Origin: Acidobacteriota bacterium
GTDB lineage: Bacteria; Acidobacteriota; Vicinamibacteria; Vicinamibacterales; UBA2999
Direction of reading: 5' to 3'
Assembly (NCBI GenBank): GCA_046726375.1
Contig: JBKPAJ010000023.1
Span: 258-64,257, forward strand
DNA length: 64,000 nucleotides
The notes beneath the pieces were generated by a model. The model did not search any database. It had not been told where the DNA came from and saw only the letters and a program-made list of their open reading frames with translations. The position numbers were made by a program, and so were the translations under genes. How positions within the stretch are numbered: the first letter of the stretch is position 1; every line of letters begins with the position of its first letter. Of this stretch, positions 1 through 64,000 are shown in pieces.

Positions 1-804
1 GTCGAAAATCGCATGCGCGATCGTGCGATCTTTGACGATGCGGCCGTTGACGAACACGTTTTGCGACCCGCGCGTCGGCCCTGTTTCGGCGAGCGCCGCG
101 ACGAAGCCGAAAATGCGGAGTCCACCCATCTCGCGCCGCACTTCGATGAGGTCCTGCCGATCGCCGTAGATTTGATAGAGCCGATCGCCCAAGCTCGAGA
201 CCGGCGGCCACTGCAGCGACTTTCGACCCGCGCTCGTCAGCGTGAAGCCAACCGCCGGGTAGCACAGCGCGAGTTGTGTGACCACCTTCGAGATCTGCGC
301 GGCTTCGGCGGCATCGGACTTGAGGAACTTGCGGCGGGCCGGCAAGTTGTAGAACAGGTCGGCCACTTCCGCGAGGGTGCCCTCAGGGCCGCCGGCTTCC
401 ACAACCGACTCGATCGCCCCGGCATTGATCCGAATCTCCGTGGCGCTGGTCGCCCCGGTCGGACGGGTGCGCAGGCGAAGGTGTGACACCGACGCAATGC
501 TCGGCAGCGCTTCGCCGCGAAAGCCAAGCGTCATGATGGCTGCCAGATCGTCGGCGCGGCGAATCTTGCTCGTCGCGTGCCGCTCGACCGACAGCCGTGC
601 ATCCTCCGGATCCATCCCGTGGCCATCGTCTTCGACGCGAACGAGCTTCTTGCCGCCGAATTCCGCGGTAACGGCCACGCGCGTCGCGCCGGCATCGATC
701 GCGTTTTCGACGAGTTCCTTGACGACGGAGGCGGGCCGTTCGATGACTTCGCCCGCGGCTATCTGATTGGCGAGGTCCTCGGGAAGCCGGGTGATGCGAC
801 CCAT
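1..804 (-). CDS. mutL: DNA mismatch repair protein MutL, N-terminal part (runs off window start)
   Basis: Minus-strand read from ATG at 804: MGRITRLPEDLANQIAAGEVIERPASVVKELVENAIDAGA, then the GFRGEAL GHKL motif. Absent from the ORF track because no stop lies inside the window. Confidence 0.95.
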   Translation of the reverse strand, partial: MGRITRLPEDLANQIAAGEVIERPASVVKELVENAIDAGATRVAVTAEFGGKKLVRVEDDGHGMDPEDARLSVERHATSKIRRADDLAAIMTLGFRGEALPSIASVSHLRLRTRPTGATSATEIRINAGAIESVVEAGGPEGTLAEVADLFYNLPARRKFLKSDAAEAAQISKVVTQLALCYPAVGFTLTSAGRKSLQWPPVSSLGDRLYQIYGDRQDLIEVRREMGGLRIFGFVAALAETGPTRGSQNVFVNGRIVKDRTIAHAIFD

Positions 805-814
805 CGACGGAAGA

Positions 815-1776
815 TTACAGCCACTCCTGGTGTTTGAAGACGACGTAGACGCCAATCGTGATGGCGCCCATGATGCCCGAGATCCACCAGAACTGCGCGT
901 TCTCGCCGCCGGGAAACTGCGGCAGCCGCACGTTCATGCCGAACATGCCGGTGATGACCGTTAACGGACCGAAGATCACGGCCAGCGCGGCGAGCACTTT
1001 CGAGACCACCGCGAGGCGGTTCGAGACACTCGCCAGATGCGCGTCGAGAATGCCGGTCACGCGATCCTGAAAAATCATGCTCTCGTCGGCCAGCCTCAGG
1101 AGGTGGTCGTAGACGTCGCGAAAGCGAAACGCCATCTCCTGATCGATGATCTCGAACTCGCGGCGCGCGAGCCGTCCAACGATGTCTCGTTGTGGAATGA
1201 CGACGCGGCGCATCGACGAGATGTCGCGCTTGACGCCCAGAATCTCTCCCGTGAGCGTCGCGTGATCGTTCTCGAGCACCTGCCTCTCGATATCGTCAAG
1301 CCGATCTTCCAGCTCGTCCACCTCCGGCCGATAATGCTCGACCATGTTGTGGACGATGCGCTGCATCAGCGCGATCGGACCTTCGGCGAGGATGGCGTCG
1401 TTTTTTCCGCACATTTCGGTGACCTCGGCCACGCTGCGCCGCTTGCCGTCGTGCACCGTCACGAGAAACGCTTTGGAAAGAAAGAAATCGACGTCCTGTG
1501 TCACAAACGAGTGACGCTCCGGCTGAAAGTCGATGCCATGCAGGACCACGTAGAGGAAATTCGGATAGGCCTCGATCTTGGGGAACTGGAGTTCCTGCGA
1601 CGCGTCTTCGACAGCAAGTGGATGGATTTTGAACACGTCACGAAGCACTCGCCCGTCTTCCGCATCCGGGGACGTCACGTCAGTCCAGACCACCACGCCG
1701 CTGCGGGGCACTAGCCACGCGGGGTCGATCTGGTCGACCTTCGTGGTCTGGCCGCCGCGGTGGACATAGTAACTAA

Positions 1777-1780
<4 letters not shown>
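815..1780 (-). CDS. corA: Magnesium/cobalt transporter, CorA family
   Basis: 321 aa; HPLAVED motif and GMFGMN signature with two C-terminal TM helices. Confidence 0.93.
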
Positions 1781-4569
<2,789 letters not shown>

Positions 4570-4585
4570 TCACCACGCCTCGCCT

Positions 4586-4610
4586 GGCCGGTCGGAAGAC
4601 CGGCCGCCAC
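4586..4610 (-). repeat. REP-like palindrome with GTGG foot
   Basis: ggccggtc-ggaa-gaccggcc followed by gccac. Confidence 0.6.
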
Positions 4611-4616
4611 AGGAGC

Positions 4617-6818
4617 CTATGATTCCGGAACGATCTCTGAAATATCCGCCAACTGGAGAATCAATCCCTCGAGCCGCTTCATGAGCGCGAGCCGCGCCTC
4701 ACGCAGCTTGGTGTCCTCCGCCATGACCAGCACGTCATCGAAAAACTTCGCCACGGTCGGACCAAACCGCGACGCTTCAGCAAACGCCTCACGGTAGCCC
4801 TGACCCGACGCCACCGAGGCGTCGATGATCGGCTTGCGCTGCTCGATCTCCTGAACGAGCGCGCGCTCCGCGGGCTCGTTCAACAAACCGTCGCTCGACG
4901 ACGCGGCATCGCCGCTGAAGTTCTTCGCGATGTTGCGCACCCGCTTGAACAGAAGCGCAAGCTGCTTGAACTCCGGCGACTCCGTGAATTCAGGCAGCAC
5001 GCTCAGCTTCCGACGTGCCTGCAGCGGCCGCAGCGCGCGCGGGTCGCCTGATGTCACCGCGCGCACGTTGCGCACATCGAAGCCGCGTTGTTCGAGCACG
5101 TAGCGAACCCGATCGACGAGGAAGTCGTAAACGGCTGGCTCCGAATCGGTTGCCGCGCCTGACTGTGCGAGTGCGAGGCCGACCAGGTCCCCGAGCGAAA
5201 TGGCGCGATCGATCCCGGTCAGTTCGGGCAAATCGACGAGGAGGCGCACGAGTCCCTGCGCCGCTCGTCGCAAGCCAAACGGATCGCGCGAACCCGTGGG
5301 ACGCTCGCCCGCGGCGAACATCCCCACGACCGTATCGAGCTTGTCCGCGAGCGACACGGCCGCCCACGATGTCGTCGCCGAGCCGAGTTGACCCCTCGAT
5401 GGCGGCGCGTCAGCCTCCACGCCGACGGGCAGGTAATGGTAATAGATCGCCCTCCAGACCGCGTCTGGGCGCCCGTCCTCGCGCGCATAGATCCCGCCCA
5501 TCGTGCCCTGCAGCTCGGTCATCTCCCGCACCATGTCGGTCGCGAGATCCGCTTTGCTCAAGCGTCCGGCCGTTTCGGCATGAAGTGCCGTGGCTTCGTC
5601 GGCGCCAAGCACGTCGGCGGCGGTCGTGCGCGCGAGTGCTGCCACGCGCTCCGCTTTCGCCGCGTACGTGCCCAGCTTCTTGTGAAACAGCACCGTGTCG
5701 AGCCGTGCAGCAAAACCCTCGAGCTTGCGCTCGCGATCGGAGTCCCAGAAGAAGCGCGCGTCACGCAGGCGCGCCGTCAGTACGCGTTCGAGATTTCGCG
5801 CGATCACTTCCGGTTTGTCCGGCTCCATGTTGAGGACGGCCAGGAACGTCGGCTGGAGCTTTGCCTGGTCGTTGACGACGGGAAAGAAGTGCTGATGGTG
5901 AATCATCGTAGTGGTCAGCACTTCGTCGGGCAGCGAGAGAAACTCGTCGGCGAACGTCCCCGAGATCACCGTGGGGTACTCGACCAGATCGGGAACTTCC
6001 TGCAGGAGCGTCTGACCAACCAGTTGGCGCGCGACGCGGCCGCCGCGGCGCCGCGCCTCGATGTCGAGCTCCCGCGTGATGCGGTCGGCGCGCTGGCTCC
6101 GTTCGAGCACGACAAAGTTCTCTGCCAGCCGTTTGCGGTAGTCGTCGAAGCCCTTGACCTTGATCGCGCGGCCGGCGCGGCCGCTGGTCGTGAGAAAACG
6201 GTGACCAAAGGTGACGGCGCCCGAGCGGACCTCCTGCACGAGCGGTCCCTGAGCGACTGCTGTCCGATACAGCGAGAACGGAACCACCCGGCCGCCGTAC
6301 AGAAACAGAATCCAGCGAATCGGACGGCCGAATGGCAGCTCAGTGACACCGTCTTCGAGCGTGGCATCCCAGCGCATCGCTTTGGGGAAGGGCAGCTCGC
6401 GCAAGAGCCCGCTGAGAATGTCGGGCAGCACATCCACGGCCGCTTTGCCGCGCAACTGTTTCTTGAAGGCGAGGTAAGTGCCCTTCGGCGTTTCTTTCCG
6501 TTCCAGAGCTGATACGTCCACGCCTTGCTTCTTCGCAAAGCCTTCGGCGGCCGCTGTCGGCGCCCCGTCCGGCCTGAACGCCGCTGACACAGGCGGTCCC
6601 AGCAAAACTTCATCGGAATCCATTTGTCGTTCGGCGAGTTTCGCGATCCGCGCCGTAAGACGACGCGGCGTGCTGAACGCCTCGACTGGCGCCGATGGCG
6701 TGAGGCGAAGATCCTTGAGACGAGCCTCGAGACGCGCGCCCATCTGTGTGGTGAGGTTGGGCAGCCAGCTGGCGGGAATCTCTTCGACGCCGATTTCGAT
6801 TAAAAGTTCGCGATCCAT
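4617..6818 (-). CDS. glyS: Glycine--tRNA ligase beta subunit
   Basis: ELLIEIGVEEIP, TPRRL, MRW, ELQGTMG, PTGSRDPFGLRR. Confidence 0.96.
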   Translation of the reverse strand: MDRELLIEIGVEEIPASWLPNLTTQMGARLEARLKDLRLTPSAPVEAFSTPRRLTARIAKLAERQMDSDEVLLGPPVSAAFRPDGAPTAAAEGFAKKQGVDVSALERKETPKGTYLAFKKQLRGKAAVDVLPDILSGLLRELPFPKAMRWDATLEDGVTELPFGRPIRWILFLYGGRVVPFSLYRTAVAQGPLVQEVRSGAVTFGHRFLTTSGRAGRAIKVKGFDDYRKRLAENFVVLERSQRADRITRELDIEARRRGGRVARQLVGQTLLQEVPDLVEYPTVISGTFADEFLSLPDEVLTTTMIHHQHFFPVVNDQAKLQPTFLAVLNMEPDKPEVIARNLERVLTARLRDARFFWDSDRERKLEGFAARLDTVLFHKKLGTYAAKAERVAALARTTAADVLGADEATALHAETAGRLSKADLATDMVREMTELQGTMGGIYAREDGRPDAVWRAIYYHYLPVGVEADAPPSRGQLGSATTSWAAVSLADKLDTVVGMFAAGERPTGSRDPFGLRRAAQGLVRLLVDLPELTGIDRAISLGDLVGLALAQSGAATDSEPAVYDFLVDRVRYVLEQRGFDVRNVRAVTSGDPRALRPLQARRKLSVLPEFTESPEFKQLALLFKRVRNIAKNFSGDAASSSDGLLNEPAERALVQEIEQRKPIIDASVASGQGYREAFAEASRFGPTVAKFFDDVLVMAEDTKLREARLALMKRLEGLILQLADISEIVPES

Positions 6819-6865
6819 GTTTCAAAAACGCGCGTACGTCGCGCCGGCCGTCGGCGCGTGGTTTT

Positions 6866-6889
6866 CGCGGACCTCAAGGTCCGCGCTAC
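6866..6889 (-). repeat. GTAG-foot REP-like palindrome
   Basis: cgcggacc-tcaa-ggtccgcg-ctac; a degenerate opposite copy lies near 6905-6927. Confidence 0.7.
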
Positions 6890-6932
6890 ATGTTTCCTCC
6901 TGCACGGCCACGGACCTTCAGGCCCGTTCAGG

Positions 6933-7838
6933 TCAGACCGTCGCTTCTTCAGCGCGTTGCGCCGCTGCGGCCGCTTCCTCCTCCTCGGCCGCATATTGCT
7001 TACAGATCGCCACCGCCAATTGCCGCACCCGCAGGATGTACGCCGTCCGCTCGGTCACACCAACGCTGCCGCTCGAGTCGAGCACGTTGAACAAATGCGA
7101 GCACCTGAGGCAATGCTCCAGCGCCGGCAACAACAACCCTGCTTTGAACAGCCGCTCCCCAAACTCATAGTTCTTGTCGAACTGGTCGCGGTGAAACGCG
7201 GCGAACGTCGCCTGGTCGATCCCCGTGTCCTGATTGAACGCGTACTTCGACTGCTCCACTTCTTCGCGTAACCGCACCTCGCGGTACTTCACGCCTGGCG
7301 CCCATTCGAGGTCGAAGACGTTGTCCACCTTCTGCAGGAACATGGCGATCCGCTCGAGACCATAAGTGATCTCCGCAGAGACCGGCGCAAGATCGACGCC
7401 GCCGACCTGCTGGAAGTACGTGAACTGCGTGATCTCCTGACCGTCCAGCATCACTTGCCAGCCGATGCCCCAGGCGCCGAGTGTCGGCGATTCCCAGTTG
7501 TCTTCTTCGAACCGAATGTCGTGCTGGCGCGGATTGATGCCGCACGATTCCAGGCTGTCGAGATACAGCTGTTGAACCTCGTCGGGAGCGGGCTTGAGGA
7601 TCACCTGCATCTGCAGGTGCTTGAACAGGCGGTTTGGATTCTGTCCAAACCGGCCATCGTCGGGCCGCCGCGACGGCTGCACATACGCGACGCTCCACGG
7701 CCGCGGCCCGAGCACACGAAACAGCGTTTCTGGATGCGACGTACCGGCGCCAACCTCGAGATCCAGCGGCTGCTGAATCAGACAGCCGCGGGACGCCCAG
7801 AACGCGGAGAGTTTCAGAATGAGATCTTGAAGCGTCAA
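6933..7838 (-). CDS. glyQ: Glycine--tRNA ligase alpha subunit
   Basis: [33 protein letters not shown]. Confidence 0.97.
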
Positions 7839-8515
7839 TGGGATCGCCCGCGTTCGTCCTTCGGAGTATGGTCGAAGGGTCGAAGGGCGTTCATCACGCG
7901 CACCGACCTGAGTTCCTTTTCGAGATGCGACACAATGAGCGCCTGATGTTTACGTTCGAGCTCGCGCAGCACGCGCGGGGTGGCGCCTAACCCGCCGGCA
8001 TCAGCGGGCGACGCCTGCCGCGTCGCGTCCACAAAGGCGAGCGCGCCGGGGGACAGCGAGAGGTCGGACGGATACACGCCTTGCAGCCGCAGCAGCCAGC
8101 ACTCGAAATAGCGCGCGAGCGCGTCGGCGGGCGTGCCCGCCGACAGCGCGTCGAGCACGGAGCATCCAAGCCGAAACAGCCGTTCGTCGGCGTCGGCATC
8201 CGCCGCCCACGCGTCGATCAGCTCCGCGAAGTAGTGGGTGTAGCCAAGCGCTTCGGGGGTGGCGGCGCTCAAGGGCGAGCGCACCGGCTCCGCGTAATTG
8301 AGATTGACCAGCTCTCGCCGCTCCTTCTCGAAATACGCGATGCGGACTTCGGTGAGCGGCTCCAGGGCGCCGCGAAACTTCGATCGCGGCCGCCGTGCGC
8401 CCTGCGCGACACCACGCTTCTTGCCGCGATCGCGTGTCAAAAAGACGACGATGCGGTCGGATTCTCCGAGCTTATAGGTCCGGAGGATGAGGGCGTCAGC
8501 GGTGTAAAGCGGCAC
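7835..8515 (-). CDS. recO: DNA repair protein RecO
   Basis: [14 protein letters not shown]...[12 protein letters not shown]-fold start; era-recO-glyQ context. Confidence 0.92.
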
Positions 8516-8557
8516 TTGCAGAGTCCGTGCCTTCGATTTTACCGTGGGCCACGGCCA

Positions 8558-9925
8558 TTAAAGCGGCAGATACTGGAGGAAAACGGTAGCGAAGCCCAGG
8601 AACGAGGCAAACCCTACCACGTCAGTGAAGGTGGTAATGAACACCGATGAGGCGAGCGCCGGGTCGATGCGCATCGCTTTCAACCCCAGCGGCACGAGCG
8701 TGCCGGCGATGGTGGCCACGAGCATGTTGCACAGCATCGCTAGCGCAAGCAGCAGACCGATCATCGGTTGACCTTTCGCGATCCACGCCACGCCTGCCGC
8801 GATCACGCCCAGCGTCAAGCCACTGCCCAATCCGATCGCGATCTCTTTGAGCAACGCTTTTTGCGCATTGCCCCACGACAGCTCGCCGAGAGCAATACCG
8901 CGGACGATGACCGTCAGCGTCTGTGTGGCAGCGTTGCCTCCCATCCCAGCCACAATGGGCATGAACACCGCAAGCGCTGTAACCCGGCTGATCGTGCCTT
9001 CGAAGAGCGCCACGACTGAAGCCGCGACGAAGGCGGTCACGAGGTTGACGCCGAGCCACGGCAACCGCTTGCGTAACGCCTCGAACGGTGGCGTGGCAAC
9101 GCGCTCGTCTCCCGCCACGCCGGCCAGGCGATAAAGATCCTCAGTGGCCTCGTCCTTGATAACGTCGATGACGTCGTCAACGGTGATGATTCCTTCGAGC
9201 TTGTTCTCCTCATCCACGACGGGGACGGCGAGGAGGTTGTAGGACGCCACCTGGCGCGCGACCTCTTCCTGGTCGGTATCGACGCGGACGCTGATCACTT
9301 CCGGCGTCATGATCCGCTTGAGCGGCGTTTCAGGTGAGACAAGCAGCAGCCGGCGAAGCGACGTTACGCCCACCAGATGCCGGCGCGAGTCCACGACGTA
9401 GAGGTAAAACACCATTTCCACGTCGCGGGAGCTCTGGAGCGCGCTAATGGCCTCGCCGACCGTTAGGTCTTCGTTGAGCGCGAAGACGCTCGGGTTCATG
9501 ATGCGGCCGGCGGTCTGCTCGCCATACTCGAGGAGGCTCTCGACCTGCTGCGATTGGCGCCGCCGCATCAGTTCCAGCACCTCGTGCGAGAGCTCTTCCG
9601 GCAGGTAATCGATCAATGCCGCGGCATCGTCAGAAGGGATTTCCTGCAGGAGCTTGGCGATTTCCTCGGCCGATCGGCCGGTGAGCAGAAGCGCGCCTTG
9701 CTCGGGCCCCATTTCGCTGACGGTTTCCATCGCGAGCCGCGGGTTGCGCTCCACGAGCAGGCTGAACACCGCCTGGCGCTCGTTGTCGTGCAGCGAGCCG
9801 AAGATCTGCGCGAGATCGGCGGGGTGCTGTTTCTGGAGCAGATTCAGGAGGTTCGCGGTCGCACCAATGCGCAGTAGCCGCTTGACCGAGTCGAGAACGA
9901 GATCAATTCTGCGCGGTGCTGCCAT
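8558..9925 (-). CDS. mgtE: Magnesium transporter MgtE
   Basis: TAGRIM, CBS pair, GMGGNAATQT, IDPALAS..FITTFTD. Confidence 0.96.
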   Translation of the reverse strand: MAAPRRIDLVLDSVKRLLRIGATANLLNLLQKQHPADLAQIFGSLHDNERQAVFSLLVERNPRLAMETVSEMGPEQGALLLTGRSAEEIAKLLQEIPSDDAAALIDYLPEELSHEVLELMRRRQSQQVESLLEYGEQTAGRIMNPSVFALNEDLTVGEAISALQSSRDVEMVFYLYVVDSRRHLVGVTSLRRLLLVSPETPLKRIMTPEVISVRVDTDQEEVARQVASYNLLAVPVVDEENKLEGIITVDDVIDVIKDEATEDLYRLAGVAGDERVATPPFEALRKRLPWLGVNLVTAFVAASVVALFEGTISRVTALAVFMPIVAGMGGNAATQTLTVIVRGIALGELSWGNAQKALLKEIAIGLGSGLTLGVIAAGVAWIAKGQPMIGLLLALAMLCNMLVATIAGTLVPLGLKAMRIDPALASSVFITTFTDVVGFASFLGFATVFLQYLPL

Positions 9926-10075
9926 TCACACGCCCTTGTGGACCAGTACAACTTCGCAAATGTAGCACGAGAAGTTCGCAGGTGGGCAGGTGTGCAGCTT
10001 CGCAGGAGGTCCGAACGCTCGCGAGTTTCATAAGATTGCAGGCGAGGGTGCCCGGCGCGGCAGAACCGCTGGGCG

Positions 10076-10105
10076 AAGTCGCGCCGGTCTTCAGTCCGGC
10101 GCGCG
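10076..10105 (+). repeat. REP-like hairpin downstream of era
   Basis: cgcgccgg-tcttcagt-ccggcgcg, with the TTCA loop seen in the other REPs. Confidence 0.55.
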
Positions 10106-10107
10106 TG

Positions 10108-11010
10108 TTACCGATGCCGCCTTTTACGTGGAAGGCCGAGTTCGTCGAGGGCGCGTTCGTCTTCGCGCCAGTCGGCCCGCACTTTGACGCGGAGATCGAG
10201 AAAGACCCTGGCGTCGAAGAAGCGTTCGAGCTCCTGCCGTGCGGCGGTGCCAATGGCCTTGATCATCGCCCCGCCCTTGCCGACGATGATCGGCTTCTGC
10301 GATTCGCGTTCCACGAGAATCGTGCAATACAACCGGAGAAGGCCGCCGGGTGTTTCCGGCTCTTCAAAGCGATCGACGATCACGGCCGACGCAAATGGAA
10401 GCTCGGCGCGTGCGTGCTGCAGAACCTGTTCGCGCACGATCTCTGCCAGGAAAAACCGTTCGGGCTGATCGGTCAGAAAATCTTCGGCGTAGAGCGCCTC
10501 GCCTTCCGGCAGGTGCGATCGCAGCACGTCTTCGAGTCGATCGACGTTGTCGCCGTTGAGAGCCGACACGGGCACGATGTCCGCGAACCCAACGTCCCGG
10601 TCGTAGCGCTCGATCAGCGGGAGCAGCGCCTCCTTTTGCAGCCTGTCGACCTTGTTCAACGCCAGCACACGCGGCGCTGTGACCCTGCGGACCACATCCA
10701 TGAGGAACCGATCGCCCCCGCCGGGCGGCTCGGTCGCATCCACGACGACCGTCACGACATCGACTTCGCGGAGCGTGTCCAGCGCCGCATCGAGCATGCG
10801 GACGTTCAGACGATGTAGCGGCCGGTGAACACCAGGCGTGTCGACGAAAACAACCTGCGCATCGTCGTAGTTGCGAACGCCGATGATGCGATTGCGCGTG
10901 GTTTGCGGCTTATCCGAAACGATGGCGAGCTTCTGACCGACGAGCCGATTGAGCAGGGTTGACTTGCCCGCGTTCGGACGTCCAACCAGCGCCACGAACC
11001 CGCTTTTCAC
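10108..11010 (-). CDS. era: GTPase Era
   Basis: GRPNAGKSTL, KPQTTR, DTPG, NKVD, C-terminal KH domain. Confidence 0.97.
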   Translation of the reverse strand: MKSGFVALVGRPNAGKSTLLNRLVGQKLAIVSDKPQTTRNRIIGVRNYDDAQVVFVDTPGVHRPLHRLNVRMLDAALDTLREVDVVTVVVDATEPPGGGDRFLMDVVRRVTAPRVLALNKVDRLQKEALLPLIERYDRDVGFADIVPVSALNGDNVDRLEDVLRSHLPEGEALYAEDFLTDQPERFFLAEIVREQVLQHARAELPFASAVIVDRFEEPETPGGLLRLYCTILVERESQKPIIVGKGGAMIKAIGTAARQELERFFDARVFLDLRVKVRADWREDERALDELGLPRKRRHR

Positions 11011-12305
11011 TCCGGCTCCGCGCTCGCGACCGGCTCCGGCTCGAGCCTCCGCACACGAACGCGAGTAATGCGACGGCGCTCCGCTTCCAGGACCTCCACC
11101 GATAGCCCCTCGATGTCGAACGTTTCGCCAACCGCGGGAACCCGACCGACGTGCGCCAGCAGGTAGCCGCCCACGGTCTCGTAGCCTTCGCCCTCCTCGA
11201 TGTTCACCTTGAGACGCTCGGCGAGCTCGCGCACGTGTGTCCGTCCGCTGAATACAAAGCTACCGTCCTCGTTCTCGAGCACCGGCTCGGCTTCGACGTC
11301 GTACTCGTCGCGAATCTCGCCGACGATCTCCTCCAGGAGATCCTCGAGGGTGACCAGCCCCGCCGTGCCGCCATATTCATCCACCACGATCGCCGCCTGG
11401 ACGCGCTTGCGCTGGAACTCTTTGAGCAGCTCCGGCACGCGCTTGGTTTCCGGGACGAAGTATGCCGAGCGCACCAGCGGAGCAATCGGCTGATTGGCTT
11501 CCGCCTCTCTGAGCAGAATGAGGTCTTTGATGGAAATGAATCCGACAATGTTGTCGAGCGTTTCGCGATAGACCGGCATGCGCGAATACTGCTGCTCGCG
11601 CGCGAGCGCTTGCAGCTCGCCGAGCGTCGCATCAGCATCGATCGCCACGATGTCAGGGCGCGGCGTCATTACTTCGCGCACCATCGTCTCGCGGAACTCG
11701 ACGAGCGACCGCAGCAGCTCGCGCGCCTGGCCCTCCTGTAAGTGCCCGTCGTCCTGCGGCGCCGGCTCGGGTTCCCCAGTCGCAGGCGCCTCGGGCTCCG
11801 GCGTGCCGGGCGAAACCGCTGGTTGACGCGTGCCCGACGCCGGTGCGCGCACAGAAGACGTCACGCGATCGCGCCGGGCGACCCCAAGGTGCACGAGCGC
11901 CATCGTCAGTGGCTTCAGAAGACGAGCCAGCACCTCAAACGACGGGAGAAGCAGCTCCAGAACTCGCTCGGGATGCTTCCGGATGAGGGCGAGCGGCACG
12001 ATGTGCTCGCACACAAGGACAAACGCCACCATCGACGCGACGAGCAGCGGCAGGCCGCGCGCCGCGTCCACGCCGGTCACGCGCGCAAGCAACGCCGCCG
12101 CCGTCACGACGAGCAGCGCGAGAAGCACGCGCGCGGGAATAAACAGTCGTAATGGATCTTCCAGATAACGTCTGAGTGCGTCCTCGCGTCCCCCGCGTTC
12201 GGCCATCAGGCGGAGCGAGAGCCGCATCAGCGCGCTGAACCCGCTGATAACTGTGCTGACGTAGGCGACCAACAGTGCGATGAGAAAGATGAGGAGCGGC
12301 GTCAT
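11007..12305 (-). CDS. Hemolysin/CorC (HlyC/TlyC) family CBS-domain protein
   Basis: N-terminal TM region, VREVMTPR, YSRMPVY, VVDEYGGTAGLVTLEDLLEEIVGEI, CorC C-terminal domain. Confidence 0.92.
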   Translation of the reverse strand: MTPLLIFLIALLVAYVSTVISGFSALMRLSLRLMAERGGREDALRRYLEDPLRLFIPARVLLALLVVTAAALLARVTGVDAARGLPLLVASMVAFVLVCEHIVPLALIRKHPERVLELLLPSFEVLARLLKPLTMALVHLGVARRDRVTSSVRAPASGTRQPAVSPGTPEPEAPATGEPEPAPQDDGHLQEGQARELLRSLVEFRETMVREVMTPRPDIVAIDADATLGELQALAREQQYSRMPVYRETLDNIVGFISIKDLILLREAEANQPIAPLVRSAYFVPETKRVPELLKEFQRKRVQAAIVVDEYGGTAGLVTLEDLLEEIVGEIRDEYDVEAEPVLENEDGSFVFSGRTHVRELAERLKVNIEEGEGYETVGGYLLAHVGRVPAVGETFDIEGLSVEVLEAERRRITRVRVRRLEPEPVASAEPE

Positions 12306-12937
12306 CGCTTCTGTGTGCGACCTTTAAGGCGGCCTGCCGCGAGCCTCGTCGAAGCGCCCGCCCTTAGCCTTGTCGAAAGGCTTGCCCTGAGCCTTGTCGA
12401 CGGGCCTGCCCTGAGCCTCGTCGAAAGGCTCGCCCCGAGCTTCGTCGAGGGGCTTGTCCTGAGCCCAGTCGAAGGACCGCGTTCGATCAACCCTTCCTTG
12501 AGCCCTGCGGCTTTGCGCAAGCGCGCTTCGACGCGTCGCATCTGGCCCTCGTCACGTTCGTGATCGTAGCCGAGCAAATGCAGCAATCCGTGCAAGGCGA
12601 GCACCCGCAACTCGGTGTCAATCGAATGCCCCGCCTCGTCCGCCTGCCGTTGCGCGACGCCGGTGGCAATGGCGATGTCGCCGAGAAATGTCTCGGTATC
12701 GACAGGAAATGACAGCACGTCGGTCGCGCAGTCCTTGCCGCGAAAGGTGCGGTTCAACGTGCGCATGCGCGCGTCGCTGATGAGCGCGACCGTCACATCG
12801 CCACGCGCGCGCGGCGGCGCGGCTCTGCGCAGCCAGGTCGCGAGCGCGCGGCACGAGATGCGAGTGCTGTCGGGACACGTAACGACGACGTTCAACCGGC
12901 CCGGAGATCCGGAACGGCGTCGCTCGGCGGTAGCCAT
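12302..12937 (-). CDS. ybeY: rRNA maturation endoribonuclease YbeY with a repeat-derived C-terminal tail
   Basis: TDVLSF, LGDIAI, HGLLHLLGYDH zinc motif. Confidence 0.95.
   Translation of the reverse strand: MATAERRRSGSPGRLNVVVTCPDSTRISCRALATWLRRAAPPRARGDVTVALISDARMRTLNRTFRGKDCATDVLSFPVDTETFLGDIAIATGVAQRQADEAGHSIDTELRVLALHGLLHLLGYDHERDEGQMRRVEARLRKAAGLKEGLIERGPSTGLRTSPSTKLGASLSTRLRAGPSTRLRASLSTRLRAGASTRLAAGRLKGRTQKR
12332..12475. repeat. Six tandem 24-bp units (consensus GCyTGCCCTGAGCCTyGTCGAAnG) inside ybeY
   Basis: Six consecutive 24-mers read directly; they encode PSTxLRAx octapeptides. Confidence 0.9.
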
Positions 12938-12949
12938 ATGGATGCGCTG

Positions 12950-13972
12950 TCAGGCGGGCCGCAACCCCGCATCGCTGCGACGGCGCCCGCGCGCCTCGTC
13001 TCGATCAACCTCGGTATTGCCGTACGCCTCGTAGGCCTTGACGATTGCCTGCACCAGCTTGTGACGAACGACGTCGCGCTCGTCGAAATACACGAACTCG
13101 ATTCCTTCGATCCGGCCAACCACGTGCATCGCTTCGACCAGACCCGAAGTGCGCCCGGTCGGCAGATCGATCTGGGTGATGTCGCCCGTCACCACCGCCT
13201 TCGAGCCGAATCCGAGCCGCGTCAGGAACATCTTCATTTGCTCGGTGGTGGTGTTCTGCGCCTCGTCGAGAATGACAAAGGCATCGTTCAGCGTGCGACC
13301 GCGCATGAAGGCGATGGGCGCGACTTCAATGGTGCCGCGCTCCAGCATCTTCTCGGCCTTCTCGATGTCCATCATGTCGTATAACGCGTCGTAGAGCGGG
13401 CGAAGGTAAGGATTGACCTTTTCCTGTAAATCGCCGGGCAGAAACCCCAGCTTCTCGCCGGCCTCGACCGCGGGACGCGCGAGGATGATACGTGAGACTT
13501 TCTTGGCGAGGAGATACGAAACGGCCTGCGCCATCGCGAGGTACGTCTTTCCCGTACCGGCCGGTCCGATGCCAAAGACGATGTCGTGGTGCTCGATCGC
13601 ATCGAGGTAGCGCCGCTGGTTGACCGATTTGGCCGTGATGCGGCGCTTGCCGGCCTGCCGCAGCTGCCCGCCTTTGAGGAAGTGCTCGCGCAGATCCGTC
13701 TCGGCGTCTTCCGAAAGGACGTCGATCGCGGTCTTGACGTCGCGCAACGAAAGATTATGGCCTTCGCTGATGAGTGCGCTGATCTGATCGACCAATCGCG
13801 CGACTTTTTCAGTGTTGGAGGCATCGCCCTGGACGATCAGCTCGTTTCCCTGCGTCTTGACGCGGACGTTGAGAAGCGATTCGAGATGACGGAGGTTCTC
13901 GTCGTATGCCCCGAAAAGGGTCTCGATAGCCGCCTCAGGGACGGCGATCTTGCGCTCGGATGTCGGTGGGAT
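12950..13972 (-). CDS. phoH: PhoH-like ATPase; probable ATC start at 13972 (track uses TTG at 13795)
   Basis: [29 protein letters not shown]. The frame stays open upstream through [13 protein letters not shown]; GAAGGAG lies 8 nt before the ATC. Confidence 0.9.
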
Positions 13973-14130
13973 TCGCGTATCTCCTTCAGCTACAGTGATT
14001 TAACCTGTCGAGATCGTAGCAAGCCGTCTCTGACGCGTCAAGACGGCGGGTGGGGCGAAAGGGCGTGTGGGACGGTACGGCGGTAAGGATCACGCAGATT
14101 GGTACACAGCGAAGGCGCCCAAATATTTTC

Positions 14131-14245
14131 CAACCTGTCCGACGAGCCGCACCTGCGCAACCAGCCCGACCAGCCTTACCTGCCCGGTCGGCTTGACCTG
14201 AGCTACTCGCCTTGCCTCGCCCAAACCTGCCCCGCCCCAACAACC
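14131..14245. repeat. Degenerate 9-bp tandem array (CCnGCCCnA) downstream of aspS
   Basis: cctgtccga, cctgcgcaa, ccagcccga, ccagcctta, cctgcccgg and further degenerate units. Confidence 0.65.
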
Positions 14246-14246
14246 C

Positions 14247-16037
14247 CTAAATGGTTCGAATCTTCAACTCGCGCAATTGCCGCGGATCCACTTTTGACGG
14301 CGCGTCCGCCATCAGGTCCACAGCGGCCGTGGTCTTCGGAAACGGAATCACCTCTCGAATCGACGACTCGCCCGCCAGCAACGCGCAGATGCGGTCCAGG
14401 CCCAGCGCGAGACCACCATGCGGTGGAGTGCCGTACTCCAAGGCTTCAAGGAAGAAGCCGAAACGATCCTTGGCTTCTTCGTCCGACAGCCCGATCAGCC
14501 GAAAAACCCTGGCCTGTGTCTCGCGGTCGTGAATACGGATGCTCCCGCCGCCAAGCTCCCAACCGTTCAGGACGACATCGTAGGCCTTCGCGAGCACCTT
14601 GCCGGGATCGCTCTCGAGCAACGGCAGATCCTCTTCGCGCGGAGCGGTAAACGGATGGTTCACCGGATCCCATCGACGTTCGTCCGCATTCCACTCGAAC
14701 AGCGGAAAGTCGGTGAGCCAGAGCAGCGCCCACTTGCCTTCATCAATGAGGGTTTCTTTTTTCGCGACCTGCAGCCGCAACTGCCCGAGCATTTTGGAGG
14801 TTGCATCGGGCGGGCCGGAAGCGAGCACGAGCAGATCGCCGGGCTTGATGCCCGAGGCTTCGAGCACGCGTCGAATGCCGTCTTCGCCGATAGCTTTCAC
14901 AGACGACTGCACCGCGAGGGCTGAAGCCCCCCCAGCAGCGCCTTCCGGCGCATATCGTGCCCACACCAATCCCGCGGCGCCGAGCTGCTTGGCTTGATCA
15001 ACAAGCTCGTCCACTTCGCGACGCGAGTACTTCGCCGCGCCGGGAATCACAAATCCGCGAATCGTGCCGCCGTGCGCAACCGCCTCGCGGAAGATCCCAA
15101 ACGGCGAATCGACAAAAAGGCCCGCAAAATCCTGAATCTCGAGCCCGAATCGGAGATCAGGCTTGTCCGACCCGTACCTCGCAATGGCTTCGGCGTACGG
15201 CATCCGACGGAACGGACGCGGCACGTCGACGCCAATCTCGCGAAACGCGGCGGCAAGCGCACCTTCCACAACGTTGAACACCTGATCCGGCGTGGCAAAC
15301 GCCATCTCGAGATCGACCTGCGTGAATTCGAGCTGCCGATCGGCCCGTTGATCCTCGTCGCGGAAGCAACGGACGATCTGAACGTAGCGATCCATGCCGG
15401 AGATCATCAGGATCTGTTTGAAGATCTGCGGCGACTGCGGCAGCGCAAAGAACTCGCCTGGATGAAGGCGGCTCGGCACCAGGAAGTCGCGCGCGCCTTC
15501 CGGCGTCGACTTGGTCAGAATCGGCGTCTCGATTTCCCAGAAGCCCTGCTCGTCGAAGTACTTCCTGATGGCGAGCGCGATCCGGTGACGAAGCCCGATG
15601 TTGTACTGCAGACGCGGCCGCCGCAGGTCGAGATACCGGTACTTCAACCGGATTTCTTCCGAAACGTTCGATTCTTCGGAAATCGGGAAGGGCGGCGTGC
15701 GCGCCTCGTTGAGCACGCGCAGATCGCGCGCGCGCACCTCCACCTCGCCGGTCGGCAAGTTGGGGTTGGTCGTTTCTGGCGACCGCTGCTCGACCGTACC
15801 GATCACCGCGATCACAAACTCGGATCGCAGCCGCTTTGCGCGCTCGATCAGCGACTCGTCGCCCTCGATCACGACCTGCGTGTGGCCGTGCCGATCACGC
15901 ACGTCGATGAACAGAAGCGATCCGAGGTCGCGAATGCGATGCACCCAGCCCAGGAGGACGACGTCTTTGGCGACGTCGCTTGCGCGCAGCGCGCCGCAGG
16001 TGTGAGTGCGTTTGAGGTTACCTAACTGTTCCGCCAT
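14247..16037 (-). CDS. aspS: Aspartate--tRNA ligase
   Basis: RTHTCG, STPEGARDFLVPSR, ALPQSPQ, YGTPPHGG. Confidence 0.97.
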   Translation of the reverse strand: MAEQLGNLKRTHTCGALRASDVAKDVVLLGWVHRIRDLGSLLFIDVRDRHGHTQVVIEGDESLIERAKRLRSEFVIAVIGTVEQRSPETTNPNLPTGEVEVRARDLRVLNEARTPPFPISEESNVSEEIRLKYRYLDLRRPRLQYNIGLRHRIALAIRKYFDEQGFWEIETPILTKSTPEGARDFLVPSRLHPGEFFALPQSPQIFKQILMISGMDRYVQIVRCFRDEDQRADRQLEFTQVDLEMAFATPDQVFNVVEGALAAAFREIGVDVPRPFRRMPYAEAIARYGSDKPDLRFGLEIQDFAGLFVDSPFGIFREAVAHGGTIRGFVIPGAAKYSRREVDELVDQAKQLGAAGLVWARYAPEGAAGGASALAVQSSVKAIGEDGIRRVLEASGIKPGDLLVLASGPPDATSKMLGQLRLQVAKKETLIDEGKWALLWLTDFPLFEWNADERRWDPVNHPFTAPREEDLPLLESDPGKVLAKAYDVVLNGWELGGGSIRIHDRETQARVFRLIGLSDEEAKDRFGFFLEALEYGTPPHGGLALGLDRICALLAGESSIREVIPFPKTTAAVDLMADAPSKVDPRQLRELKIRTI

Positions 16038-16049
16038 ACACTTGTCGTC

Positions 16050-16127
16050 AGTCGCCGGTCCCCGGTTGCCGGGAATTCCGCAGATTCTTTAGTCGCCGGT
16101 CGCCAGTCGCCGGGAATTCCGCAGATT
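16050..16127. repeat. Two 37-bp direct repeats (period 41) containing GTCGCCR heptamers, spanning the hisS stop
   Basis: agtcgccggtccccggttgccgggaattccgcagatt (16050-16086) and agtcgccggtcgccagtcgccgggaattccgcagatt (16091-16127). Confidence 0.8.
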
Positions 16128-17435
16128 GTTTATGAATTCGGCTGCCTGGTCGCGGGCGATCGAGACCTGCTCGCCGCTCGTCAAATTCTTGATCGCCACT
16201 TGACCGCGCGCGGCCTCATCGTCTCCGATAATGGCGACGAAGGGGACGTTTCGTGAGCTCGCGTATTTGAACTGCTTGCCAATTTTGTCGGTGTCGGGAT
16301 AAACGTCCACGCGCAGTCCGCTTGCGCGAAGCTCGCCTGCCAGTCTTATCGCATCTGCGGCCCTATCGGCATTCCAGATGGTCACCATGACGTCAGCGGA
16401 GGTTGCGACGAGCGACGGCGGAAACATGTCGCGTTCGTCCATCACCACGAAGATCCGCTCGAGACCGAGCGAAATGCCGCAGGCGGGCACGTCCTCGCCA
16501 AGGAACATGCCAATCAAGTTGTCGTAGCGCCCGCCGCCGCCCAGCGACCCGGCGAGATCGGGCACGCGTAGTTCGAAGATTGCGCCGGTGTAGTAAGACA
16601 GGCCACGTGCAAGGGCTGGCTGAATCTTCACATAACGGCCGAAGCTGGTGGCCGCGCCCAACCGCACGATCTCCCGCACCTCGCGCAGCGCCATCGTTCC
16701 CCGCTCGTCGAGCGTCAGCTGCTGTGCTATCCAATCGAGCCAGTCGGCACGATTCGCAGCGGCAAGCCACGAACTGAGTTTCTCGCCCGCGGCAGCATCA
16801 ATCGCGCGGTCCTGAAGCTCTTTCAACACGCCTTCGGGGCCGATCTTGTCCAGCTTGTCGAGCGCGACCAGCGCGTCGTTGTGTTTCGCAGCGGGAATGC
16901 CAGCGCCACGCAAGAGCGCTGTCAGCAGCCCCCGATGATTCAGGGCGATTTCAAATTGCTGAAACCCAAGCCGCAGCATGACGTCGGCTGCCGCCGCGAG
17001 CAGCTCGGTTTCAACGACCATCGATCGCGAGCCAATCGCGTCGACGTCGCACTGATAGAACTCACGAAATCGACCTTTTTGCGGTCGATCAGCCCGCCAC
17101 ACTGGCTGCACCTGATAACGCTTGAAAAACTTCGGCAGCGTCGCTCGGTATTCGGCGATCACGCGGGCTAGCGGGACCGTGAGGTCGTAGCGCAGCGCCA
17201 TATCGGCGTCACCGGTTTTGCCTTCCTCTCCCCGCTTCAGAATCCGGAAGATGAGACGGTCGCCTTCGTCCCCGTACTTTCCGGTCAAGGTCTCGATGTT
17301 TTCTGCGGCGGGCGTCTCCAACGGCTCGAAGCCGTAACGCTGATACACGTCCCCGATCACGCCAATGACGTATTGGCGACGTCGGACGTCTTCAGGAAGA
17401 AAGTCCCGCATGCCGCGGGCGGGTTTGGTGTTCAT
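16089..17435 (-). CDS. hisS: Histidine--tRNA ligase
   Basis: RGMRDF, LRYDLTVP, WRADRPQKGRFREFYQCD, RGLSYYTG, GGGRYD. Confidence 0.97.
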   Translation of the reverse strand: MNTKPARGMRDFLPEDVRRRQYVIGVIGDVYQRYGFEPLETPAAENIETLTGKYGDEGDRLIFRILKRGEEGKTGDADMALRYDLTVPLARVIAEYRATLPKFFKRYQVQPVWRADRPQKGRFREFYQCDVDAIGSRSMVVETELLAAAADVMLRLGFQQFEIALNHRGLLTALLRGAGIPAAKHNDALVALDKLDKIGPEGVLKELQDRAIDAAAGEKLSSWLAAANRADWLDWIAQQLTLDERGTMALREVREIVRLGAATSFGRYVKIQPALARGLSYYTGAIFELRVPDLAGSLGGGGRYDNLIGMFLGEDVPACGISLGLERIFVVMDERDMFPPSLVATSADVMVTIWNADRAADAIRLAGELRASGLRVDVYPDTDKIGKQFKYASSRNVPFVAIIGDDEAARGQVAIKNLTSGEQVSIARDQAAEFINNLRNSRRLATGD

Positions 17436-17438
17436 GAG

Positions 17439-17590
17439 AGTTCAAAGTTCAAAGTTCAAAGTTCAAAGTTAGTGATTGAGTTAAAAGTTTGAAAGTTCCC
17501 AACTCCTCAACTTCCAATTTCCAACTTCCAACTTTCCAACTTTCCAACTTTCCAACTAACTTTGAACTTTGAACTTTGAACTTGTAACTT
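17439..17590. repeat. Inverted tandem heptamer array (AAGTTCA)n ... (TGAACTT)n
   Basis: Fills the dcd-hisS gap; the two arms are reverse complements, with a C-rich (ccaactt/t) core. Confidence 0.9.
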
Positions 17591-17592
17591 GT

Positions 17593-18147
17593 TCAGATCT
17601 TCGGCAGCGTCACTCCACGCTGCGCCTGATACTTGCCGGCCTTGTCCTTGTACGAGACCTCGCACGGCTCGTCGCTCTGAAAGAACAACACCTGGGCGAT
17701 GCCCTCATTCGCGTAGATCTTTGCCGGGAGCGGCGTCGTGTTCGAGATCTCGATGGTGACGTGCCCTTCCCACTCGGGCTCGAGGGGCGTGACGTTCACG
17801 ATGATGCCGCAACGCGCATAAGTGGACTTGCCAAGACACACGGTGAGCACATCGCGCGGAACTCGGAAGTACTCGATGGTGCGGGCGAGCGCAAACGAGT
17901 TGGGCGGCACGATGCAACAGTCGGCCTTGATGTCCACAAACGATCGCGGATCGAACTTCTTCGGATCGACGACCGAGTTGTAAACGTTGGTGAACACCTT
18001 GAAGTCGTCCGCCACGCGGATGTCGTAGCCGTACGACGACAACCCGAACGAGACCACACCCTCGCGCACCTGACGATCCTCGAATGGCTCGATCATGCCG
18101 TGCTCGAGCGCCATCCTGCGGATCCACCGATCGCTCTTTATTGCCAT
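17593..18147 (-). CDS. dcd: dCTP deaminase
   Basis: [35 protein letters not shown]. Confidence 0.96.
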
Positions 18148-18150
18148 ATG

Positions 18151-18238
18151 TTTGGTCTGGTTGATCCAGTTCGTCAGGTAGTACCAGTAAAAGCGTTGAC
18201 CCGCCCGACCTGCCCAAGCTGCCCGAAACCGCCCTACC
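18151..18238. repeat. Degenerate inverted 9-bp array
   Basis: ggtctggtt/cgtcaggta-type units face cccgcccga/cctgcccaa/gctgcccga units. Confidence 0.55.
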
Positions 18239-18428
18239 TTCTCAGGAGCAATCCCAACAGCGTCAACACCACGCTCACCAGAATCGATGTCGTAATTGGC
18301 AAGTAGAACGTGAAGCCCTCGCGTCGAATGACAATGTCGCCGGGAAGCCGCCCCAGCGGCACGCCGAGCCAGATCAACGCGCCGATCGCCACGATGACCA
18401 GCCCGATGACGACGAGCGCTTGACCCAA
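18234..18428 (-). CDS. DUF2905-like small membrane protein
   Basis: LGRLPGDI...[12 protein letters not shown] motif; TTG start at 18428 chosen so that it does not overlap ndk. Confidence 0.85.
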
Positions 18429-18435
18429 GGGACCG

Positions 18436-18849
18436 TTACCTGAGTTCCATGCCGCAGAAGAAGTAGCCGAGCTCGAAGGCGGCCGTGTCGGGCGCGTCGG
18501 ATCCGTGCGTCGCGTTGTTGTCGATCGACGCGCCAAATTCCTTGCGCAGCGTCCCGTCCGCGGCCTTGGCTGGATCGGTGGCGCCCATCAGGTCGCGCCA
18601 CTTGCGGATCGCGTCGGGGGCCTCGAGGCACATCACCACGCTCGGGCCGGAGGACATGAAATCGGTGAGCCCGCCAAAGAACGGCCGCTCGCGATGCACG
18701 TGATAAAAGCCTTCGGCTTCAGCCTTCGACATGTGAATCATCCGCATCGCGCGCACGTTGAAGCCTGCCTCCTCAACCCGCGCGAGTATGCGGCCCACGA
18801 CACCCTTCCGCACCGCGTCGGGCTTGATGATGGCAAATGTGCGTTCCAT
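18436..18849 (-). CDS. ndk: Nucleoside diphosphate kinase
   Basis: [29 protein letters not shown]. Confidence 0.97.
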
Positions 18850-18951
18850 ATATCCGAACGATTATAGCCCGCCCGGCTCAGCCGCTGGCTTGGTCCCACG
18901 CTTGCAGTTTGCTCATCGGGCGGACGTGTGTTTGCCCGAGGAAGGGACATC

Positions 18952-19455
18952 ATGACGCACTTCAAGCACGCTGTTACGCTCTTTGCCGCGGCCGCGTTCC
19001 TCGCTGGCTCCGCCGCTGCGACGGCTCAACAAAAGCCGGCCGCGATAGGCTCGACCGTGACGATCGTCTCGTGCGTGGAGAAAGCGCAAAACAGCAGCGG
19101 CGACAAGTTGGTGCTCACGCATGTCGCCGATGTGCCGACGCAGCCGGCCACCCACGGGCGCGTCGTTTACTGGATTGAAGATGTCAGCAAGCTGAAGCCG
19201 CACGTCGGACATCAGGTGCGCATCACCGGCAAGGTCGCCAACGTGGACAAATCAGAGATCGAAGTCAGGAACAAAACCACCGGCGCGGTCGCTGAAATCG
19301 AGGGACACGGCACTGAGGTGAAGACGACGCCGGACAAGGCGCGCGTCTCCAATCCAGGTCAGACTCCAAAAGAACAGGACATCCCAACGACGGTCGTAAC
19401 GCTCGCGCTCGACAAGGTGGAGATGGTCGCTGAACGCTGCAAGCTCGTGCAGTAA
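18952..19455 (+). CDS. Secreted hypothetical protein, probable two-Cys OB-fold family
   Basis: Signal peptide; VTIVSC...HVGHQVRITG...MVAERC; GAAGGGA RBS. Confidence 0.75.
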   Translation: MTHFKHAVTLFAAAAFLAGSAAATAQQKPAAIGSTVTIVSCVEKAQNSSGDKLVLTHVADVPTQPATHGRVVYWIEDVSKLKPHVGHQVRITGKVANVDKSEIEVRNKTTGAVAEIEGHGTEVKTTPDKARVSNPGQTPKEQDIPTTVVTLALDKVEMVAERCKLVQ

Positions 19456-19460
19456 CTCGC

Positions 19461-19654
19461 GACTCTGGATTCCTGGAGATCTGGTGATTTGGAGCACATC
19501 TGGAGTTCTCCACATCATGGAGATCAGCAAATCTAGAAAATCTCGAGATCTGCTCCAAATCCATCTCTCCAAATCTCCATCTCTCCAAATCTCCATCTCT
19601 CCAAATCTCCATCTCTCCAAATCTCCATCTCTCCACCTCTCCACGTTTCCAGAT
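19461..19654. repeat. Inverted tandem octamer array (TGGAGATy ... AAATCTCC)
   Basis: Includes several perfect 16-bp atctctccaaatctcc units; lies between convergent genes. Confidence 0.9.
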
Positions 19655-20530
19655 TCACCCTCGCAGTACCTCAGCGACGGCGCTACCTATGTCCGCAGGC
19701 GACTTCACAACGCGAACGCCGGCAGCTGTAAGTGCGGCCATCTTTTCGGCCGCGGTGCCTTTGCCGCCGGCGATGATTGCACCGGCGTGACCCATCCGAC
19801 GCCCAGGCGGCGCCGTCTGACCCGCGATGAAGCCGACCACCGGCTTTCTGAAATTCGCCTTGATCCACGAGGCCGCTTCTTCTTCCGCGGAGCCGCCGAT
19901 TTCGCCGATCATGACCACGGCTTCGGTGTCGGCGTCGTTGGCAAAGAGCTGCAGCGCGTCGATGTACATCGTGCCGATCAACGGATCGCCGCCAATGCCA
20001 ACGCACGTCGTCTGGCCGAGGCCGAGCTTTGTGAGCTGATCGATCGCTTCATAGGTGAGTGTGCCGCTCTTCGACACGATGCCAACGCACCCTTCCTTGC
20101 AGATATGGCCGGGAATAATGCCGGCCTTGGCCTTGCCCGGCGAGATGATGCCGGGGCAGTTCGGCCCGATGAGGCGGGTTTGGGGATGCGATTTGAGAAA
20201 TGTGAGCGCCTTGAGCATGTCGAGCGTTGGAATGCCCTCGGTGATGCAAACCAGGAGGGCGATGCCAGCATCCGCGGCTTCCATGATGGCGTCGGCGGCA
20301 AACGCCGGCGGCACGAAGATCACTGACGTGTTCGCGTCTGTCGTCCTCACCGCTTGCGCGACGGTGTCGAACACCGGAAAGCCTTGGTGGACCGTGCCGC
20401 CTTTACCCGGAGTGACACCGCCGACAACGTTGGTGCCGTAGTTCTTTGCCTCCAAGGCGTGAAAAGTTCCTTCGCGTCCGGTCAAGCCCTGAACAATCAG
20501 CCGCGTGTTTTTGTCCAGAAGTACTGCCAA
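19655..20530 (-). CDS. sucD: Succinyl-CoA ligase alpha subunit
   Basis: [25 protein letters not shown]. Confidence 0.97.
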
Positions 20531-20542
20531 GTCCCAACCCCT

Positions 20543-20567
20543 GTAGAGGCCGGCCTTCAGGCCGGCC
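20543..20567 (+). repeat. GTAG-foot REP-like palindrome
   Basis: gtag-a-ggccggcc-ttca-ggccggcc. Confidence 0.75.
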
Positions 20568-20572
20568 GTTTA

Positions 20573-21733
<1,161 letters not shown>

Positions 21734-21743
21734 AGGGAATATT

Positions 21744-21911
21744 GTCGTCGACAGTCAACGGTCGCCGGTTGAGGGGGAGGTCGACAGTCGTCAGTCGCCG
21801 GCCGACCTCTGAAAAACAGTCGACAGGAACCAGCGACCCCGGCGACTGGCGACCGTTGAGTGGCGACGGCTCTATACCGACCGGGCGACTGCCGATCGTT
21901 GACTGGCGGCA
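21744..21911. repeat. Inverted tandem heptamer array (GTCGmCR ... YGkCGAC)
   Basis: gtcgaca/gtcaacg/gtcgccg/gtcgtca face ggcgact/ggcgacc/ttgactg. Confidence 0.8.
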
Positions 21912-21914
21912 GCT

Positions 21915-22847
21915 TTATACCTTGATAACGTCGACTAATTCTTTAACCGCGCCTGCGGACTTCTGCAGTGCCGCGTTCTCGTCCGCCGTCAGCTTGACCT
22001 CGATGATCTGCTCGACGCCGCGGGCACCAAGTTTCACCGGCACACCCACAAAGAGGTCGCGGATGCCGTACTCGCCCTGCAGATACACCGAGCACGGCAT
22101 GATTTTCTTCTGGTCCTTGAGAATCGCTTCCACCATCTCGGCGGCGGAGGCACCGGGTGCGTACCACGCGCTCGTGCCCACCAGTTTCGTGATCTCCGCG
22201 CCGCCATTGGCGGTGCGCTCCGAAATCGCGGCAATGCGCTCGGCCGGCAACAGTTCAGTAATCGGAATTCCCGCAACGGTCGAATAGCGAGGCAACGGCA
22301 CCATCGTGTCGCCGTGGCCGCCGAGCACGAACGCCGACACATTCTCGACCGACACGTTCAATTCCATCGCGATAAAGGTGCGCATGCGCGCGGAGTCGAG
22401 CACGCCGGCCATCCCGATGACGCGCTCGCGCGGCAACTTGCTCAAACGATAGACGGCCTGCGCCATGGCGTCGAGCGGGTTGGCGACCGGCACGATGATG
22501 CAGTTCGGAGAGTGCTTGACGATTTCGGCCGTGACGTCCTGCATGATCTTGTAGTTGACCGAAAGCAGGTCGTCGCGGCTCATGCCCGGCTTGCGCGGCA
22601 CGCCCGATGTGATGACGACGACGTCAGAGCCGGCAGTCTCGGCAAAATCTTTGGTGCCGACACCCACAACGCGTGCCGCCGATCCTTCGATCGGGCACGA
22701 TTCGTAGATGTCGAGCGCGATGCCGGCGGCTTTGGTCTCGGCGATGTCGACGATCACGACGTCGGCGAGTTCCTTTTGCGCGATCGCGCGCGCGACCGTG
22801 GCCCCAACGTTGCCCGCGCCGCCGACGACTGTCACTTTTCGGTTCAT
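21915..22847 (-). CDS. mdh: Malate dehydrogenase (LDH-like)
   Basis: [33 protein letters not shown]; upstream of sucCD. Confidence 0.96.
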
Positions 22848-22996
22848 ATGAGCTCCGCGTATTAGGTCAGATCGCCCCGCGCTCGATCGGCGGCGTCCAC
22901 AGATTCTGTGGAAAACCGTGTTGAAAACAGCGCGTCAACAACATGTAACGGACGCGTTTTCTAAGAAAACAGCGTATTGCACCATAGATGGTGAAC

Positions 22997-23220
22997 GGTC
23001 CCACGTAGGTTCCGCACCGGGGTTCCGCACGGCAGCTCACGGCGGTTCCTCACCTACGTTCCTCACCTCGGTTGCTCACGGGCCTTCGCGTGCGTTCGGC
23101 ACGTTGGTGCTAGAACCCACGTCAACTGGCGTCAAGAACGAACGTAAAGAACCTCCGTGAACCACTGGAAGGAACTCACGTGAAGAACTGCCATGAGGAA
23201 CCCACGTGATCCGCCCACGG
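22997..23220. repeat. Degenerate inverted ~13-bp tandem array between divergent mdh and serA
   Basis: ggttccgcaccgg/ggttccgcacggc/ggttcctcaccta/cgttcctcacctc face gtgaagaac/atgaggaac-type units. Confidence 0.7.
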
Positions 23221-23265
23221 TGCGCAGTCCGCGTGGGCGCACAAACTGTGGAATTATATCTGACG

Positions 23266-24846
23266 ATGAAAATCGTAGTCGCCGATGAACTGCCGGCGTC
23301 CGCCCTCGAGTTGCTGCGCGCCGAAGGATGGACTGTTGATGCGCGCAGCGGACGGAAGCCGCCGGAGCTTGCGGCCGATCTCGCCGACGCCGACGCCATT
23401 GTCGTCCGGAGTGCCACCAAAGTCACTGCCGATCTGATCGTCGCGGCGCCGCGGCTTCGCGCGATCGCGCGCGCGGGCACCGGCGTCGACAACGTCGATG
23501 TGGACGCAGCGAGCGCGCGCGGCATCGTGGTGATGAACGCGCCTGGCGCAAACAGCATCAGTGTGGCGGAGTTGGCGATGGCACAGATGCTGGCACTTGC
23601 CCGAAAGGTTCCCGCCGCTGACGCCTCGATGAAGCAGGGTAAGTGGGATAAGAAGAGTTTTCTCGGCGAAGAGATTCGCGGCAAGGTGCTCGGCCTGGCC
23701 GGTCTCGGCCGCATTGGACAGGAAGTGGCACGTCGCGCGCGCTCGTTCGAGATGATGCTCATCGCTCACGACCCCTTCATCAGCGCGCAAGTGGCACGCG
23801 ACCTCGCCGTGGAGCTCGTCTCGCTCGACGCGTTGTGCGAGCGCGCCGACTTTCTATCGCTGCACATGCCGTCGACGCCGCAGACGCGTCATCTCTTCAA
23901 TGCCGAGCGGCTCGCGCGCTGCAAGAAAGGCATTCGCATCATCAACACGGCACGCGGCGAATTGATCGATGAGGACGCGCTCGCGGCAGCCATCCAAAGC
24001 GGTCAGGTCGGCGGCGCCGCCCTCGATGTGTTCGAGCAGGAACCAACGACCGATCAGACGCTCCAGCTGCTGCCGCAGGTAGTCGCCACACCGCACATTG
24101 CGGCCTCCACGCGCGAGGGTCAGGAGCTGGTGGGCGTTGAAACAGGGACGGCCCTTCGCGATTTTCTGAAGAACGGGATCATCCGCAACGCCGTCAATTT
24201 TCCGTCGGTCGCGGCGGACGAATTCCAGCGGCTGCAGCCGTACGTTGCGCTCGCGCGACAGCTTGGCTGCCTGCTCGGACAAATGGGCGACGCGCGCATC
24301 GAGGGCGTGAGCGTGCGCTACTACGGCGAGCTTGCACGCGCGTCCAATCCACTGATCCTGAGCGCTGTGCTCGTCGGCCTGTTCCGCGCGATCCTCTCCG
24401 AGTCGGTGACACCGGTGAATGCGCTTGCTGTCGCCAAGGCGCGCGGCATCGAGATTACTGAATCGCACAGCAGCCGCAGCCGCACGTATGCCAGCCTAAT
24501 TTCAGTCAAGCTGATGACCAGCGCCGGCGAGCGCTGGGTCGAAGGAACGGTTGTCCGCGACCAGCCGCGGCTTGTGCTGCTCAACGGCGTAGACGTCGAA
24601 GCGCCGCTCGATGGCACGATGCTGCTGCTGATGAACAACGATCAACCGGGCGTGATCGGCGCCGTCGGGACGATTCTCGGCCGCAACAATGTCAACATCG
24701 CAAGTTTTGCGCTCGGACGGCGGCCGGATGGCGCGGTGGGCGTCGTGAATCTGGACGATCCGAATGGAACGGGTGTCTCGAAGGAGATCGTCGACGAGAT
24801 CCGCCAGGCGCCCGGGATTAATGCGGTGTGGGTGGCTCGGGTGTAG
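23266..24846 (+). CDS. serA: D-3-phosphoglycerate dehydrogenase
   Basis: VRSATKVT, RAGTGVDNVD, GLGRIG, TPHIAAST, C-terminal ACT domain; ATG at 23266. Confidence 0.96.
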   Translation: MKIVVADELPASALELLRAEGWTVDARSGRKPPELAADLADADAIVVRSATKVTADLIVAAPRLRAIARAGTGVDNVDVDAASARGIVVMNAPGANSISVAELAMAQMLALARKVPAADASMKQGKWDKKSFLGEEIRGKVLGLAGLGRIGQEVARRARSFEMMLIAHDPFISAQVARDLAVELVSLDALCERADFLSLHMPSTPQTRHLFNAERLARCKKGIRIINTARGELIDEDALAAAIQSGQVGGAALDVFEQEPTTDQTLQLLPQVVATPHIAASTREGQELVGVETGTALRDFLKNGIIRNAVNFPSVAADEFQRLQPYVALARQLGCLLGQMGDARIEGVSVRYYGELARASNPLILSAVLVGLFRAILSESVTPVNALAVAKARGIEITESHSSRSRTYASLISVKLMTSAGERWVEGTVVRDQPRLVLLNGVDVEAPLDGTMLLLMNNDQPGVIGAVGTILGRNNVNIASFALGRRPDGAVGVVNLDDPNGTGVSKEIVDEIRQAPGINAVWVARV

Positions 24847-24930
24847 TAACCAGTCGCGCGTCATGCGTGCCGCGAGTACTCCCGCTACTGGCTACGGGCT
24901 ACTTGCTCTTTCACGCGAAGTAACCTCTCG
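24845..24930. repeat. Short degenerate inverted heptamer array (GTAGCCA/TGGCTAC type)
   Basis: agtaacc/agtcgcg face gctactg/gctacgg/gctactt. Confidence 0.4.
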
Positions 24931-25449
24931 CTACTTCATGCGAAGTAACCACTGCGCTCCTGCGGCGTCAGCGAGCGTCACGCTACTTTCTGTAATCTCG
25001 ACCACGCCGTAGCCCCTAACGGTCTCACCCACTTTCACAAGGTGCACGGTCACGCCATCCGAGATCACGGCAGTTCGCGCGGTGCCCGTCGTTCCGATTC
25101 CAGAGAGGCGCAGCGACGGGCCCGTGGCCACGGGCGCCGGTTGCGGTTCACTCGCGGGCGCGTTGGACATCGGAGCAGATCTCTCGGGCGCTGGCGCCAT
25201 CTCGCGCTCTCGCGTGCCAAACACAAACGGATTGCGCTTCGGAACCGGAGGCAGCGGCGCTGCTTGCAGCTTGAGATGCAGCTGTTCGTTGTAGGAAGTG
25301 CCGCTGGCCGTCTCGCGCGGTGTCTCTCGTGGCTGATCGCGCGGCGGCAACGCTTGCAATTTCGCAACGGGCGGCGACACGATCGACGCAAGCAGCCAGC
25401 CAGTGCTAAGCGAAGCCGCGACGATCAACGCAACGAACTTCGGCTGCAT
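24931..25449 (-). CDS. Hypothetical protein, PilP/GspC-like
   Basis: N-terminal TM segment, RNPF motif, Pro-rich linker, C-terminal L.GI...AVI...VKVGE...V.EI....V.L beta domain; start uncertain (25449 or 25464). Confidence 0.65.
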   Translation of the reverse strand: MQPKFVALIVAASLSTGWLLASIVSPPVAKLQALPPRDQPRETPRETASGTSYNEQLHLKLQAAPLPPVPKRNPFVFGTREREMAPAPERSAPMSNAPASEPQPAPVATGPSLRLSGIGTTGTARTAVISDGVTVHLVKVGETVRGYGVVEITESSVTLADAAGAQWLLRMK

Positions 25450-25494
25450 GATGGGAACCGGCACTATTCTACTGCGTTTGTGCTATGATTCGCC

Positions 25495-28741
<3,247 letters not shown>

Positions 28742-28749
<8 letters not shown>

Positions 28750-29701
28750 CCTCAAGCTCGCCCGCCGAGTCCTGCAAACCGAAGCCGCAGCCGTTCTCGC
28801 GCTCGCGGATCGCATCGACGAGAGCTTCGGCCAAGCGGTGGAGATGGTGCGGAACTGCCGCGGACGCGTGATCGTCACCGGCATGGGCAAATCGGGCATC
28901 ATTTGCCGCAAGATCGCGGCGACGCTTTCGAGCACCGGCACACCGGCGCTCTTTCTTCATCCGGCGGAAGCGGTACACGGCGATCTCGGCATGATCACGA
29001 GCGACGACGTCGTCATCGCGTTGTCCTACAGCGGCGACACCGAGGAGATCGTCAGGATCGTTGAAAACATCAAGCGGCTGGGCACGTGCTTGATCGTCAT
29101 GACCGGCAGCCCGAAGTCCACGCTCGCCAGCGCTGCCGACGTGGTGATCAACTGTGAGGTGCCCGAAGAAGCGTGTCCGATGAACCTGGCGCCGACGGCC
29201 AGCACCACGGCGATGCTTGCCCTTGGTGACGCGCTCGCGATGACGGTGTGCGTGGCGAAGGGCTTCAAGCCGGAAGATTTCGCAAACCTGCATCCGGGCG
29301 GCAAGCTCGGTAAGAAGCTGATGCGCGTCGAGCAGCTGATGAACGCCGGCGAGCAGACACCGTCGGTGGACAAGGCCACGCCGATGCGCGACGTGATTTA
29401 CGAGATGTCGCGCAAGGGCCTCGGCATGACCTGCGTGACCGACGGAGACGGCAAACTGCTCGGCATCATCACCGACGGCGACTTGCGGCGGAAGATGGCG
29501 ACCGACCAGAACGTGCTCGAGCTCCGCGCCCGCGACGTCATGACCCCGAATCCGATTACTATCCACCGCATGGCGATGGCGGCCGAGGCGCTGAACATCC
29601 TCGAACGCAACAAGATCACGTCGATCGTGGTGGTTGATCGCGATCGCCGCATCGAAGGCGTCGTGCACCTGCACGATTTGTGGCGCACCCAACTGGTGTA
29701 G
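28742..29701 (+). CDS. kdsD: Arabinose-5-phosphate isomerase (KpsF/GutQ)
   Basis: GMGKSG, HGDLG, APTASTT, HPGGKLG, CBS pair. Confidence 0.95.
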
Positions 29702-29708
29702 CACTCCG

Positions 29709-30926
29709 GTGGACCCGTCTTATCTGCCTTTCATCGCGGCGCTTCTCGCTTTGCTGGCCGGACTCGCCATCGGCAAGGCGTGGGAGCGCTACAAGCTGCG
29801 TGACGGCAAATGGATCGATCGCCGCCGGGCGCGCGACTCGCACCACTACGTCCTCGGCCTCAATTTTCTGGTGTCGGGACAAATCGATCTCGCCATTGAA
29901 GAACTGAGTCAGGCCGCACGCCTCGACGCCGAAGCGCTCGAAATCCACTTGATTCTGGGCAACGTGTATCGCGAGCGTGGCCAGGTTGCGCGCGCCATTC
30001 AGGTCCATCAGGCGCTGCTGCAGCGGCCGAAGCTGACGCGCGTCGAGCACGCGTACGTCTTGTTGTGCTTGGGCCTCGACTACAAGCGCGGCGGCTTCGT
30101 CGATCGCGCGCTCGAAGCGTTCAACGAGGTGCTGCGGCTCGATCCGAAAAACCAATACGCGCTGCTCTATCTCGAGAAGCTCCATGAAGAGCAGCATCAA
30201 TGGGACGAGGCGTTCGTCATCCGGCAGCAGCTCGTGGAATTGAGCGGACCTGACACGCAGCCGCGTAACCAGGCCATCCTGGCGTTTCTCGAGAACGAGC
30301 GCGGCGTCGAAGCCATGAAACAGGGTCGGCTCGAAGTTGCCGTGAAACACTTCGGCTCAGCGATCGATCTCGATCGCTCGACGACGCCGGCGTATCTGAA
30401 TCTCGGGGATGTCCGGTTCAAGCAGGACGATCGCGCGGGTGCGCTGGCGTCCTGGGATCGGCTCATCGACGTCTCACCGGATCGCGCGTATCTGGCGTTC
30501 GACCGGATCGAACGGCTCCACGATGCCAGTGGAGCGCCGCAGAAATTCGAAGAGCACTGCCGCCAGATTCTCGCGTCCAATCCCCAGGACTGGCGCGCCC
30601 GTGTCGCGCTTGGCCGCCATCTCGCGGCGCGCAACGAGCCGGTGGCGGCGCTCGAGTTCCTCTTCGAGGCGCTCGCGCACAACCCGCATGGTCTCACGGT
30701 GCATCAGGCGATCTGGACGGTGCTGCTCCAGGTTGGGCTCGATCGCGCCCTGGTGCAGCGCTACGTCGAATCCGCGCGCGAAGCGGTGTTCTTCCTCGAT
30801 CCGCATGTCTGCGTGAAATGCCACTACCGATCGACGGAGCTGTTGTGGCAGTGCCCACACTGCCATGAGTGGAACACGTTTGTGGAAGAACGGATCGCGC
30901 CGGCCAAGGAGGCCGTCGAGATGTGA
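29709..30926 (+). CDS. lapB: LPS assembly protein LapB-like (TPR repeats plus rubredoxin-like C-terminus)
   Basis: N-terminal TM segment, LGN.YR.RG...RAI.VHQ, LG.DY...GF.DRA, CVKC...WQCPHC. Confidence 0.85.
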   Translation: MDPSYLPFIAALLALLAGLAIGKAWERYKLRDGKWIDRRRARDSHHYVLGLNFLVSGQIDLAIEELSQAARLDAEALEIHLILGNVYRERGQVARAIQVHQALLQRPKLTRVEHAYVLLCLGLDYKRGGFVDRALEAFNEVLRLDPKNQYALLYLEKLHEEQHQWDEAFVIRQQLVELSGPDTQPRNQAILAFLENERGVEAMKQGRLEVAVKHFGSAIDLDRSTTPAYLNLGDVRFKQDDRAGALASWDRLIDVSPDRAYLAFDRIERLHDASGAPQKFEEHCRQILASNPQDWRARVALGRHLAARNEPVAALEFLFEALAHNPHGLTVHQAIWTVLLQVGLDRALVQRYVESAREAVFFLDPHVCVKCHYRSTELLWQCPHCHEWNTFVEERIAPAKEAVEM

Positions 30927-30951
30927 GAACGCCGAAAGCCACGCGTGACGC

Positions 30952-31212
30952 TTACGAATCGGACGCCGGATGCTTGGGCCGGGGACGCCCAAGATCGGCG
31001 GCGACGGCGCGCAAACGCTCGCCGAAGGAACTCATCCTTTGTTCCGATAGCGGGTCCACCACTTCGTCGTCGCTTACCGCTTCGGCGCTGGCCGTGGCGA
31101 CGAGGTACGCACCCAACCACTCCGAGACTTCGTACACCCGACCAACTTCGTAGTCGCTGAGAGAGACGCCGTTGACGTCTCCCAATCGCGGCCGCGTAAT
31201 TCGAACTTGCAT
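30952..31212 (-). CDS. Small hypothetical protein
   Basis: 86 aa with ATG start and GAGG upstream; natural-looking composition (GRVYEVSEWLGAYLVA). Confidence 0.6.
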   Translation of the reverse strand: MQVRITRPRLGDVNGVSLSDYEVGRVYEVSEWLGAYLVATASAEAVSDDEVVDPLSEQRMSSFGERLRAVAADLGRPRPKHPASDS

Positions 31213-31543
31213 GTCTTACAAACCTCAAAACAGCCGTGTTTCCAAATCGCATGCCGTTACATAAACGTTTCTTTTCAGACACAAATGCGTTAAGTCCTGT
31301 GTTGGCAACACTTAAATCCCGACAGCTGATTGGCGGGTTGTAAGGTTTTCAGACACTGTCTCGCGGAATGCAGGCTAAAACCTGACTCGCGCCGGTCTGA
31401 TTTACCCCTTTAATTCACTTGGAGTTGATGATCGTGGCATTAAGCCGACCTCAGATTCGGGCCGAAAGTGGCATTGTTCGAACGTTCAACGCCGTTGGCG
31501 CTGCGAACTGAAGTGAGCTTGGGTTTAGGCTACGGATCAGCGC

Positions 31544-32002
31544 CTACTGCCAGCGCTTCCTCTTCGACGCGTGCCGCGCTTCGGCCTCCTCGATGGAATG
31601 CGACTTCGTCAGTTCGACATCGCGTTTCGCATTTTCCCCCAGCCGGCCATAATGCTCGTGCAGAACCTCGAGCTCGTGCTCCGACAGATCTTCGACCGAG
31701 ATCAGACGATTGCTGGCGCCTTCGAGTGCTGCCACGATCTCGTTGAGTTTCAGTTGCACGGCGAGCGAATGCTTGTTCTGCGCGCGCTGGATCAGAAAAA
31801 CCATTAGAAAAGTGGCAACGGTCGTCCCGGTGTTGATCCAGAGTTGCCACGTATCCGAGTACCGGAACAGCGGTCCGCTCAACGCCCATGCGACCACGAT
31901 TCCGAGTGCGGTCACGAAACTCGGCGTCGAGCCGGTGATTTCGGTGGCCCTGGTCGCGAAACGTTCCAGCGGCGACTGTTGTCGCATCTGACGAGATGGC
32001 AT
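31544..32002 (-). CDS. Low-affinity iron permease (Fet4-like) family protein
   Basis: YSDTWQLWINTGTTVATFLMVFLIQ..QN....A.QLKL.E; GGAGG RBS. Confidence 0.9.
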   Translation of the reverse strand: MPSRQMRQQSPLERFATRATEITGSTPSFVTALGIVVAWALSGPLFRYSDTWQLWINTGTTVATFLMVFLIQRAQNKHSLAVQLKLNEIVAALEGASNRLISVEDLSEHELEVLHEHYGRLGENAKRDVELTKSHSIEEAEARHASKRKRWQ

Positions 32003-32069
32003 GTCGTCCTCCGTTTGGCTCAAGCTGATACGCAGCGGCCCTCGGTTGGCGCGTCATCGACGAGGACGC

Positions 32070-33029
32070 TCAGTTCCATTTGAGGCCGCGCAACTGATCG
32101 AGATTGACGTTACCGCCCGACAGCACTGCCGCCACGCACGACCCAGACGGGAGTTTGATCAACCCGTGCAACAGGGCCGCCACTGGCGCGGCGGCGGCGC
32201 CTTCGACGACTAGCTTGCAGCGCTCCATGATCCAGATCATCGCGTCGAAGATGTCGCGATCGGGCAGCGCGACAATGTCATCGACGAATCGTTGAACGAC
32301 GGAGAAGTTGAGTTCGCCGACGCGGCGCACGCGCAACCCGTCGATGATCGTCCGGCAATCGATCGTCTGCAGCGAACCGGCTTCCACGCTCATCTTCATC
32401 GCGGGCCCGTCGGAGGACTCGATTCCGATCACGCGAACGTTTGGATTATGGCTTTTGACGGCCATCGCGACGCCTGAAATCAGTCCTCCGCCGCCGATCG
32501 GCACGATCACGGTGTCGACCTCCGGCCAGTCCTCGACGATCTCGAGTCCAAGCGTCCCCTGCCCCGCGATCAGCTGTTCATCGTCGAACGGATGGACGTA
32601 GACGAGACCTTCCTCGCGTGCCAGCTCTTTCGCCTTCTCGTTGGCTTCGTCCCAGATAGTGCCGTGCAGCACCACTTCGGCGCCGTAGCCCCTGGTTGCG
32701 GCGATCTTCGCGGGTGTCGCGTTGGCGGCCATGCACACCACGGCGCGGATGCGGTGAATCTTCGCAGCAAGCGCCACGCCCTGCGCGTGATTACCTGCGG
32801 AGGAACAGACCACGCCGCGTTTCTTGTCGGCGTCGGACATCTGCGCAAACTTGTTGAGCGGCCCGCGAATTTTGTACGACCCGACACGCTGAAACATCTC
32901 GGCTTTGAGCCGCACATCGTACCCGGTGAGCTCGTTGAGTTGACGCGACGTCAACAGCGGTGTGCGTTTGATGTGCGGCGCAATGCGTGCGCGGGCGTCT
33001 TTGAAGTCCTGAACGAAGAGGGTGAACAC
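32070..33029 (-). CDS. Threonine/serine ammonia-lyase (PLP-dependent, no regulatory domain)
   Basis: KAEMFQRVGSYKIRG, SAGNHAQG, PIGGGGLI, SGGN; probable GTG start at 33029. Confidence 0.92.
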   Translation of the reverse strand: MFTLFVQDFKDARARIAPHIKRTPLLTSRQLNELTGYDVRLKAEMFQRVGSYKIRGPLNKFAQMSDADKKRGVVCSSAGNHAQGVALAAKIHRIRAVVCMAANATPAKIAATRGYGAEVVLHGTIWDEANEKAKELAREEGLVYVHPFDDEQLIAGQGTLGLEIVEDWPEVDTVIVPIGGGGLISGVAMAVKSHNPNVRVIGIESSDGPAMKMSVEAGSLQTIDCRTIIDGLRVRRVGELNFSVVQRFVDDIVALPDRDIFDAMIWIMERCKLVVEGAAAAPVAALLHGLIKLPSGSCVAAVLSGGNVNLDQLRGLKWN

Positions 33030-33034
33030 CCCGT

Positions 33035-33410
33035 CTATTCTGACCGCAACGCCGCCGCAGGGTCTATCCGGCCCGCCCGAGGCGATGGCACCGCCGCCAA
33101 TCGTCCCGCCGAGAACGCCGAGCTTTGCTGCGTGCCCGACCACGGCACTTGCGACATCGCCGCCGGATGCACCAAGCGCCATCCGAATGCCAGACTCGCG
33201 CGTGTGCTGGGTCACGGGATAGGCGACCAATACGTCGGTGCCAGAGAACGCAAGTAAAAACGCCACCGGTCCAAGCAGGGAGATCGCCAGCGAAAGCCGA
33301 GGCCGAGGCCGATTGTCCCGCCCATGCCGCATACAAATAGCTGCGCGCGCCGGAAGGTTCTCGGTGCGTAGCGGACATCCTGCCAGAGCGAGCCAGCACC
33401 TTCCCGTAGA
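33035..33410 (-). pseudogene. Internally deleted ADOP/ABC permease remnant
   Basis: LWQDVRYA.RTFRR, AYPVTQHTRESGIRMALGA and RAGRIDPAAALRSE* lie in different frames within about 380 bp. Confidence 0.8.
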
Positions 33411-33425
33411 CCAAAGGGCGCCCGG

Positions 33426-34049
33426 TTAATCGTTCCGGCCGATTGCGACACCGGCACCGGCAACAATCAGGAGGCTACCACTGACGCGATTGGTCAGCAT
33501 CCGGAACCGCGGCTGATGCGCCAATCGGCATGCGCTCGCGGCCAGATAGCCGTAACCGGCGAGGACGAGAAACTCGATGACTGCGGAGGCCACGGCGAGA
33601 ATCAGCATCTGCGGCGCGATCGGCCGCGTGGCGTCGATGAATTGCGGCAGCAACGCCGCGAAGAAGACAAGCGCTTTCGGATTCGCAAGCTGCAGTGCTG
33701 CGGCACGCAGCCACGTGCGCTGCGCCGTCCCGGGCGCGGTCGCACGAGGCGAGGACAAGACGAGTCCGGCGCCCGCAATGGTTCGGATGCCGAGAAACAC
33801 CAGGTAAACGGCGCCCGCATACTTCAGAGCGATGAAGACGCGATGGGACGCGAGCAGGACGGCACCCAGGCCAAGTGCCGAGAGAATGAAGTAGATCGCA
33901 TTCGCCGTGAGAATGCCGGCGTTCGCCGCCAGCGAGGCGCGGCCGCCGCGCGCCAGCCCGTGAGAAACCACGAAGAGCACGGCCGGCCCTGGCGTGAGAC
34001 ACAGGGCCGTTTCCGTGAGGACGAATAGAAGAAAGAGCTGCTGGTCTAT
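33426..34049 (-). CDS. LysE/RhtB family exporter; probable ATA start
   Basis: LTPGPAVL, LKYAGAVYL, NPKALVFF..LLPQF. The PGP motif is upstream of the first canonical start (GTG 33980). Confidence 0.88.
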   Translation of the reverse strand: MDQQLFLLFVLTETALCLTPGPAVLFVVSHGLARGGRASLAANAGILTANAIYFILSALGLGAVLLASHRVFIALKYAGAVYLVFLGIRTIAGAGLVLSSPRATAPGTAQRTWLRAAALQLANPKALVFFAALLPQFIDATRPIAPQMLILAVASAVIEFLVLAGYGYLAASACRLAHQPRFRMLTNRVSGSLLIVAGAGVAIGRND

Positions 34050-35485
34050 CGCTGTTTCTGCGGCTGCGACGTGGTGATCGGCCGATCGATCACGATCTGG
34101 CTGTCGATCGAATACTCGGTGAACGCCTGGTACATCTCGTCCCAGCTCTGCTCCGACCAGTAGACGGGCAAATGCGGCGCCGGGTTCCAGCGGTTCTTCG
34201 CCGAGTTGTCATATACGCCGATGCCGACGATCTTGCTGCCGGCCGGAATCCGCAGCGGCGTTTCGAGCTCGTAGTTGAACTGCCAGTTGAAGTCGAACCG
34301 CGGGACGTTGAGGATCACTTGATCGCGGCCGTCGGGATACGTCACGACCCACTTGAGGCTCTTGCCGCGAAGATGCATGTGCGGCGACATGTAATACAAG
34401 GTGATGTCTTCGGTTACGGGCGTGACGCCGATGATTTCCCAGTTTTCAGCGTAGGGCGGGATGTTCGGTGTCGCGCCGCGACGCCGGGTGCTGCCCTCCT
34501 CGGCGACGTACTCCACCTCTTTGCCCTCGACCCGATACAGCGACAGACCGCCCTTGTGCGTCGCGAGCGGATCGCCGGCCTGGCGAATCAACACTTCGTG
34601 GGTGACACGTTCCTTGTTGAACCAGATGCCGAGGCGCGTCCGATCCTTCTCCGGCTTACCGGTCGGGTTGTAATGAACCTGCCAGTTCAGATATTTGCCG
34701 GCAGGAATACGCTTTCCAACGTTCGGGCGATGCGTGTCAACGCCTCGGCCCGGCACCCACGACAAAAGCTTCGATGAGCCCGGCAAGCCCATCCCCTCGG
34801 TCCGCGGCAGACCCGCCGAACCGCGGTCGCCGACGATTTTGCCGTCGGGACCGATCAAACGGCCATTGACGATCGTGGTGCCCTCAGGAATATCGACAGC
34901 AAACAGGCCGGCGTGATGCACCACCGCGCGATTGCCAGGCCGCAGTTCGAGCGTCTCGGCAAACCGATCCTCGGTGAAGGGAATTGGCGAATAGAACATC
35001 TGCACGCCGAGTTCGCCTTCTGCGGGGATCTCGAACTCGATCGGCATCTCGAGCACGTAATCGGGCTCGGTGCCCTTCGTCCACCCGGTTGCGAACGTTG
35101 GCTCTGGCGGCAGATCCGCGTCGTTGCCTCTTGGCGCACCGGCGTCGACCCAGGCAGCGACGGTGTCGATTTGCGCCTGCGAGAGGCTCGGATCGTTCCG
35201 CATCTTGAGACTCTGCGACGAATCGGCACCCCAAGGGGGCATCTCGTGCGCGAGCACTTTGCTCTTGATCGCCTTGGCCCACGGCCGCACGTCTTCGTAC
35301 GAGAGCAGGGACATCGGGGCAACTTCGCCCGGCCGGTGACACTGGGCGCAGTGTTTGTAAACGATCGGTGCGATGTCTTTGGCAAACGTGGGCGCCGGAA
35401 CGGTTGGCGCTTCAGCGCTGCGAACGTTCTGCGAGGCAACCGCCACGGCGAGCGTGCCGAGCACAACCGAAAGCAGACGTCTCAT
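34046..35485 (-). CDS. Secreted heme-c plus PHM-like (copper type II monooxygenase-like) protein
   Basis: Signal peptide, CAQCH, VVHHA, QVHYN, PHMHLRGK, DEM; GAGGGGG RBS. Confidence 0.8.
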   Translation of the reverse strand: MRRLLSVVLGTLAVAVASQNVRSAEAPTVPAPTFAKDIAPIVYKHCAQCHRPGEVAPMSLLSYEDVRPWAKAIKSKVLAHEMPPWGADSSQSLKMRNDPSLSQAQIDTVAAWVDAGAPRGNDADLPPEPTFATGWTKGTEPDYVLEMPIEFEIPAEGELGVQMFYSPIPFTEDRFAETLELRPGNRAVVHHAGLFAVDIPEGTTIVNGRLIGPDGKIVGDRGSAGLPRTEGMGLPGSSKLLSWVPGRGVDTHRPNVGKRIPAGKYLNWQVHYNPTGKPEKDRTRLGIWFNKERVTHEVLIRQAGDPLATHKGGLSLYRVEGKEVEYVAEEGSTRRRGATPNIPPYAENWEIIGVTPVTEDITLYYMSPHMHLRGKSLKWVVTYPDGRDQVILNVPRFDFNWQFNYELETPLRIPAGSKIVGIGVYDNSAKNRWNPAPHLPVYWSEQSWDEMYQAFTEYSIDSQIVIDRPITTSQPQKQR

Positions 35486-35523
35486 GCCGCCCCCTCTTTT
35501 TGGACGAATCCGGCGATTTTACC

Positions 35524-35889
35524 CTATTTAGGCGAACATTCCGCCGAAACCATGGTTAGCGAGGTGAGATTCAGCCGGCTCATCGGAGTCGCCTTGTTCA
35601 GCAACCCTTTGAGCAGCACCGCTTGGCCGCGATGTTTGGGCAGATCGAACACTGCGACACCGATCAGCTGATATTCGTTCTTACCGCTCTTTGGAAATGC
35701 CGCGAGCTCTTTAGCGGAGGGCGCGTTCGCGTTGCTGACCACGGGGTCGGTCGCGTCTGTGAGCACCCACGAACCCGGAGTGGTTTCTTTCAGACATCCA
35801 GCAACCGCGACGACGTCCACTTTATTCGTTGCCGGGGCCTGCGCTTGAGGAAGAGCCAGGACGGCAAATACAAGAGCCAGACCGTTCAT
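35524..35889 (-). CDS. Small secreted hypothetical protein (two-Cys OB-fold-like)
   Basis: Signal peptide; VAGCL...W.LT.A...HRGQAVLLKG...MVSAEC. Confidence 0.75.
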   Translation of the reverse strand: MNGLALVFAVLALPQAQAPATNKVDVVAVAGCLKETTPGSWVLTDATDPVVSNANAPSAKELAAFPKSGKNEYQLIGVAVFDLPKHRGQAVLLKGLLNKATPMSRLNLTSLTMVSAECSPK

Positions 35890-35897
35890 GGCTCGTT

Positions 35898-36524
35898 ATG
35901 ATACGCGCAGTGCGTGCATTCGCAGCCACTCTCATCGGAATCGCGCTGAGCGCACTCACGGTCCTTGCGCACGATGCAGAGAGGACACGCATCATGTTGT
36001 CCTTTCAGCACGACGGCAGCTTTGTGCTCAACGTCGCGAACGATCCAAATTGGCTGCTGCTCCGCCTCGAATCGTTTGCCGGCGGAGCCGTGCCGGCCGC
36101 AATTACGCCCCAAGCACGCGACGCGCGACTGCAGGAGCTTGGCGCCGTATTCATCGATCGCGTCGTGTTGTGGGTCGATGGAGACGAAATACGGCCCGAG
36201 TCTGCTGAATACGATCCGGCGGGAGCCGGGTTCGTTCTCCGCGGGCGGGTGCCGCGGGAGGCGCGAACCTTGCGATGGCTGTATGGACCGGTGATCGATC
36301 CCTACCCGCTCACGATTCGACGTGCAGACGGGCGATCAACGACGGAATGGATTGAAGGATCGAACTGGAGTGGAGTGATCGATCTCTCCGGTCAGTTCCG
36401 CCGCGCATACCAACCCGATCCCGTCCTAATCGTTGTCGCAGTATTTGCGATCGGCGTCCTCTGGCGTTTGCGCTCTGTAAAAGGGCCTGCCCCATTAGTT
36501 ACCGCGAAAGACAAAACGTGGTAA
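35898..36524 (+). CDS. Exported/membrane-anchored hypothetical protein
   Basis: Signal peptide ending VLA-HD and a C-terminal hydrophobic segment; ATG at 35898. Confidence 0.65.
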   Translation: MIRAVRAFAATLIGIALSALTVLAHDAERTRIMLSFQHDGSFVLNVANDPNWLLLRLESFAGGAVPAAITPQARDARLQELGAVFIDRVVLWVDGDEIRPESAEYDPAGAGFVLRGRVPREARTLRWLYGPVIDPYPLTIRRADGRSTTEWIEGSNWSGVIDLSGQFRRAYQPDPVLIVVAVFAIGVLWRLRSVKGPAPLVTAKDKTW

Positions 36525-36576
36525 CCGTGACACGCCGTTGTTACCAGTTCTAACTAATCGGGCACGCCCTTTTACA
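36476..36576. repeat. MITE-like element with 26-bp terminal inverted repeats
   Basis: tgtaaaagggcctgccccattagtta versus the reverse complement of 36551-36576 (2 mismatches). Confidence 0.75.
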
Positions 36577-36578
36577 AT

Positions 36579-37676
36579 TCAACGCGACGTCGATCCCGAC
36601 GGAACAAATTTCTGCAGCCGCTGCCCGTACGTGTCCGCCGCGTAGACCGCGCCTTTCGAATCCACAACAACACCGTGGACCCAGTCAAACTCGCCCGGGC
36701 CCCAGCCCTGTTTTCCCCACGTGGCGAGAATCTTGCCGTCCTTCAACTGAATCTTGTGCACGCGTTCGAGCGCGTGATCGGCCACAAACGCAAATCCATC
36801 GTTCCCTTTCCGCGAGGTGCCGATATCCCACGGATTCCAACCGTCGTTGGCAAACTGCCGGATGTAGGTGAGGTTCTTGTCGAACACCTGCACGCGATGG
36901 TTTTCGCGATCGATGATGTACAGGTTTTCGTCGGCGTCGACCGCGAGCTTGTGCGGCAGCACCCACTCGCCCGGACCGGTGCCTTTGTCCTGCGGTCCGC
37001 CAGCCCCTTTCCCCACTTGCTTGATGAACTTGCCGTCTTTCGAGAACAGCACGACTCGATTGTTGCCGTACCCATCGGTAACGACGACGTTGCCATTGCG
37101 CAGAACGGCGATGCCCGACGGAAGATCAAGGTGTGTAGCGTCGTTGCCGCGCTCGTTCGTCGTGCCCAACTGCAGCAGGAACTTGTCGAGCTTGGGACTG
37201 AGCTTGACGATGCGATGCGCGTCGCGCTCGATGACGTAGACGTTGCCTTCCCAATCGACGGTCCCGGAGTGCTGCCAGTTCGGGTTGATCGCCTTGCCGT
37301 TGATCTCCTGATCCGCGCCGCTCATGACCAGGTTGCCGTCGCGATCGAACACCATCACCGGCTTCGCGCCGCGATTGAACACGTAGATCCGATCGTTCTG
37401 GTCGATGGCCAGTCCGGAGATGCCGGGCTGGTTCGTGGGACCGCCCGGGTTTTGCGCGCCGCCGCCCGGCGACCCTCCACGCGCACGTCGCGCCGCCGCC
37501 TGCGCTTCGCGTTCGGCGGGAGGTGGTGGCGGGTCTTTCAACCCGAAGAACATGCCCGCGGGCAGCTTGGGCCAGTTTGGAACCAGCTGGTACCCGCCAT
37601 CGCCCTGCGCGCGCACTCCAAACTGCGTGAGGAGAACCGCACTCACGGCCACGAGAACGGAAAGCCGTCGTGTCAT
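36579..37676 (-). CDS. Secreted NHL-repeat beta-propeller, PAL (peptidyl-alpha-hydroxyglycine lyase)-like
   Basis: Signal peptide, YQLVPNWP, IYVFNRG, DGYGNNR, LPHKLAVD, DRENHRVQVF, WVHGV; AGGAA RBS before ATG 37676. Confidence 0.82.
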   Translation of the reverse strand: MTRRLSVLVAVSAVLLTQFGVRAQGDGGYQLVPNWPKLPAGMFFGLKDPPPPPAEREAQAAARRARGGSPGGGAQNPGGPTNQPGISGLAIDQNDRIYVFNRGAKPVMVFDRDGNLVMSGADQEINGKAINPNWQHSGTVDWEGNVYVIERDAHRIVKLSPKLDKFLLQLGTTNERGNDATHLDLPSGIAVLRNGNVVVTDGYGNNRVVLFSKDGKFIKQVGKGAGGPQDKGTGPGEWVLPHKLAVDADENLYIIDRENHRVQVFDKNLTYIRQFANDGWNPWDIGTSRKGNDGFAFVADHALERVHKIQLKDGKILATWGKQGWGPGEFDWVHGVVVDSKGAVYAADTYGQRLQKFVPSGSTSR

Positions 37677-37677
37677 C

Positions 37678-38271
37678 TCATTGTTCCTTCCGCCACCACG
37701 GATTGCCGTAGTTGGTATATGGGCCATCGTCGACGGAGATCGTGGTGGCGACACGATACGCCAGCGGTGATCCGGCGCGGATGTTTTGCTTGAGTCGAAC
37801 CAACTTGCCGCCGGCTTTGAACGCCGCGCTTTCGAAAAAGATGTTGTAAAAGCCGCCGAGGTCGCCGCCGATCGTTGCCGTTTGCAGGTAGGCAAAGCCG
37901 CGGCTGTCGGTCACGCGGCGAGTCGCGGTTTTCTTCTCACGCTGATACTCGATGATCTCTTTGATCGCGATTGGCCCCGCAGGTCCCCGTCCCGTGGTCA
38001 CGGCTTCGTAGAGCCCTTCGTTGATCTTGCGGTAAACCGTGGTCCCCTCAATGTGGCCCGCGGGCCCAAGCGGGCTGTCAGGGACGTCCCATTCGAACGT
38101 CCATTTGCCGAGAAAGTACGCCTCGAAATCGAACAGCGGCAACACGTCGTCGTTCTTGGTCGCCCTGCCCAGGTCGGGCATCTGTCCACGGGGCTGCTGT
38201 GGCGGCTGCGCCGTTTGGCCAACCAGCGTCGAACTGCAGAGAATGACGAGCGCGGCAGTACGGATGATCAT
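37678..38271 (-). CDS. Secreted hypothetical protein (predicted beta-rich)
   Basis: Signal peptide; YFLGKWTFEW motif; abuts the NHL gene. Confidence 0.7.
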   Translation of the reverse strand: MIIRTAALVILCSSTLVGQTAQPPQQPRGQMPDLGRATKNDDVLPLFDFEAYFLGKWTFEWDVPDSPLGPAGHIEGTTVYRKINEGLYEAVTTGRGPAGPIAIKEIIEYQREKKTATRRVTDSRGFAYLQTATIGGDLGGFYNIFFESAAFKAGGKLVRLKQNIRAGSPLAYRVATTISVDDGPYTNYGNPWWRKEQ

Positions 38272-38282
38272 GTGCGAGGCAC

Positions 38283-38573
38283 TTATAGGGCATCGATGCC
38301 CAACTGCGCAAGCTTTCGCGCAAACCCCTCGGCGGTGTTCAGCGTATGCATGTAGGTGCCATCGTCGCGACGGTATGAAATCAATCCGCCGTCGCGAAAG
38401 CGGACCACGATGACGCGATCGCGTGCGGACGACACATCAAATTCGTGCGCTGGGAGGTCGCCGACAACGGACGAAGGCGGCTCGCGCACTGCGCCTTCGG
38501 CGAGCCCAAATCGCCCGGGACAGTTTCGGATCGGTGTCCAGCGGCGCCGGGCGAACAGCGTATCGAAGTCCAT
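38283..38573 (-). CDS. Hypothetical protein
   Basis: 96 aa, tightly coupled to csaA; WTPIRNCPGRF, GGLISY...Y.HTLN. Confidence 0.7.
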   Translation of the reverse strand: MDFDTLFARRRWTPIRNCPGRFGLAEGAVREPPSSVVGDLPAHEFDVSSARDRVIVVRFRDGGLISYRRDDGTYMHTLNTAEGFARKLAQLGIDAL

Positions 38574-38575
38574 CG

Positions 38576-38938
38576 TCAGCCGGCGCGCGCGCCGTCAGGC
38601 ATCGGCCGTTCCGGTACCGCAAGCGCTGGCGCGAGCCGATCGGCATAGCCGATATCGAACAACATCCCTTCGGAGAGCTCACCGGCCATCCACCGGGGTT
38701 CAAGATTGACGATGAACAGAGCTTGACGTCCAACGATTTCGCGAGGATCGCTTCGCTCGCCCTTCAGAGCCACGAGGATTTGCCGCGCGTGATCACCGAA
38801 ACTGACGGTCAACTTGACCAGTTTCTTCGAGGCGGCGACGTCCTCTACTGCGTTGATGGTTCCAACACGAACGTCGAGTGATTCGATCACGGCAAAAGAA
38901 ACCAGCGGCTTTACCGCCGCAGGGACAAACTTCTCCAT
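38576..38938 (-). CDS. tRNA-binding protein/chaperone, CsaA (Trbp111-like)
   Basis: LDVRVGTI, KL.KL.V.FG, VNLEPR.MAGELSEGML. Confidence 0.88.
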   Translation of the reverse strand: MEKFVPAAVKPLVSFAVIESLDVRVGTINAVEDVAASKKLVKLTVSFGDHARQILVALKGERSDPREIVGRQALFIVNLEPRWMAGELSEGMLFDIGYADRLAPALAVPERPMPDGARAG

Positions 38939-38956
38939 GGGTCAGCAATTCGAGAC

Positions 38957-39510
38957 CTATCGGAATAATTCTGCCGCAACCGTGCGGGGGCGCGCCAACC
39001 ACGACGAGTTGAGCATGCCGCGAATGCGTTCGTTCTGCGCACGCGAGAACCGCACGAGATCGACCAGCCATGGGTGAGTGGCATCGGACGCATCGAGGCG
39101 CTTGATCCGCTAAAAGGCCTCCTCGGCCACGTCGAGTAGCAGGGTATTCGACGCCGACACCAAACTGCGCGAGGCCAGTCGAAAGTCAGAATCGTGCGGG
39201 CGATCGGGATAGTCGAGGCGCGCTTCGAACAGCAGTGAGCGCAGGCGATCCGCAATCGCGTCCTTGCCGTAATTGCGGCCAGCAAACGCGATAATCGAGA
39301 AGTCCCACAGCGCATCGAGCCGGTGATCGAGAAAGCGATAATCCGCCTCGAGCGCGGGACCCACCAACCGGCCTTCGGCTCGCATCTGTTGCTCCATCGG
39401 CGTGCCGACATATGGCAGTGTGCGACAGAAGCCGGCGACCGTGTAGCCGTCGGCGCAGAACTCGCGCAGGAATCGCAAGTTGTTCCGCACCGTCGCCATA
39501 GACGTGAGCT
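38957..39510 (-). pseudogene. 5'-truncated C-terminal fragment of a probable B12-binding radical SAM gene with an internal TAG
   Basis: TSMATVRNNLRFL...FCRTLPYVGTP...EGRL..DY.FLD. The same frame continues past TAG 39110-39112 for about 50 codons to TAG 38957. Confidence 0.65.
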
Positions 39511-39539
39511 GAGCTGCAGTTTGGAGCGCGCGATCACAG

Positions 39540-39632
39540 AAAAAGGGGACAGGCCCCATTTCACCCGTTGCGAACAGGTCGCAAAGATTGAAAAGCTGTC
39601 GCAAAGATTGAAAAGGGGCCTGTCCCCTTTTT
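39540..39632. repeat. MITE-like element: 24-bp inverted repeats with an internal 18-bp direct repeat
   Basis: aaaaaggggacaggccccatttca / tgaaaaggggcctgtccccttttt; gtcgcaaagattgaaaag occurs twice. Confidence 0.8.
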
Positions 39633-39636
39633 TCGG

Positions 39637-40230
39637 TTACTCAGCGCGCAGGCGGGTCAAGAGCTCCTGCACCTGCGCGTTCGTTTCTTCGTAACTGCCG
39701 TCGGTGCGAATCACGTCATCGGCCAACGCCACTTTGGCCTCGATCGGCAACTGTGCGCCGACGCGGCGTTCCGCTTCCTCGCGAGTGAGCCCGCCGCGCT
39801 TCATCACGCGCGCGATCTGCGCGTCGCGCGAGCAGGCGGCGACAATGACTCTGTCGAACTGGCGCTGGCGGCCGGTTTCGTAGATCAACGGAATGTCGGC
39901 CACGGCAAAGGGGACGTCGTCCGGCACGCTCAGAAAGAAATCGTCGATGCGGCGCCGGACGTAGGGGTGAACGATCGCTTCGAGATCGCGGCGTGCGGCT
40001 TTGTCGCGGAACACGATCTCTGCCAGACGTGCGCGGTCGAGCGATCCGTCGCGATTTAATACGTCGGTACCAAATCGCGCGACCACAGCATCGAGACCTG
40101 GTGAGCCCGGCGCCACCGCCTCGCGAGCCAGGACGTCGGCATCGATCACCGGAACACCGGCGTCGCGCATGCGCGCGAGCACGTAACTCTTCCCTGTCCC
40201 GAGCCCGCCGGTCAGCGCCACGCGCAGCAT
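39637..40230 (-). CDS. coaE: Dephospho-CoA kinase
   Basis: VALTGGLGTGKS, IDAD, LDRARL...VF, IVHP, DIPLIYE; ATG at 40230. Confidence 0.95.
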   Translation of the reverse strand: MLRVALTGGLGTGKSYVLARMRDAGVPVIDADVLAREAVAPGSPGLDAVVARFGTDVLNRDGSLDRARLAEIVFRDKAARRDLEAIVHPYVRRRIDDFFLSVPDDVPFAVADIPLIYETGRQRQFDRVIVAACSRDAQIARVMKRGGLTREEAERRVGAQLPIEAKVALADDVIRTDGSYEETNAQVQELLTRLRAE

Positions 40231-40238
40231 GGCCCGCG

Positions 40239-40721
40239 TCAACCCTTGTAGCTGACGTCCTGGAGCTGCACGGAGATGCCGTCTGGATCGGTGAGATAAA
40301 GCTCCTTGACATCGCCGCGCATGCGGATGCGCGCCTTCACGCCAGCGTCGTTCAACTGCTTCAGCGTGCGATCCGCATCGAACTGCTCGATGCCCAGGCA
40401 GAGATGATTGATGGCCGGTGGCGTATTGCCTTGCGCCGGATAAATGCCGACAAACCCGGAGCCTGGAGCGGTGGACAAATTGAACCCGGGATCTTGTCTG
40501 GTCAGCACCGGCATGCCGAACCACTTCTGATAAAAGTCCATCGATCGCTGCACGTTCGACGCGAACATCGTGACGTGGTTCAGCGTCTTGACCGGAAGCG
40601 GCGGGGAGGTCGTCTGCGCCTCCGCAGCGCTGGCGGCGGCAAGTGTTGACAGCGCGGCCAGCAGCTTGCGCCGCGCCAACCGGCCGTTTTCGTAGGACGT
40701 GAGAAGTCGATCGATTGTCAT
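40239..40721 (-). CDS. VOC/glyoxalase family protein, possible Tat signal
   Basis: ARRKLL signal, LNHV...NVQRSMDFY, INHLC, YLTDPDG. Confidence 0.85.
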   Translation of the reverse strand: MTIDRLLTSYENGRLARRKLLAALSTLAAASAAEAQTTSPPLPVKTLNHVTMFASNVQRSMDFYQKWFGMPVLTRQDPGFNLSTAPGSGFVGIYPAQGNTPPAINHLCLGIEQFDADRTLKQLNDAGVKARIRMRGDVKELYLTDPDGISVQLQDVSYKG

Positions 40722-40736
40722 TTGGCACTCACGCGG

Positions 40737-41666
40737 TTATCGCCGCACCCTCCGATTCTCAGCCGCCGTGATCGTATTGCGAAGCACCATCGCGATGGTG
40801 AGCGGCCCCACCCCGCCCGGCACCGGCGTGATCGCGCCGGCCACGGACTCGACATCGGGATGCACATCGCCGATCAGGACACTGCCCTTCTTCTGGAACT
40901 GCTCCTGCTTCTTCGCGTTCGCGGGGAAGAATCGCATCACGTCCGCCTCCGCAGTCAGCGTGTTAATGCCGACATCGATCACCGTCGCGCCAGGTGTCAC
41001 GAACTCTCTGGTGACGAATCCAGGACGGCCGATCGCGGCGACCAGAATATCCGCGGAGGACGCGACGCGCGCGAGATCGCGCGTCTTCGAATGGCACACC
41101 GTGACCGTCGCATCGCGATGCATCAGCAGCAGCGCCATCGGCTTGCCCACGATATCGCTGCGCCCGATCACGACCGCCCGTGCGCCGGCGATGGGGATCT
41201 GCTCCCGCTCGAGCAGCTCGATGCAGCCGAGCGGAGTACAGGCCACGAGGGTCGGGCGCTTCTGCACCAGCCGACCAACGTTTTCGGGATGAAACCCATC
41301 CACGTCCTTTACCGGATCCAGGGCATCGAAGACGCGCGGCTCCGCTTCACCGCCCATACCCTGGGGAAGCGGCGACTGCACGAGAATGGCGTCGATCTGA
41401 TCGTCGGCATTGAGGCGCGAGACGGTGTTGAGCGCATCCTGCAGGCTGGCCGTGGCATCGAGGCGAACGAGCTCGGCGCGGCAGCCGGCCTCCGCCACTG
41501 CTTTGATCTTGTTGCGGACGTAAATCTCCGATGCCGGATTGTTGCCCGCCAGCACCACGGCGAGTCCGGGCGGCCGGCGATGAGCTGACGTGAAGCTGGC
41601 AACCCGTGGAACCAGCTCCGCACGGATTTTTGCGGCCAGCGCCGCACCATCGAGCCGCCGGCCCAC
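40737..41666 (-). CDS. folD: Methylenetetrahydrofolate dehydrogenase/cyclohydrolase
   Basis: KDVDGFHP, GRSDIVGKP, ITPVPGGVGPLT. Confidence 0.97.
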   Translation of the reverse strand: MGRRLDGAALAAKIRAELVPRVASFTSAHRRPPGLAVVLAGNNPASEIYVRNKIKAVAEAGCRAELVRLDATASLQDALNTVSRLNADDQIDAILVQSPLPQGMGGEAEPRVFDALDPVKDVDGFHPENVGRLVQKRPTLVACTPLGCIELLEREQIPIAGARAVVIGRSDIVGKPMALLLMHRDATVTVCHSKTRDLARVASSADILVAAIGRPGFVTREFVTPGATVIDVGINTLTAEADVMRFFPANAKKQEQFQKKGSVLIGDVHPDVESVAGAITPVPGGVGPLTIAMVLRNTITAAENRRVRR

Positions 41667-42728
41667 TCAGCGCACGGCGGGGGTCATGTCCCGCCCTCCC
41701 CGCGACTTGCTTCCGCCAGCGGCCTCGTCGAGCGCCTTCAACTGATTCGCATCGCCGAGAACCACGAGTTGATCCCCGCCATGAAGGCTGTCTTCCGGCG
41801 AGGGGTTGAATTGCATCTGACCGCTCGCGCGTTTGATCGCGACCACAATCACGCCGAACGCCTGTCGCAGATTCGCGTCGCGCAGCGTCTTGCCGATGAA
41901 CGGCGCCTGCGGGCCGATCTCCACTTGTTCGGCGGCGAGATCGAGACGCTCCGAGGTCGTCGCGAGCCGCATGAAGTCCACAACTGCAGGGCGCAGCGCG
42001 GTGGCCGCCATCTGCACCGCGCCGAGGAGATACGGCGAGATGACGCGATCGGCGCCCGCGCGCCTCAACTTGGTCTCGGCGTCCTCCGATTCGACGCGCG
42101 CGATGATGAACAAATCCGGCCGCAGCACCCGTGCCGACAGCACCGTGTAGACGTTCTCGGCGTCCGTACTGACCGCCGCAATCAGCCCGCGCGCACGATG
42201 AATGCCGACTCGCACGAGCACCTCTTCACGGCTGGCGTCGGCTTCCACCGCCAAACCGCCGCGTTCGATGATCTCGTGCACGCGTTCTGCACTCCGATCG
42301 ATGACCACGTAAGGAACACGCTGCTTGTTGAACTCGTCGGCGATGATGCTGCCGATGCGTCCATAGCCGCAGATGATGAAATGATCCGAAAGTTGTTCGA
42401 GCATGCGATTGAATCGGCGCTGTGCGACGTGTGTATAGAGCCCGCCTTCGACCACCAGAGCCATGAGCGTGGACGCGGTGTAAAACAGCGTCGCCACGCC
42501 CAGCAGCAGAGTGACAACGGTCCAGAACTCGCCAGCGCGCGACATGGCGTGGACCTCACGGTAACCAACCGTGGTCACCGTGATCATTGTCATGTAGAAG
42601 GCATCGGAAAACGACCAGCCTTCTATCGCCATGTAGCCGACGATGCCGACCGCGCAGACAACAAAGAAAAGGGCGATCGCCAGCCCTGGACCCTTCATAA
42701 AGGTCAAGCGATCGCCCGTTTGGTTCAT
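41667..42728 (-). CDS. Potassium channel protein with TrkA-N/TrkA-C domains
   Basis: TTVGY filter, ICGYGRIG, RCK-C domain. Confidence 0.92.
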   Translation of the reverse strand: MNQTGDRLTFMKGPGLAIALFFVVCAVGIVGYMAIEGWSFSDAFYMTMITVTTVGYREVHAMSRAGEFWTVVTLLLGVATLFYTASTLMALVVEGGLYTHVAQRRFNRMLEQLSDHFIICGYGRIGSIIADEFNKQRVPYVVIDRSAERVHEIIERGGLAVEADASREEVLVRVGIHRARGLIAAVSTDAENVYTVLSARVLRPDLFIIARVESEDAETKLRRAGADRVISPYLLGAVQMAATALRPAVVDFMRLATTSERLDLAAEQVEIGPQAPFIGKTLRDANLRQAFGVIVVAIKRASGQMQFNPSPEDSLHGGDQLVVLGDANQLKALDEAAGGSKSRGGRDMTPAVR

Positions 42729-42738
42729 GCGTCCTCAA

Positions 42739-42763
42739 GGCGGACCTGAAAGCCCGCCGCCAC
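42739..42763 (-). repeat. Degenerate REP-like palindrome
   Basis: ggcggacc-tgaa-agcccgcc-gccac. Confidence 0.55.
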
Positions 42764-42770
42764 ATGCTGG

Positions 42771-44510
42771 CTAAGCCGTTGCCGTCCTCTCGCCCGATAG
42801 CCGGGCGAGAATCCAGCCAACGACATAGACGGCAATCGCGATGCCGAGGACCTGCAGGCCAAACGTGTCTGCTGTCTCGGCCGTCACGTTGAGCCCGGTC
42901 AGGTCTGCCAGCTCGCTCCATTTTGCCGTGGTCTCATTGGTCACGCCGAGCTCCGTGAGCAGACCGAGCAGGAACATGCACACCCCGTTGAACAACCCCA
43001 GCGCGCCGAACGCCAGCACGAAATTGGCGAGCGCCTGCAAAGGTGTGCGCCGGCGCTGTTCGTCTGGATTGGCGAGCGGGCTGTGCGACCGTCCGTAGAA
43101 CCAGTAAATGATCAACCCGATATTCAGCCACACCAGGAAGCGCACCCACGTGATCACCGGCAGACTGAGCATGAGATATGCGCACGACGCGATGCCGAGA
43201 ATCGGGAACAGCGGTCCGAGCGGCACACGGAACGGACGATGCGCATCCGGGCGCTTGATGCGCAGCATCAACACTGCAGCGCAGACGACGACAAACGCGA
43301 AGAGCGTCCCGATGCTCGTCATCTCCCCGACCACCTGAATCTGCGTCACGCCCGCGACCAGAGCCACGACGGCGCACGTGATGATGGTCGTGATGTACGG
43401 CGTGCCAAAACGGGGGTGTACCTTGCTCACGCCGGTCGGCAGGAGACCGTCGCGGCTCATCGCGAAGAAAATCCGCGGTTGGCTCATGAGCATGACCAGC
43501 AGCACCGACGTGATGCCGGCAACCGCGCCCGCCGACACGAGATACGAAGCCCAATCCTGTCCGATCGTGGCGAGCGCGTAGGCGACAGGCGCATTCAGAA
43601 ACCGCACCGCCTCTTCAGGCGATACGCTCGGCACTCCGGGCAGGACATCCGCGGCCGAACGGAATTGCACGACGGGAACGATGCCCGCCAGGACCAAAGC
43701 GACCGCCAGGTACAGGAACGTGCAGACGAAGAGCGACGCAATGATTCCAATCGGCAGGTCGCGTTTGGGATTTTTCGCCTCTTCGGCCGTGGTCGAGACC
43801 GCGTCGAAGCCGATGTAGGCGAAGAACACCACCGCGGCGGCCGCCATGATGCCGGACCAGCCATAGGGCGCGAACGGCGACCAGTTGGCGGGTTTGACAT
43901 ACGTCGCGCCGGCCGCGAGGAAGAACAGAACGGCCAGGAGCTTGATGCCCACCATGATGGCGTTGGCCCTCGCCGACTCGCGGATGCCGATCACGAGCAG
44001 AATCATGATCACGAGCACGATCAACACGGCCAGCAGGTTGACGGCGCCAACCGGCGGCGCAGCCGCCAATGCCGTTGGCAGCGTGATGCCGACACCCGCC
44101 AACAGGCGCTGCATGTAGCCGCTCCAGCCGATCGCCACCGTCATCGACCCGACCGCGTATTCGAGAATCAGGTCCCAGCCGATCATCCACGCGACGAGCT
44201 CGCCCAGCGTGGCGTACGCATACGTGTATGCGCTTCCGGCAATCGGGATCATCGACGCGAATTCTGCGTAGCACAACGCAGCAAACGCGCACGCGAGCCC
44301 GGCGGCGAGGTACGACATGGTGATAGCGGGCCCGGCCTGATTTGCCGCCGCGGTGCCGGTGAGCACGAAAATGCCCGTGCCGATGATGGCGCCGATGCCG
44401 AGGAGCGTCAGATCCCATGCCGTCAAACTGCGCTTGAGCGATCGACCGCCATGCTCGACGTCGCTCACTAGCCGTTCGATCGATTTCGTCTTGAACAGAT
44501 TCGAATCCAT
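42771..44510 (-). CDS. APC family amino acid permease
   Basis: GIGAIIGTGIF, CYAEFAS, AYIGFD, RPFRVP. Confidence 0.94.
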   Translation of the reverse strand: MDSNLFKTKSIERLVSDVEHGGRSLKRSLTAWDLTLLGIGAIIGTGIFVLTGTAAANQAGPAITMSYLAAGLACAFAALCYAEFASMIPIAGSAYTYAYATLGELVAWMIGWDLILEYAVGSMTVAIGWSGYMQRLLAGVGITLPTALAAAPPVGAVNLLAVLIVLVIMILLVIGIRESARANAIMVGIKLLAVLFFLAAGATYVKPANWSPFAPYGWSGIMAAAAVVFFAYIGFDAVSTTAEEAKNPKRDLPIGIIASLFVCTFLYLAVALVLAGIVPVVQFRSAADVLPGVPSVSPEEAVRFLNAPVAYALATIGQDWASYLVSAGAVAGITSVLLVMLMSQPRIFFAMSRDGLLPTGVSKVHPRFGTPYITTIITCAVVALVAGVTQIQVVGEMTSIGTLFAFVVVCAAVLMLRIKRPDAHRPFRVPLGPLFPILGIASCAYLMLSLPVITWVRFLVWLNIGLIIYWFYGRSHSPLANPDEQRRRTPLQALANFVLAFGALGLFNGVCMFLLGLLTELGVTNETTAKWSELADLTGLNVTAETADTFGLQVLGIAIAVYVVGWILARLSGERTATA

Positions 44511-44522
44511 CAAGCCTCCCGC

Positions 44523-44547
44523 GGCGCGGCTGAAGCCGCGCCACTAC
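44523..44547 (-). repeat. GTAG-foot REP-like palindrome
   Basis: ggcgcggc-tgaa-gccgcgcc-actac. Confidence 0.75.
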
Positions 44548-44600
44548 CAATCGCGGTTCAGGCCGCGGCGCATCTCAGGCGCAGTGATTATAGAGGCAAC

Positions 44601-45230
44601 TCAGCCAAGGACCGACAAATACTGCCGCACCCGCTCCTCCGGATTACCGCTGAGGAGATCGGTAATCACCGCCACCGACGCCGCGCCGGCTTCGATGACG
44701 CTTCGCGCGGAGGCGAGCGTGATACCGCCAATGGCCACAACCGGCAGCGCGCGTGGCGCCGCGATCTGTGCGGCTCTCCTCACGAGCTTCAATCCCACTC
44801 GTTCGTAACCGGTGTTTTTCGTTTCGGTCCAGTACACCGGTCCGATCGCAACGTACGAGATCGGCTCACGCGCGGCTTCGGCGAGTTGCGCCTCCGAATG
44901 CGTGGAGAAGCCGACCACCGCGTCGGCGCCAAGGATGCGACGAACGTCGCGCGGTAACAGATCATCCTGGCCCACGTGCACGCCCGCGGCCCCGGCGAGC
45001 ACCGCGATGTCAGCGCGATCGTTCACCACCAGCTGCGCGCCGGCCGCGGCAGCGTCGTCTTGAATCGCCTCCGCCAATGCCAGAAACGCGCCGCTCTCGA
45101 GCGTTTTGGCCCGCAGCTGCAGCAGCCGCGCGCCCCCGCTCAAAAACGCTCGCGCGAGATCGCGCGGCGCCCAGCCGGCGCGCCCCGCGACCTCGGCATC
45201 GACGATGGCATAAAGCCGCGAGTGGATCAC
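44601..45230 (-). CDS. thiE: Thiamine-phosphate synthase
   Basis: QLRAK, VNDRAD, VHVGQDD, STHS, VAIGGI. Confidence 0.94.
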   Translation of the reverse strand: MIHSRLYAIVDAEVAGRAGWAPRDLARAFLSGGARLLQLRAKTLESGAFLALAEAIQDDAAAAGAQLVVNDRADIAVLAGAAGVHVGQDDLLPRDVRRILGADAVVGFSTHSEAQLAEAAREPISYVAIGPVYWTETKNTGYERVGLKLVRRAAQIAAPRALPVVAIGGITLASARSVIEAGAASVAVITDLLSGNPEERVRQYLSVLG

Positions 45231-45279
45231 GTCTGAAGAGAATCGCGTGCGGATATGTCAGAAATCTGACGGACAGAGT

Positions 45280-46653
45280 TCAGGCAGACTCGGCCAGCGA
45301 ATCCGCGCTCTTTGGGCGCGGCTTGTATCGCTCCATGAAATGCGTATTCAACCGCCCAGCGATGAAATCCGGATCGCTGAGGATCTTGAGATGCAGCGGG
45401 ATTGTGGTCTGAATGCCTTCAACGACCGCCATTTCGAGCGTGCGCTTCATGCGCGCAATCGCCTCCTGGCGATCGCGGCCGTGCGCGATCACCTTGGCAA
45501 TCATCGAGTCGTAGTACGGAGAAATCGTGCACTCGGAATGCGCCGCCGTGTCGACGCGCACGCCCGGACCGCCCGGAACACTGAAGGCGTGAATCGTTCC
45601 CGGTGAGGGAACGAACGTCTCTGAGTCCTCGGCGTTGACGCGGCACTCGATGGCGTGGCCGGTAAACGTCACTTCGCTTTGCTTGAACGACAGCCGTTCG
45701 CCCGCCGCGATGCGAATCTGCTCTTTGACGATGTCGATGCCGGTCACCATTTCGGTGACAGGATGTTCCACCTGCACGCGCGTGTTGACCTCCATGAAGT
45801 AGAAGTTGCACTTCTCGTCCATGAGGAACTCGAACGTGCCGGCGTTGGTGTACTGGACCGCTCGGGCCGCGTCGGCCACGAGGCTCCCCATCTTGCGGCG
45901 GATCTTGTCGGTCACCGCAATCGACGGCGATTCCTCCAGCAGCTTCTGGTGACGGCGTTGGATCGAACACTCCCGCTCGCCTAAATGAATGACGTTGCCG
46001 TGATGATCGCCAAGCACCTGGAATTCGATGTGACGCGGCGAGTCGAGATACTTTTCGATGTAGACGTCGCCGACGCCAAACGCGGCTTCCGCTTCGCGTT
46101 GCGCGGTCTTGAACGCGTGCGGCAGGTCCGCCGGCGCCTTGACGATGCGCATGCCGCGCCCCCCGCCGCCGGCCACCGCTTTGATGATGATCGGATAGCC
46201 GATGTCCTTCGCAATCTTGAGTGCCTTCTCCTCGCTGTCGATCGGCCCTTCGCTTCCCGGCAGCATCGGAACACCCGCACGCTTCATCGCGCGTCGCGCT
46301 TTGGCCTTGTCGCCGAGAAGGCGGATCACGCTCGGGTCAGGGCCGATGAAGCGAATGTGACACGCCTCGCAGACCTCGGCCAGGTATGCGCTCTCCGAAA
46401 GAAATCCGTAGCCCGGGTGGATCGCATCGGCGCCGGTGATTTCCGCCGCGCTGATAATCGACGGGACGTTCAGATAGCTGTCGGTGCTGCGCGCCGGCCC
46501 GATGCAGATGTCCTCGTCCGCGAAACGCACGTGCAGTGAGTTTTCGTCCGCCTCTGAATAAACGGCGACCGTCTTGATGCCGAGCTCGCGGCAGGCGAAG
46601 ATCACGCGCAGCGCGATCTCTCCACGGTTGGCGACGAGGATCTTCTTAAACAT
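45280..46653 (-). CDS. accC: Acetyl-CoA carboxylase biotin carboxylase subunit
   Basis: [36 protein letters not shown]. Confidence 0.97.
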
Positions 46654-46660
46654 GATCGTG

Positions 46661-46749
46661 AGGCTTTCAGCTCTCAGCTTTCGGTTTTCAGCGCCCTTCG
46701 GCTTTCAGCGTTTTTGCTGACAGCTGATAGCCGACAGCCGATAGCTGTC
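46661..46749. repeat. Inverted tandem heptamer array (GCTTTCA)n ... (GCTGAyA)n
   Basis: gctttca/gctctca/gctttcg/gttttca face gctgaca/gctgata/gccgaca/gccgata. Confidence 0.85.
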
Positions 46750-46750
46750 G

Positions 46751-47263
46751 TCATTTCAGCCGGATCGCAAAAAGACGTTCGCCGTATTGAACCGCCTGGC
46801 CGTTCTCCACATAGACACTCACGACTTCGCCGTCGTACTCGGAGTCGATCTCGTTCATCAACTTCATCGCCTCGATGATGCAGAGCACTTGCCCTTTCTT
46901 CACCACATCGCCGACGCTCGCAAAGGGTGGCGCACCTGGCTCCGAAGCGCGATAGAAGGTGCCGACAATCGGCGACTTCACAATCGCGAGTTCGGTACCC
47001 TCTTCAGGTGCGTCGGGTGCGTCAGGTACGGAAGGTGCGGTGCGCTGCTCAAGTGCAGCGGGTGCACCGAGTACGGGTGCGCCAGGTGCGAGAGGTGCGA
47101 CAGGTGCGGCGATCACGGGGACCGCCTGCATCACTTGAACTGGAGAGTGTGGCGAGCTGCCGCTTTTGATCCGCAGCTTGACGCCGTCCTGTTCCAGTTC
47201 GAATTCGGTGAGTTCCTGCGCCCGAATGAATTCGATCAGGCGCTTTATCTCGTCCAGGGTCAT
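46751..47263 (-). CDS. accB: Biotin carboxyl carrier protein
   Basis: [17 protein letters not shown]. Confidence 0.97.
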
Positions 47264-47272
47264 GGTTTACGT

Positions 47273-48499
47273 TCAAAACGTCCGCGGGACGTCGGTCAGC
47301 CACTCGGCGCCAGCCGCCGTCACGAGCACGTCGTCTTCAATACGTACACCGCCCCAGCCGGGAAAATACACACCGGGCTCGAGCGTCATTACCATGCCGG
47401 GCGCGAGCGCAGGCTCGGCGCGATCGGCTCGTGCCCGCGTGACGCGCGGGCCTTCATGAATCTCGAGCCCTAGGCCGTGGCCCGTGCCGTGCGTAAACGC
47501 GTCGGCCAATCCGTGGCGATCGAGCGCGGCACGCGCGGCCGAATCCGCGGCTTCTGGCTGCCCTCCGGGCTTTAGCGCGTCAAAGGCGGCCTGCTGCGCC
47601 TCGATCACATGTGCGATCAGGCTTCGCTCACGCTCGGCAACCGGCGCGGCGTTCCCACCGCCGTTGCTGACGGCAACCACGGTCCTCGTGAGGTCCGTGC
47701 AATAGCCGTCGAGCGTGCCGCCGAAGTCCATCACCACCAGGTCGCCGGACTCAATCGTACGGTCCGACACCCGGCCATGCGGCAACGCCGCATTGGGCCC
47801 AGAGGCGACGATGGTATCAAACGCCGGTTTTTCGAACGCTACCCGTCGCAGCTCGCGTTCGATGTCCGCAGCCACGTCCGACTCGGTTCGGCCCGCTAAG
47901 GCTTTTGGGAGTATACACTTAGCGACGTCCGAAAGTCGCACGGCGCCGTCCCGCAGCCGCTCGACCTCCCAAGAGTCCTTCGTCAAACGAAGCTCTTCGA
48001 CAAGGCCCTCCGTCTCGACCAGTTCCCGCTGGCCCTCGCCGCGACCCTTCGACGGGTTCGGGGTCGCCCCGTGCGAAGTCGAGGGGTGAGCGAGCGGCGC
48101 GACTCGCGGTGACACCTTTATATATGCGAGCCTCGCGGTGATGCCGCGATGGCGGTGGACGCTCGTATGCGTTGCCTCGAACCCGACCCGAAGTCCAGCG
48201 AGGGAGGCCAATACCGAGACGATAGCCTCGTCATAGCTCGCGCCGGGATCGAGGATCGTGGGCGTCAGCAAAGGAAAGTCTTCCACTCGACTCAGGAGCG
48301 CGCCTGCATAACGACCGTCGCCGATCACCTGGAGCGAGTCGGGCGTGACGACGAGGGCGGCGGCGGACGCAAAAAAGCCGGTTAGATACGCGATGTTCGG
48401 GAGGCTCGTGACGAGAAGCGCGTCGAGCGAGCGCTGCTGCAGCGCAGCGCGCAACCGCGCAACTCTCGGCTCGAGATAGTCGGCGGGCGCAATGCGCAT
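47273..48499 (-). CDS. Xaa-Pro aminopeptidase (M24 family)
   Basis: [21 protein letters not shown]...[34 protein letters not shown]. Confidence 0.93.
48044..48087. repeat. CCCTTCGAC...GTCGAAGGG-type palindrome inserted in-frame in the peptidase gene
   Basis: acccttcgac-gggtt-cgggg-tcg-ccccg-tgcgaa-gtcgaggggt. Confidence 0.7.
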
Positions 48500-48512
48500 G
48501 ACTGCCAGTGGG

Positions 48513-49697
48513 TTAGCGTTTGAGTGCGGCTAGCCACGCCTCGAGTTCGGCGAGGATCGCGCGCTCAGAGCCAGGTGCGTCAGGTGGGGTGGGTGCGGGA
48601 GGTTCGGCAGATGCTGTGCGGCGGCGGTCGGGTCCGTCCGGTGCCGCTTGCCCCGAGCGAGCGGCAACGTTGCTTTGCGCGTCCGGGAGTCGAGCGTTGC
48701 GGTGCTCGGGTGCAGCGGGTGCACCCATCACGCCGGCAATCCGTACCTCACCTTCGGCACCTGCCGCACCGGTCGCACCTGTTAAGAGCGCTTCGACTTG
48801 CGGCGGCGCAGATTGGTCCGTGCGGCCGAGAGCGTTCAGCAACTCGTCAAAATCGATCCCCGGCTGGTCGTCACTAGACGATGGCGGTGCAGCAGCTACG
48901 CTGGCTTCGAGCTGCGGTTCTGGTTCGGGTTCGGGCGCCGGTTGGGTCTCGGCGGCAGACCCGGACGGCGTCTCAAGCGTTGTTCTGACGCTGGAGATTA
49001 GCGCCGCGAGATCCAGCGGTGGCGCGATATCTACCGTGGGCGGCGCGGCGCCGGCCGCCCGCCCGCTGTTGACTGCGGGCCCCGTGTTGACGGGCGGCCC
49101 GAGGTGTACTGGCGACGCAGCGTCGACCGGCGATGCCGCCAGAACCGGCGGCGCGAAAACCATCGGCGTCTGCGCGAGCGCTTCCGGAGGGGCCGCTTCG
49201 GCCAGCCGCAGCACCGCGTTCATCAGCTCGTTTTGCGCCTCCTCGAACGATAGCGTGCCCGGGTTCGCTGCCGGGGCCGTCTTGACGCCACCAAGCTCGC
49301 GATTGATCTGGTTGACCGTTTCTTCGAGCTCGGGATCGTGGCGTGCGAGCGGCAAGGCGCGATGGTAATACTGCAACGCTTGCTCGAGATCGCCGCGCCG
49401 CTGGTAGATGTCGGCGATGCCGCGAATGGCCGGGAGATTGTCGGGCGCGCTGTCGAGGACGCACTGCAACTCGTGCATCGCGGCGTCGAGATTGCCGCGT
49501 TCGACCAACGTCCGTCCGAGCGTCACGCGCGCCGACAAATACCCGGGATGGCGCGCGAGCCCCTCGCGGCACACTCGTTCCGCCTCTTCGAGATTACCGA
49601 CGCGGCGGTACTCCTCAGCGAGTTGTGCGAAGGCGATTGAGGACGGATCGGCGTCAACGCGCCGGCGAAGCTCCAGGATGCGAGGGTTATCTGGCAC
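48513..49697 (-). CDS. TPR protein with Pro/Ala-rich C-terminal region
   Basis: DPSSIAFAQLAEEYR...GL..HPGYLSARVTLGR TPR repeats; ends AELEAWL. Confidence 0.82.
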   Translation of the reverse strand: MPDNPRILELRRRVDADPSSIAFAQLAEEYRRVGNLEEAERVCREGLARHPGYLSARVTLGRTLVERGNLDAAMHELQCVLDSAPDNLPAIRGIADIYQRRGDLEQALQYYHRALPLARHDPELEETVNQINRELGGVKTAPAANPGTLSFEEAQNELMNAVLRLAEAAPPEALAQTPMVFAPPVLAASPVDAASPVHLGPPVNTGPAVNSGRAAGAAPPTVDIAPPLDLAALISSVRTTLETPSGSAAETQPAPEPEPEPQLEASVAAAPPSSSDDQPGIDFDELLNALGRTDQSAPPQVEALLTGATGAAGAEGEVRIAGVMGAPAAPEHRNARLPDAQSNVAARSGQAAPDGPDRRRTASAEPPAPTPPDAPGSERAILAELEAWLAALKR

Positions 49698-49702
49698 GGC
49701 GA

Positions 49703-49852
49703 AAATTCCGAGGTTCCAAGTTCCTAGTTGCGAGTTCGTCGACCCGCGTTCCGTAGTTCTGACTTTCCGAAGTCAGGGTTCGACAGCCAGGATTCCCGAA
49801 CGACGGAACCCGGACTTTCGAACCCTGGAACTTCGGAACTCCGGAACCTCGC
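49703..49852. repeat. Inverted tandem 7-8-mer array (nGTTCC ... GGAACy)
   Basis: ggttcca/agttcct/agttgcg/agttcgt face ggaaccc/ggaactt/ggaactc/ggaacct. Confidence 0.75.
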
Positions 49853-49856
49853 GATG

Positions 49857-50903
49857 TTACCGCATTGACGCTCGGGTTGTCGTCGTGCTCCCAACCGTCA
49901 CGCTAGCCGTCTTCGTGGCCGTCTGACCGATGTCGTCGGTGACAGTGAGTGTCACGTTGTAAGTGCCTGCAAGGTTATAGGACCGGCTGGTCGTAGTGCC
50001 CTCCGCCGAACGGCCGTTGCCGAAGTCCCATGAATACGACACGAGTGTGCGTCCCGTTGCTGCCTGCGATCCGTTGGCATTGAAGAACACTGTCTGGCCC
50101 ACGGCTGGAGTCGTCGGCGAGAAGACGAACTCCGCGGTTGGCGGCGTTCCCGCGCCGACGCTAATCGGCCGGGCCGTTTGTGATGAGAGGCCCAAAGCGT
50201 CGGTCGCGGTCAGTCGCACCTGATACGTTCCCGCACTGCGGAACTGGTGCGTCGCGAAGATGCCGTTCGCGGTACTGCTGTCGCCGAAGTCCCACGTGTA
50301 AACGCAACTGGGACCGCACATGAACTCGTCACCTGTAATCGGACTCACGTCGGTCGTTGTGGACGCGTCGAAGCTCACGGTATCAAACACTTTCGGGTTG
50401 GCGGGATCGGCGGTAAAGCGCGCGATCGGTGCGGCGTTGGGAGGATTGATGACGCCCGCGACAGTGAGACGCACGTCCACTGACCGCACGTCGGCCCCTG
50501 AATAGTCCGTTGCAATCGGGGTCACGATCAAGGTCACTACATGGCCCCTGCCGTTGACCTCTTTCGGCGGCGCCGTATAGGTCGCGCGCGCTCGTCCGTC
50601 GTCGCCCGTCACGAGACTCTTCGACGAAAGCGTGCCGATGTCGTACAGCACGCCGCCCTCGGAGATGTCGATGCGCAACCCGAGTCCGCGCACGGGCCGC
50701 CCGTCGGCGCCTGTGACCTCGATGTTGAGCACGCTCTGCGAGAACCCGTCCTGCGGAATGGTGTCAGGCACGAGCGACAGCGCAATACGCGTCGCAAACT
50801 CGGAAGGGCCGGTCAGATCCGGCGCTTCGGTGTCGTGGACGGTGCAACCCGATACGGCAGTAACGAGCACCGCCATCACAAGGAATTTGAGAGACCTGCT
50901 CAT
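49857..50903 (-). CDS. Lipoprotein with an Ig-like domain and two PKD domains
   Basis: Lipobox VSGC; YTWDFGD...GTYQVRLT and YSWDFGNG...GTYNVTLTV. Confidence 0.85.
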   Translation of the reverse strand: MSRSLKFLVMAVLVTAVSGCTVHDTEAPDLTGPSEFATRIALSLVPDTIPQDGFSQSVLNIEVTGADGRPVRGLGLRIDISEGGVLYDIGTLSSKSLVTGDDGRARATYTAPPKEVNGRGHVVTLIVTPIATDYSGADVRSVDVRLTVAGVINPPNAAPIARFTADPANPKVFDTVSFDASTTTDVSPITGDEFMCGPSCVYTWDFGDSSTANGIFATHQFRSAGTYQVRLTATDALGLSSQTARPISVGAGTPPTAEFVFSPTTPAVGQTVFFNANGSQAATGRTLVSYSWDFGNGRSAEGTTTSRSYNLAGTYNVTLTVTDDIGQTATKTASVTVGSTTTTRASMR

Positions 50904-50949
50904 GGCCAGACCTTTTGAGTTCTCGTGTATGAACGTCCCCAAGTGCCGG

Positions 50950-51561
50950 CTACTCCTCGTCAGCGAAATCAGCGAAGTTCACGTTCACTGTGCCGGTCGC
51001 TTCCACTTCGTTGCCTGCCTGGTCGTGCCCCCAGAACGTGACTTGCGCGATGGCGTTGATGAACCGCCCGGCGCCGATCCTGGCCAGGTTGCTGAGAGGG
51101 GGCTCTAATTTGTTCACGAGACGAACGAGATCGAACACGGCCTGGGCAGTACCGCCGGCGGGGACCGTGACGGTGACGCCACCATCAAATCCCCAAGGCA
51201 CGTCCACGCCGGGTGTGTTGCGGCCGTCTGCGCGAATGAAGCGCACGCGATAGCGGTTGAGCGTGACCGAGTTCAAGCTCGTCGGGCTCAGCGGTGCGGC
51301 GTCGGTGCCTGGATTCTTCATCACCAGGTGAAACGTCGCGCGCCCCGAATCGTTGACGGTGCCTCCGTTGGTGACGACGTCGGACAAGAGGAAGCCCGCG
51401 TACGTCGTCCCGCCCCCGGCCGACGCTTCAATGGCATCGATGACGAGTATGACGGGCGCGCGTCCGGTTCGCGCCATCTCGCCGCACGATGTGCTTACCA
51501 ACGTCGCGGCGGCCAAGACGGCAACGCTGATGCTTCTTTGCAGTTTCGTAGTCAACATCAC
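50950..51561 (-). CDS. Hypothetical lipoprotein
   Basis: Lipobox STSC; RADGRN.PGVDVP motif; directly after pilQ. Confidence 0.8.
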   Translation of the reverse strand: MMLTTKLQRSISVAVLAAATLVSTSCGEMARTGRAPVILVIDAIEASAGGGTTYAGFLLSDVVTNGGTVNDSGRATFHLVMKNPGTDAAPLSPTSLNSVTLNRYRVRFIRADGRNTPGVDVPWGFDGGVTVTVPAGGTAQAVFDLVRLVNKLEPPLSNLARIGAGRFINAIAQVTFWGHDQAGNEVEATGTVNVNFADFADEE

Positions 51562-51571
51562 TTCGCTCCAC

Positions 51572-53926
51572 CTAGCTCCGCGTGATCCGTGGGGTGATGA
51601 AGATGAGCAGCTCGTTGCTCACATCGGTTAACGTGTCGCGTTTGAACAGCCAGCCAAGCAGCGGAATCCGGTGCAGCATCGGGACGCGCCCTTCAGTTGC
51701 CTGCTCACGGCCCAGATATACCCCGCCGATGACGGTGGTCTCGCCGTCGGCGACGAGCACCGTGGTTTGCGCGCGCTGGGTATCAATCGGCGGAATGCCG
51801 TTTACTTGACGACTGAAGTCAGGCGACGCGTTCTCGAGGAATACCCGCATGATGATCGTGTTGGACGCGGTGATCTGCGGCGTGACACGAAGCGTCAAGG
51901 CGGCCGGCTTGAAGCTCACGGTCACGGTGTTGTTGGCAACCGTTTGAATCGGGATTTCCGTGCCTTGTGTCATCTCCGCTTCCACGTTGTTCTGTGTGGC
52001 GACACGCGGGCTCGAAAGGACGCGGCCCCGGCCGGTCGACTCCATCGCCGACAGGGCCACGTCGAGGTTCAGTGCTCCGTTCACTGACCCGAGCGCGATG
52101 CCGATAGCGCTGGTGGCTGCGGGAACACCGAGGTTGATGCCAGTGTCGGCCCGCGAATCGCCCTGCACTGGTCCCTGCAATCCGCCGGTCCGACCCGTGA
52201 GGCTGCCGGAGTTCGGGAATGCCAGCGGCGTCGTGTTGCCAAGCGCCGGATCGAGGCGGCCGTTGAGGCCCCACTGCACGCCAACCGCGCGCGCAAACTC
52301 GCGGTTGGAAGCGACAATGCGTGCTTCGATCTCGACTTGCGGTTGCGGACGATCGAGTGCCTTCACCAGCTCGGCAGCCGTCCCAAGCCGATCGGCGAGG
52401 TCGCGCACGATCAAGGTATTGGTCCGCGAATCCACCTGCACTTCGCCGCGCGCCGAAAGCGCACTGCGCGTCAGGATGGGGACCAGGTCCGGCGCCTTTG
52501 CATAGCTGAGAGGAACGGTGAGCACGCGAAGATCGCCGGCAAGCGCCTGTGCCTCTGCGAGCTTGCGCTGTTCTTCCTGCTCCTGCGCGAGCACGTTGAG
52601 CGGTGCGATTCGCACGACGGTGCCGTCAACCCGATATCCAAGTTTGTTGGCTCTGAGAATGATGTCGAGCGCCTGATCCCATGGCACATCGCGCAGCGAT
52701 ACGTCGACGGTGCCGTTGATCGTCGGATCGATGACGATGTTGAGCCCGCTGATGTCTGCGAACGTGCGCAGCACCGCGCGCAGGTCGGCGCCCTGGAAAT
52801 CCAGGCTCACCGGCGTCCCGCGGAAACGCGGCTGCGCCTGATTCTCGGCGGTCTGCGAGCCCGTGATCTGCTGACCGTCCAGCATCGTGCCACCCGATTG
52901 TTGCAGTCGCGCGTTCGCGGCGAGTAGTGCCGTTGCCGCGGGGCTGTTGCCGGGAATCGGTGCATCAGGGGCGCTCGGCGCCGCCGCCGGTTCCGGAACG
53001 ATGTCGGCGGGCACGGCAGGCGGAACCGGTTCGCCGGCGTTGCCCATGGCGCTGTCGAACAACACGCGCAGCTCGTCGCCTGCCTGCCCCACGCGATACG
53101 CAATTTGCTTGACGAGATCGACGACGACACGGGTCTCCAGCGGCTTGGCGCTGTTGGTCGCAACGCGAATGCGCTGAATTTCCCCCTCGTTGACTTCGGT
53201 CACGGCCGGCACGCCGCGCGAGCTCACGTTGGCGAAATCGAGCCACACGCGCGCCGGGCCGTGCTTGGATTCCTGCACCGATGCGGCAACCAGCTGCCCG
53301 TCTGCGCGGATCGTGACACCAGCGCCACTGGGCAAGGCGCGCACACCACGCAGAGACTTCGCTGGCGGCGCGGCAGGGTCAAAGCCGCGCGACATTACGG
53401 ACTTGCTTTCGGTATTGGCAACAGTGGGGCCGGCCTTCGGGCCGGCCGCGGGGTCGGCGTTCGTGCCAGCCGGCCTCTCCACATCGACATAGATCACATT
53501 GCGCGCGCTGTGCACGTTGGGCACCGCGGGTCGGTCCATCTTGACGCGCACGCGGGCAACCGATGCGCCATCAGGCGCTGTCGTCTCCTCGACGTCGACG
53601 CCGACCACCGGCGGCACCGGACCCACTGGCTCGGCGAGCACGCCCGCGGCGACGTTGCGCAGATCGATCACCACGGTGAGCGGATCGGGCTGGCTGGTGA
53701 CGTACGCCACCGGCTCGCTCGACTCGATCATGATGGTGCTGACGCGCGCATCGAGCTTTGACGCGATCGCGGTGAGTTCCGCCCGCGCCGCAGAGCCGTT
53801 TTCGGCGCCTCCGTTGGCAGTCACCGATGCGACAAACGCGGCGCCGAGGACACTGGCGATCACCAGGGAACGCGCGTGACGGACGTTCGCGTGGAACGGC
53901 CGTGACGAACGTACGAAAATGCCCAT
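51572..53926 (-). CDS. pilQ: Type IV pilus secretin PilQ (AMIN domains)
   Basis: SLDFQGADLRAVL, VPWDQALD, D.RTNTLI, QVEIEARIV, IPLLGWLF...ELLIFITP. Confidence 0.95.
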   Translation of the reverse strand: MGIFVRSSRPFHANVRHARSLVIASVLGAAFVASVTANGGAENGSAARAELTAIASKLDARVSTIMIESSEPVAYVTSQPDPLTVVIDLRNVAAGVLAEPVGPVPPVVGVDVEETTAPDGASVARVRVKMDRPAVPNVHSARNVIYVDVERPAGTNADPAAGPKAGPTVANTESKSVMSRGFDPAAPPAKSLRGVRALPSGAGVTIRADGQLVAASVQESKHGPARVWLDFANVSSRGVPAVTEVNEGEIQRIRVATNSAKPLETRVVVDLVKQIAYRVGQAGDELRVLFDSAMGNAGEPVPPAVPADIVPEPAAAPSAPDAPIPGNSPAATALLAANARLQQSGGTMLDGQQITGSQTAENQAQPRFRGTPVSLDFQGADLRAVLRTFADISGLNIVIDPTINGTVDVSLRDVPWDQALDIILRANKLGYRVDGTVVRIAPLNVLAQEQEEQRKLAEAQALAGDLRVLTVPLSYAKAPDLVPILTRSALSARGEVQVDSRTNTLIVRDLADRLGTAAELVKALDRPQPQVEIEARIVASNREFARAVGVQWGLNGRLDPALGNTTPLAFPNSGSLTGRTGGLQGPVQGDSRADTGINLGVPAATSAIGIALGSVNGALNLDVALSAMESTGRGRVLSSPRVATQNNVEAEMTQGTEIPIQTVANNTVTVSFKPAALTLRVTPQITASNTIIMRVFLENASPDFSRQVNGIPPIDTQRAQTTVLVADGETTVIGGVYLGREQATEGRVPMLHRIPLLGWLFKRDTLTDVSNELLIFITPRITRS

Positions 53927-54417
53927 TACTTGACCTCTCCGCGCAAGTACTTGCGCACTTCGCGCTGCTTTTCGAGCGACAGCGGATCGTTCACTTCCTG
54001 GAGCATGACGACGGACTGAGCGTTAATCCCGCGCACGCTGCCGTCCATCAAACGGTCACCGCTACGAACCGTGTAGGTCTTGCCATCGGCGGCACCCACC
54101 ATCGCCACCCAGGCACCACGGCTGTGCAGGATCCCTTTGACAACGACCTCTTCGACCATCACGCCGGCAATCCCTTCGGCGCGCTTCTGTTGCGCCCCGG
54201 GTTGCCGCGCATCCGACGTGCCTCGATTGAAGAGGCTCACAAACGGATCGCGCCGGCTCTCCGGCAAGTACTGGAAGTTGGGCGGCGGCGTCGGTGCGTC
54301 CGACGGCGGCGCCGGCGGGGGAACCGGAGCGGCTGCAGGCGCCGGCGGCGGTGTCTGCCCGGCTTCGCCCGCGACGATGCCTACCGAAAACGCCAAAGCG
54401 AGCAGCATCGTCTTCAT
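53926..54417 (-). CDS. pilP: PilP-like pilus assembly protein
   Basis: RRDPF motif; lies between pilO and pilQ. Confidence 0.8.
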   Translation of the reverse strand: MKTMLLALAFSVGIVAGEAGQTPPPAPAAAPVPPPAPPSDAPTPPPNFQYLPESRRDPFVSLFNRGTSDARQPGAQQKRAEGIAGVMVEEVVVKGILHSRGAWVAMVGAADGKTYTVRSGDRLMDGSVRGINAQSVVMLQEVNDPLSLEKQREVRKYLRGEVK

Positions 54418-55028
54418 TCGGTCTTCTTCGGCGCGCTTGCGCTGGGCGCCAATCCTGGGGTGTTGGCTCCGCCGATCAACACGAACGTGGTTGCGGTGCA
54501 GCTCACGTTGATGCTGGCGTGGGGCTCAGGCTGTTGCTTGGCCCTGATGTCCAACTTGCCCACGTTGATCAAGCGCGGAAACTTGCTCACGCGATCGAGA
54601 AAGGCACCGAGATTGTGATAGCTGCCTTCGAGCTCGAGGCTGATTGGCCACTCGGCATGCATGGCCTTGGTGCTCACCGGCTGCGGCTTGAAGCTGCGGA
54701 CGACGAGATTCGACTGCACGGCCAGCGTCTGAATGCGGCGCAGCAGATCGCCTGCGTCTTTCTCCGCGGGCAGGATCGGCTTCAATGCTTCGAGACGCAG
54801 GCGCCGTTCCTCGACCTCCTTGCGGAAATCGGCAAGCCGCCGCGCGGCCTCACGCCCCTTGTTGATCCGCGCCTCAACCTTCGCGAGTTCGGCTTCCTGG
54901 ACCTTCATCGCTTCGCGTGCAGGCGTCTCGTAGCAGTAATAGAAGGCGCCCGCTGCGCCGGCCGAAAGCAGGACAAAGAGCACCAGCTGCGCTTTCCAGG
55001 AGAGCTTGCTGACCGAGAGATCAGCCAT
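54414..55028 (-). CDS. pilO: Type IV pilus assembly protein PilO
   Basis: TM segment plus coiled coil, ILP, GSYHNLGAF..V...PRLIN. Confidence 0.92.
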   Translation of the reverse strand: MADLSVSKLSWKAQLVLFVLLSAGAAGAFYYCYETPAREAMKVQEAELAKVEARINKGREAARRLADFRKEVEERRLRLEALKPILPAEKDAGDLLRRIQTLAVQSNLVVRSFKPQPVSTKAMHAEWPISLELEGSYHNLGAFLDRVSKFPRLINVGKLDIRAKQQPEPHASINVSCTATTFVLIGGANTPGLAPSASAPKKTE

Positions 55029-55663
55029 CAGTTACCACCCCTGCCGGCCGGCTTGGCTGCCGGAGGCGGCGCCAGCCCTGCCATTTGAAACGTGCCTTTG
55101 ATGACGAAGCGGATCAGGTCGGGCCCGTTCTGCTGGCCTTGTGGCTGATGCTGGCCCTGCGCGACGGCGCTGTCGATGATTTCGACCGGCCGCTTGAAGT
55201 AGTGCGACGCTTCGAGGTTGCCGACGAAATCGGACAACGTCGTGAGCTGCAAGGTGCGGCCTTCGATCGTCACGTCGAAGCGGTCCTGCTTCATGCTCGT
55301 CAGCCACATCATGTCGGGCAGCGCGCGGCTCACCTGATCAACGATGTGCACCGGCGCGTTTTGACCCTTGCGAAGTTCGTTGATCAGCGTCTCGCGCTGC
55401 TCGAGTTGCGCGCGGGTCGCTTCCAGGCTGGCGAGTTGATTCAGCACTTCTGACAGCCGCTGCTCTTCACGGCGAGCGGCGTCGAGGTCGCGCGCGAGTT
55501 GCGCTTGCTGGTTTTGAATCGACCAGAAGCGCCAGCCGATGAGCAGCATGGTGATGATGAGAATGAAGCTGCTCGCGACCGTCATCTTCTGACCGACCTG
55601 CATCGGTCGGCCGACGCTCTTGGCGATGCGGCGCTCGCCCTCAGTGAGGTTGATGCGAATCAT
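55028..55663 (-). CDS. pilN: Type IV pilus assembly protein PilN
   Basis: MIRINL start, LPD.MWLT. Confidence 0.92.
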   Translation of the reverse strand: MIRINLTEGERRIAKSVGRPMQVGQKMTVASSFILIITMLLIGWRFWSIQNQQAQLARDLDAARREEQRLSEVLNQLASLEATRAQLEQRETLINELRKGQNAPVHIVDQVSRALPDMMWLTSMKQDRFDVTIEGRTLQLTTLSDFVGNLEASHYFKRPVEIIDSAVAQGQHQPQGQQNGPDLIRFVIKGTFQMAGLAPPPAAKPAGRGGN

Positions 55664-56721
55664 CGGTCGCCTACCCTTCGCAGCGCGAGACCGACCGCGA
55701 CAGCCGCGAGCGGCGCCATTTCGTCGGGGCTGGCAGCGAGCTTGTTGACGTCGAAGAGAATCTGCCGGAACGGATCGAAGAGCTCGACCTGCGTGTCGAA
55801 GCGCTCGCGCAGGCTTTCCATGAAGCCTTCAACGCGTGACGCGCCGCCGCTCAGCATGATGAGGTCGATGTGATCGCTCGAGGCCGTGGCCTTGAAGAAG
55901 TCGAACGTCTTCTCCACTTCGAGCAGCACGTTGTCGGTCATCGCGCGCAGCACCGGGCGCGCATCCTCGTAGCTCACGCCGTCGACGTTGTCGCGCTTCT
56001 TCAGGTCTTCGGCCGACTCGAACGGAAGACGGAGCTCTTTCTGAAGCGCTTCGGTAAACGCGTTGCCACCCATCGAGATGTCGCGCGTGAAGACCGACTG
56101 CGATCCGGCGAGAATGTTGATGTTGATCGCGCTCGCGCCGGCGTTGAGCAGCACCACCACCGCGTTCGACGAGTAGCCGTAATTGGCTTCGTAGGCGTTC
56201 TGCAGCGCGAACGCGTCCACATCCACGATCACCGGCGAGCGACCCGCCTGCGTGATCACGTTCGTGTAATCCGCGATCTTGTCTTTCTTGGCGGCGACGA
56301 GCAGCACTTCCATCGTCCCCTGGCCATCGCCGCCGCGCGCGCCGTTGATGATCTGGTAATCGAGATTGACATCCTGGATGTCGAACGGGATGTACTGCTC
56401 GGCCTCCCAGTAGATCGCCTCGGAGAGCTCGCTCTCGGTCATCACCGGCAACGTGATCTTCTTGACGATCACCGAGTTGCCGGAGAGCGAGGCGGCGACG
56501 TCCTTCCCCTTGAACTGCTTGGTCGAAAACAGGCGGCCTACCGAGTCGGTCACCGCGCCCGAGTCGATGATCGAGCCATCGACGATGCTGTCGGGCGGGA
56601 CCGGTTGCACGGCGATCGCAGAGACCCGATAATTCTTGCCGCTCGGCTTCAGCTCGATCGCTTTGACCGTGTTCGATCCGATGTCGAGCCCGACGAGGCT
56701 TTTGCTTCGGTTAAACAGCAC
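55660..56721 (-). CDS. pilM: Type IV pilus assembly protein PilM
   Basis: VGLDIGS, EAEQYIPF, DVDAFALQN, LSGG, AVAVGLALR; GTG at 56721 after GAAAGG. Confidence 0.95.
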   Translation of the reverse strand: MLFNRSKSLVGLDIGSNTVKAIELKPSGKNYRVSAIAVQPVPPDSIVDGSIIDSGAVTDSVGRLFSTKQFKGKDVAASLSGNSVIVKKITLPVMTESELSEAIYWEAEQYIPFDIQDVNLDYQIINGARGGDGQGTMEVLLVAAKKDKIADYTNVITQAGRSPVIVDVDAFALQNAYEANYGYSSNAVVVLLNAGASAININILAGSQSVFTRDISMGGNAFTEALQKELRLPFESAEDLKKRDNVDGVSYEDARPVLRAMTDNVLLEVEKTFDFFKATASSDHIDLIMLSGGASRVEGFMESLRERFDTQVELFDPFRQILFDVNKLAASPDEMAPLAAVAVGLALRRVGDR

Positions 56722-57099
56722 CCTTTCACTCGCTTTCCGAACGTTCGTCGCGAACATTCGCTCCTCCGCCGTTCACGAACTTGGCGGCCCGGGCTGACGG
56801 CCGAGCTCCGCAAACTCGATACCACCTCGTCCGTTCGTGCCAAATTCGTTGAAACTCGCCCGGAATGCCACTTTTCGTATCCGACGAGCTGGCCTGTGGT
56901 GAACGGCCGAGCTACAGAAATGCAATCGGCCGTACGAAATCTGGATTGCAAGCTGTGCAGTCTCAGAACACCCCATACCGCTTTGGGGAGACTGGCTCGT
57001 CCGGCTGAGTTATCGGCGGCAGAGCGCGATATATGAAAGACGCGGCAACTGCGGTGCGCGGCCCGAGCGATCATCGGGAGTCCAGATGCGCAGTTGGTC

Positions 57100-57220
57100 C
57101 CGAGCGAGCGCACACGAGTGTTGCGGTGAGCGAGCACAAGTGAGCCCTCCCCCTGAGCGAGCGAACGCGAGTCGACGGGCGAAAGGCTTGTCGTGAGCGA
57201 ACCGATGGAGTCGACCGGCG
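57100..57220 (+). repeat. Cluster of CTGAGC...GAGTCGA-type REP-like units
   Basis: ccctgagcgagcgaacgcgagtcgacggg, gtcgtgagcgaaccgatggagtcgaccgg and cccgagcgagcgcacacgagtg. Confidence 0.55.
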
Positions 57221-57222
57221 CT

Positions 57223-57251
57223 TTGACTATTCCGCCAACTCGTCGTATCAT
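57223..57251 (+). promoter_or_regulatory. Sigma70-type promoter of the rplM operon
   Basis: TTGACT-17 nt-TATCAT. Confidence 0.7.
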
Positions 57252-57453
57252 TTGCGTTTGCCGTCATCGAGACGGTCGATGTAATGGGGCGGCTTCGCCC
57301 TGTGGCGCAGCGTTCTTGTCCGCCCATCGCTGGAGCGGAGGGAAGCCGCGCCCTTGAAATCGCGTGGCTTGAACCACGCCTTTGTAGTGGCGCAGCGTTC
57401 TCAACCGCGCTCGCTTAAGCGGGGCGGAGGCCGCGCCGCCAGGATCCCTAACA

Positions 57454-57885
57454 ATGCGCAGTTTCGTTGCAACCCCGAAGACCGTGTCTCGCCGCTGGCA
57501 CGTCATTGACGCCGACGGCCAGGTCCTCGGCCGGATTGCTACCTGTGCGGCGCGCCTGCTTCAGGGCAAGCACAAGGCTACCTATACGCCGTTCCTCGAC
57601 ACCGGCGACCACGTCGTGATCGTGAATGCCGCGAAAGTGAAGCTCACAGGCCGCAAGGAAGACCAAAAGGTGTATCGCCGCCACAGCGGCTATCTCGGAG
57701 GCCTCAAGGAAGAGCGTGCCGGCAAAGTGCGCACGCAGCATCCCACGCGCCTCGTCGAAGAGGCCGTGCGCGGCATGTTGCCGAAGACAAAACTCGGGGA
57801 CGCGATGTATCGAAAGTTGAAAGTGTACGCGGGCAAGGATCACCCGCATCAGGCCCAGCAACCAACTGCTCACGAGGTGGCGTAA
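57454..57885 (+). CDS. rplM: 50S ribosomal protein L13
   Basis: WHVIDA.G.VLGR, GKHK..YTP..DTGD, RGMLPK. Confidence 0.98.
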   Translation: MRSFVATPKTVSRRWHVIDADGQVLGRIATCAARLLQGKHKATYTPFLDTGDHVVIVNAAKVKLTGRKEDQKVYRRHSGYLGGLKEERAGKVRTQHPTRLVEEAVRGMLPKTKLGDAMYRKLKVYAGKDHPHQAQQPTAHEVA

Positions 57886-57888
57886 ATC

Positions 57889-58281
57889 TTGGCAGCACTT
57901 CAGTACTACGCAACAGGGCGCCGCAAGGAATCAACGGCGCGGGTTTTCCTCCGACCGGGCAAAGGCACCATCACCGTCAACTACCGCGAGTTCGCCAACT
58001 ACTTCCCCACCGAAGCGTTGCGCGTGCAGGTTCGCCAGCCGCTGCAGCTCACCGAAGCGGGCGATAAATTCGACGTGGTGTGCACCGTGGACGGCGGCGG
58101 CGTCACCGGCCAGGCCGGCGCGATTCGTCTCGGCATCGCGCGCGCGCTCGTGGAGTTCAACGCGGAGCTGCGCCCTCGTCTGAAGAAAGAAGGACTGCTA
58201 ACGCGCGACGCGCGCGCCAAGGAGCGCAAGAAGTACGGGATGGCTGGAGCACGCAAGCGCTTCCAGTTCAGTAAGCGTTAA
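57889..58281 (+). CDS. rpsI: 30S ribosomal protein S9
   Basis: TGRRK, GGG..GQAGAIR, ends QFSKR. Confidence 0.98.
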
Positions 58282-58304
58282 CGCACGTTATGGATGGAGG
58301 ACAT

Positions 58305-59123
58305 TTGACCCCGCTCGCGATGAAAGACCTGCTCGAAGCAGGCGTGCATTTCGGCCACCAGACCAAGCGCTGGAATCCCAAGATGAAGCCCTACATCTTC
58401 GGGGAGCGCAGCGGCATCTATATTCTCGACCTCGGCAAAACGGTCCGGATGTTCAAGACGGCCGAAGATTTCGTGCGTCAGCTCGCGGCCGAGGGCAAGA
58501 CGGTGCTGTTTGTCGGCACCAAGCGGCAGGCACAGGACGTCATCGCGGAAGAAGCCACGCGCTCGGGCATGTATTACGTCAACGAGCGCTGGCTGGGCGG
58601 TCTCCTCACCAACTTCACGACCATTCAGCGCAGCATCGCGCGTCTGCGCGACCTCGAAGCGATGGCCACCGACGGCCGCTACGAGTTCATGCCGAAAAAG
58701 GAGATCGCGCGCGCGGAAAAAGAAAAGCGCAAGCTGCTGAAGAACCTCGAAGGCATCCGCAACATGTCGCGGCTTCCCGACGCGCTCTTCGTGGTGGACA
58801 CGCGCAAGGAAAAGATCGCGGTTGACGAAGCGCGCAAGCTGAAGATTCCCGTGATCGGTATCGTCGACACCAACTGCGATCCCGACGAAGTCGACTTCGC
58901 GATTCCTGGCAACGACGATGCGCTGCGAGCGATCCGGTTGTTTGCGGCACGCGTCGCCGACGTGATCCTCGACGGCCGCGGCGAGCGCGAATCCGCGCTG
59001 GCCGAACAGGCGCAGGCCGAGGCCGAAGCGGTGGCCGCCGAAGAGGCGAACCGTACGGTCCGGCCGGCTAACCTGCGCCGCCCGCAGCGCGCAAGCGAAA
59101 CGCCGACGCCGGCAACCCCATAA
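58305..59123 (+). CDS. rpsB: 30S ribosomal protein S2
   Basis: [22 protein letters not shown]; TTG start after GGAGG. Confidence 0.97.
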
Positions 59124-59146
59124 GTCCCAAGAGGGGTGAGTTTAGG

Positions 59147-59177
59147 AGCGCCGGCTGTATTTCGGCCGGCGCTTTTT
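59147..59177 (+). terminator. Intrinsic terminator/attenuator between rpsB and tsf
   Basis: agcgccggctg-tattt-cggccggcgct hairpin followed by a T-run. Confidence 0.7.
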
Positions 59178-59193
59178 CTGTACCGAGGAACCC

Positions 59194-59793
59194 ATGGCTA
59201 CGATTACTGCGGACCAAGTAAAACAACTTCGCGACAAAACTGGGGCGGGCATGATGGATTGCAAGACGGCCCTTACCGAATCCAGCGGTGACTTCGACAA
59301 GGCCGTCGAACATCTTCGCAAGAAAGGGCTCGCCTCGGCCGCCAAACGCGCGGGTCGCGCCGCGAAGGACGGCATGATCGGCCACTACATCCACATGGGC
59401 GGCAAGGTCGGTGTCCTCGTCGAGGTGAACTGCGAAACCGACTTCGCCGCGCGCACCGAAGATTTCCAGACGCTCGCGAAGGAACTCGCGATGCACGTCG
59501 CGGCGGCCGATCCGCGCTACGTCAAGCGCGAGGACATTCCGGCCGAGGTTGTGGAGAAGGAAAAGGAGATCTTTCGCGCGCAGGCTGCGGGCAAGCCCGC
59601 AAACGTCGTGGAAAAAATCGTCGAAGGCAAACTCGAGAGCTACTACTCGCAGGTGTGCCTGATGGATCAGCCCTCGGTCCGTGATCCGAACATTACGATC
59701 AAGCAGATGATCGCAAACGCCGCGGCGAAGACGGGGGAGAATGTGACAGTCTCGCGTTTTGTCCGATTCAAGTTAGGAGAGCTCGCTGAATAA
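59194..59793 (+). CDS. tsf: Elongation factor Ts (short form)
   Basis: [24 protein letters not shown]. Confidence 0.97.
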
Positions 59794-59797
59794 TGGC

Positions 59798-59892
59798 GAA
59801 TCTGGAGATTTGGCGATCTCGAGATTTGGAGAGGATTTGGTGATCAGGCCAGATCGTCTCCAAATCTCCACATCTCCAGATCTCCAAATTCA
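59798..59892. repeat. Inverted octamer array (GGAGATTT ... AAATCTCC)
   Basis: tggagatt/tggcgatc/tcgagatt face aaatctcc/acatctcc/agatctcc. Confidence 0.88.
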
Positions 59893-59902
59893 CGGACTAT
59901 AA

Positions 59903-60639
<737 letters not shown>

Positions 60640-60640
<1 letters not shown>

Positions 60641-60672
60641 AGTTACAAGTTCAAAGTTCAAAGTTCAAAGTT
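60640..60672. repeat. Single-arm AAGTTCA heptamer array
   Basis: aagttacaagttcaaagttcaaagttcaaagtt. Confidence 0.85.
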
Positions 60673-60686
60673 GAGGCAGTTGAGCT

Positions 60687-61256
60687 ATGGAAGCGAGTGA
60701 CATTAAGAGCTTGTTTGCCGAAGTCAAAAAACGGATGGATGGGCAAATCGACTTCGTCCGCAAGGAACTCGCCGGCGTGCGCACGGGACGCGCGACTACG
60801 GGACTGCTCGACAGCGTGCATGTCGACGCCTACGGATCGAAGATGCCCCTGAATCAGGTGGCGTCGCTCTCGGTGCCCGAACCCGCGATGATCATCGCGC
60901 AGCCGTTCGATCCCACGCTGATGGCCACGATCGAAAAAGCGATTCGCGCGTCGGATCTCGGCCTCAACCCGTCGAACGACGGCAAGGTGATCCGGATTCC
61001 GATTCCGGCGCTTACCGATGAACGGCGCAAGGAGCTGTCGCGTCACGTCCACAAGCTCACCGAGGAGGGCCGCAATCACATCCGTACCGTCCGCCGCGAC
61101 GCGAACGATAAGCTCAAAAAGATGCTGAAGGATCATCAGATCTCGGAAGACGACGAAAAGCGGGCGATTGCGGAGGTGCAGAAGATCACCGATCTGCACA
61201 TCAAGTCGCTTGATGATCTGCAGCAGAAAAAGGACGCGGAATTGCTAGGAAAGTGA
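60687..61256 (+). CDS. frr: Ribosome recycling factor
   Basis: RTGRA, YG...PLNQVA, LGLNP.NDG, LTDERRKEL. Confidence 0.97.
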   Translation: MEASDIKSLFAEVKKRMDGQIDFVRKELAGVRTGRATTGLLDSVHVDAYGSKMPLNQVASLSVPEPAMIIAQPFDPTLMATIEKAIRASDLGLNPSNDGKVIRIPIPALTDERRKELSRHVHKLTEEGRNHIRTVRRDANDKLKKMLKDHQISEDDEKRAIAEVQKITDLHIKSLDDLQQKKDAELLGK

Positions 61257-61261
61257 CACGT

Positions 61262-61434
61262 GAATGTGGAGATCTCGCGATCTGGAGATTTGGAGAAAAT
61301 GTGGAGATTTGGAAATGTGGAGACTGGGACATGTGGAGATCTTGAAATGTGGAGATTTGGAAAATCTGAAAATCTGGTGATCTCCAAATTTTCTCCAAAT
61401 CTCCACATCACCAAATCTCCAGATTCGGAGATCA
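61262..61434. repeat. Inverted octamer array (GGAGATkT ... AAATCTCC) with a longer left arm
   Basis: Roughly 14 G-rich units followed by roughly 6 C-rich units. Confidence 0.9.
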
Positions 61435-61441
61435 GCGCGCG

Positions 61442-62617
61442 GTGAGGTTTTTCACGCACCTAGAGTGTGCTTCTCAGTGCGGTGCGGGTCCCTTCAATCC
61501 GCGCGACCGTCACTTTCTCTGTCCTTCATGTGAACTGCCGCTCCTGGCCCGCTACGATCTGAACGCGGCGCGCGCGTGGCGGCGCGACTCGCTGCTCGGC
61601 CGCGAGGCGAACATGTGGCGCTATCGCGAGATGATGCCGCTTCTGCCAGGGGACACGGCGATCACGCTAGGTGAAGGGTTCACGCCGCTGCCCTGGGCGA
61701 AGCGTCTTGGACAGGCGCTTGGACTGCATCGCCTTTACATCAAGGACGAATCGCTCAATCCCACCAACTCGTTCAAGGCGCGCGGTCTGTCGGCGGCAAT
61801 CACCCGCGCGAAGGCGCTTGGCGCGGAGACCATTGCGTTGCCCACTGCCGGCAACGCTGGCAACGCCGCCGCTGCGTACTCGGCGGCGGCCGGCCTCGCC
61901 TGCAAGGTCTTCATCCCTCGCGACGCGAAGAGGCCCTTCATCGACGAGTGCCGGCTGTACGGCGCCGACGTGACGCTCGTCGACGGACTGATCACCGACG
62001 CCGGACGGATGGCGGCCGAACAGGGCAAACCGCTTGGTTGGTACGACGTGTCCACACTGAAGGAGCCGTATCGCGTCGAAGGGAAGAAAACGATGGGATA
62101 CGAGCTCGCCGAGCAGTTCGAGTGGCGCCTGCCCGATTGGATCATCTATCCAACCGGCGGCGGTACCGGACTCGTCGGGATGTGGAAGGCGTTCGACGAG
62201 CTCGAGGCGATCGGCTGGATCGAGCCCGGGCATCGTCCAAAGATGGTGTCGGTGCAGTCAACCGGTTGCGCGCCGATCGTTCGCGCGTTTGAAAGCGGAG
62301 CGCAACGCGCCGCGCCGTGGGCCGACGCCCACACGGCCGCCGACGGCCTGCGCGTGCCGCGCGCGATCGGCGATTTCCTGATCCTCCGCGCCATCCGGGA
62401 AAGCGCCGGCACCGCTGTCGCCGTTCCGGACTCGCAGATGATCGACGACATGATCGAGATCGGAAAGCACGAGGGGATCTCCGCCGCGCCCGAAGGCGGC
62501 GCCGCGCTGAGCGCGATTCGCAAGCTCGTCGTAGAGGGAAAGATTCAGCGCGACGAAACGGTGGTGCTGTTCAACACGGGCGGGGCTTTGAAGTACCTGG
62601 ATGTGTTGCGCAGGTAG
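61442..62617 (+). CDS. thrC: Threonine synthase
   Basis: LGEGFTP, NPTNSFKARG, PYRVEGKKTM, YPTGGG, FNTG. Confidence 0.9.
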   Translation: MRFFTHLECASQCGAGPFNPRDRHFLCPSCELPLLARYDLNAARAWRRDSLLGREANMWRYREMMPLLPGDTAITLGEGFTPLPWAKRLGQALGLHRLYIKDESLNPTNSFKARGLSAAITRAKALGAETIALPTAGNAGNAAAAYSAAAGLACKVFIPRDAKRPFIDECRLYGADVTLVDGLITDAGRMAAEQGKPLGWYDVSTLKEPYRVEGKKTMGYELAEQFEWRLPDWIIYPTGGGTGLVGMWKAFDELEAIGWIEPGHRPKMVSVQSTGCAPIVRAFESGAQRAAPWADAHTAADGLRVPRAIGDFLILRAIRESAGTAVAVPDSQMIDDMIEIGKHEGISAAPEGGAALSAIRKLVVEGKIQRDETVVLFNTGGALKYLDVLRR

Positions 62618-62620
62618 CTA

Positions 62621-62710
62621 AATCTCCAAATTCAAGAATCTCCAGATTTTCAATCTTCAACTCTCCAGATTCTCTCCAAATCCCCAGATCACCAGATCTC
62701 GAGATTCACG
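62621..62710. repeat. Single-arm octamer array (AAATCTCC type)
   Basis: aaatctcc/aaattcaa/gaatctcc/.../aaatcccc/agatcacc/agatctcg. Confidence 0.85.
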
Positions 62711-62716
62711 TTTCAC

Positions 62717-63799
62717 CTAGTCGCCAAACCCGACACCGATCGCGCGTGCCGTTCGCAGAAGGTCGTAATCCAACGGCACCGTCTTCGTCTTCCCCACGAC
62801 ATCGCCCAACGGAATCGGGACGATGTCGGGCGGGTTGTTGGCCACCATCCGTCCAAACACTCCTCGGCAAAGCAGCTCCACGGCCTTGCCCCCGAAGCGG
62901 GTGGCCAGCACGCGATCGAAGGCGGTGGGCGCGCCACCGCGCTGAAGGTGCCCCAGCACCACGCAGCGCGTTTCCTTTTTCATCGAATGCTGGAGCTGCT
63001 GGGCCACAATCGCGCCGACGCCGCCGAGCCGCTCGACATGACCGCCATGCGCTTCCTCGATCAGCGTCTTGGTGCCGCCGATCGGCGTGGCGCCCTCGGC
63101 GACCACGACAATGCTGAAGCGTGCGCCAAAAGACTCGCGCTCGCGAATGTGCGCGACGATCTTGTCGATGGCGAACGGAATCTCGGGGATCAAAATAATG
63201 TCGGCGCCCCCGGCGACACCGGCGTGCAGCGCGATCCAGCCGGCATAGCGCCCCATCAGTTCGACGACCATGATGCGCCGATGCGCTTCGGCGGTCGAGT
63301 GGAGCCGATCGATCGCATCCGCCGCATACGAGACCGCCGTATCGAAACCAAAACAGCTCGTCGTGCCCCAGATGTCGTTGTCGATCGTCTTCGGCACGCC
63401 GACGATCGGGATGCCTTTCAGATAAAACTGGTGCGCAATGTGGAGCGTGCCGTCGCCGCCGATGACGACGAGCGCGTCGAGTCCCATCTCCTCAAAGGTT
63501 TGCACGACACGATCCGAGTAATCGACGTGACCGTCTTTGGTCTCGACCGGGTAATCGAACGGATTGCCCTTGTTGGTGGTGCCGAGAATGGTGCCGCCGA
63601 GCCGAAGAATGCCGGTGACGTCTCGCGGCACGAGCGTGCGCGTCCGCGAGCGATCCAGTAAGCCGTCGAAACTGTCCTCGAGCCCAATCACTTCGATGCC
63701 GTTGTTGAAGGCCGCCTTCACAACGGCGCGGATGACTGCGTTCAAACCCGGAGCGTCGCCGCCGCCGGTCAACACTCCGATTCGTTTCACTGGAGACAT
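62717..63799 (-). CDS. pfkA: 6-phosphofructokinase
   Basis: TGGGDAPGLNA, GGTILGT, GGDGT, PKTIDND, MGR. Confidence 0.95.
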   Translation of the reverse strand: MSPVKRIGVLTGGGDAPGLNAVIRAVVKAAFNNGIEVIGLEDSFDGLLDRSRTRTLVPRDVTGILRLGGTILGTTNKGNPFDYPVETKDGHVDYSDRVVQTFEEMGLDALVVIGGDGTLHIAHQFYLKGIPIVGVPKTIDNDIWGTTSCFGFDTAVSYAADAIDRLHSTAEAHRRIMVVELMGRYAGWIALHAGVAGGADIILIPEIPFAIDKIVAHIRERESFGARFSIVVVAEGATPIGGTKTLIEEAHGGHVERLGGVGAIVAQQLQHSMKKETRCVVLGHLQRGGAPTAFDRVLATRFGGKAVELLCRGVFGRMVANNPPDIVPIPLGDVVGKTKTVPLDYDLLRTARAIGVGFGD

Positions 63800-63824
63800 C
63801 AGGTTCGGACTATATCATTCGCGC

Positions 63825-63852
63825 TTGCAGCGATTTTGAGCTGTGCTATACT
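63825..63852 (+). promoter_or_regulatory. Sigma70-type promoter with extended -10
   Basis: TTGCAG-16 nt-TATACT, with TG one base upstream of the -10. Confidence 0.55.
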
Positions 63853-63960
63853 GCCGCCGCTTCCGATTCCTCCGAGGCTCTCCCGGCCCTCGAAAAACAC
63901 AAACGCAAGAGCAAGGATTTCGGCCGTGCTGCCGAAATAGCAGGAGAAGGACTGTACCCG

Positions 63961-64000
63961 ATGAACTTCAAGAAGACCACTGGCTTGGCCCCGGCCGTTT
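63961..64000 (+). CDS. Start of an unidentified CDS (runs off window end)
   Basis: AGGAGAAGG RBS, then ATG AAC TTC AAG AAG (MNFKKTTGLAPAV). Confidence 0.5.
   Translation, partial: MNFKKTTGLAPAV

Follow-up and report, generated by a model that had tools for sequence, protein, structure and literature searches.

Inverted short tandem arrays in an acidobacterial housekeeping region and their resemblance to arrays around four-helix-bundle genes

Why should gaps between housekeeping genes be filled by short tandem arrays that face their own reverse complements, with a unit that varies by locus? The question is raised by a 64-kb stretch of DNA (the window) from the genome of a soil-type bacterium of the Acidobacteriota, a housekeeping region in which the closest relatives of sucC, 74-77% identical, come from Vicinamibacteria MAGs. 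A list of paired arms drawn up earlier from the letters alone came with the claim that their units were unrelated and with two possible explanations: a dedicated enzyme that makes or maintains the arrays, or remnants of repeat-flanked cassettes.

Arrays and hairpins in the window

The 15 features considered, all of them unstranded (.), are listed below. The z values come from RNA folds of each site compared with 200 dinucleotide-preserving shuffles; in all eight pairs, 0/200 shuffles folded as well.

4483..4569 (.), solo GC-rich 9-mer array (CCTGCCCTA), 5.6 copies, TRF score 65
9978..9997 (.), short array (GCAGGTGG) of 2.5 copies (TRF) in the mgtE-era gap
14131..14241 (.), solo CCTGCCCNA-type 9-mer arrays (TRF) 3' of aspS
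17436..17592 (.), paired element, exact fill of the dcd-hisS gap; outer arms (AAGTTCA)4.6 and (TGAACTT)3.7 (TRF); inverted repeats I1, I9, I12, with one 25-nt stretch of 17439/17558 100% complementary; fold 17439-17588, z -7.97
18190..18232 (.), solo GC-rich 9-mer array (GACCTGCCC), 3.2 copies (TRF)
19456..19654 (.), paired GGAGATYT-family element between a convergent hypothetical gene and sucD; right arm a 16-mer in 6.1 copies, left arm degenerate; fold 19456-19654, z -4.25
21734..21914 (.), degenerate GC-rich pair in the mdh-sucC gap, weakly tandem, GTCGCCR/GTCGACA words; inverted repeats I4, I25 (42 nt, 76%); fold 21736-21878, z -3.77
22990..23205 (.), pair of ~13-mer arrays in the divergent mdh-serA gap (TRF 23045-23079 and 23172-23209); fold 22990-23205, z -3.15
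24847..24930 (.), 2.7-copy heptamer and 25-mer duplication (TRF), earlier listed as weak
46654..46750 (.), paired element filling the accB-accC gap; left arm GCTTTCA-type words, right arm (GACAGCC/GATAGCC)3.9; fold 46654-46750, z -5.39
49698..49856 (.), paired element between a PKD-domain gene and a TPR gene; GTTCC/GGAAC words, right arm period 8/16 (TRF); inverted repeat I23; fold 49700-49849, z -5.27
59794..59911 (.), paired GGAGATYT-family element in the tsf-pyrH gap, its first base next after the tsf stop codon; stem of ~40 pairs, inverted repeat I3 (43 nt, 84%); fold 59794-59911, z -8.07
60641..60686 (.), solo arm (AAAGTTC)4.9 in the pyrH-frr gap, partnerless (TRF); z -1.2
61257..61441 (.), paired GGAGATYT-family element 3' of frr; left arm a 16-mer in 6.1 copies, right arm (TCTCCAAA)3.8; inverted repeats I2, I7, I8 (47 nt, 87%); fold 61257-61441, z -7.77
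62618..62716 (.), solo GGAGATYT-family arm of complementary sense in the gap between convergent PLP-enzyme and pfk genes

The arrays are real, paired and far in excess of chance, as had been claimed. TRF (period 5-16, score >=45, arrays merged) finds 12 of them in the window, against an average of 0.05 and never more than 1 in twenty 200-bp-block shuffles, and 11 of the 12 are intergenic (the exception, at 47076, lies within accB). For eight of the ten sites listed earlier, none of the 200 shuffles folds as well as the native sequence (z -3.2 to -8.1). Of the 126 inverted-repeat pairs found in the whole window, the longest four belong to the arrays at 17439, 61262, 59798 and 21736; their arms measure 42-56 nt and show 76-87% complementarity. 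Sense and antisense folds are about equally stable, so that nothing here points to selection on RNA over selection on DNA.

The other two listed sites are not hairpins. At 18151 (fold 18148-18240) z is +0.06, and 97/200 shuffles fold equally well; the array within that site lies 3' of a small membrane-protein-like ORF shared with L004 and L010. At 24847..24930 z is -0.45, with 59/200 shuffles as good, and this feature was not counted in the family.

Tandem structure is strong at 17439, 17508, 17558, 19548, 59857, 60639, 61263 and 61392, and moderate in the 13-mers at 23045 and 23172, the right arms at 46719 and 49804 and the 9-mer at 18198; at 21744-21914 there is no TRF array, the best period-7 self-match being 0.43. 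The two arms of a pair may be unequal. At 17508 an inner array, (CAACTTTC)6.6, faces only a degenerate partner, and at 19548-19643 an arm with 93% matches faces one (19473-19552) with 59% (TRF). In this second case a near-perfect, recently expanded arm opposes a degenerate partner, as independent slippage would give. That the G/T-rich arm comes first is true of all eight window pairs when measured by G+T fraction (5' half above 3' half), but judged by unit composition there is no rule, since among strict pairs three of the six from relatives and one of the window's two have the opposite orientation.

Three arrays lie beyond the range covered earlier (17439..62710). The 9-mer at 4490-4558 is, like the arrays at 14131-14241, of the CCTGCCCNA type, and 9978-9997 is the complement of that 9-mer family. 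The array at 4483..4569 lies 5' of what is probably the true start of ppdK; in the long ORF, the match to TIGR01828 begins at residue 30.

Unit families and orthologous gaps

Units do vary from locus to locus, but to call them unrelated overstates the case, because they fall into dispersed families. Any two of the four GGAGATYT loci (19.5, 59.8, 61.3 and 62.6 kb) have 10-36 11-mers in common, variant units such as ATCTCGAGATC and ATCTGGTGATC among them, and elsewhere in the window these 11-mers occur in one other 100-bp bin, once. The last of the four, 62618..62716, is complementary to the G/T arm of the 61257 element across the gene at 61442-62617 (gene-flank test z 7.4). The AAGTTCA unit is likewise found at two loci, the solo arm at 60641..60686 repeating the unit of the 17439 element 43 kb away, and AAGTTCAAAGTT is confined in the window to 17.4 and 60.6 kb. 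Six elements have a base composition foreign to the genome, with G+C of 0.34 (17436), 0.37 (60641), 0.40 (62618), 0.44 (61257), 0.47 (19456) and 0.48 (59794) against 0.62 for the window. The AT-richness ascribed to the arrays holds for these, but not for the element at 21734 (0.64).

The comparison of orthologous gaps proposed earlier gives a positive result: both empty and filled versions of the same gap are found among relatives. Between sucC and sucD the window and L004 have a GC hairpin of 42-45 bp, L010 has 12 bp, L001 a solo arm of (GGAAATG) type, L009 a TAGTTGT/AACAACT pair and the acidobacterial contig L003 an array pair together with a four-helix-bundle gene (L001, L003, L004, L009 and L010 being the relatives' loci around this gap). 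The gaps downstream of sucD, between ndk and dcd and downstream of dcd vary similarly. Relatives thus have the same architecture with different units; an AGCTRTC word array in L025 (Acidobacteriaceae) is similar to the 46654..46750 element. If only arrays whose inverted partner lies no more than 250 bp away are counted, the 64-kb window has 7, Acidobacteriota loci totalling 485 kb have 20 (in 8 of 27 loci) and 876 kb from other phyla have 2 (in 2 of 53 loci).

Four-helix-bundle genes and the origin of the arrays

The gene in the sucC-sucD gap of L003 (11202-11582), enclosed by inverted heptamer arrays, matches TIGR02436 with 84.4 bits (cut-off 24) and PF05635 with 63.8. The original prediction stated that similar arrays flank genes of this type, and so they do. 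A set of 17 family genes, consisting of that of L003 and those of 16 of the 31 plasmid records found, covers Cyanobacteriota, Chloroflexota, Spirochaetota, Bacillota and Bacteroidota. Inverted flanks of period 7 or 14 surround 15 of the 17 (z >=4.7), compared with a single one of the 59 window genes used as a control (median z 0), and the best flank period is 7 or 14 in every one. The flanks are not inverted in L088 and L095, and in L083 and L085 whole hairpins or direct repeats accompany the inverted arms. Neighbors on both sides are co-directional in 14 of the 17 (annotation tables; ORF list). On 50 kb of a Nostoc punctiforme plasmid, six of seven arrays lie at or within two four-helix-bundle genes, five of them in gene flanks and one inside an annotated CDS. 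The plasmid arrays analyzed here may be those of the named STRR families. A TGGAGAT/GCAGAT-type unit flanks the gene of Nostoc flagelliforme (L087), and GGAGATTT words are present in L083.

As had been stated, the window has no such gene; nor is there any remnant of one, and 79 of 80 related loci have neither. When 24,562 six-frame ORFs (>=30 aa) were searched with an HMM of 16 family members, L003 alone matched. Because of this, the link to the window copies rests on common architecture and one orthologous gap. The commonest period in the window is 8/16, with 9 and 13 also present; that of the gene-flanking arrays is 7/14.

The reading I prefer, at about even confidence, is that the window arrays may be the empty form of a four-helix-bundle cassette or its non-autonomous relatives, that is, dispersed gene-less hairpin elements. 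Each consists of short tandem arrays as an inverted pair or, in some cases, as a single arm, abuts stop or start codons of housekeeping genes and would be co-transcribed with them. In structure the elements would be of one class with the inverted heptamer arrays around PF05635/TIGR02436 genes. I infer that they are mobile and are processed as RNA. They could spread through copying or interlocus recombination, after which the arms would lengthen, shorten and drift independently through slipped-strand mispairing; since arms of one unit pair in any register, the stem survives slippage. By analogy, stems of 25-56 bp in operon transcripts might behave like those of intervening sequences, serving as RNase III cleavage sites or as structures that protect 3' ends and so separating adjacent cistrons. 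Of the two explanations offered earlier, the remnant of a repeat-flanked cassette is the better.

It is possible, if rather doubtful, that nothing moves at all, and that slipped-strand mispairing amplifies a short word beside an existing intergenic hairpin, arm complementarity being maintained by selection or hairpin-templated repair and four-helix-bundle genes simply favoring insertion into such loops. Such a local origin would account for units that differ between loci and between relatives, for the fresh arm at 19548 opposite its degenerate partner and for the inner array at 17508 that has no equal. It is consistent too with the unit of L009, which begins with or includes the sucC stop codon, with the short GC hairpins already at the empty sites of the window and L004, and with the window elements themselves, at which no target-site duplication or conserved termini were seen by eye. 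It does not account for identical units and variant units shared by loci 40 kb apart but absent from the rest of the window, for gaps in which six elements are so low in G+C when array-free counterparts have 0.60-0.74, or for one gene family with the same surrounding architecture in five other phyla.

Many arrays reach to within a few bases of a start codon or start from a stop codon, and several units contain GGA (GGAGATTT, GGAAAGTT, GGAAC, GGAAATG), as might sites that are kept because a regulator of translation or of RNA stability binds them. For the TAACTGA repeats of Beggiatoaceae, heptamers 5' of start codons that include those of ribosomal-protein operons, the proposed binding proteins are S1, cold-shock or CsrA-type proteins (MacGregor 2015, PMC4679880, available part). 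I consider such a function improbable here, as the units are too diverse for one protein (AAGTTCA, TAGTTGT and AGTGCCA lack GGA), arm pairing would conceal single-strand sites, and occupancy of orthologous gaps is not conserved at 74-77% sucC identity, which argues against a conserved regulatory role. The dedicated enzyme of the original prediction, for example a reverse transcriptase that with an Avd-like four-helix-bundle protein reiteratively copies a short template, is very improbable. The arrays are tightly associated with the PF05635 family, whose proteins are similar to Avd, which partners the reverse transcriptase of diversity-generating retroelements (PMC10053308, available part). But the window has no reverse transcriptase, nuclease or four-helix-bundle gene, none of the 16 plasmid-borne genes has an annotated reverse-transcriptase gene within 1 kb, templated synthesis should give a genome a single unit or a few rather than the at least six found here, and the asymmetry of arms matches slippage. 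Mis-assembly can affect low-complexity repeats, yet an artefact is scarcely credible when the architecture recurs in complete plasmid records and across the separate assemblies of many projects, and the arrays lie always exactly between intact genes.

Comparison with known systems

REP and REPIN sequences are also short, dispersed intergenic palindromes that form long hairpins as inverted doublets and are found in operons. REPINs are inverted REP doublets moved by RAYT transposases, and REPs have a known role in the protection of mRNA 3' ends. In contrast to the units here, which vary by locus, a REP family has one conserved, non-tandem sequence of 20-40 nt; there is no RAYT gene in the window.

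The short tandemly repeated (STRR-type) heptamers of cyanobacteria and the TAACTGA repeats resemble the window arrays as short intergenic arrays, mostly of heptamers, that often abut start codons. According to the available part of MacGregor (2015, PMC4679880), TAACTGA repeats occur in Beggiatoaceae, Cyanobacteria and Bacteroidetes, but their sets are nearly all direct (169 direct, 1 indirect) and of a single unit. Cyanobacteria and Bacteroidetes also hold array-flanked four-helix-bundle genes. The resemblance to heptamer arrays of other phyla, noted earlier, is well founded. The intergenic tandem GGGAATC heptamers of Xanthomonas are often in opposite-strand pairs able to form a stem-loop, with 70-75 convergent inverted pairs per genome and array lengths that vary between related species (Rehm et al. 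2015, PMC4692102). They differ in having one G-rich, quadruplex-forming unit genome-wide, as opposed to at least six unit families without G-tracts here, and the available part of that paper reports no associated gene.

The intervening sequences of 23S rRNA genes with an S23p (PF05635) ORF (Coxiella, Leptospira) share a long stem from terminal inverted repeats, a possible PF05635 ORF in the loop (here in L003 and on plasmids), a transcribed non-coding position, G+C below that of the host and a sporadic distribution (PMC4990558, available part). That of Coxiella, described there as a selfish element, has a 28-bp terminal-inverted-repeat stem with the S23p ORF in its loop and a G+C below the genome's, and is cut by RNase III in mid-stem. 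The window copies differ in lying between protein-coding genes, without an ORF, on arms made of tandem 5-16-nt units.

Inverted arrays between housekeeping genes

Housekeeping genes, identified by Pfam and NCBIfam profile searches, fill the 64 kb of the window (62.5% G+C).

Window genes matched in Pfam and NCBIfam
First set: mutL, ppdK, glyQS, recO, mgtE, era, ybeY, phoH, aspS, hisS, dcd, ndk
Second set: sucDC, mdh, serA, kdsB, pyrG, kdsA, kdsD, accBC, pilMNOPQ-like genes
Third set: rplM-rpsI, rpsB-tsf-pyrH-frr, a PLP enzyme gene, pfk

Twelve merged tandem arrays (period 5–16, TRF score at least 45) were found in the window, as compared to a mean of 0.05 in 20 block shuffles, and 11 of the 12 lie in gaps. 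By the same profile searches all elements fall between protein genes and none in rRNA, and an Rfam scan of the whole window found no family at gathering score, rRNA included. Of inverted repeats the window has 126, and the arrays at 17439, 61262, 59798, and 21736 are the longest four. Inverted-repeat arms measure 42–56 nt with 76–87% complementarity, including one stretch of 25 nt at 100%.

The original prediction placed paired arrays at ten sites. Eight of these fold more stably than every one of 200 dinucleotide-preserving shuffles (z −3.15 to −8.07), and for them the pairing is upheld; no significant hairpin was found at 18151 and 24845 by the same comparison (z +0.06 and −0.45), and there it fails. 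Control folds of five array-free gaps had z between +1.3 and −2.9. Dinucleotide shuffles underlie the z-scores of window hairpins, and mononucleotide shuffles those of array partners, gaps, and gene flanks.

Arrays and elements in the window
17439, between dcd and hisS: element of the AAGTTCA family, filling the gap from stop to start
17.5 kb: inner 8-mer array of 6.6 copies, without an equal partner
18151: solo 9-mer array only, adjoining a small conserved ORF
19.5 kb: element of the GGAGATYT family; right arm a 16-mer in 6.1 copies with 93% matches, left arm with 59% matches
accB–accC gap: element filling the gap from stop to start
59798, between tsf and pyrH: GGAGATYT family, filling the gap from stop to start
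60641: solo arm of the AAGTTCA family
61262, after frr: GGAGATYT family, filling the gap from stop to start
62618: solo arm of the GGAGATYT family
4490, 14131, and 18198: further solo arrays of a GC-rich 9-mer family, CCTGCCCNA, with its complement at 9978; the arrays at 4490, 14131, and 9978 lie beyond the range first described

The composition of the elements is foreign to their surroundings, with a G+C fraction of 0.34–0.48 in six of them versus 0.62 for the window. At least six families of units are present, and these are dispersed. The four GGAGATYT loci have 10–36 11-mers in common per pair, variant units included, and elsewhere in the window the shared 11-mers turn up a single time, in one 100-bp bin; AAGTTCAAAGTT is confined within the window to 17.4 kb and 60.6 kb. 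The claim that units are unrelated from locus to locus is therefore overstated. The two arms of an element evolve separately. Heptamer arrays are found only at 17439, 17558, 60639, and 46719, the other arrays having periods of 8/16, 9, or 13, and no unit contains a run of three or more Gs, save the C-rich 9-mer family read on the opposite strand.

Energies and G–U counts of sense and antisense folds are similar at 12 sites, and there is therefore no strand signal. A rule that the G/T-rich arm comes first was dropped: it is true for the halves of all eight window pairs, and judged by unit composition it is broken in three of six strict pairs of relatives, in one of two of the window, and also in plasmid cassettes such as that of L092. 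Between 16000 and 25500, a consensus scan found no promoter-like site, and another found 13 terminator-like sites, none of them in an array gap; no array there matches a canonical intrinsic terminator, a short GC-rich stem with a T-run after it.

The window contains other repeats and hairpins, listed below. Two inverted pairs look like ordinary bidirectional intrinsic terminators, and the genome thus has canonical terminators distinct from the arrays. The short GC-rich hairpins of array-free gaps look like a REP-like family and may represent an "empty-site" state; a pattern search for hairpins with the CTGAAG loop, its pattern over-strict, returned no match.

Other repeats, hairpins, and gaps
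12302–12937, minus strand: ybeY, its product extended at the C terminus by about 65 aa of LSTRLRAG-like 8-residue repeats; the TIGR00043 match stops at residue 143 of 211
12331–12480: 24-bp tandem repeat encoding that extension, 5.9 copies, also read as period 48 or 72
16050–16132: 41-bp direct duplication (90% identical) with GTCGCCG heptamers, covering the aspS–hisS gap together with the 3' end of the hisS ORF
6819–6932, 20531–20572, 42729–42770, and 44514–44600: short GC-rich hairpins, found also at 12068–12330 and 16766–16830 of L004, a related locus; loops CUGAAG, CUGAAA, or UUGAGG, for example GGCCGGCC-TGAAGG-CCGGCC
31213–31543: 331-bp gap of 49% G+C in a genome of 62%, with no array, significant fold (z +1.3), or Rfam match
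36476–36576 and 39540–39632: the two terminator-like inverted pairs, each an A-run, a GGGGACAGGCCCC-type stem, and a T-run (34 nt at 88%, 26 nt at 92%)
39578–39615: perfect 20-bp direct repeat
56758–57453: 696-bp gap upstream of rplM in which GAGCGAGCG-type words recur and two segments related to each other form stems, with no Rfam match

Turnover at orthologous gaps

Eighty loci were kept from a search of a genome collection with sucC. The closest sucC genes among those listed (74–77% identity) come from the Vicinamibacteria/Acidobacteriota MAGs L004, L009, and L010 and from L001. The order sucC-sucD-...-ndk-dcd is kept in L004, L010, and L001, and extends to hisS-aspS in L004 and L010. L001 (CBINOO010000057.1) is labelled Acidimicrobiia, yet it has the gene order of the Vicinamibacteria loci and the window, and its proteins are 75–84% identical to theirs; its label or bin may be wrong.

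The same architecture, built of other units, is found among these loci in L001 (GGAAATG type; GATTTGA/GAAATCT), L009 (TAGTTGT/AACAACT, with a second pair at 5049), L004 (AGTGCCA/CACTTAG), L056, L073, L066, L039, and L025, and also in one locus each of Bacteroidota and Planctomycetota. Strict matching of units to their reverse complements recovered only the cleanest pairs, along with false matches from GC-rich 6-mers in coding sequence, and partners were finally scored instead by local alignment against shuffled flanks. Arrays with a significant inverted partner within 250 bp number 7 in the 64-kb window. The 27 Acidobacteriota loci (485 kb) have 20, spread over 8 loci, and the 53 loci of other phyla (876 kb) have 2, in 2 loci. 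Phyla are taken from record titles, except that L001 was assigned to Acidobacteriota by synteny; a check was made for two genera.

Comparison of empty and filled orthologous gaps, the check proposed with the original prediction, showed that the gaps differ and that the elements turn over. The spacer between sucC and sucD is a GC hairpin of 42–45 bp in L004 and the window and measures 12 bp in L010; L001 has a solo array there, L009 a pair, and L003 a pair together with a gene. Three other orthologous gaps are likewise variable in content.

Four-helix-bundle genes between inverted arrays

The gene in L003, an Acidobacteria MAG, came to light in a scan for arrays 200–2000 bp apart: inverted (ATTGGTG)n and (CAATCAC)n surround an ORF of 126 aa. 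Its product is a four-helix-bundle protein of TIGR02436 (84.4 bits, cut-off 24) and also of PF05635, the family of 23S rRNA intervening-sequence proteins, and it resembles PDB 2rld. The sole other exact reverse-complement pair at this spacing is in L049 (Myxococcales); the rest are direct, GC-rich, or neighboring elements. The L049 pair belongs to a large inverted-repeat element (5090–5760), with arms of about 130 nt that have GAGACGCT/GCGTCTCA arrays at their ends. In its 330-nt loop a 45-bp unit is repeated three times in tandem, and no ORF there is convincing.

A tblastn search of plasmids with the L003 protein gave 31 records, of which 16 (L081–L096, mostly from Cyanobacteria) were taken for taxonomic spread before their flanks were inspected. 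The 130 nt upstream of each gene were compared with the reverse complement of the 130 nt downstream, against 60 shuffles. Inverted flanks were found (z at least 4.7) for 15 of the 17 four-helix-bundle genes, that of L003 and the 16 on plasmids, and were not found in this test for L088 (z 0.3) and L095 (z 1.9). For every one of the 17 genes, the local flank period that fits best is 7 or 14. Among 59 window genes tested as controls (median z 0), one was positive, lying between the 61.3-kb and 62.6-kb arrays. Seven arrays occur in 50 kb of a Nostoc punctiforme plasmid, six of them at or within its two four-helix-bundle genes (five at flanks, one inside an annotated CDS). The association between gene and arrays crosses phyla.

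Annotation tables give 14 of the 17 genes co-directional neighbors on both sides, such as DUF1156|HEPN, drmD|MmeI, hsdS|hsdR, cas2|cas1, fabH|M20, and RND adaptor|permease. On the plasmids the genes are often within defense operons, at DUF1156/HEPN, drmD/MmeI, hsdS/hsdR, helicase/methylase, and cas2/cas1, and upstream of cas1. The gene of L096 is absent from its annotation table. Complete gene-less hairpins also flank the gene in L083 (800–1500) and L085 (800–1550), so that forms with and without the gene stand next to each other. In L083 the gene has a direct repeat of about 110 bp on either side, and directly downstream of the L085 gene comes another pair built of the same units.

That the window has no four-helix-bundle gene was correctly anticipated: none of its 67 ORFs matched PF05635 or TIGR02436 in Pfam and NCBIfam searches, nor is there a remnant. 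Across the window and the 80 loci, jackhmmer (9,271 ORFs) and HMM searches (24,562 ORFs, each 30 aa or longer) found a gene or remnant in L003 alone. A four-helix-bundle gene has been described between gmk and nadD in Flavobacterium (PMC5524665), and PF05635 has been likened to Avd of diversity-generating retroelements (PMC10053308). A search of mainly open-access literature found no paper tying the family to flanking repeat arrays.

Interpretation and known systems

The evidence best supports placing the window elements, as dispersed hairpins that lack a gene, in one class with the four-helix-bundle cassettes and, by extension, with the rRNA intervening sequences that bear an ORF. The window copies would then be descended from such cassettes or moved by the same means, their arms perhaps reshaped by slippage and their stems possibly processed by RNase III or protecting RNA ends. 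In the chief alternative, slippage acts purely locally, around hairpins already present, and the four-helix-bundle gene is a later guest. Such slippage accounts for the asymmetry of arms and the variety of units, but it leaves unexplained the variant units common to distant loci and the low G+C. Less likely are a dedicated enzyme that synthesizes the arrays, a function of the arrays as binding sites, and an artifact of assembly.

It is conceivable, though I consider it improbable, that a broader, undescribed class of selfish element takes in the heptamers of cyanobacteria and Xanthomonas as well as the array hairpins without genes, the four-helix-bundle genes flanked by arrays, and the 23S intervening sequences with S23p. 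Such an element would invade transcribed spacers and be neutralized in the RNA, where its own long stem would be excised, with arms made or reshaped at each site, possibly through action of the Avd-like protein on nucleic acid. In that case the window would hold its non-autonomous form, unusually dense and in a phylum with no earlier report.

The short intergenic heptamer arrays of cyanobacteria, Xanthomonas, and Beggiatoaceae are not known to have an agreed origin or function, nor do the PF05635 proteins of rRNA intervening sequences have a known role. These two unexplained features are now tied together: the inverted-array hairpin is the structure that encloses PF05635 genes in at least six phyla. 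In Acidobacteriota, judging from the window and its relatives, the hairpin is common and turns over at orthologous gaps. Very stable stems split the housekeeping operons dcd-hisS, mdh-sucCD, accBC, and tsf-pyrH-frr, and array stems are worth weighing in operon prediction and in the reading of transcriptomes of such bacteria.

MITEs have terminal inverted repeats, a target-site duplication, and a conserved body. The window elements have inverted arms, and no target-site duplication or conserved non-repeat body was seen in them by eye. REP/REPIN families have one conserved palindrome each and a RAYT gene, whereas the window arms are tandem arrays; no transposase-like match was found in the window with Pfam and NCBIfam. 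Cyanobacterial STRR, or long simple sequence repeats, are intergenic tandem heptamers, and the window arrays are tandem and intergenic, and heptameric at four sites only. MacGregor (2015; PMC4679880) describes direct repeats of TAACTGA upstream of start codons, and Rehm et al. (2015; PMC4692102) report that Xanthomonas has arrays of the heptamer GGGAATC between its genes, 70–75 convergent inverted pairs among them. The Xanthomonas type, which forms quadruplexes, has a single G-tract unit genome-wide, while the several unit families of the window mostly lack G-tracts.

Warrier et al. (2016; PMC4990558) present the 23S intervening sequence of Coxiella as a selfish element with a 28-bp terminal stem, cut mid-stem by RNase III, an S23p ORF in the loop, and a G+C content below that of the genome. 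The window arms match the stems of such sequences, about 20–30 bp or more from terminal inverted repeats, but 23S intervening sequences are placed in a helix of the rRNA, while the window elements lie between protein genes. With the four-helix-bundle cassettes, 15 of 17, the eight window hairpins have in common inverted short-unit arrays that abut coding sequence. They differ in period, 7 or 14 in the cassettes and 7, 8/16, 9, or 13 in the window, and in that the cassettes carry between their arms a gene that the window elements lack.

Follow-up and report, generated by a model that had tools for sequence, protein, structure and literature searches.

A conserved five-gene periplasmic module of the Vicinamibacterales containing PHM-like and PAL-like genes

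In PAM, the monooxygenase PHM and the lyase PAL are adjacent domains of one protein. In the 64-kb stretch of DNA analysed here (the window), which derives from a soil acidobacterium, genes for a PHM-like and a PAL-like protein lie near each other, and code for separate secreted proteins from different transcription units. This raises the question whether the two proteins belong to one pathway, and which reaction such a pathway would carry out. The original prediction had put the pair forward as a candidate split PAM-like amidation (or N-dealkylation) system with a fused cytochrome c as electron donor. Both genes were found to be members of a conserved five-gene periplasmic module in the Vicinamibacterales (Acidobacteriota), to which the following features of the window belong:

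37678..38271, minus strand: u197, secreted 197-aa DUF1579/THAP4-like calycin beta-barrel protein (ORF list)
36579..37676, minus strand: PAL-like six-bladed NHL beta-propeller, 365 aa, secreted (Pfam, alignment to PAL 3fvz, model)
35898..36524, plus strand: d208, divergent gene, short form of an N-terminal-His HupE/UreJ-type protein (ORF list)
35524..35889, minus strand: s121, short secreted protein in which the Cys residues C32 and C118 are invariant (ORF list)
34046..35485, minus strand: PHM/DBH-like dicopper monooxygenase (predicted) with N-terminal c-type cytochrome domain, 479 aa, secreted (profile, model)
35336..35350, minus strand: CAQCH heme-c attachment motif, residues 46-50 of the PHM-like protein (CxxCH conservation)
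34091..35062, minus strand: predicted PHM-type catalytic core, residues 142-465 (model alignment and ligand columns)

The PHM-like and PAL-like genes are on the same strand with 1093 nt between them, in agreement with the predicted distance of about 1.1 kb. The prediction had placed one divergent gene in this interval; d208 is divergent, but the same-strand gene s121 is also located there. The start codons of d208 and s121 are 8 nt apart. With 38 nt between s121 and the PHM-like gene downstream of it, these two genes probably form one operon, and the same is probable for u197 and the NHL gene directly downstream of it, since the gap is 1 nt. The NHL and PHM-like genes do not share an operon, because d208 separates them.

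Predicted copper and heme sites of the PHM-like protein

The 479-aa protein has a hydrophobic, signal-peptide-like N-terminus, as judged by eye, and all motifs named in the prediction were read in its translation: CAQCH (46-50), VVHHA (188-192), QVHYN (269-273), PHMHLRG (368-374) and DEM (449-451). With the Pfam families PF01082 and PF03712 (Cu2_monooxygen and Cu2_monoox_C) no match was obtained for the window protein at E<=0.01; the relatives P0245 and P0164 pass PF03712 with 29.1 and 25.0 bits at a cut-off of 23, and Cu2_monoox_C was matched in 4 of 18 longer relatives scanned. A profile built from 30 sequences matches rat PHM with E=5.8e-10 and human DBH with E=1.7e-8, so that the fit of the motif order to PHM, seen by eye in the prediction, is more than chance. 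The profile aligns HH, H, HxH and M residue for residue to H107-H108, H172, H242-H244 and M314 of PHM; the CuH columns fall on VHHMLLF and LQVHY and the CuM columns on HTHHLGK and DEMC, with CuM of PHM described as bound by His-x-His and Met (PMC12164859). By this alignment, the predicted ligands are H190, H191 and H271 for CuH and H369, H371 and M451 for CuM. H191 is conserved in at least 90% of the 30 diverse homologues, and the other five, together with C46, C49, H50 and M82, are invariant (30/30).

The predicted model (pLDDT 85) supports the relation to PHM and DBH at the level of the fold. In Foldseek, the best matches were DBH (4.3e-13) and PHM (1.8e-12). In the structural comparison (VIA), residues 142-466 superposed on PHM 62-327 with Z 20.0 and an rmsd of 2.8 over 256 residues, DBH reached Z 20.6, and the next fold, that of PNGase F, stayed at Z <=8.1. 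From sequence and model, the protein is a predicted dicopper monooxygenase of the PHM/DBH family with a two-domain beta-sandwich core. The two-domain fold and the H-H-H/H-H-M ligands are the same as in PAM (1PHM/1OPM). DBH/tyramine beta-monooxygenase (4ZEL) has the same ligand set and is the best or tied best structural match; however, its DOMON and C-terminal dimerisation domains were not detected in the window protein, which has an N-terminal heme-c domain instead.

This fusion to a cytochrome c domain, proposed in the prediction, is borne out by the invariance of C46, C49, H50 and M82. The invariant Met82, in the motif MPPW, is likely to be the sixth heme ligand. The Pfam match to Cytochrome_CBB3 is weak (E=6.4e-4, 20.4 bits at a cut-off of 27), and the protein carries the class I c-type cytochrome signature of CxxCH, distal Met and export. 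The complete heme and copper signature was identified in 31 of 37 PHM-like paralogue ORFs from 8 genomes. To the same family, at 36-45% identity, belong AhpC/TSA-cytochrome c-PHM-like fusions from Acidobacteriota, Planctomycetota and others. An N-terminal AhpC/TSA redoxin domain is present in 11 of the 18 longer relatives scanned and is absent from the window protein, which, unlike these fusions, falls in the single clade that has a PAL-like NHL gene nearby.

The substrate site differs from that of PHM. The carboxylate of the PHM substrate is bound by the triad Arg240, Asn316 and Tyr318 (PMC12164859). In the window protein the equivalents are S367, Q453 and F455, which are not conserved, and the position of R240 is never Arg among 32 PHM-like ORFs with all six copper ligands. 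A Gly-extended peptide substrate is therefore not indicated. Arg373, located two residues past the CuM HxH and on the same strand, is present in 79 of 87 and in 26 of 30 PHM-like sequences, and by its position might be a stand-in for R240.

The NHL propeller and its relation to PAL

The NHL ORF spans 36579-37895 on the minus strand, and the 365-aa protein results from a start at its internal ATG, 37676. Here, too, the predicted motifs were all read in the translation: WQHS (134-137), DGYGNNR (201-207), LPHK (240-243), DRENHRVQ (256-263) and WVHG (332-335). The Pfam NHL family is matched with E=1.7e-27. The match to PAL (3fvz) has E=1.6e-22, which places the motif order beyond chance for this protein as well, and consists of one colinear stretch, residues 134-358 against chain positions 92-319 (chain index + 491 gives the rat numbering); the sub-query 134-215 maps to 92-175. 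For PAL, we take the zinc ligands to be His585, His690 and His786 and the catalytic residues to be Tyr654 and Arg706, with Arg533 presumably binding the substrate carboxylate. By alignment, the putative zinc ligands of the NHL protein are H136, H242 and H334, and the putative catalytic residues are Y203 in DGYGNNR and R257 in DRENHR. In the NHL paralogue of a second pair in this genome (C219), DGY, PH and DR align to Y654 (DGYCNSR), H690 and R706 (DRENGR) of PAL; the H690 equivalent is thus aligned directly, and those of H585 and H786 were placed from the alignment end-points. R102 (VFNRG) resembles the Arg533 motif IFHRG at chain index 42, a region in which the HMMER alignment is not colinear. 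R102, H136, Y203, H242, R257 and H334 are unchanged in every one of 41 orthologues.

The predicted model (pLDDT 83.5) superposes with residues 26-365 on PAL 498-817 at Z 33.4, rmsd 2.6 over 278 residues with full core coverage. Thin NHL is tied with PAL at Z 33.7, so the six-bladed propeller fold does not discriminate; the highest identity among the structural matches is that to PAL (28%). Sequence and model together identify the 365-aa protein as a predicted PAL-type Zn/Tyr/Arg lyase, with the same propeller, His3 zinc site, Tyr and catalytic Arg as 3FVZ and putatively also its second Arg, the window residues being placed by alignment. The name 'peptidylamidoglycolate lyase' is given by JGI to 2 of 120 among the orthologues listed.

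A less specific assignment of both proteins would be that the PHM-like protein acts alone on a small molecule, as a DBH/TBH-like hydroxylase or another oxidase, and that the propeller is a lactonase, hydrolase or binding protein with no part in carbinolamide cleavage, its PAL-like residues being those of a generic zinc site. DBH scores equal to PHM, TRIM and Thin NHL domains score at least as high as PAL by sequence and fold, and 11 of the 35 regions around PHM-like paralogues have an adjacent TonB-dependent-receptor-like gene, suggesting that varied substrates are taken up. Against this stand the invariant His/Tyr/His/Arg/His set, which fits the PAL positions at both alignment ends, and the retention of both genes at the level of the module, so that this assignment appears improbable.

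Each half of PAM has a counterpart here that keeps the metal and catalytic residues, which would allow classical C-terminal amidation by a split bacterial PAM, with conversion of a secreted, Gly-extended peptide or protein to the amide and glyoxylate. The NHL Arg at the putative R533 position, in the motif [IV]F[HN]RG, and a possible replacement of R240 by R373 fit with this. However, the PHM triad reads S/Q/F in the window protein, and no Gly-terminated precursor was found in the module, as the prediction had already observed: of 51 s121 sequences, 43 end with K, 4 with R and 2 with G. RiPP-type genes were not seen within the 64-kb window, and bacterial C-terminal amidation, as far as described in the source consulted, involves other enzyme classes (PMC12912966). 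The split PAM reading thus stands for the PHM/DBH homology, the copper ligands and the PAL residues, but not for the PHM triad; classical peptide amidation appears rather improbable here.

Conservation of the five genes

Orthologous loci were counted when at least 9 kb of flank was available (46 loci). Of the module genes, d208 was retained in 45/46, the NHL gene in 39/46, s121 in 36/46 and u197, in its upstream position, in 33/46, while the 11 flank genes of the window are present in only 0-3 of 46-53 loci. The five-gene module thus travels as a unit in the Vicinamibacterales. The two families are highly paralogous, as the prediction had cautioned, with 15 PHM-like loci and 16 NHL ORFs in this 6.8-Mb genome, and the prediction had left room for chance proximity. 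The second pair in the genome, C219, is expected by chance at about 0.1 by our own arithmetic and is not conserved. However, for the pair in the window the NHL gene lies upstream in 39 of 46 loci from different species with all flank genes differing, and the loci are not near-identical copies (PHM-like identity 70-89%). Because the NHL gene is kept while the flanks are replaced, chance proximity is disfavoured and considered very improbable, and the counts support a linkage of the two genes beyond chance in this group of orthologues.

Among 120 other genomes sampled from the class, 12 contain the NHL orthologue. It adjoins a PHM-like gene in 6, including a diverged pair in another family with an NHL protein of 49% identity, and 2 more are compatible with this arrangement across a contig break. 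In 3 of the 12 (G066, G105 and G060) the NHL orthologue is kept, but a PHM-like gene is absent both from the surrounding 9 kb or so and, at E<=1e-180, from the whole genome. The lyase is therefore not strictly dependent on the monooxygenase. When 87 PHM-like sequences were placed on a tree, all those with a linked NHL gene fell into a single clade except for the singleton C219, so that the pairing arose essentially once in evolution. The co-occurrence anticipated for the two families accordingly holds within one orthologue clade and not for the families at large: 20 regions around PHM-like genes in 7 other genomes of the phylum contained no NHL gene at a distance of up to about 9 kb, the C219 pair was found in 0 of 29 orthologous loci, and an NHL domain was found in 0 of 30 longer PHM-like homologues, with no NHL fusion among them. 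In the genome of the window, an NHL gene lies within some 9 kb of only 2 of the 15 PHM-like paralogues. The PAL signature is carried by at least 5 and at most 8 of its NHL ORFs, and most PAL-like propellers therefore function with no PHM-like gene beside them.

These observations bear on whether the two proteins are co-located but chemically independent periplasmic copper and zinc enzymes with separate substrates, sharing metal handling by d208 or a regulator. The most constant neighbour is d208, which still adjoins the NHL orthologue in G066, with no PHM-like gene nearby; the two genes are in different transcription units, 3/12 genomes have kept the NHL orthologue but not the monooxygenase nearby, and most PAL-signature NHL and PHM-like paralogues lack a partner of the other family. 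On the other hand, the whole five-gene block is kept while its flanks are fully replaced, the diverged pair in G147 is still adjacent, and in G153 the neighbour of the PHM-like cluster is another NHL paralogue, which also has the PAL signature. Further, in the sources consulted a PAL-type active site is given no role other than completing the PHM reaction (PMC12164859; PMC12508155). Independent action of the two enzymes is thus possible, but we regard it as unlikely.

Proposed chemistry and accessory proteins

The reading we tentatively prefer, without great confidence, is that the two enzymes act jointly in a two-step oxidative cleavage, a hydroxylation followed by a lyase reaction, with electrons from the fused cytochrome c. 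The module would thereby hint at a bacterial pathway of this kind in the periplasm, a compartment that to our knowledge is without ascorbate. The N-terminal heme domain would probably relay single electrons from the respiratory chain to CuH, in place of the dependence on soluble ascorbate in PAM, and O2 activation and C-H abstraction would occur at CuM. In the first step, a C-H bond beside a heteroatom, at an N-alkyl or alpha-carbon position, may be hydroxylated, the substrate probably being a carboxylate-bearing small molecule or peptide end. In the second step, the NHL lyase would split the unstable carbinolamide to an amide (or amine or alcohol) and an aldehyde such as glyoxylate. In contrast to PAM, the system is located in the bacterial periplasm, has no Gly-extended precursor and includes three extra module genes.

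Related cases are described for the lyase and for the two-step logic. Bacterial PAL-like enzymes, like ExiPAL from Exiguobacterium (patent US 9,096,843), are reported to show lyase activity in vitro with an unclear natural function (PMC10900485). Compared by description, they are prokaryotic NHL-type proteins, as is the protein of the window, and their activity is that of a peptidyl-alpha-hydroxyglycine lyase; a genomic partner monooxygenase is not mentioned in the available part of that account. In MdgH/MdgL, methylguanidine is demethylated stepwise by a dioxygenase and a lyase (PMC12508155). As far as described there, this bacterial system of a hydroxylase and a dedicated hemiaminal-cleaving lyase follows the logic proposed for the window pair; however, it is cytoplasmic, its hydroxylase is a 2-OG/Fe dioxygenase, and the MdgL-type lyase has no sequence homology with PAL according to its authors.

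The three remaining proteins can be given roles with less detail. The d208 protein has a signal peptide, a predicted mature N-terminal His (..VLA|HDAERT..), a periplasmic domain and one C-terminal TM helix. The motif H[DE]xE[RKQ]T follows a small residue in 61 of 65 d208 loci. The long form with a HupE/UreJ_2 membrane domain is present in 50/58 loci (PF13795, E of about 1e-47 in 4 of 4 tested) and the short form in 8/58; in the window d208 this multi-TM domain gave no Pfam match, and the protein ends after its one TM helix. A function in metal supply is plausible. For s121, an alignment of 27 sequences contains 20 invariant columns; the protein, which belongs to no known family, gave no Pfam match and no PDB relative, and as a small disulfide protein plausibly has an accessory role. 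For u197, the nearest ESM Atlas clusters carry DUF1579 (score 0.97), with the domain on 13-42% of members in the neighbour clusters and one cluster named as a THAP4-like heme-binding barrel; the direct comparison with Pfam DUF1579 (PF07617) gave E=0.15, below the cut-off. Ligand binding is a plausible function for this calycin. On C159, the closest PHM-like paralogue has a u197 paralogue immediately upstream, and a u197 paralogue also adjoins tandem PHM-like genes in G016.

Organization of the locus

Both open reading frames of the original prediction, with all motifs named in it, were recovered in the ORF listing and the translations. They belong to a module of five genes, here given in the order of transcription of the minus strand:

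37678-38271, minus strand: u197, coding for a DUF1579-like calycin; first gene in transcription order
36579-37676, minus strand: NHL gene, coding for a protein similar to PAL, the Zn lyase of the animal peptide-amidating enzyme PAM; its start follows the stop of u197 by 1 nt
35898-36524, plus strand: d208, of the HupE/UreJ type; located between the NHL gene and s121
35524-35889, minus strand: s121, coding for a small secreted protein; third minus-strand gene in transcription order
34046-35485, minus strand: gene for a 479-residue protein similar to PHM, the copper monooxygenase of PAM; 38 nt after s121

The NHL gene and the gene for the 479-residue protein are separated by 1093 nt on the same strand, close to the 1.1 kb estimated before, and the divergent gene noticed between them is d208. 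The two genes cannot form a single operon. The start codons of s121 and d208 are divergent and 8 nt apart (35887-35900), so that the promoter of each must lie inside the other gene. In the region 33300-38700, no sigma-70-like promoter was identified, and five terminator-like sites were counted versus 5.0 expected; no Rfam family reached its gathering score within the window. Outside the module, the window codes for housekeeping functions (glyQS, recO, aspS, hisS, sucCD, mdh, serA, pyrG, coaE, folD, accC, pilus genes and rpsB/tsf/frr), among which the five genes thus form an island.

Conservation of the gene cluster

From genome contigs, 80 loci were collected, 77 of which contain a PHM-like orthologue with at least 65% identity. 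The module genes were counted in those loci whose upstream flank extends over 9 kb or more.

Occurrence of the module genes
d208: 45/46 loci
NHL gene: 39/46 loci, mean identity 77%
s121: 36/46 loci
u197: 33/46 loci

The 11 genes flanking the module in the window (LysE, iron permease, threonine-dehydratase-like, LapB-like, a 96-aa ORF, tRNA-binding protein, a 164-aa ORF, CoaE, glyoxalase-fold protein, FolD and TrkA) are kept in only 0-3 of 46-53 loci. The five genes travel as a cassette between neighbourhoods that are unrelated in other respects; inside the cassette, insertions and inversions occur. Some records with the module at about 73% identity (L048, L052, L058, L067 and L076) are titled Acidimicrobiia or Cyanobacteriota MAGs; because of the near-identical module organization, the contigs are possibly mis-binned or wrongly labelled.

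When 120 further genomes of the class were sampled independently, an NHL orthologue was identified in 12. It is located beside a PHM-like gene in six of them (G099, G144, G114, G081, G087 and G147), the pair of G147, a member of another family, being diverged (NHL protein 49% identical). In G108 and G057, the genes are found at contig ends, in positions that would fit a contig break within the module. The NHL orthologue of G153 is located elsewhere, and a different NHL gene with PAL signature adjoins a PHM-like/s121/d208 cluster. In G066, G105 and G060, the surrounding sequence, to a distance of about 9 kb, contains no PHM-like gene, and none was found genome-wide at E<=1e-180. A tree was calculated from 87 PHM-like sequences, with the orthologues of the 80 loci thinned to every third one, after 22 of 159 hits had been dropped for incomplete coverage and duplicates had been removed. 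Here, the NHL-linked PHM-like genes form one clade, and its sisters, on contig C159 of the window's own genome (G000) and in G016, have a u197-type neighbour instead of the NHL gene. The locus counts, the sample of 120 genomes and the tree together show that the association is real and retained, that it has one evolutionary origin, and that the lyase does not strictly require it.

The original prediction had cautioned that both families might be highly paralogous and the proximity fortuitous. Indeed, G000 contains 15 PHM-like loci and 16 NHL ORFs; set against the retention of the cassette, chance proximity is very improbable. A second adjacency was identified on contig C219 of G000, where 162 nt separate a PHM-like paralogue from the NHL gene upstream of it, and by our own arithmetic about 0.1 such pairs are expected by chance. 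An NHL gene within 1.5 kb was found in 0 of 29 orthologous loci of other genomes, and the C219 pair was dropped as independent support.

The PHM-like family is present in 9 of 41 sampled genomes of the phylum, including G000 and G023. In 20 regions from seven of these genomes, no NHL gene was found within about 9 kb of the PHM-like genes. Fusion proteins were considered as a Rosetta stone and rejected, the NHL domain (PF01436) being found in 0 of 30 longer PHM-like homologues, a blank that is weak evidence. Both results imply that the PHM-like and NHL families are not generally coupled. The predicted linkage holds within the orthologue group of the window and, on the regions and homologues sampled, was rejected as a family-wide property. 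An unrelated stand-alone function for each of the monooxygenase and the NHL protein is considered improbable beside the conserved cassette.

The PHM-like and PAL-like proteins

For the 479-residue protein, Pfam gave only a sub-threshold match to Cytochrome_CBB3 (E=6.4e-4), NCBIfam gave no match, and a PDB search with the single sequence gave nothing relevant. A profile of 30 homologues (31-50% identity) matched rat PHM with E=5.8e-10 and human DBH with 1.7e-8. No variation was found among these homologues at C46, C49, H50, M82, H190, H271, H369, H371 and M451; H191 is retained by at least 90% of them. The profile alignment pairs VHH with VHHMLLF of PHM, VHY with LQVHY, PHMHLRGK with HTHHLGK and DEM with DEMC. 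The copper ligands of PHM are H107, H108 and H172 for the CuH site and H242, H244 and M314 for the CuM site (PMC12164859); all of them were aligned, confirming the match made by eye. An AlphaFold model (pLDDT 85.3, pTM 0.82) gave DBH (4.3e-13) and PHM (1.8e-12) as best Foldseek matches. By VIA-align, Z was 20.6 for DBH, 20.0 for residues 142-466 on PHM 62-327 (rmsd 2.8 A, 256 residues) and at most 8.1 for the next fold family (PNGase F), so that the proposed superposition on the PHM core resulted in a fold match.

In eight genomes, the full heme and copper signature was identified in 31 of 37 paralogue ORFs; the rest comprise one ORF with all copper ligands that is truncated where its contig ends, and five degenerate or partial ones. 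Among 18 longer relatives, 11 contain an N-terminal AhpC/TSA redoxin domain, and four match Cu2_monoox_C, two of these above the Pfam cut-off. Homologous proteins of about 870-890 aa (P0391-P0400) cover 90-97% of the query with E of about 1e-170; judged by size, they resemble tandem duplicates, with two cytochrome c/PHM-like units in a single chain. The 479-residue protein is predicted with high confidence to be a secreted dicopper monooxygenase of the PHM/DBH type with a built-in c-type cytochrome. From this architecture and the periplasmic location, we infer that electrons reach CuH from the heme instead of from ascorbate.

In PHM, the carboxylate of the substrate glycine is held by Arg240, aided by Tyr318 and Asn316 (PMC12164859). 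The equivalents in the profile alignment are S367, F455 and Q453, and the Arg240 position is never Arg among 32 PHM-like ORFs retaining all six copper ligands; the protein is thus not a PHM in the strict sense. While Arg240 of PHM is located two residues before the HxH motif, the window family has an Arg two residues after it, R373 of PHMHLRGK (window 34364-34372, residues 372-374), which is Arg in 79/87 and 26/30 sequences. Both positions would be on the same side of the strand, and R373 may, as we infer, be a relocated anion-binding residue replacing Arg240. The small protein s121 was considered as a Gly-extended precursor and ruled out, since its C-terminal residue is Gly in only 2 of 51 sequences and Lys in 43, in agreement with the earlier caveat that no such precursor is evident. 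Classical amidation of a Gly-extended peptide, as put forward in the original prediction, is rated as quite improbable, since the carboxylate-binding residues of PHM are not kept and no precursor was seen; peptide amidation is not yet supported.

The NHL protein was matched by Pfam NHL repeats with E=1.7e-27. In a PDB search, PAL (3fvz) was found with E=1.6e-22 as a single colinear match (residues 134-358 to chain 92-319), ranking sixth, as the repeat-rich NHL domains of Thin and TRIM71 outscore it by summing several stretches. A profile search left the ranking unchanged (PAL at 2e-27), and with the sub-query 134-215, aligned to chain 92-175, PAL ranked still lower, behind Pizza designs. The model (pLDDT 83.5) superposes on PAL with Z 33.4 over 278 residues at 28% identity and covers the whole core 498-817. 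Thin ties with PAL (Z 33.7), and PAL is third by Foldseek. The expected superposition on the PAL core was thus obtained, without separation from RNA-binding NHL domains; the tie with Thin means that the fold does not discriminate and that the active-site residues do.

The residue map was derived from the alignment end-points and from the alignment of the C219 NHL paralogue to PAL, which pairs ADGYFNRR with SDGYCNSR, PVHC with VPHS and CDRVNDR with ADRENGR. The PAL chain index plus 491 gives the rat numbering, which fits H585 (index 94) and Y654 (index 163).

Residues of the window NHL protein and their PAL counterparts
H136: H585
Y203: Y654
H242: H690
R257: R706
H334: H786
R102 (VFNRG): resembles R533 (IFHRG)

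All six residues are invariant in 41 of 41 sequences (40 full-length orthologues plus the protein of the window), and the five noted before, all but R102, were placed on PAL by alignment. The JGI label 'peptidylamidoglycolate lyase' is attached to 2 of the 120 orthologues listed. The H/Y/H/R/H signature of PAL is present in at least five and up to eight of the 16 NHL ORFs of G000, on contigs C84 (three in tandem), C146, C219, C243, C32 and C76. A second group, on C123, C153 and C108, has H for the Tyr and E for the last His. In one study (PMC10900485), bacterial PAL-like enzymes are described as active in vitro and of biotechnological use, and their natural function as unclear.

Neighbouring proteins and proposed pathway

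The u197 protein was assigned as a DUF1579/THAP4-like calycin by its ESM Atlas neighbours (0.97), with a weak Pfam match (E=0.15). A u197-type gene also adjoins PHM-like genes of the sister clades (G000 C159:26147-28122; L090 in G016:C22), which indicates that PHM-like genes became associated with the calycin earlier and more widely than with the NHL gene. For s121, no known relatives were found; it contains two invariant cysteines. In d208, a signal peptide is followed by an invariant His, and in 61 of 65 loci (window and L009-L088) a small residue precedes the motif H[DE]xE[RKQ]T, from which mature d208 is predicted to begin with this His. A long form with a HupE_UreJ_2 membrane domain is present in 50 of 58 loci (Pfam E of about 1e-47 in 4/4 tested), and a short form with a single TM segment in the window and 8 of 58 loci. 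A role of d208 in metal handling is plausible, and with its N-terminal His it may represent an uncharacterised subfamily of HupE/UreJ proteins with a metal site of the His1 type. Such a protein would also suit the main rival explanation, by which independent enzymes are grouped around a common metal supply or regulation; this is regarded as somewhat less likely than the following model.

The best-supported model, to be taken as tentative, has three parts: the heme domain would pass electrons to CuH, CuM would hydroxylate a C-H adjacent to N or O, and the PAL-like Zn enzyme would split the resulting carbinolamide. It is doubtful whether the module is also the first equivalent of the PAM pathway in prokaryotes. 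Here, a periplasmic PHM-type copper monooxygenase, with its own cytochrome c to the respiratory chain replacing ascorbate, would be followed by a PAL-type Zn lyase in oxidative N-dealkylation or amidation, serving the catabolism of N-acyl-glycine-like compounds or the maturation of a secreted product, with the HupE/UreJ-type N-terminal-His protein and the calycin as dedicated metal/ligand helpers.

To our knowledge, peptide amidation by PHM and PAL is regarded as a eukaryotic invention. In a review abstract, the amidation reaction is ascribed to PAM only (PMC6529398), and in a 2025 paper, PAL is the only other dedicated lyase known for a hydroxylated intermediate (PMC12508155). The literature search, with subscription journals and patents mostly outside its coverage, yielded no paper on a PHM-like enzyme of bacteria that contains a cytochrome c domain, and none on a bacterial PHM/PAL pair. 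The PHM-like family is very large, with 7354 proteins at E<=1e-3 among 8000 candidates scored, and 16,336 representative clusters at E<=1e-3 (2348 at E<=1e-30); no description of it was found in the literature searched. The module is real and unusual, and by pairing a PAL-like with a PHM-like enzyme, the cassette yields a concrete, testable hypothesis for bacterial PAL-like function. If the reading as a PAM counterpart were true, the many bacterial PAL-like propellers would gain their first natural role, and the PHM-like family a first entry point. The heme c fusion suggests an ascorbate-free drive of a PHM/DBH-type enzyme, which is relevant to the mechanism of copper enzymes and to ascorbate-free biocatalytic amidation.

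Elsewhere, the PHM-like gene is followed downstream by a gene for a cytochrome-c-fused PQQ-type propeller in 29 orthologous loci, for which NCBIfam gave the hint 'acido-empty-quinoprotein', and by a PSCyt/DUF1592 and DUF1552 pair (23 and 21 loci); such genes were seen at L020:11593-13506, L036:5987-11661 and similar loci, and are absent from the module of the window. In 35 regions surrounding PHM-like paralogues in G000 and at L089-L108, a TonB-dependent-receptor-like outer-membrane protein (PF25183 and CarboxypepD_reg) adjoins the PHM-like gene in 11, an unannotated family of about 557 aa is found nearby in eight, and MacB/FtsX-type permeases are found in six.
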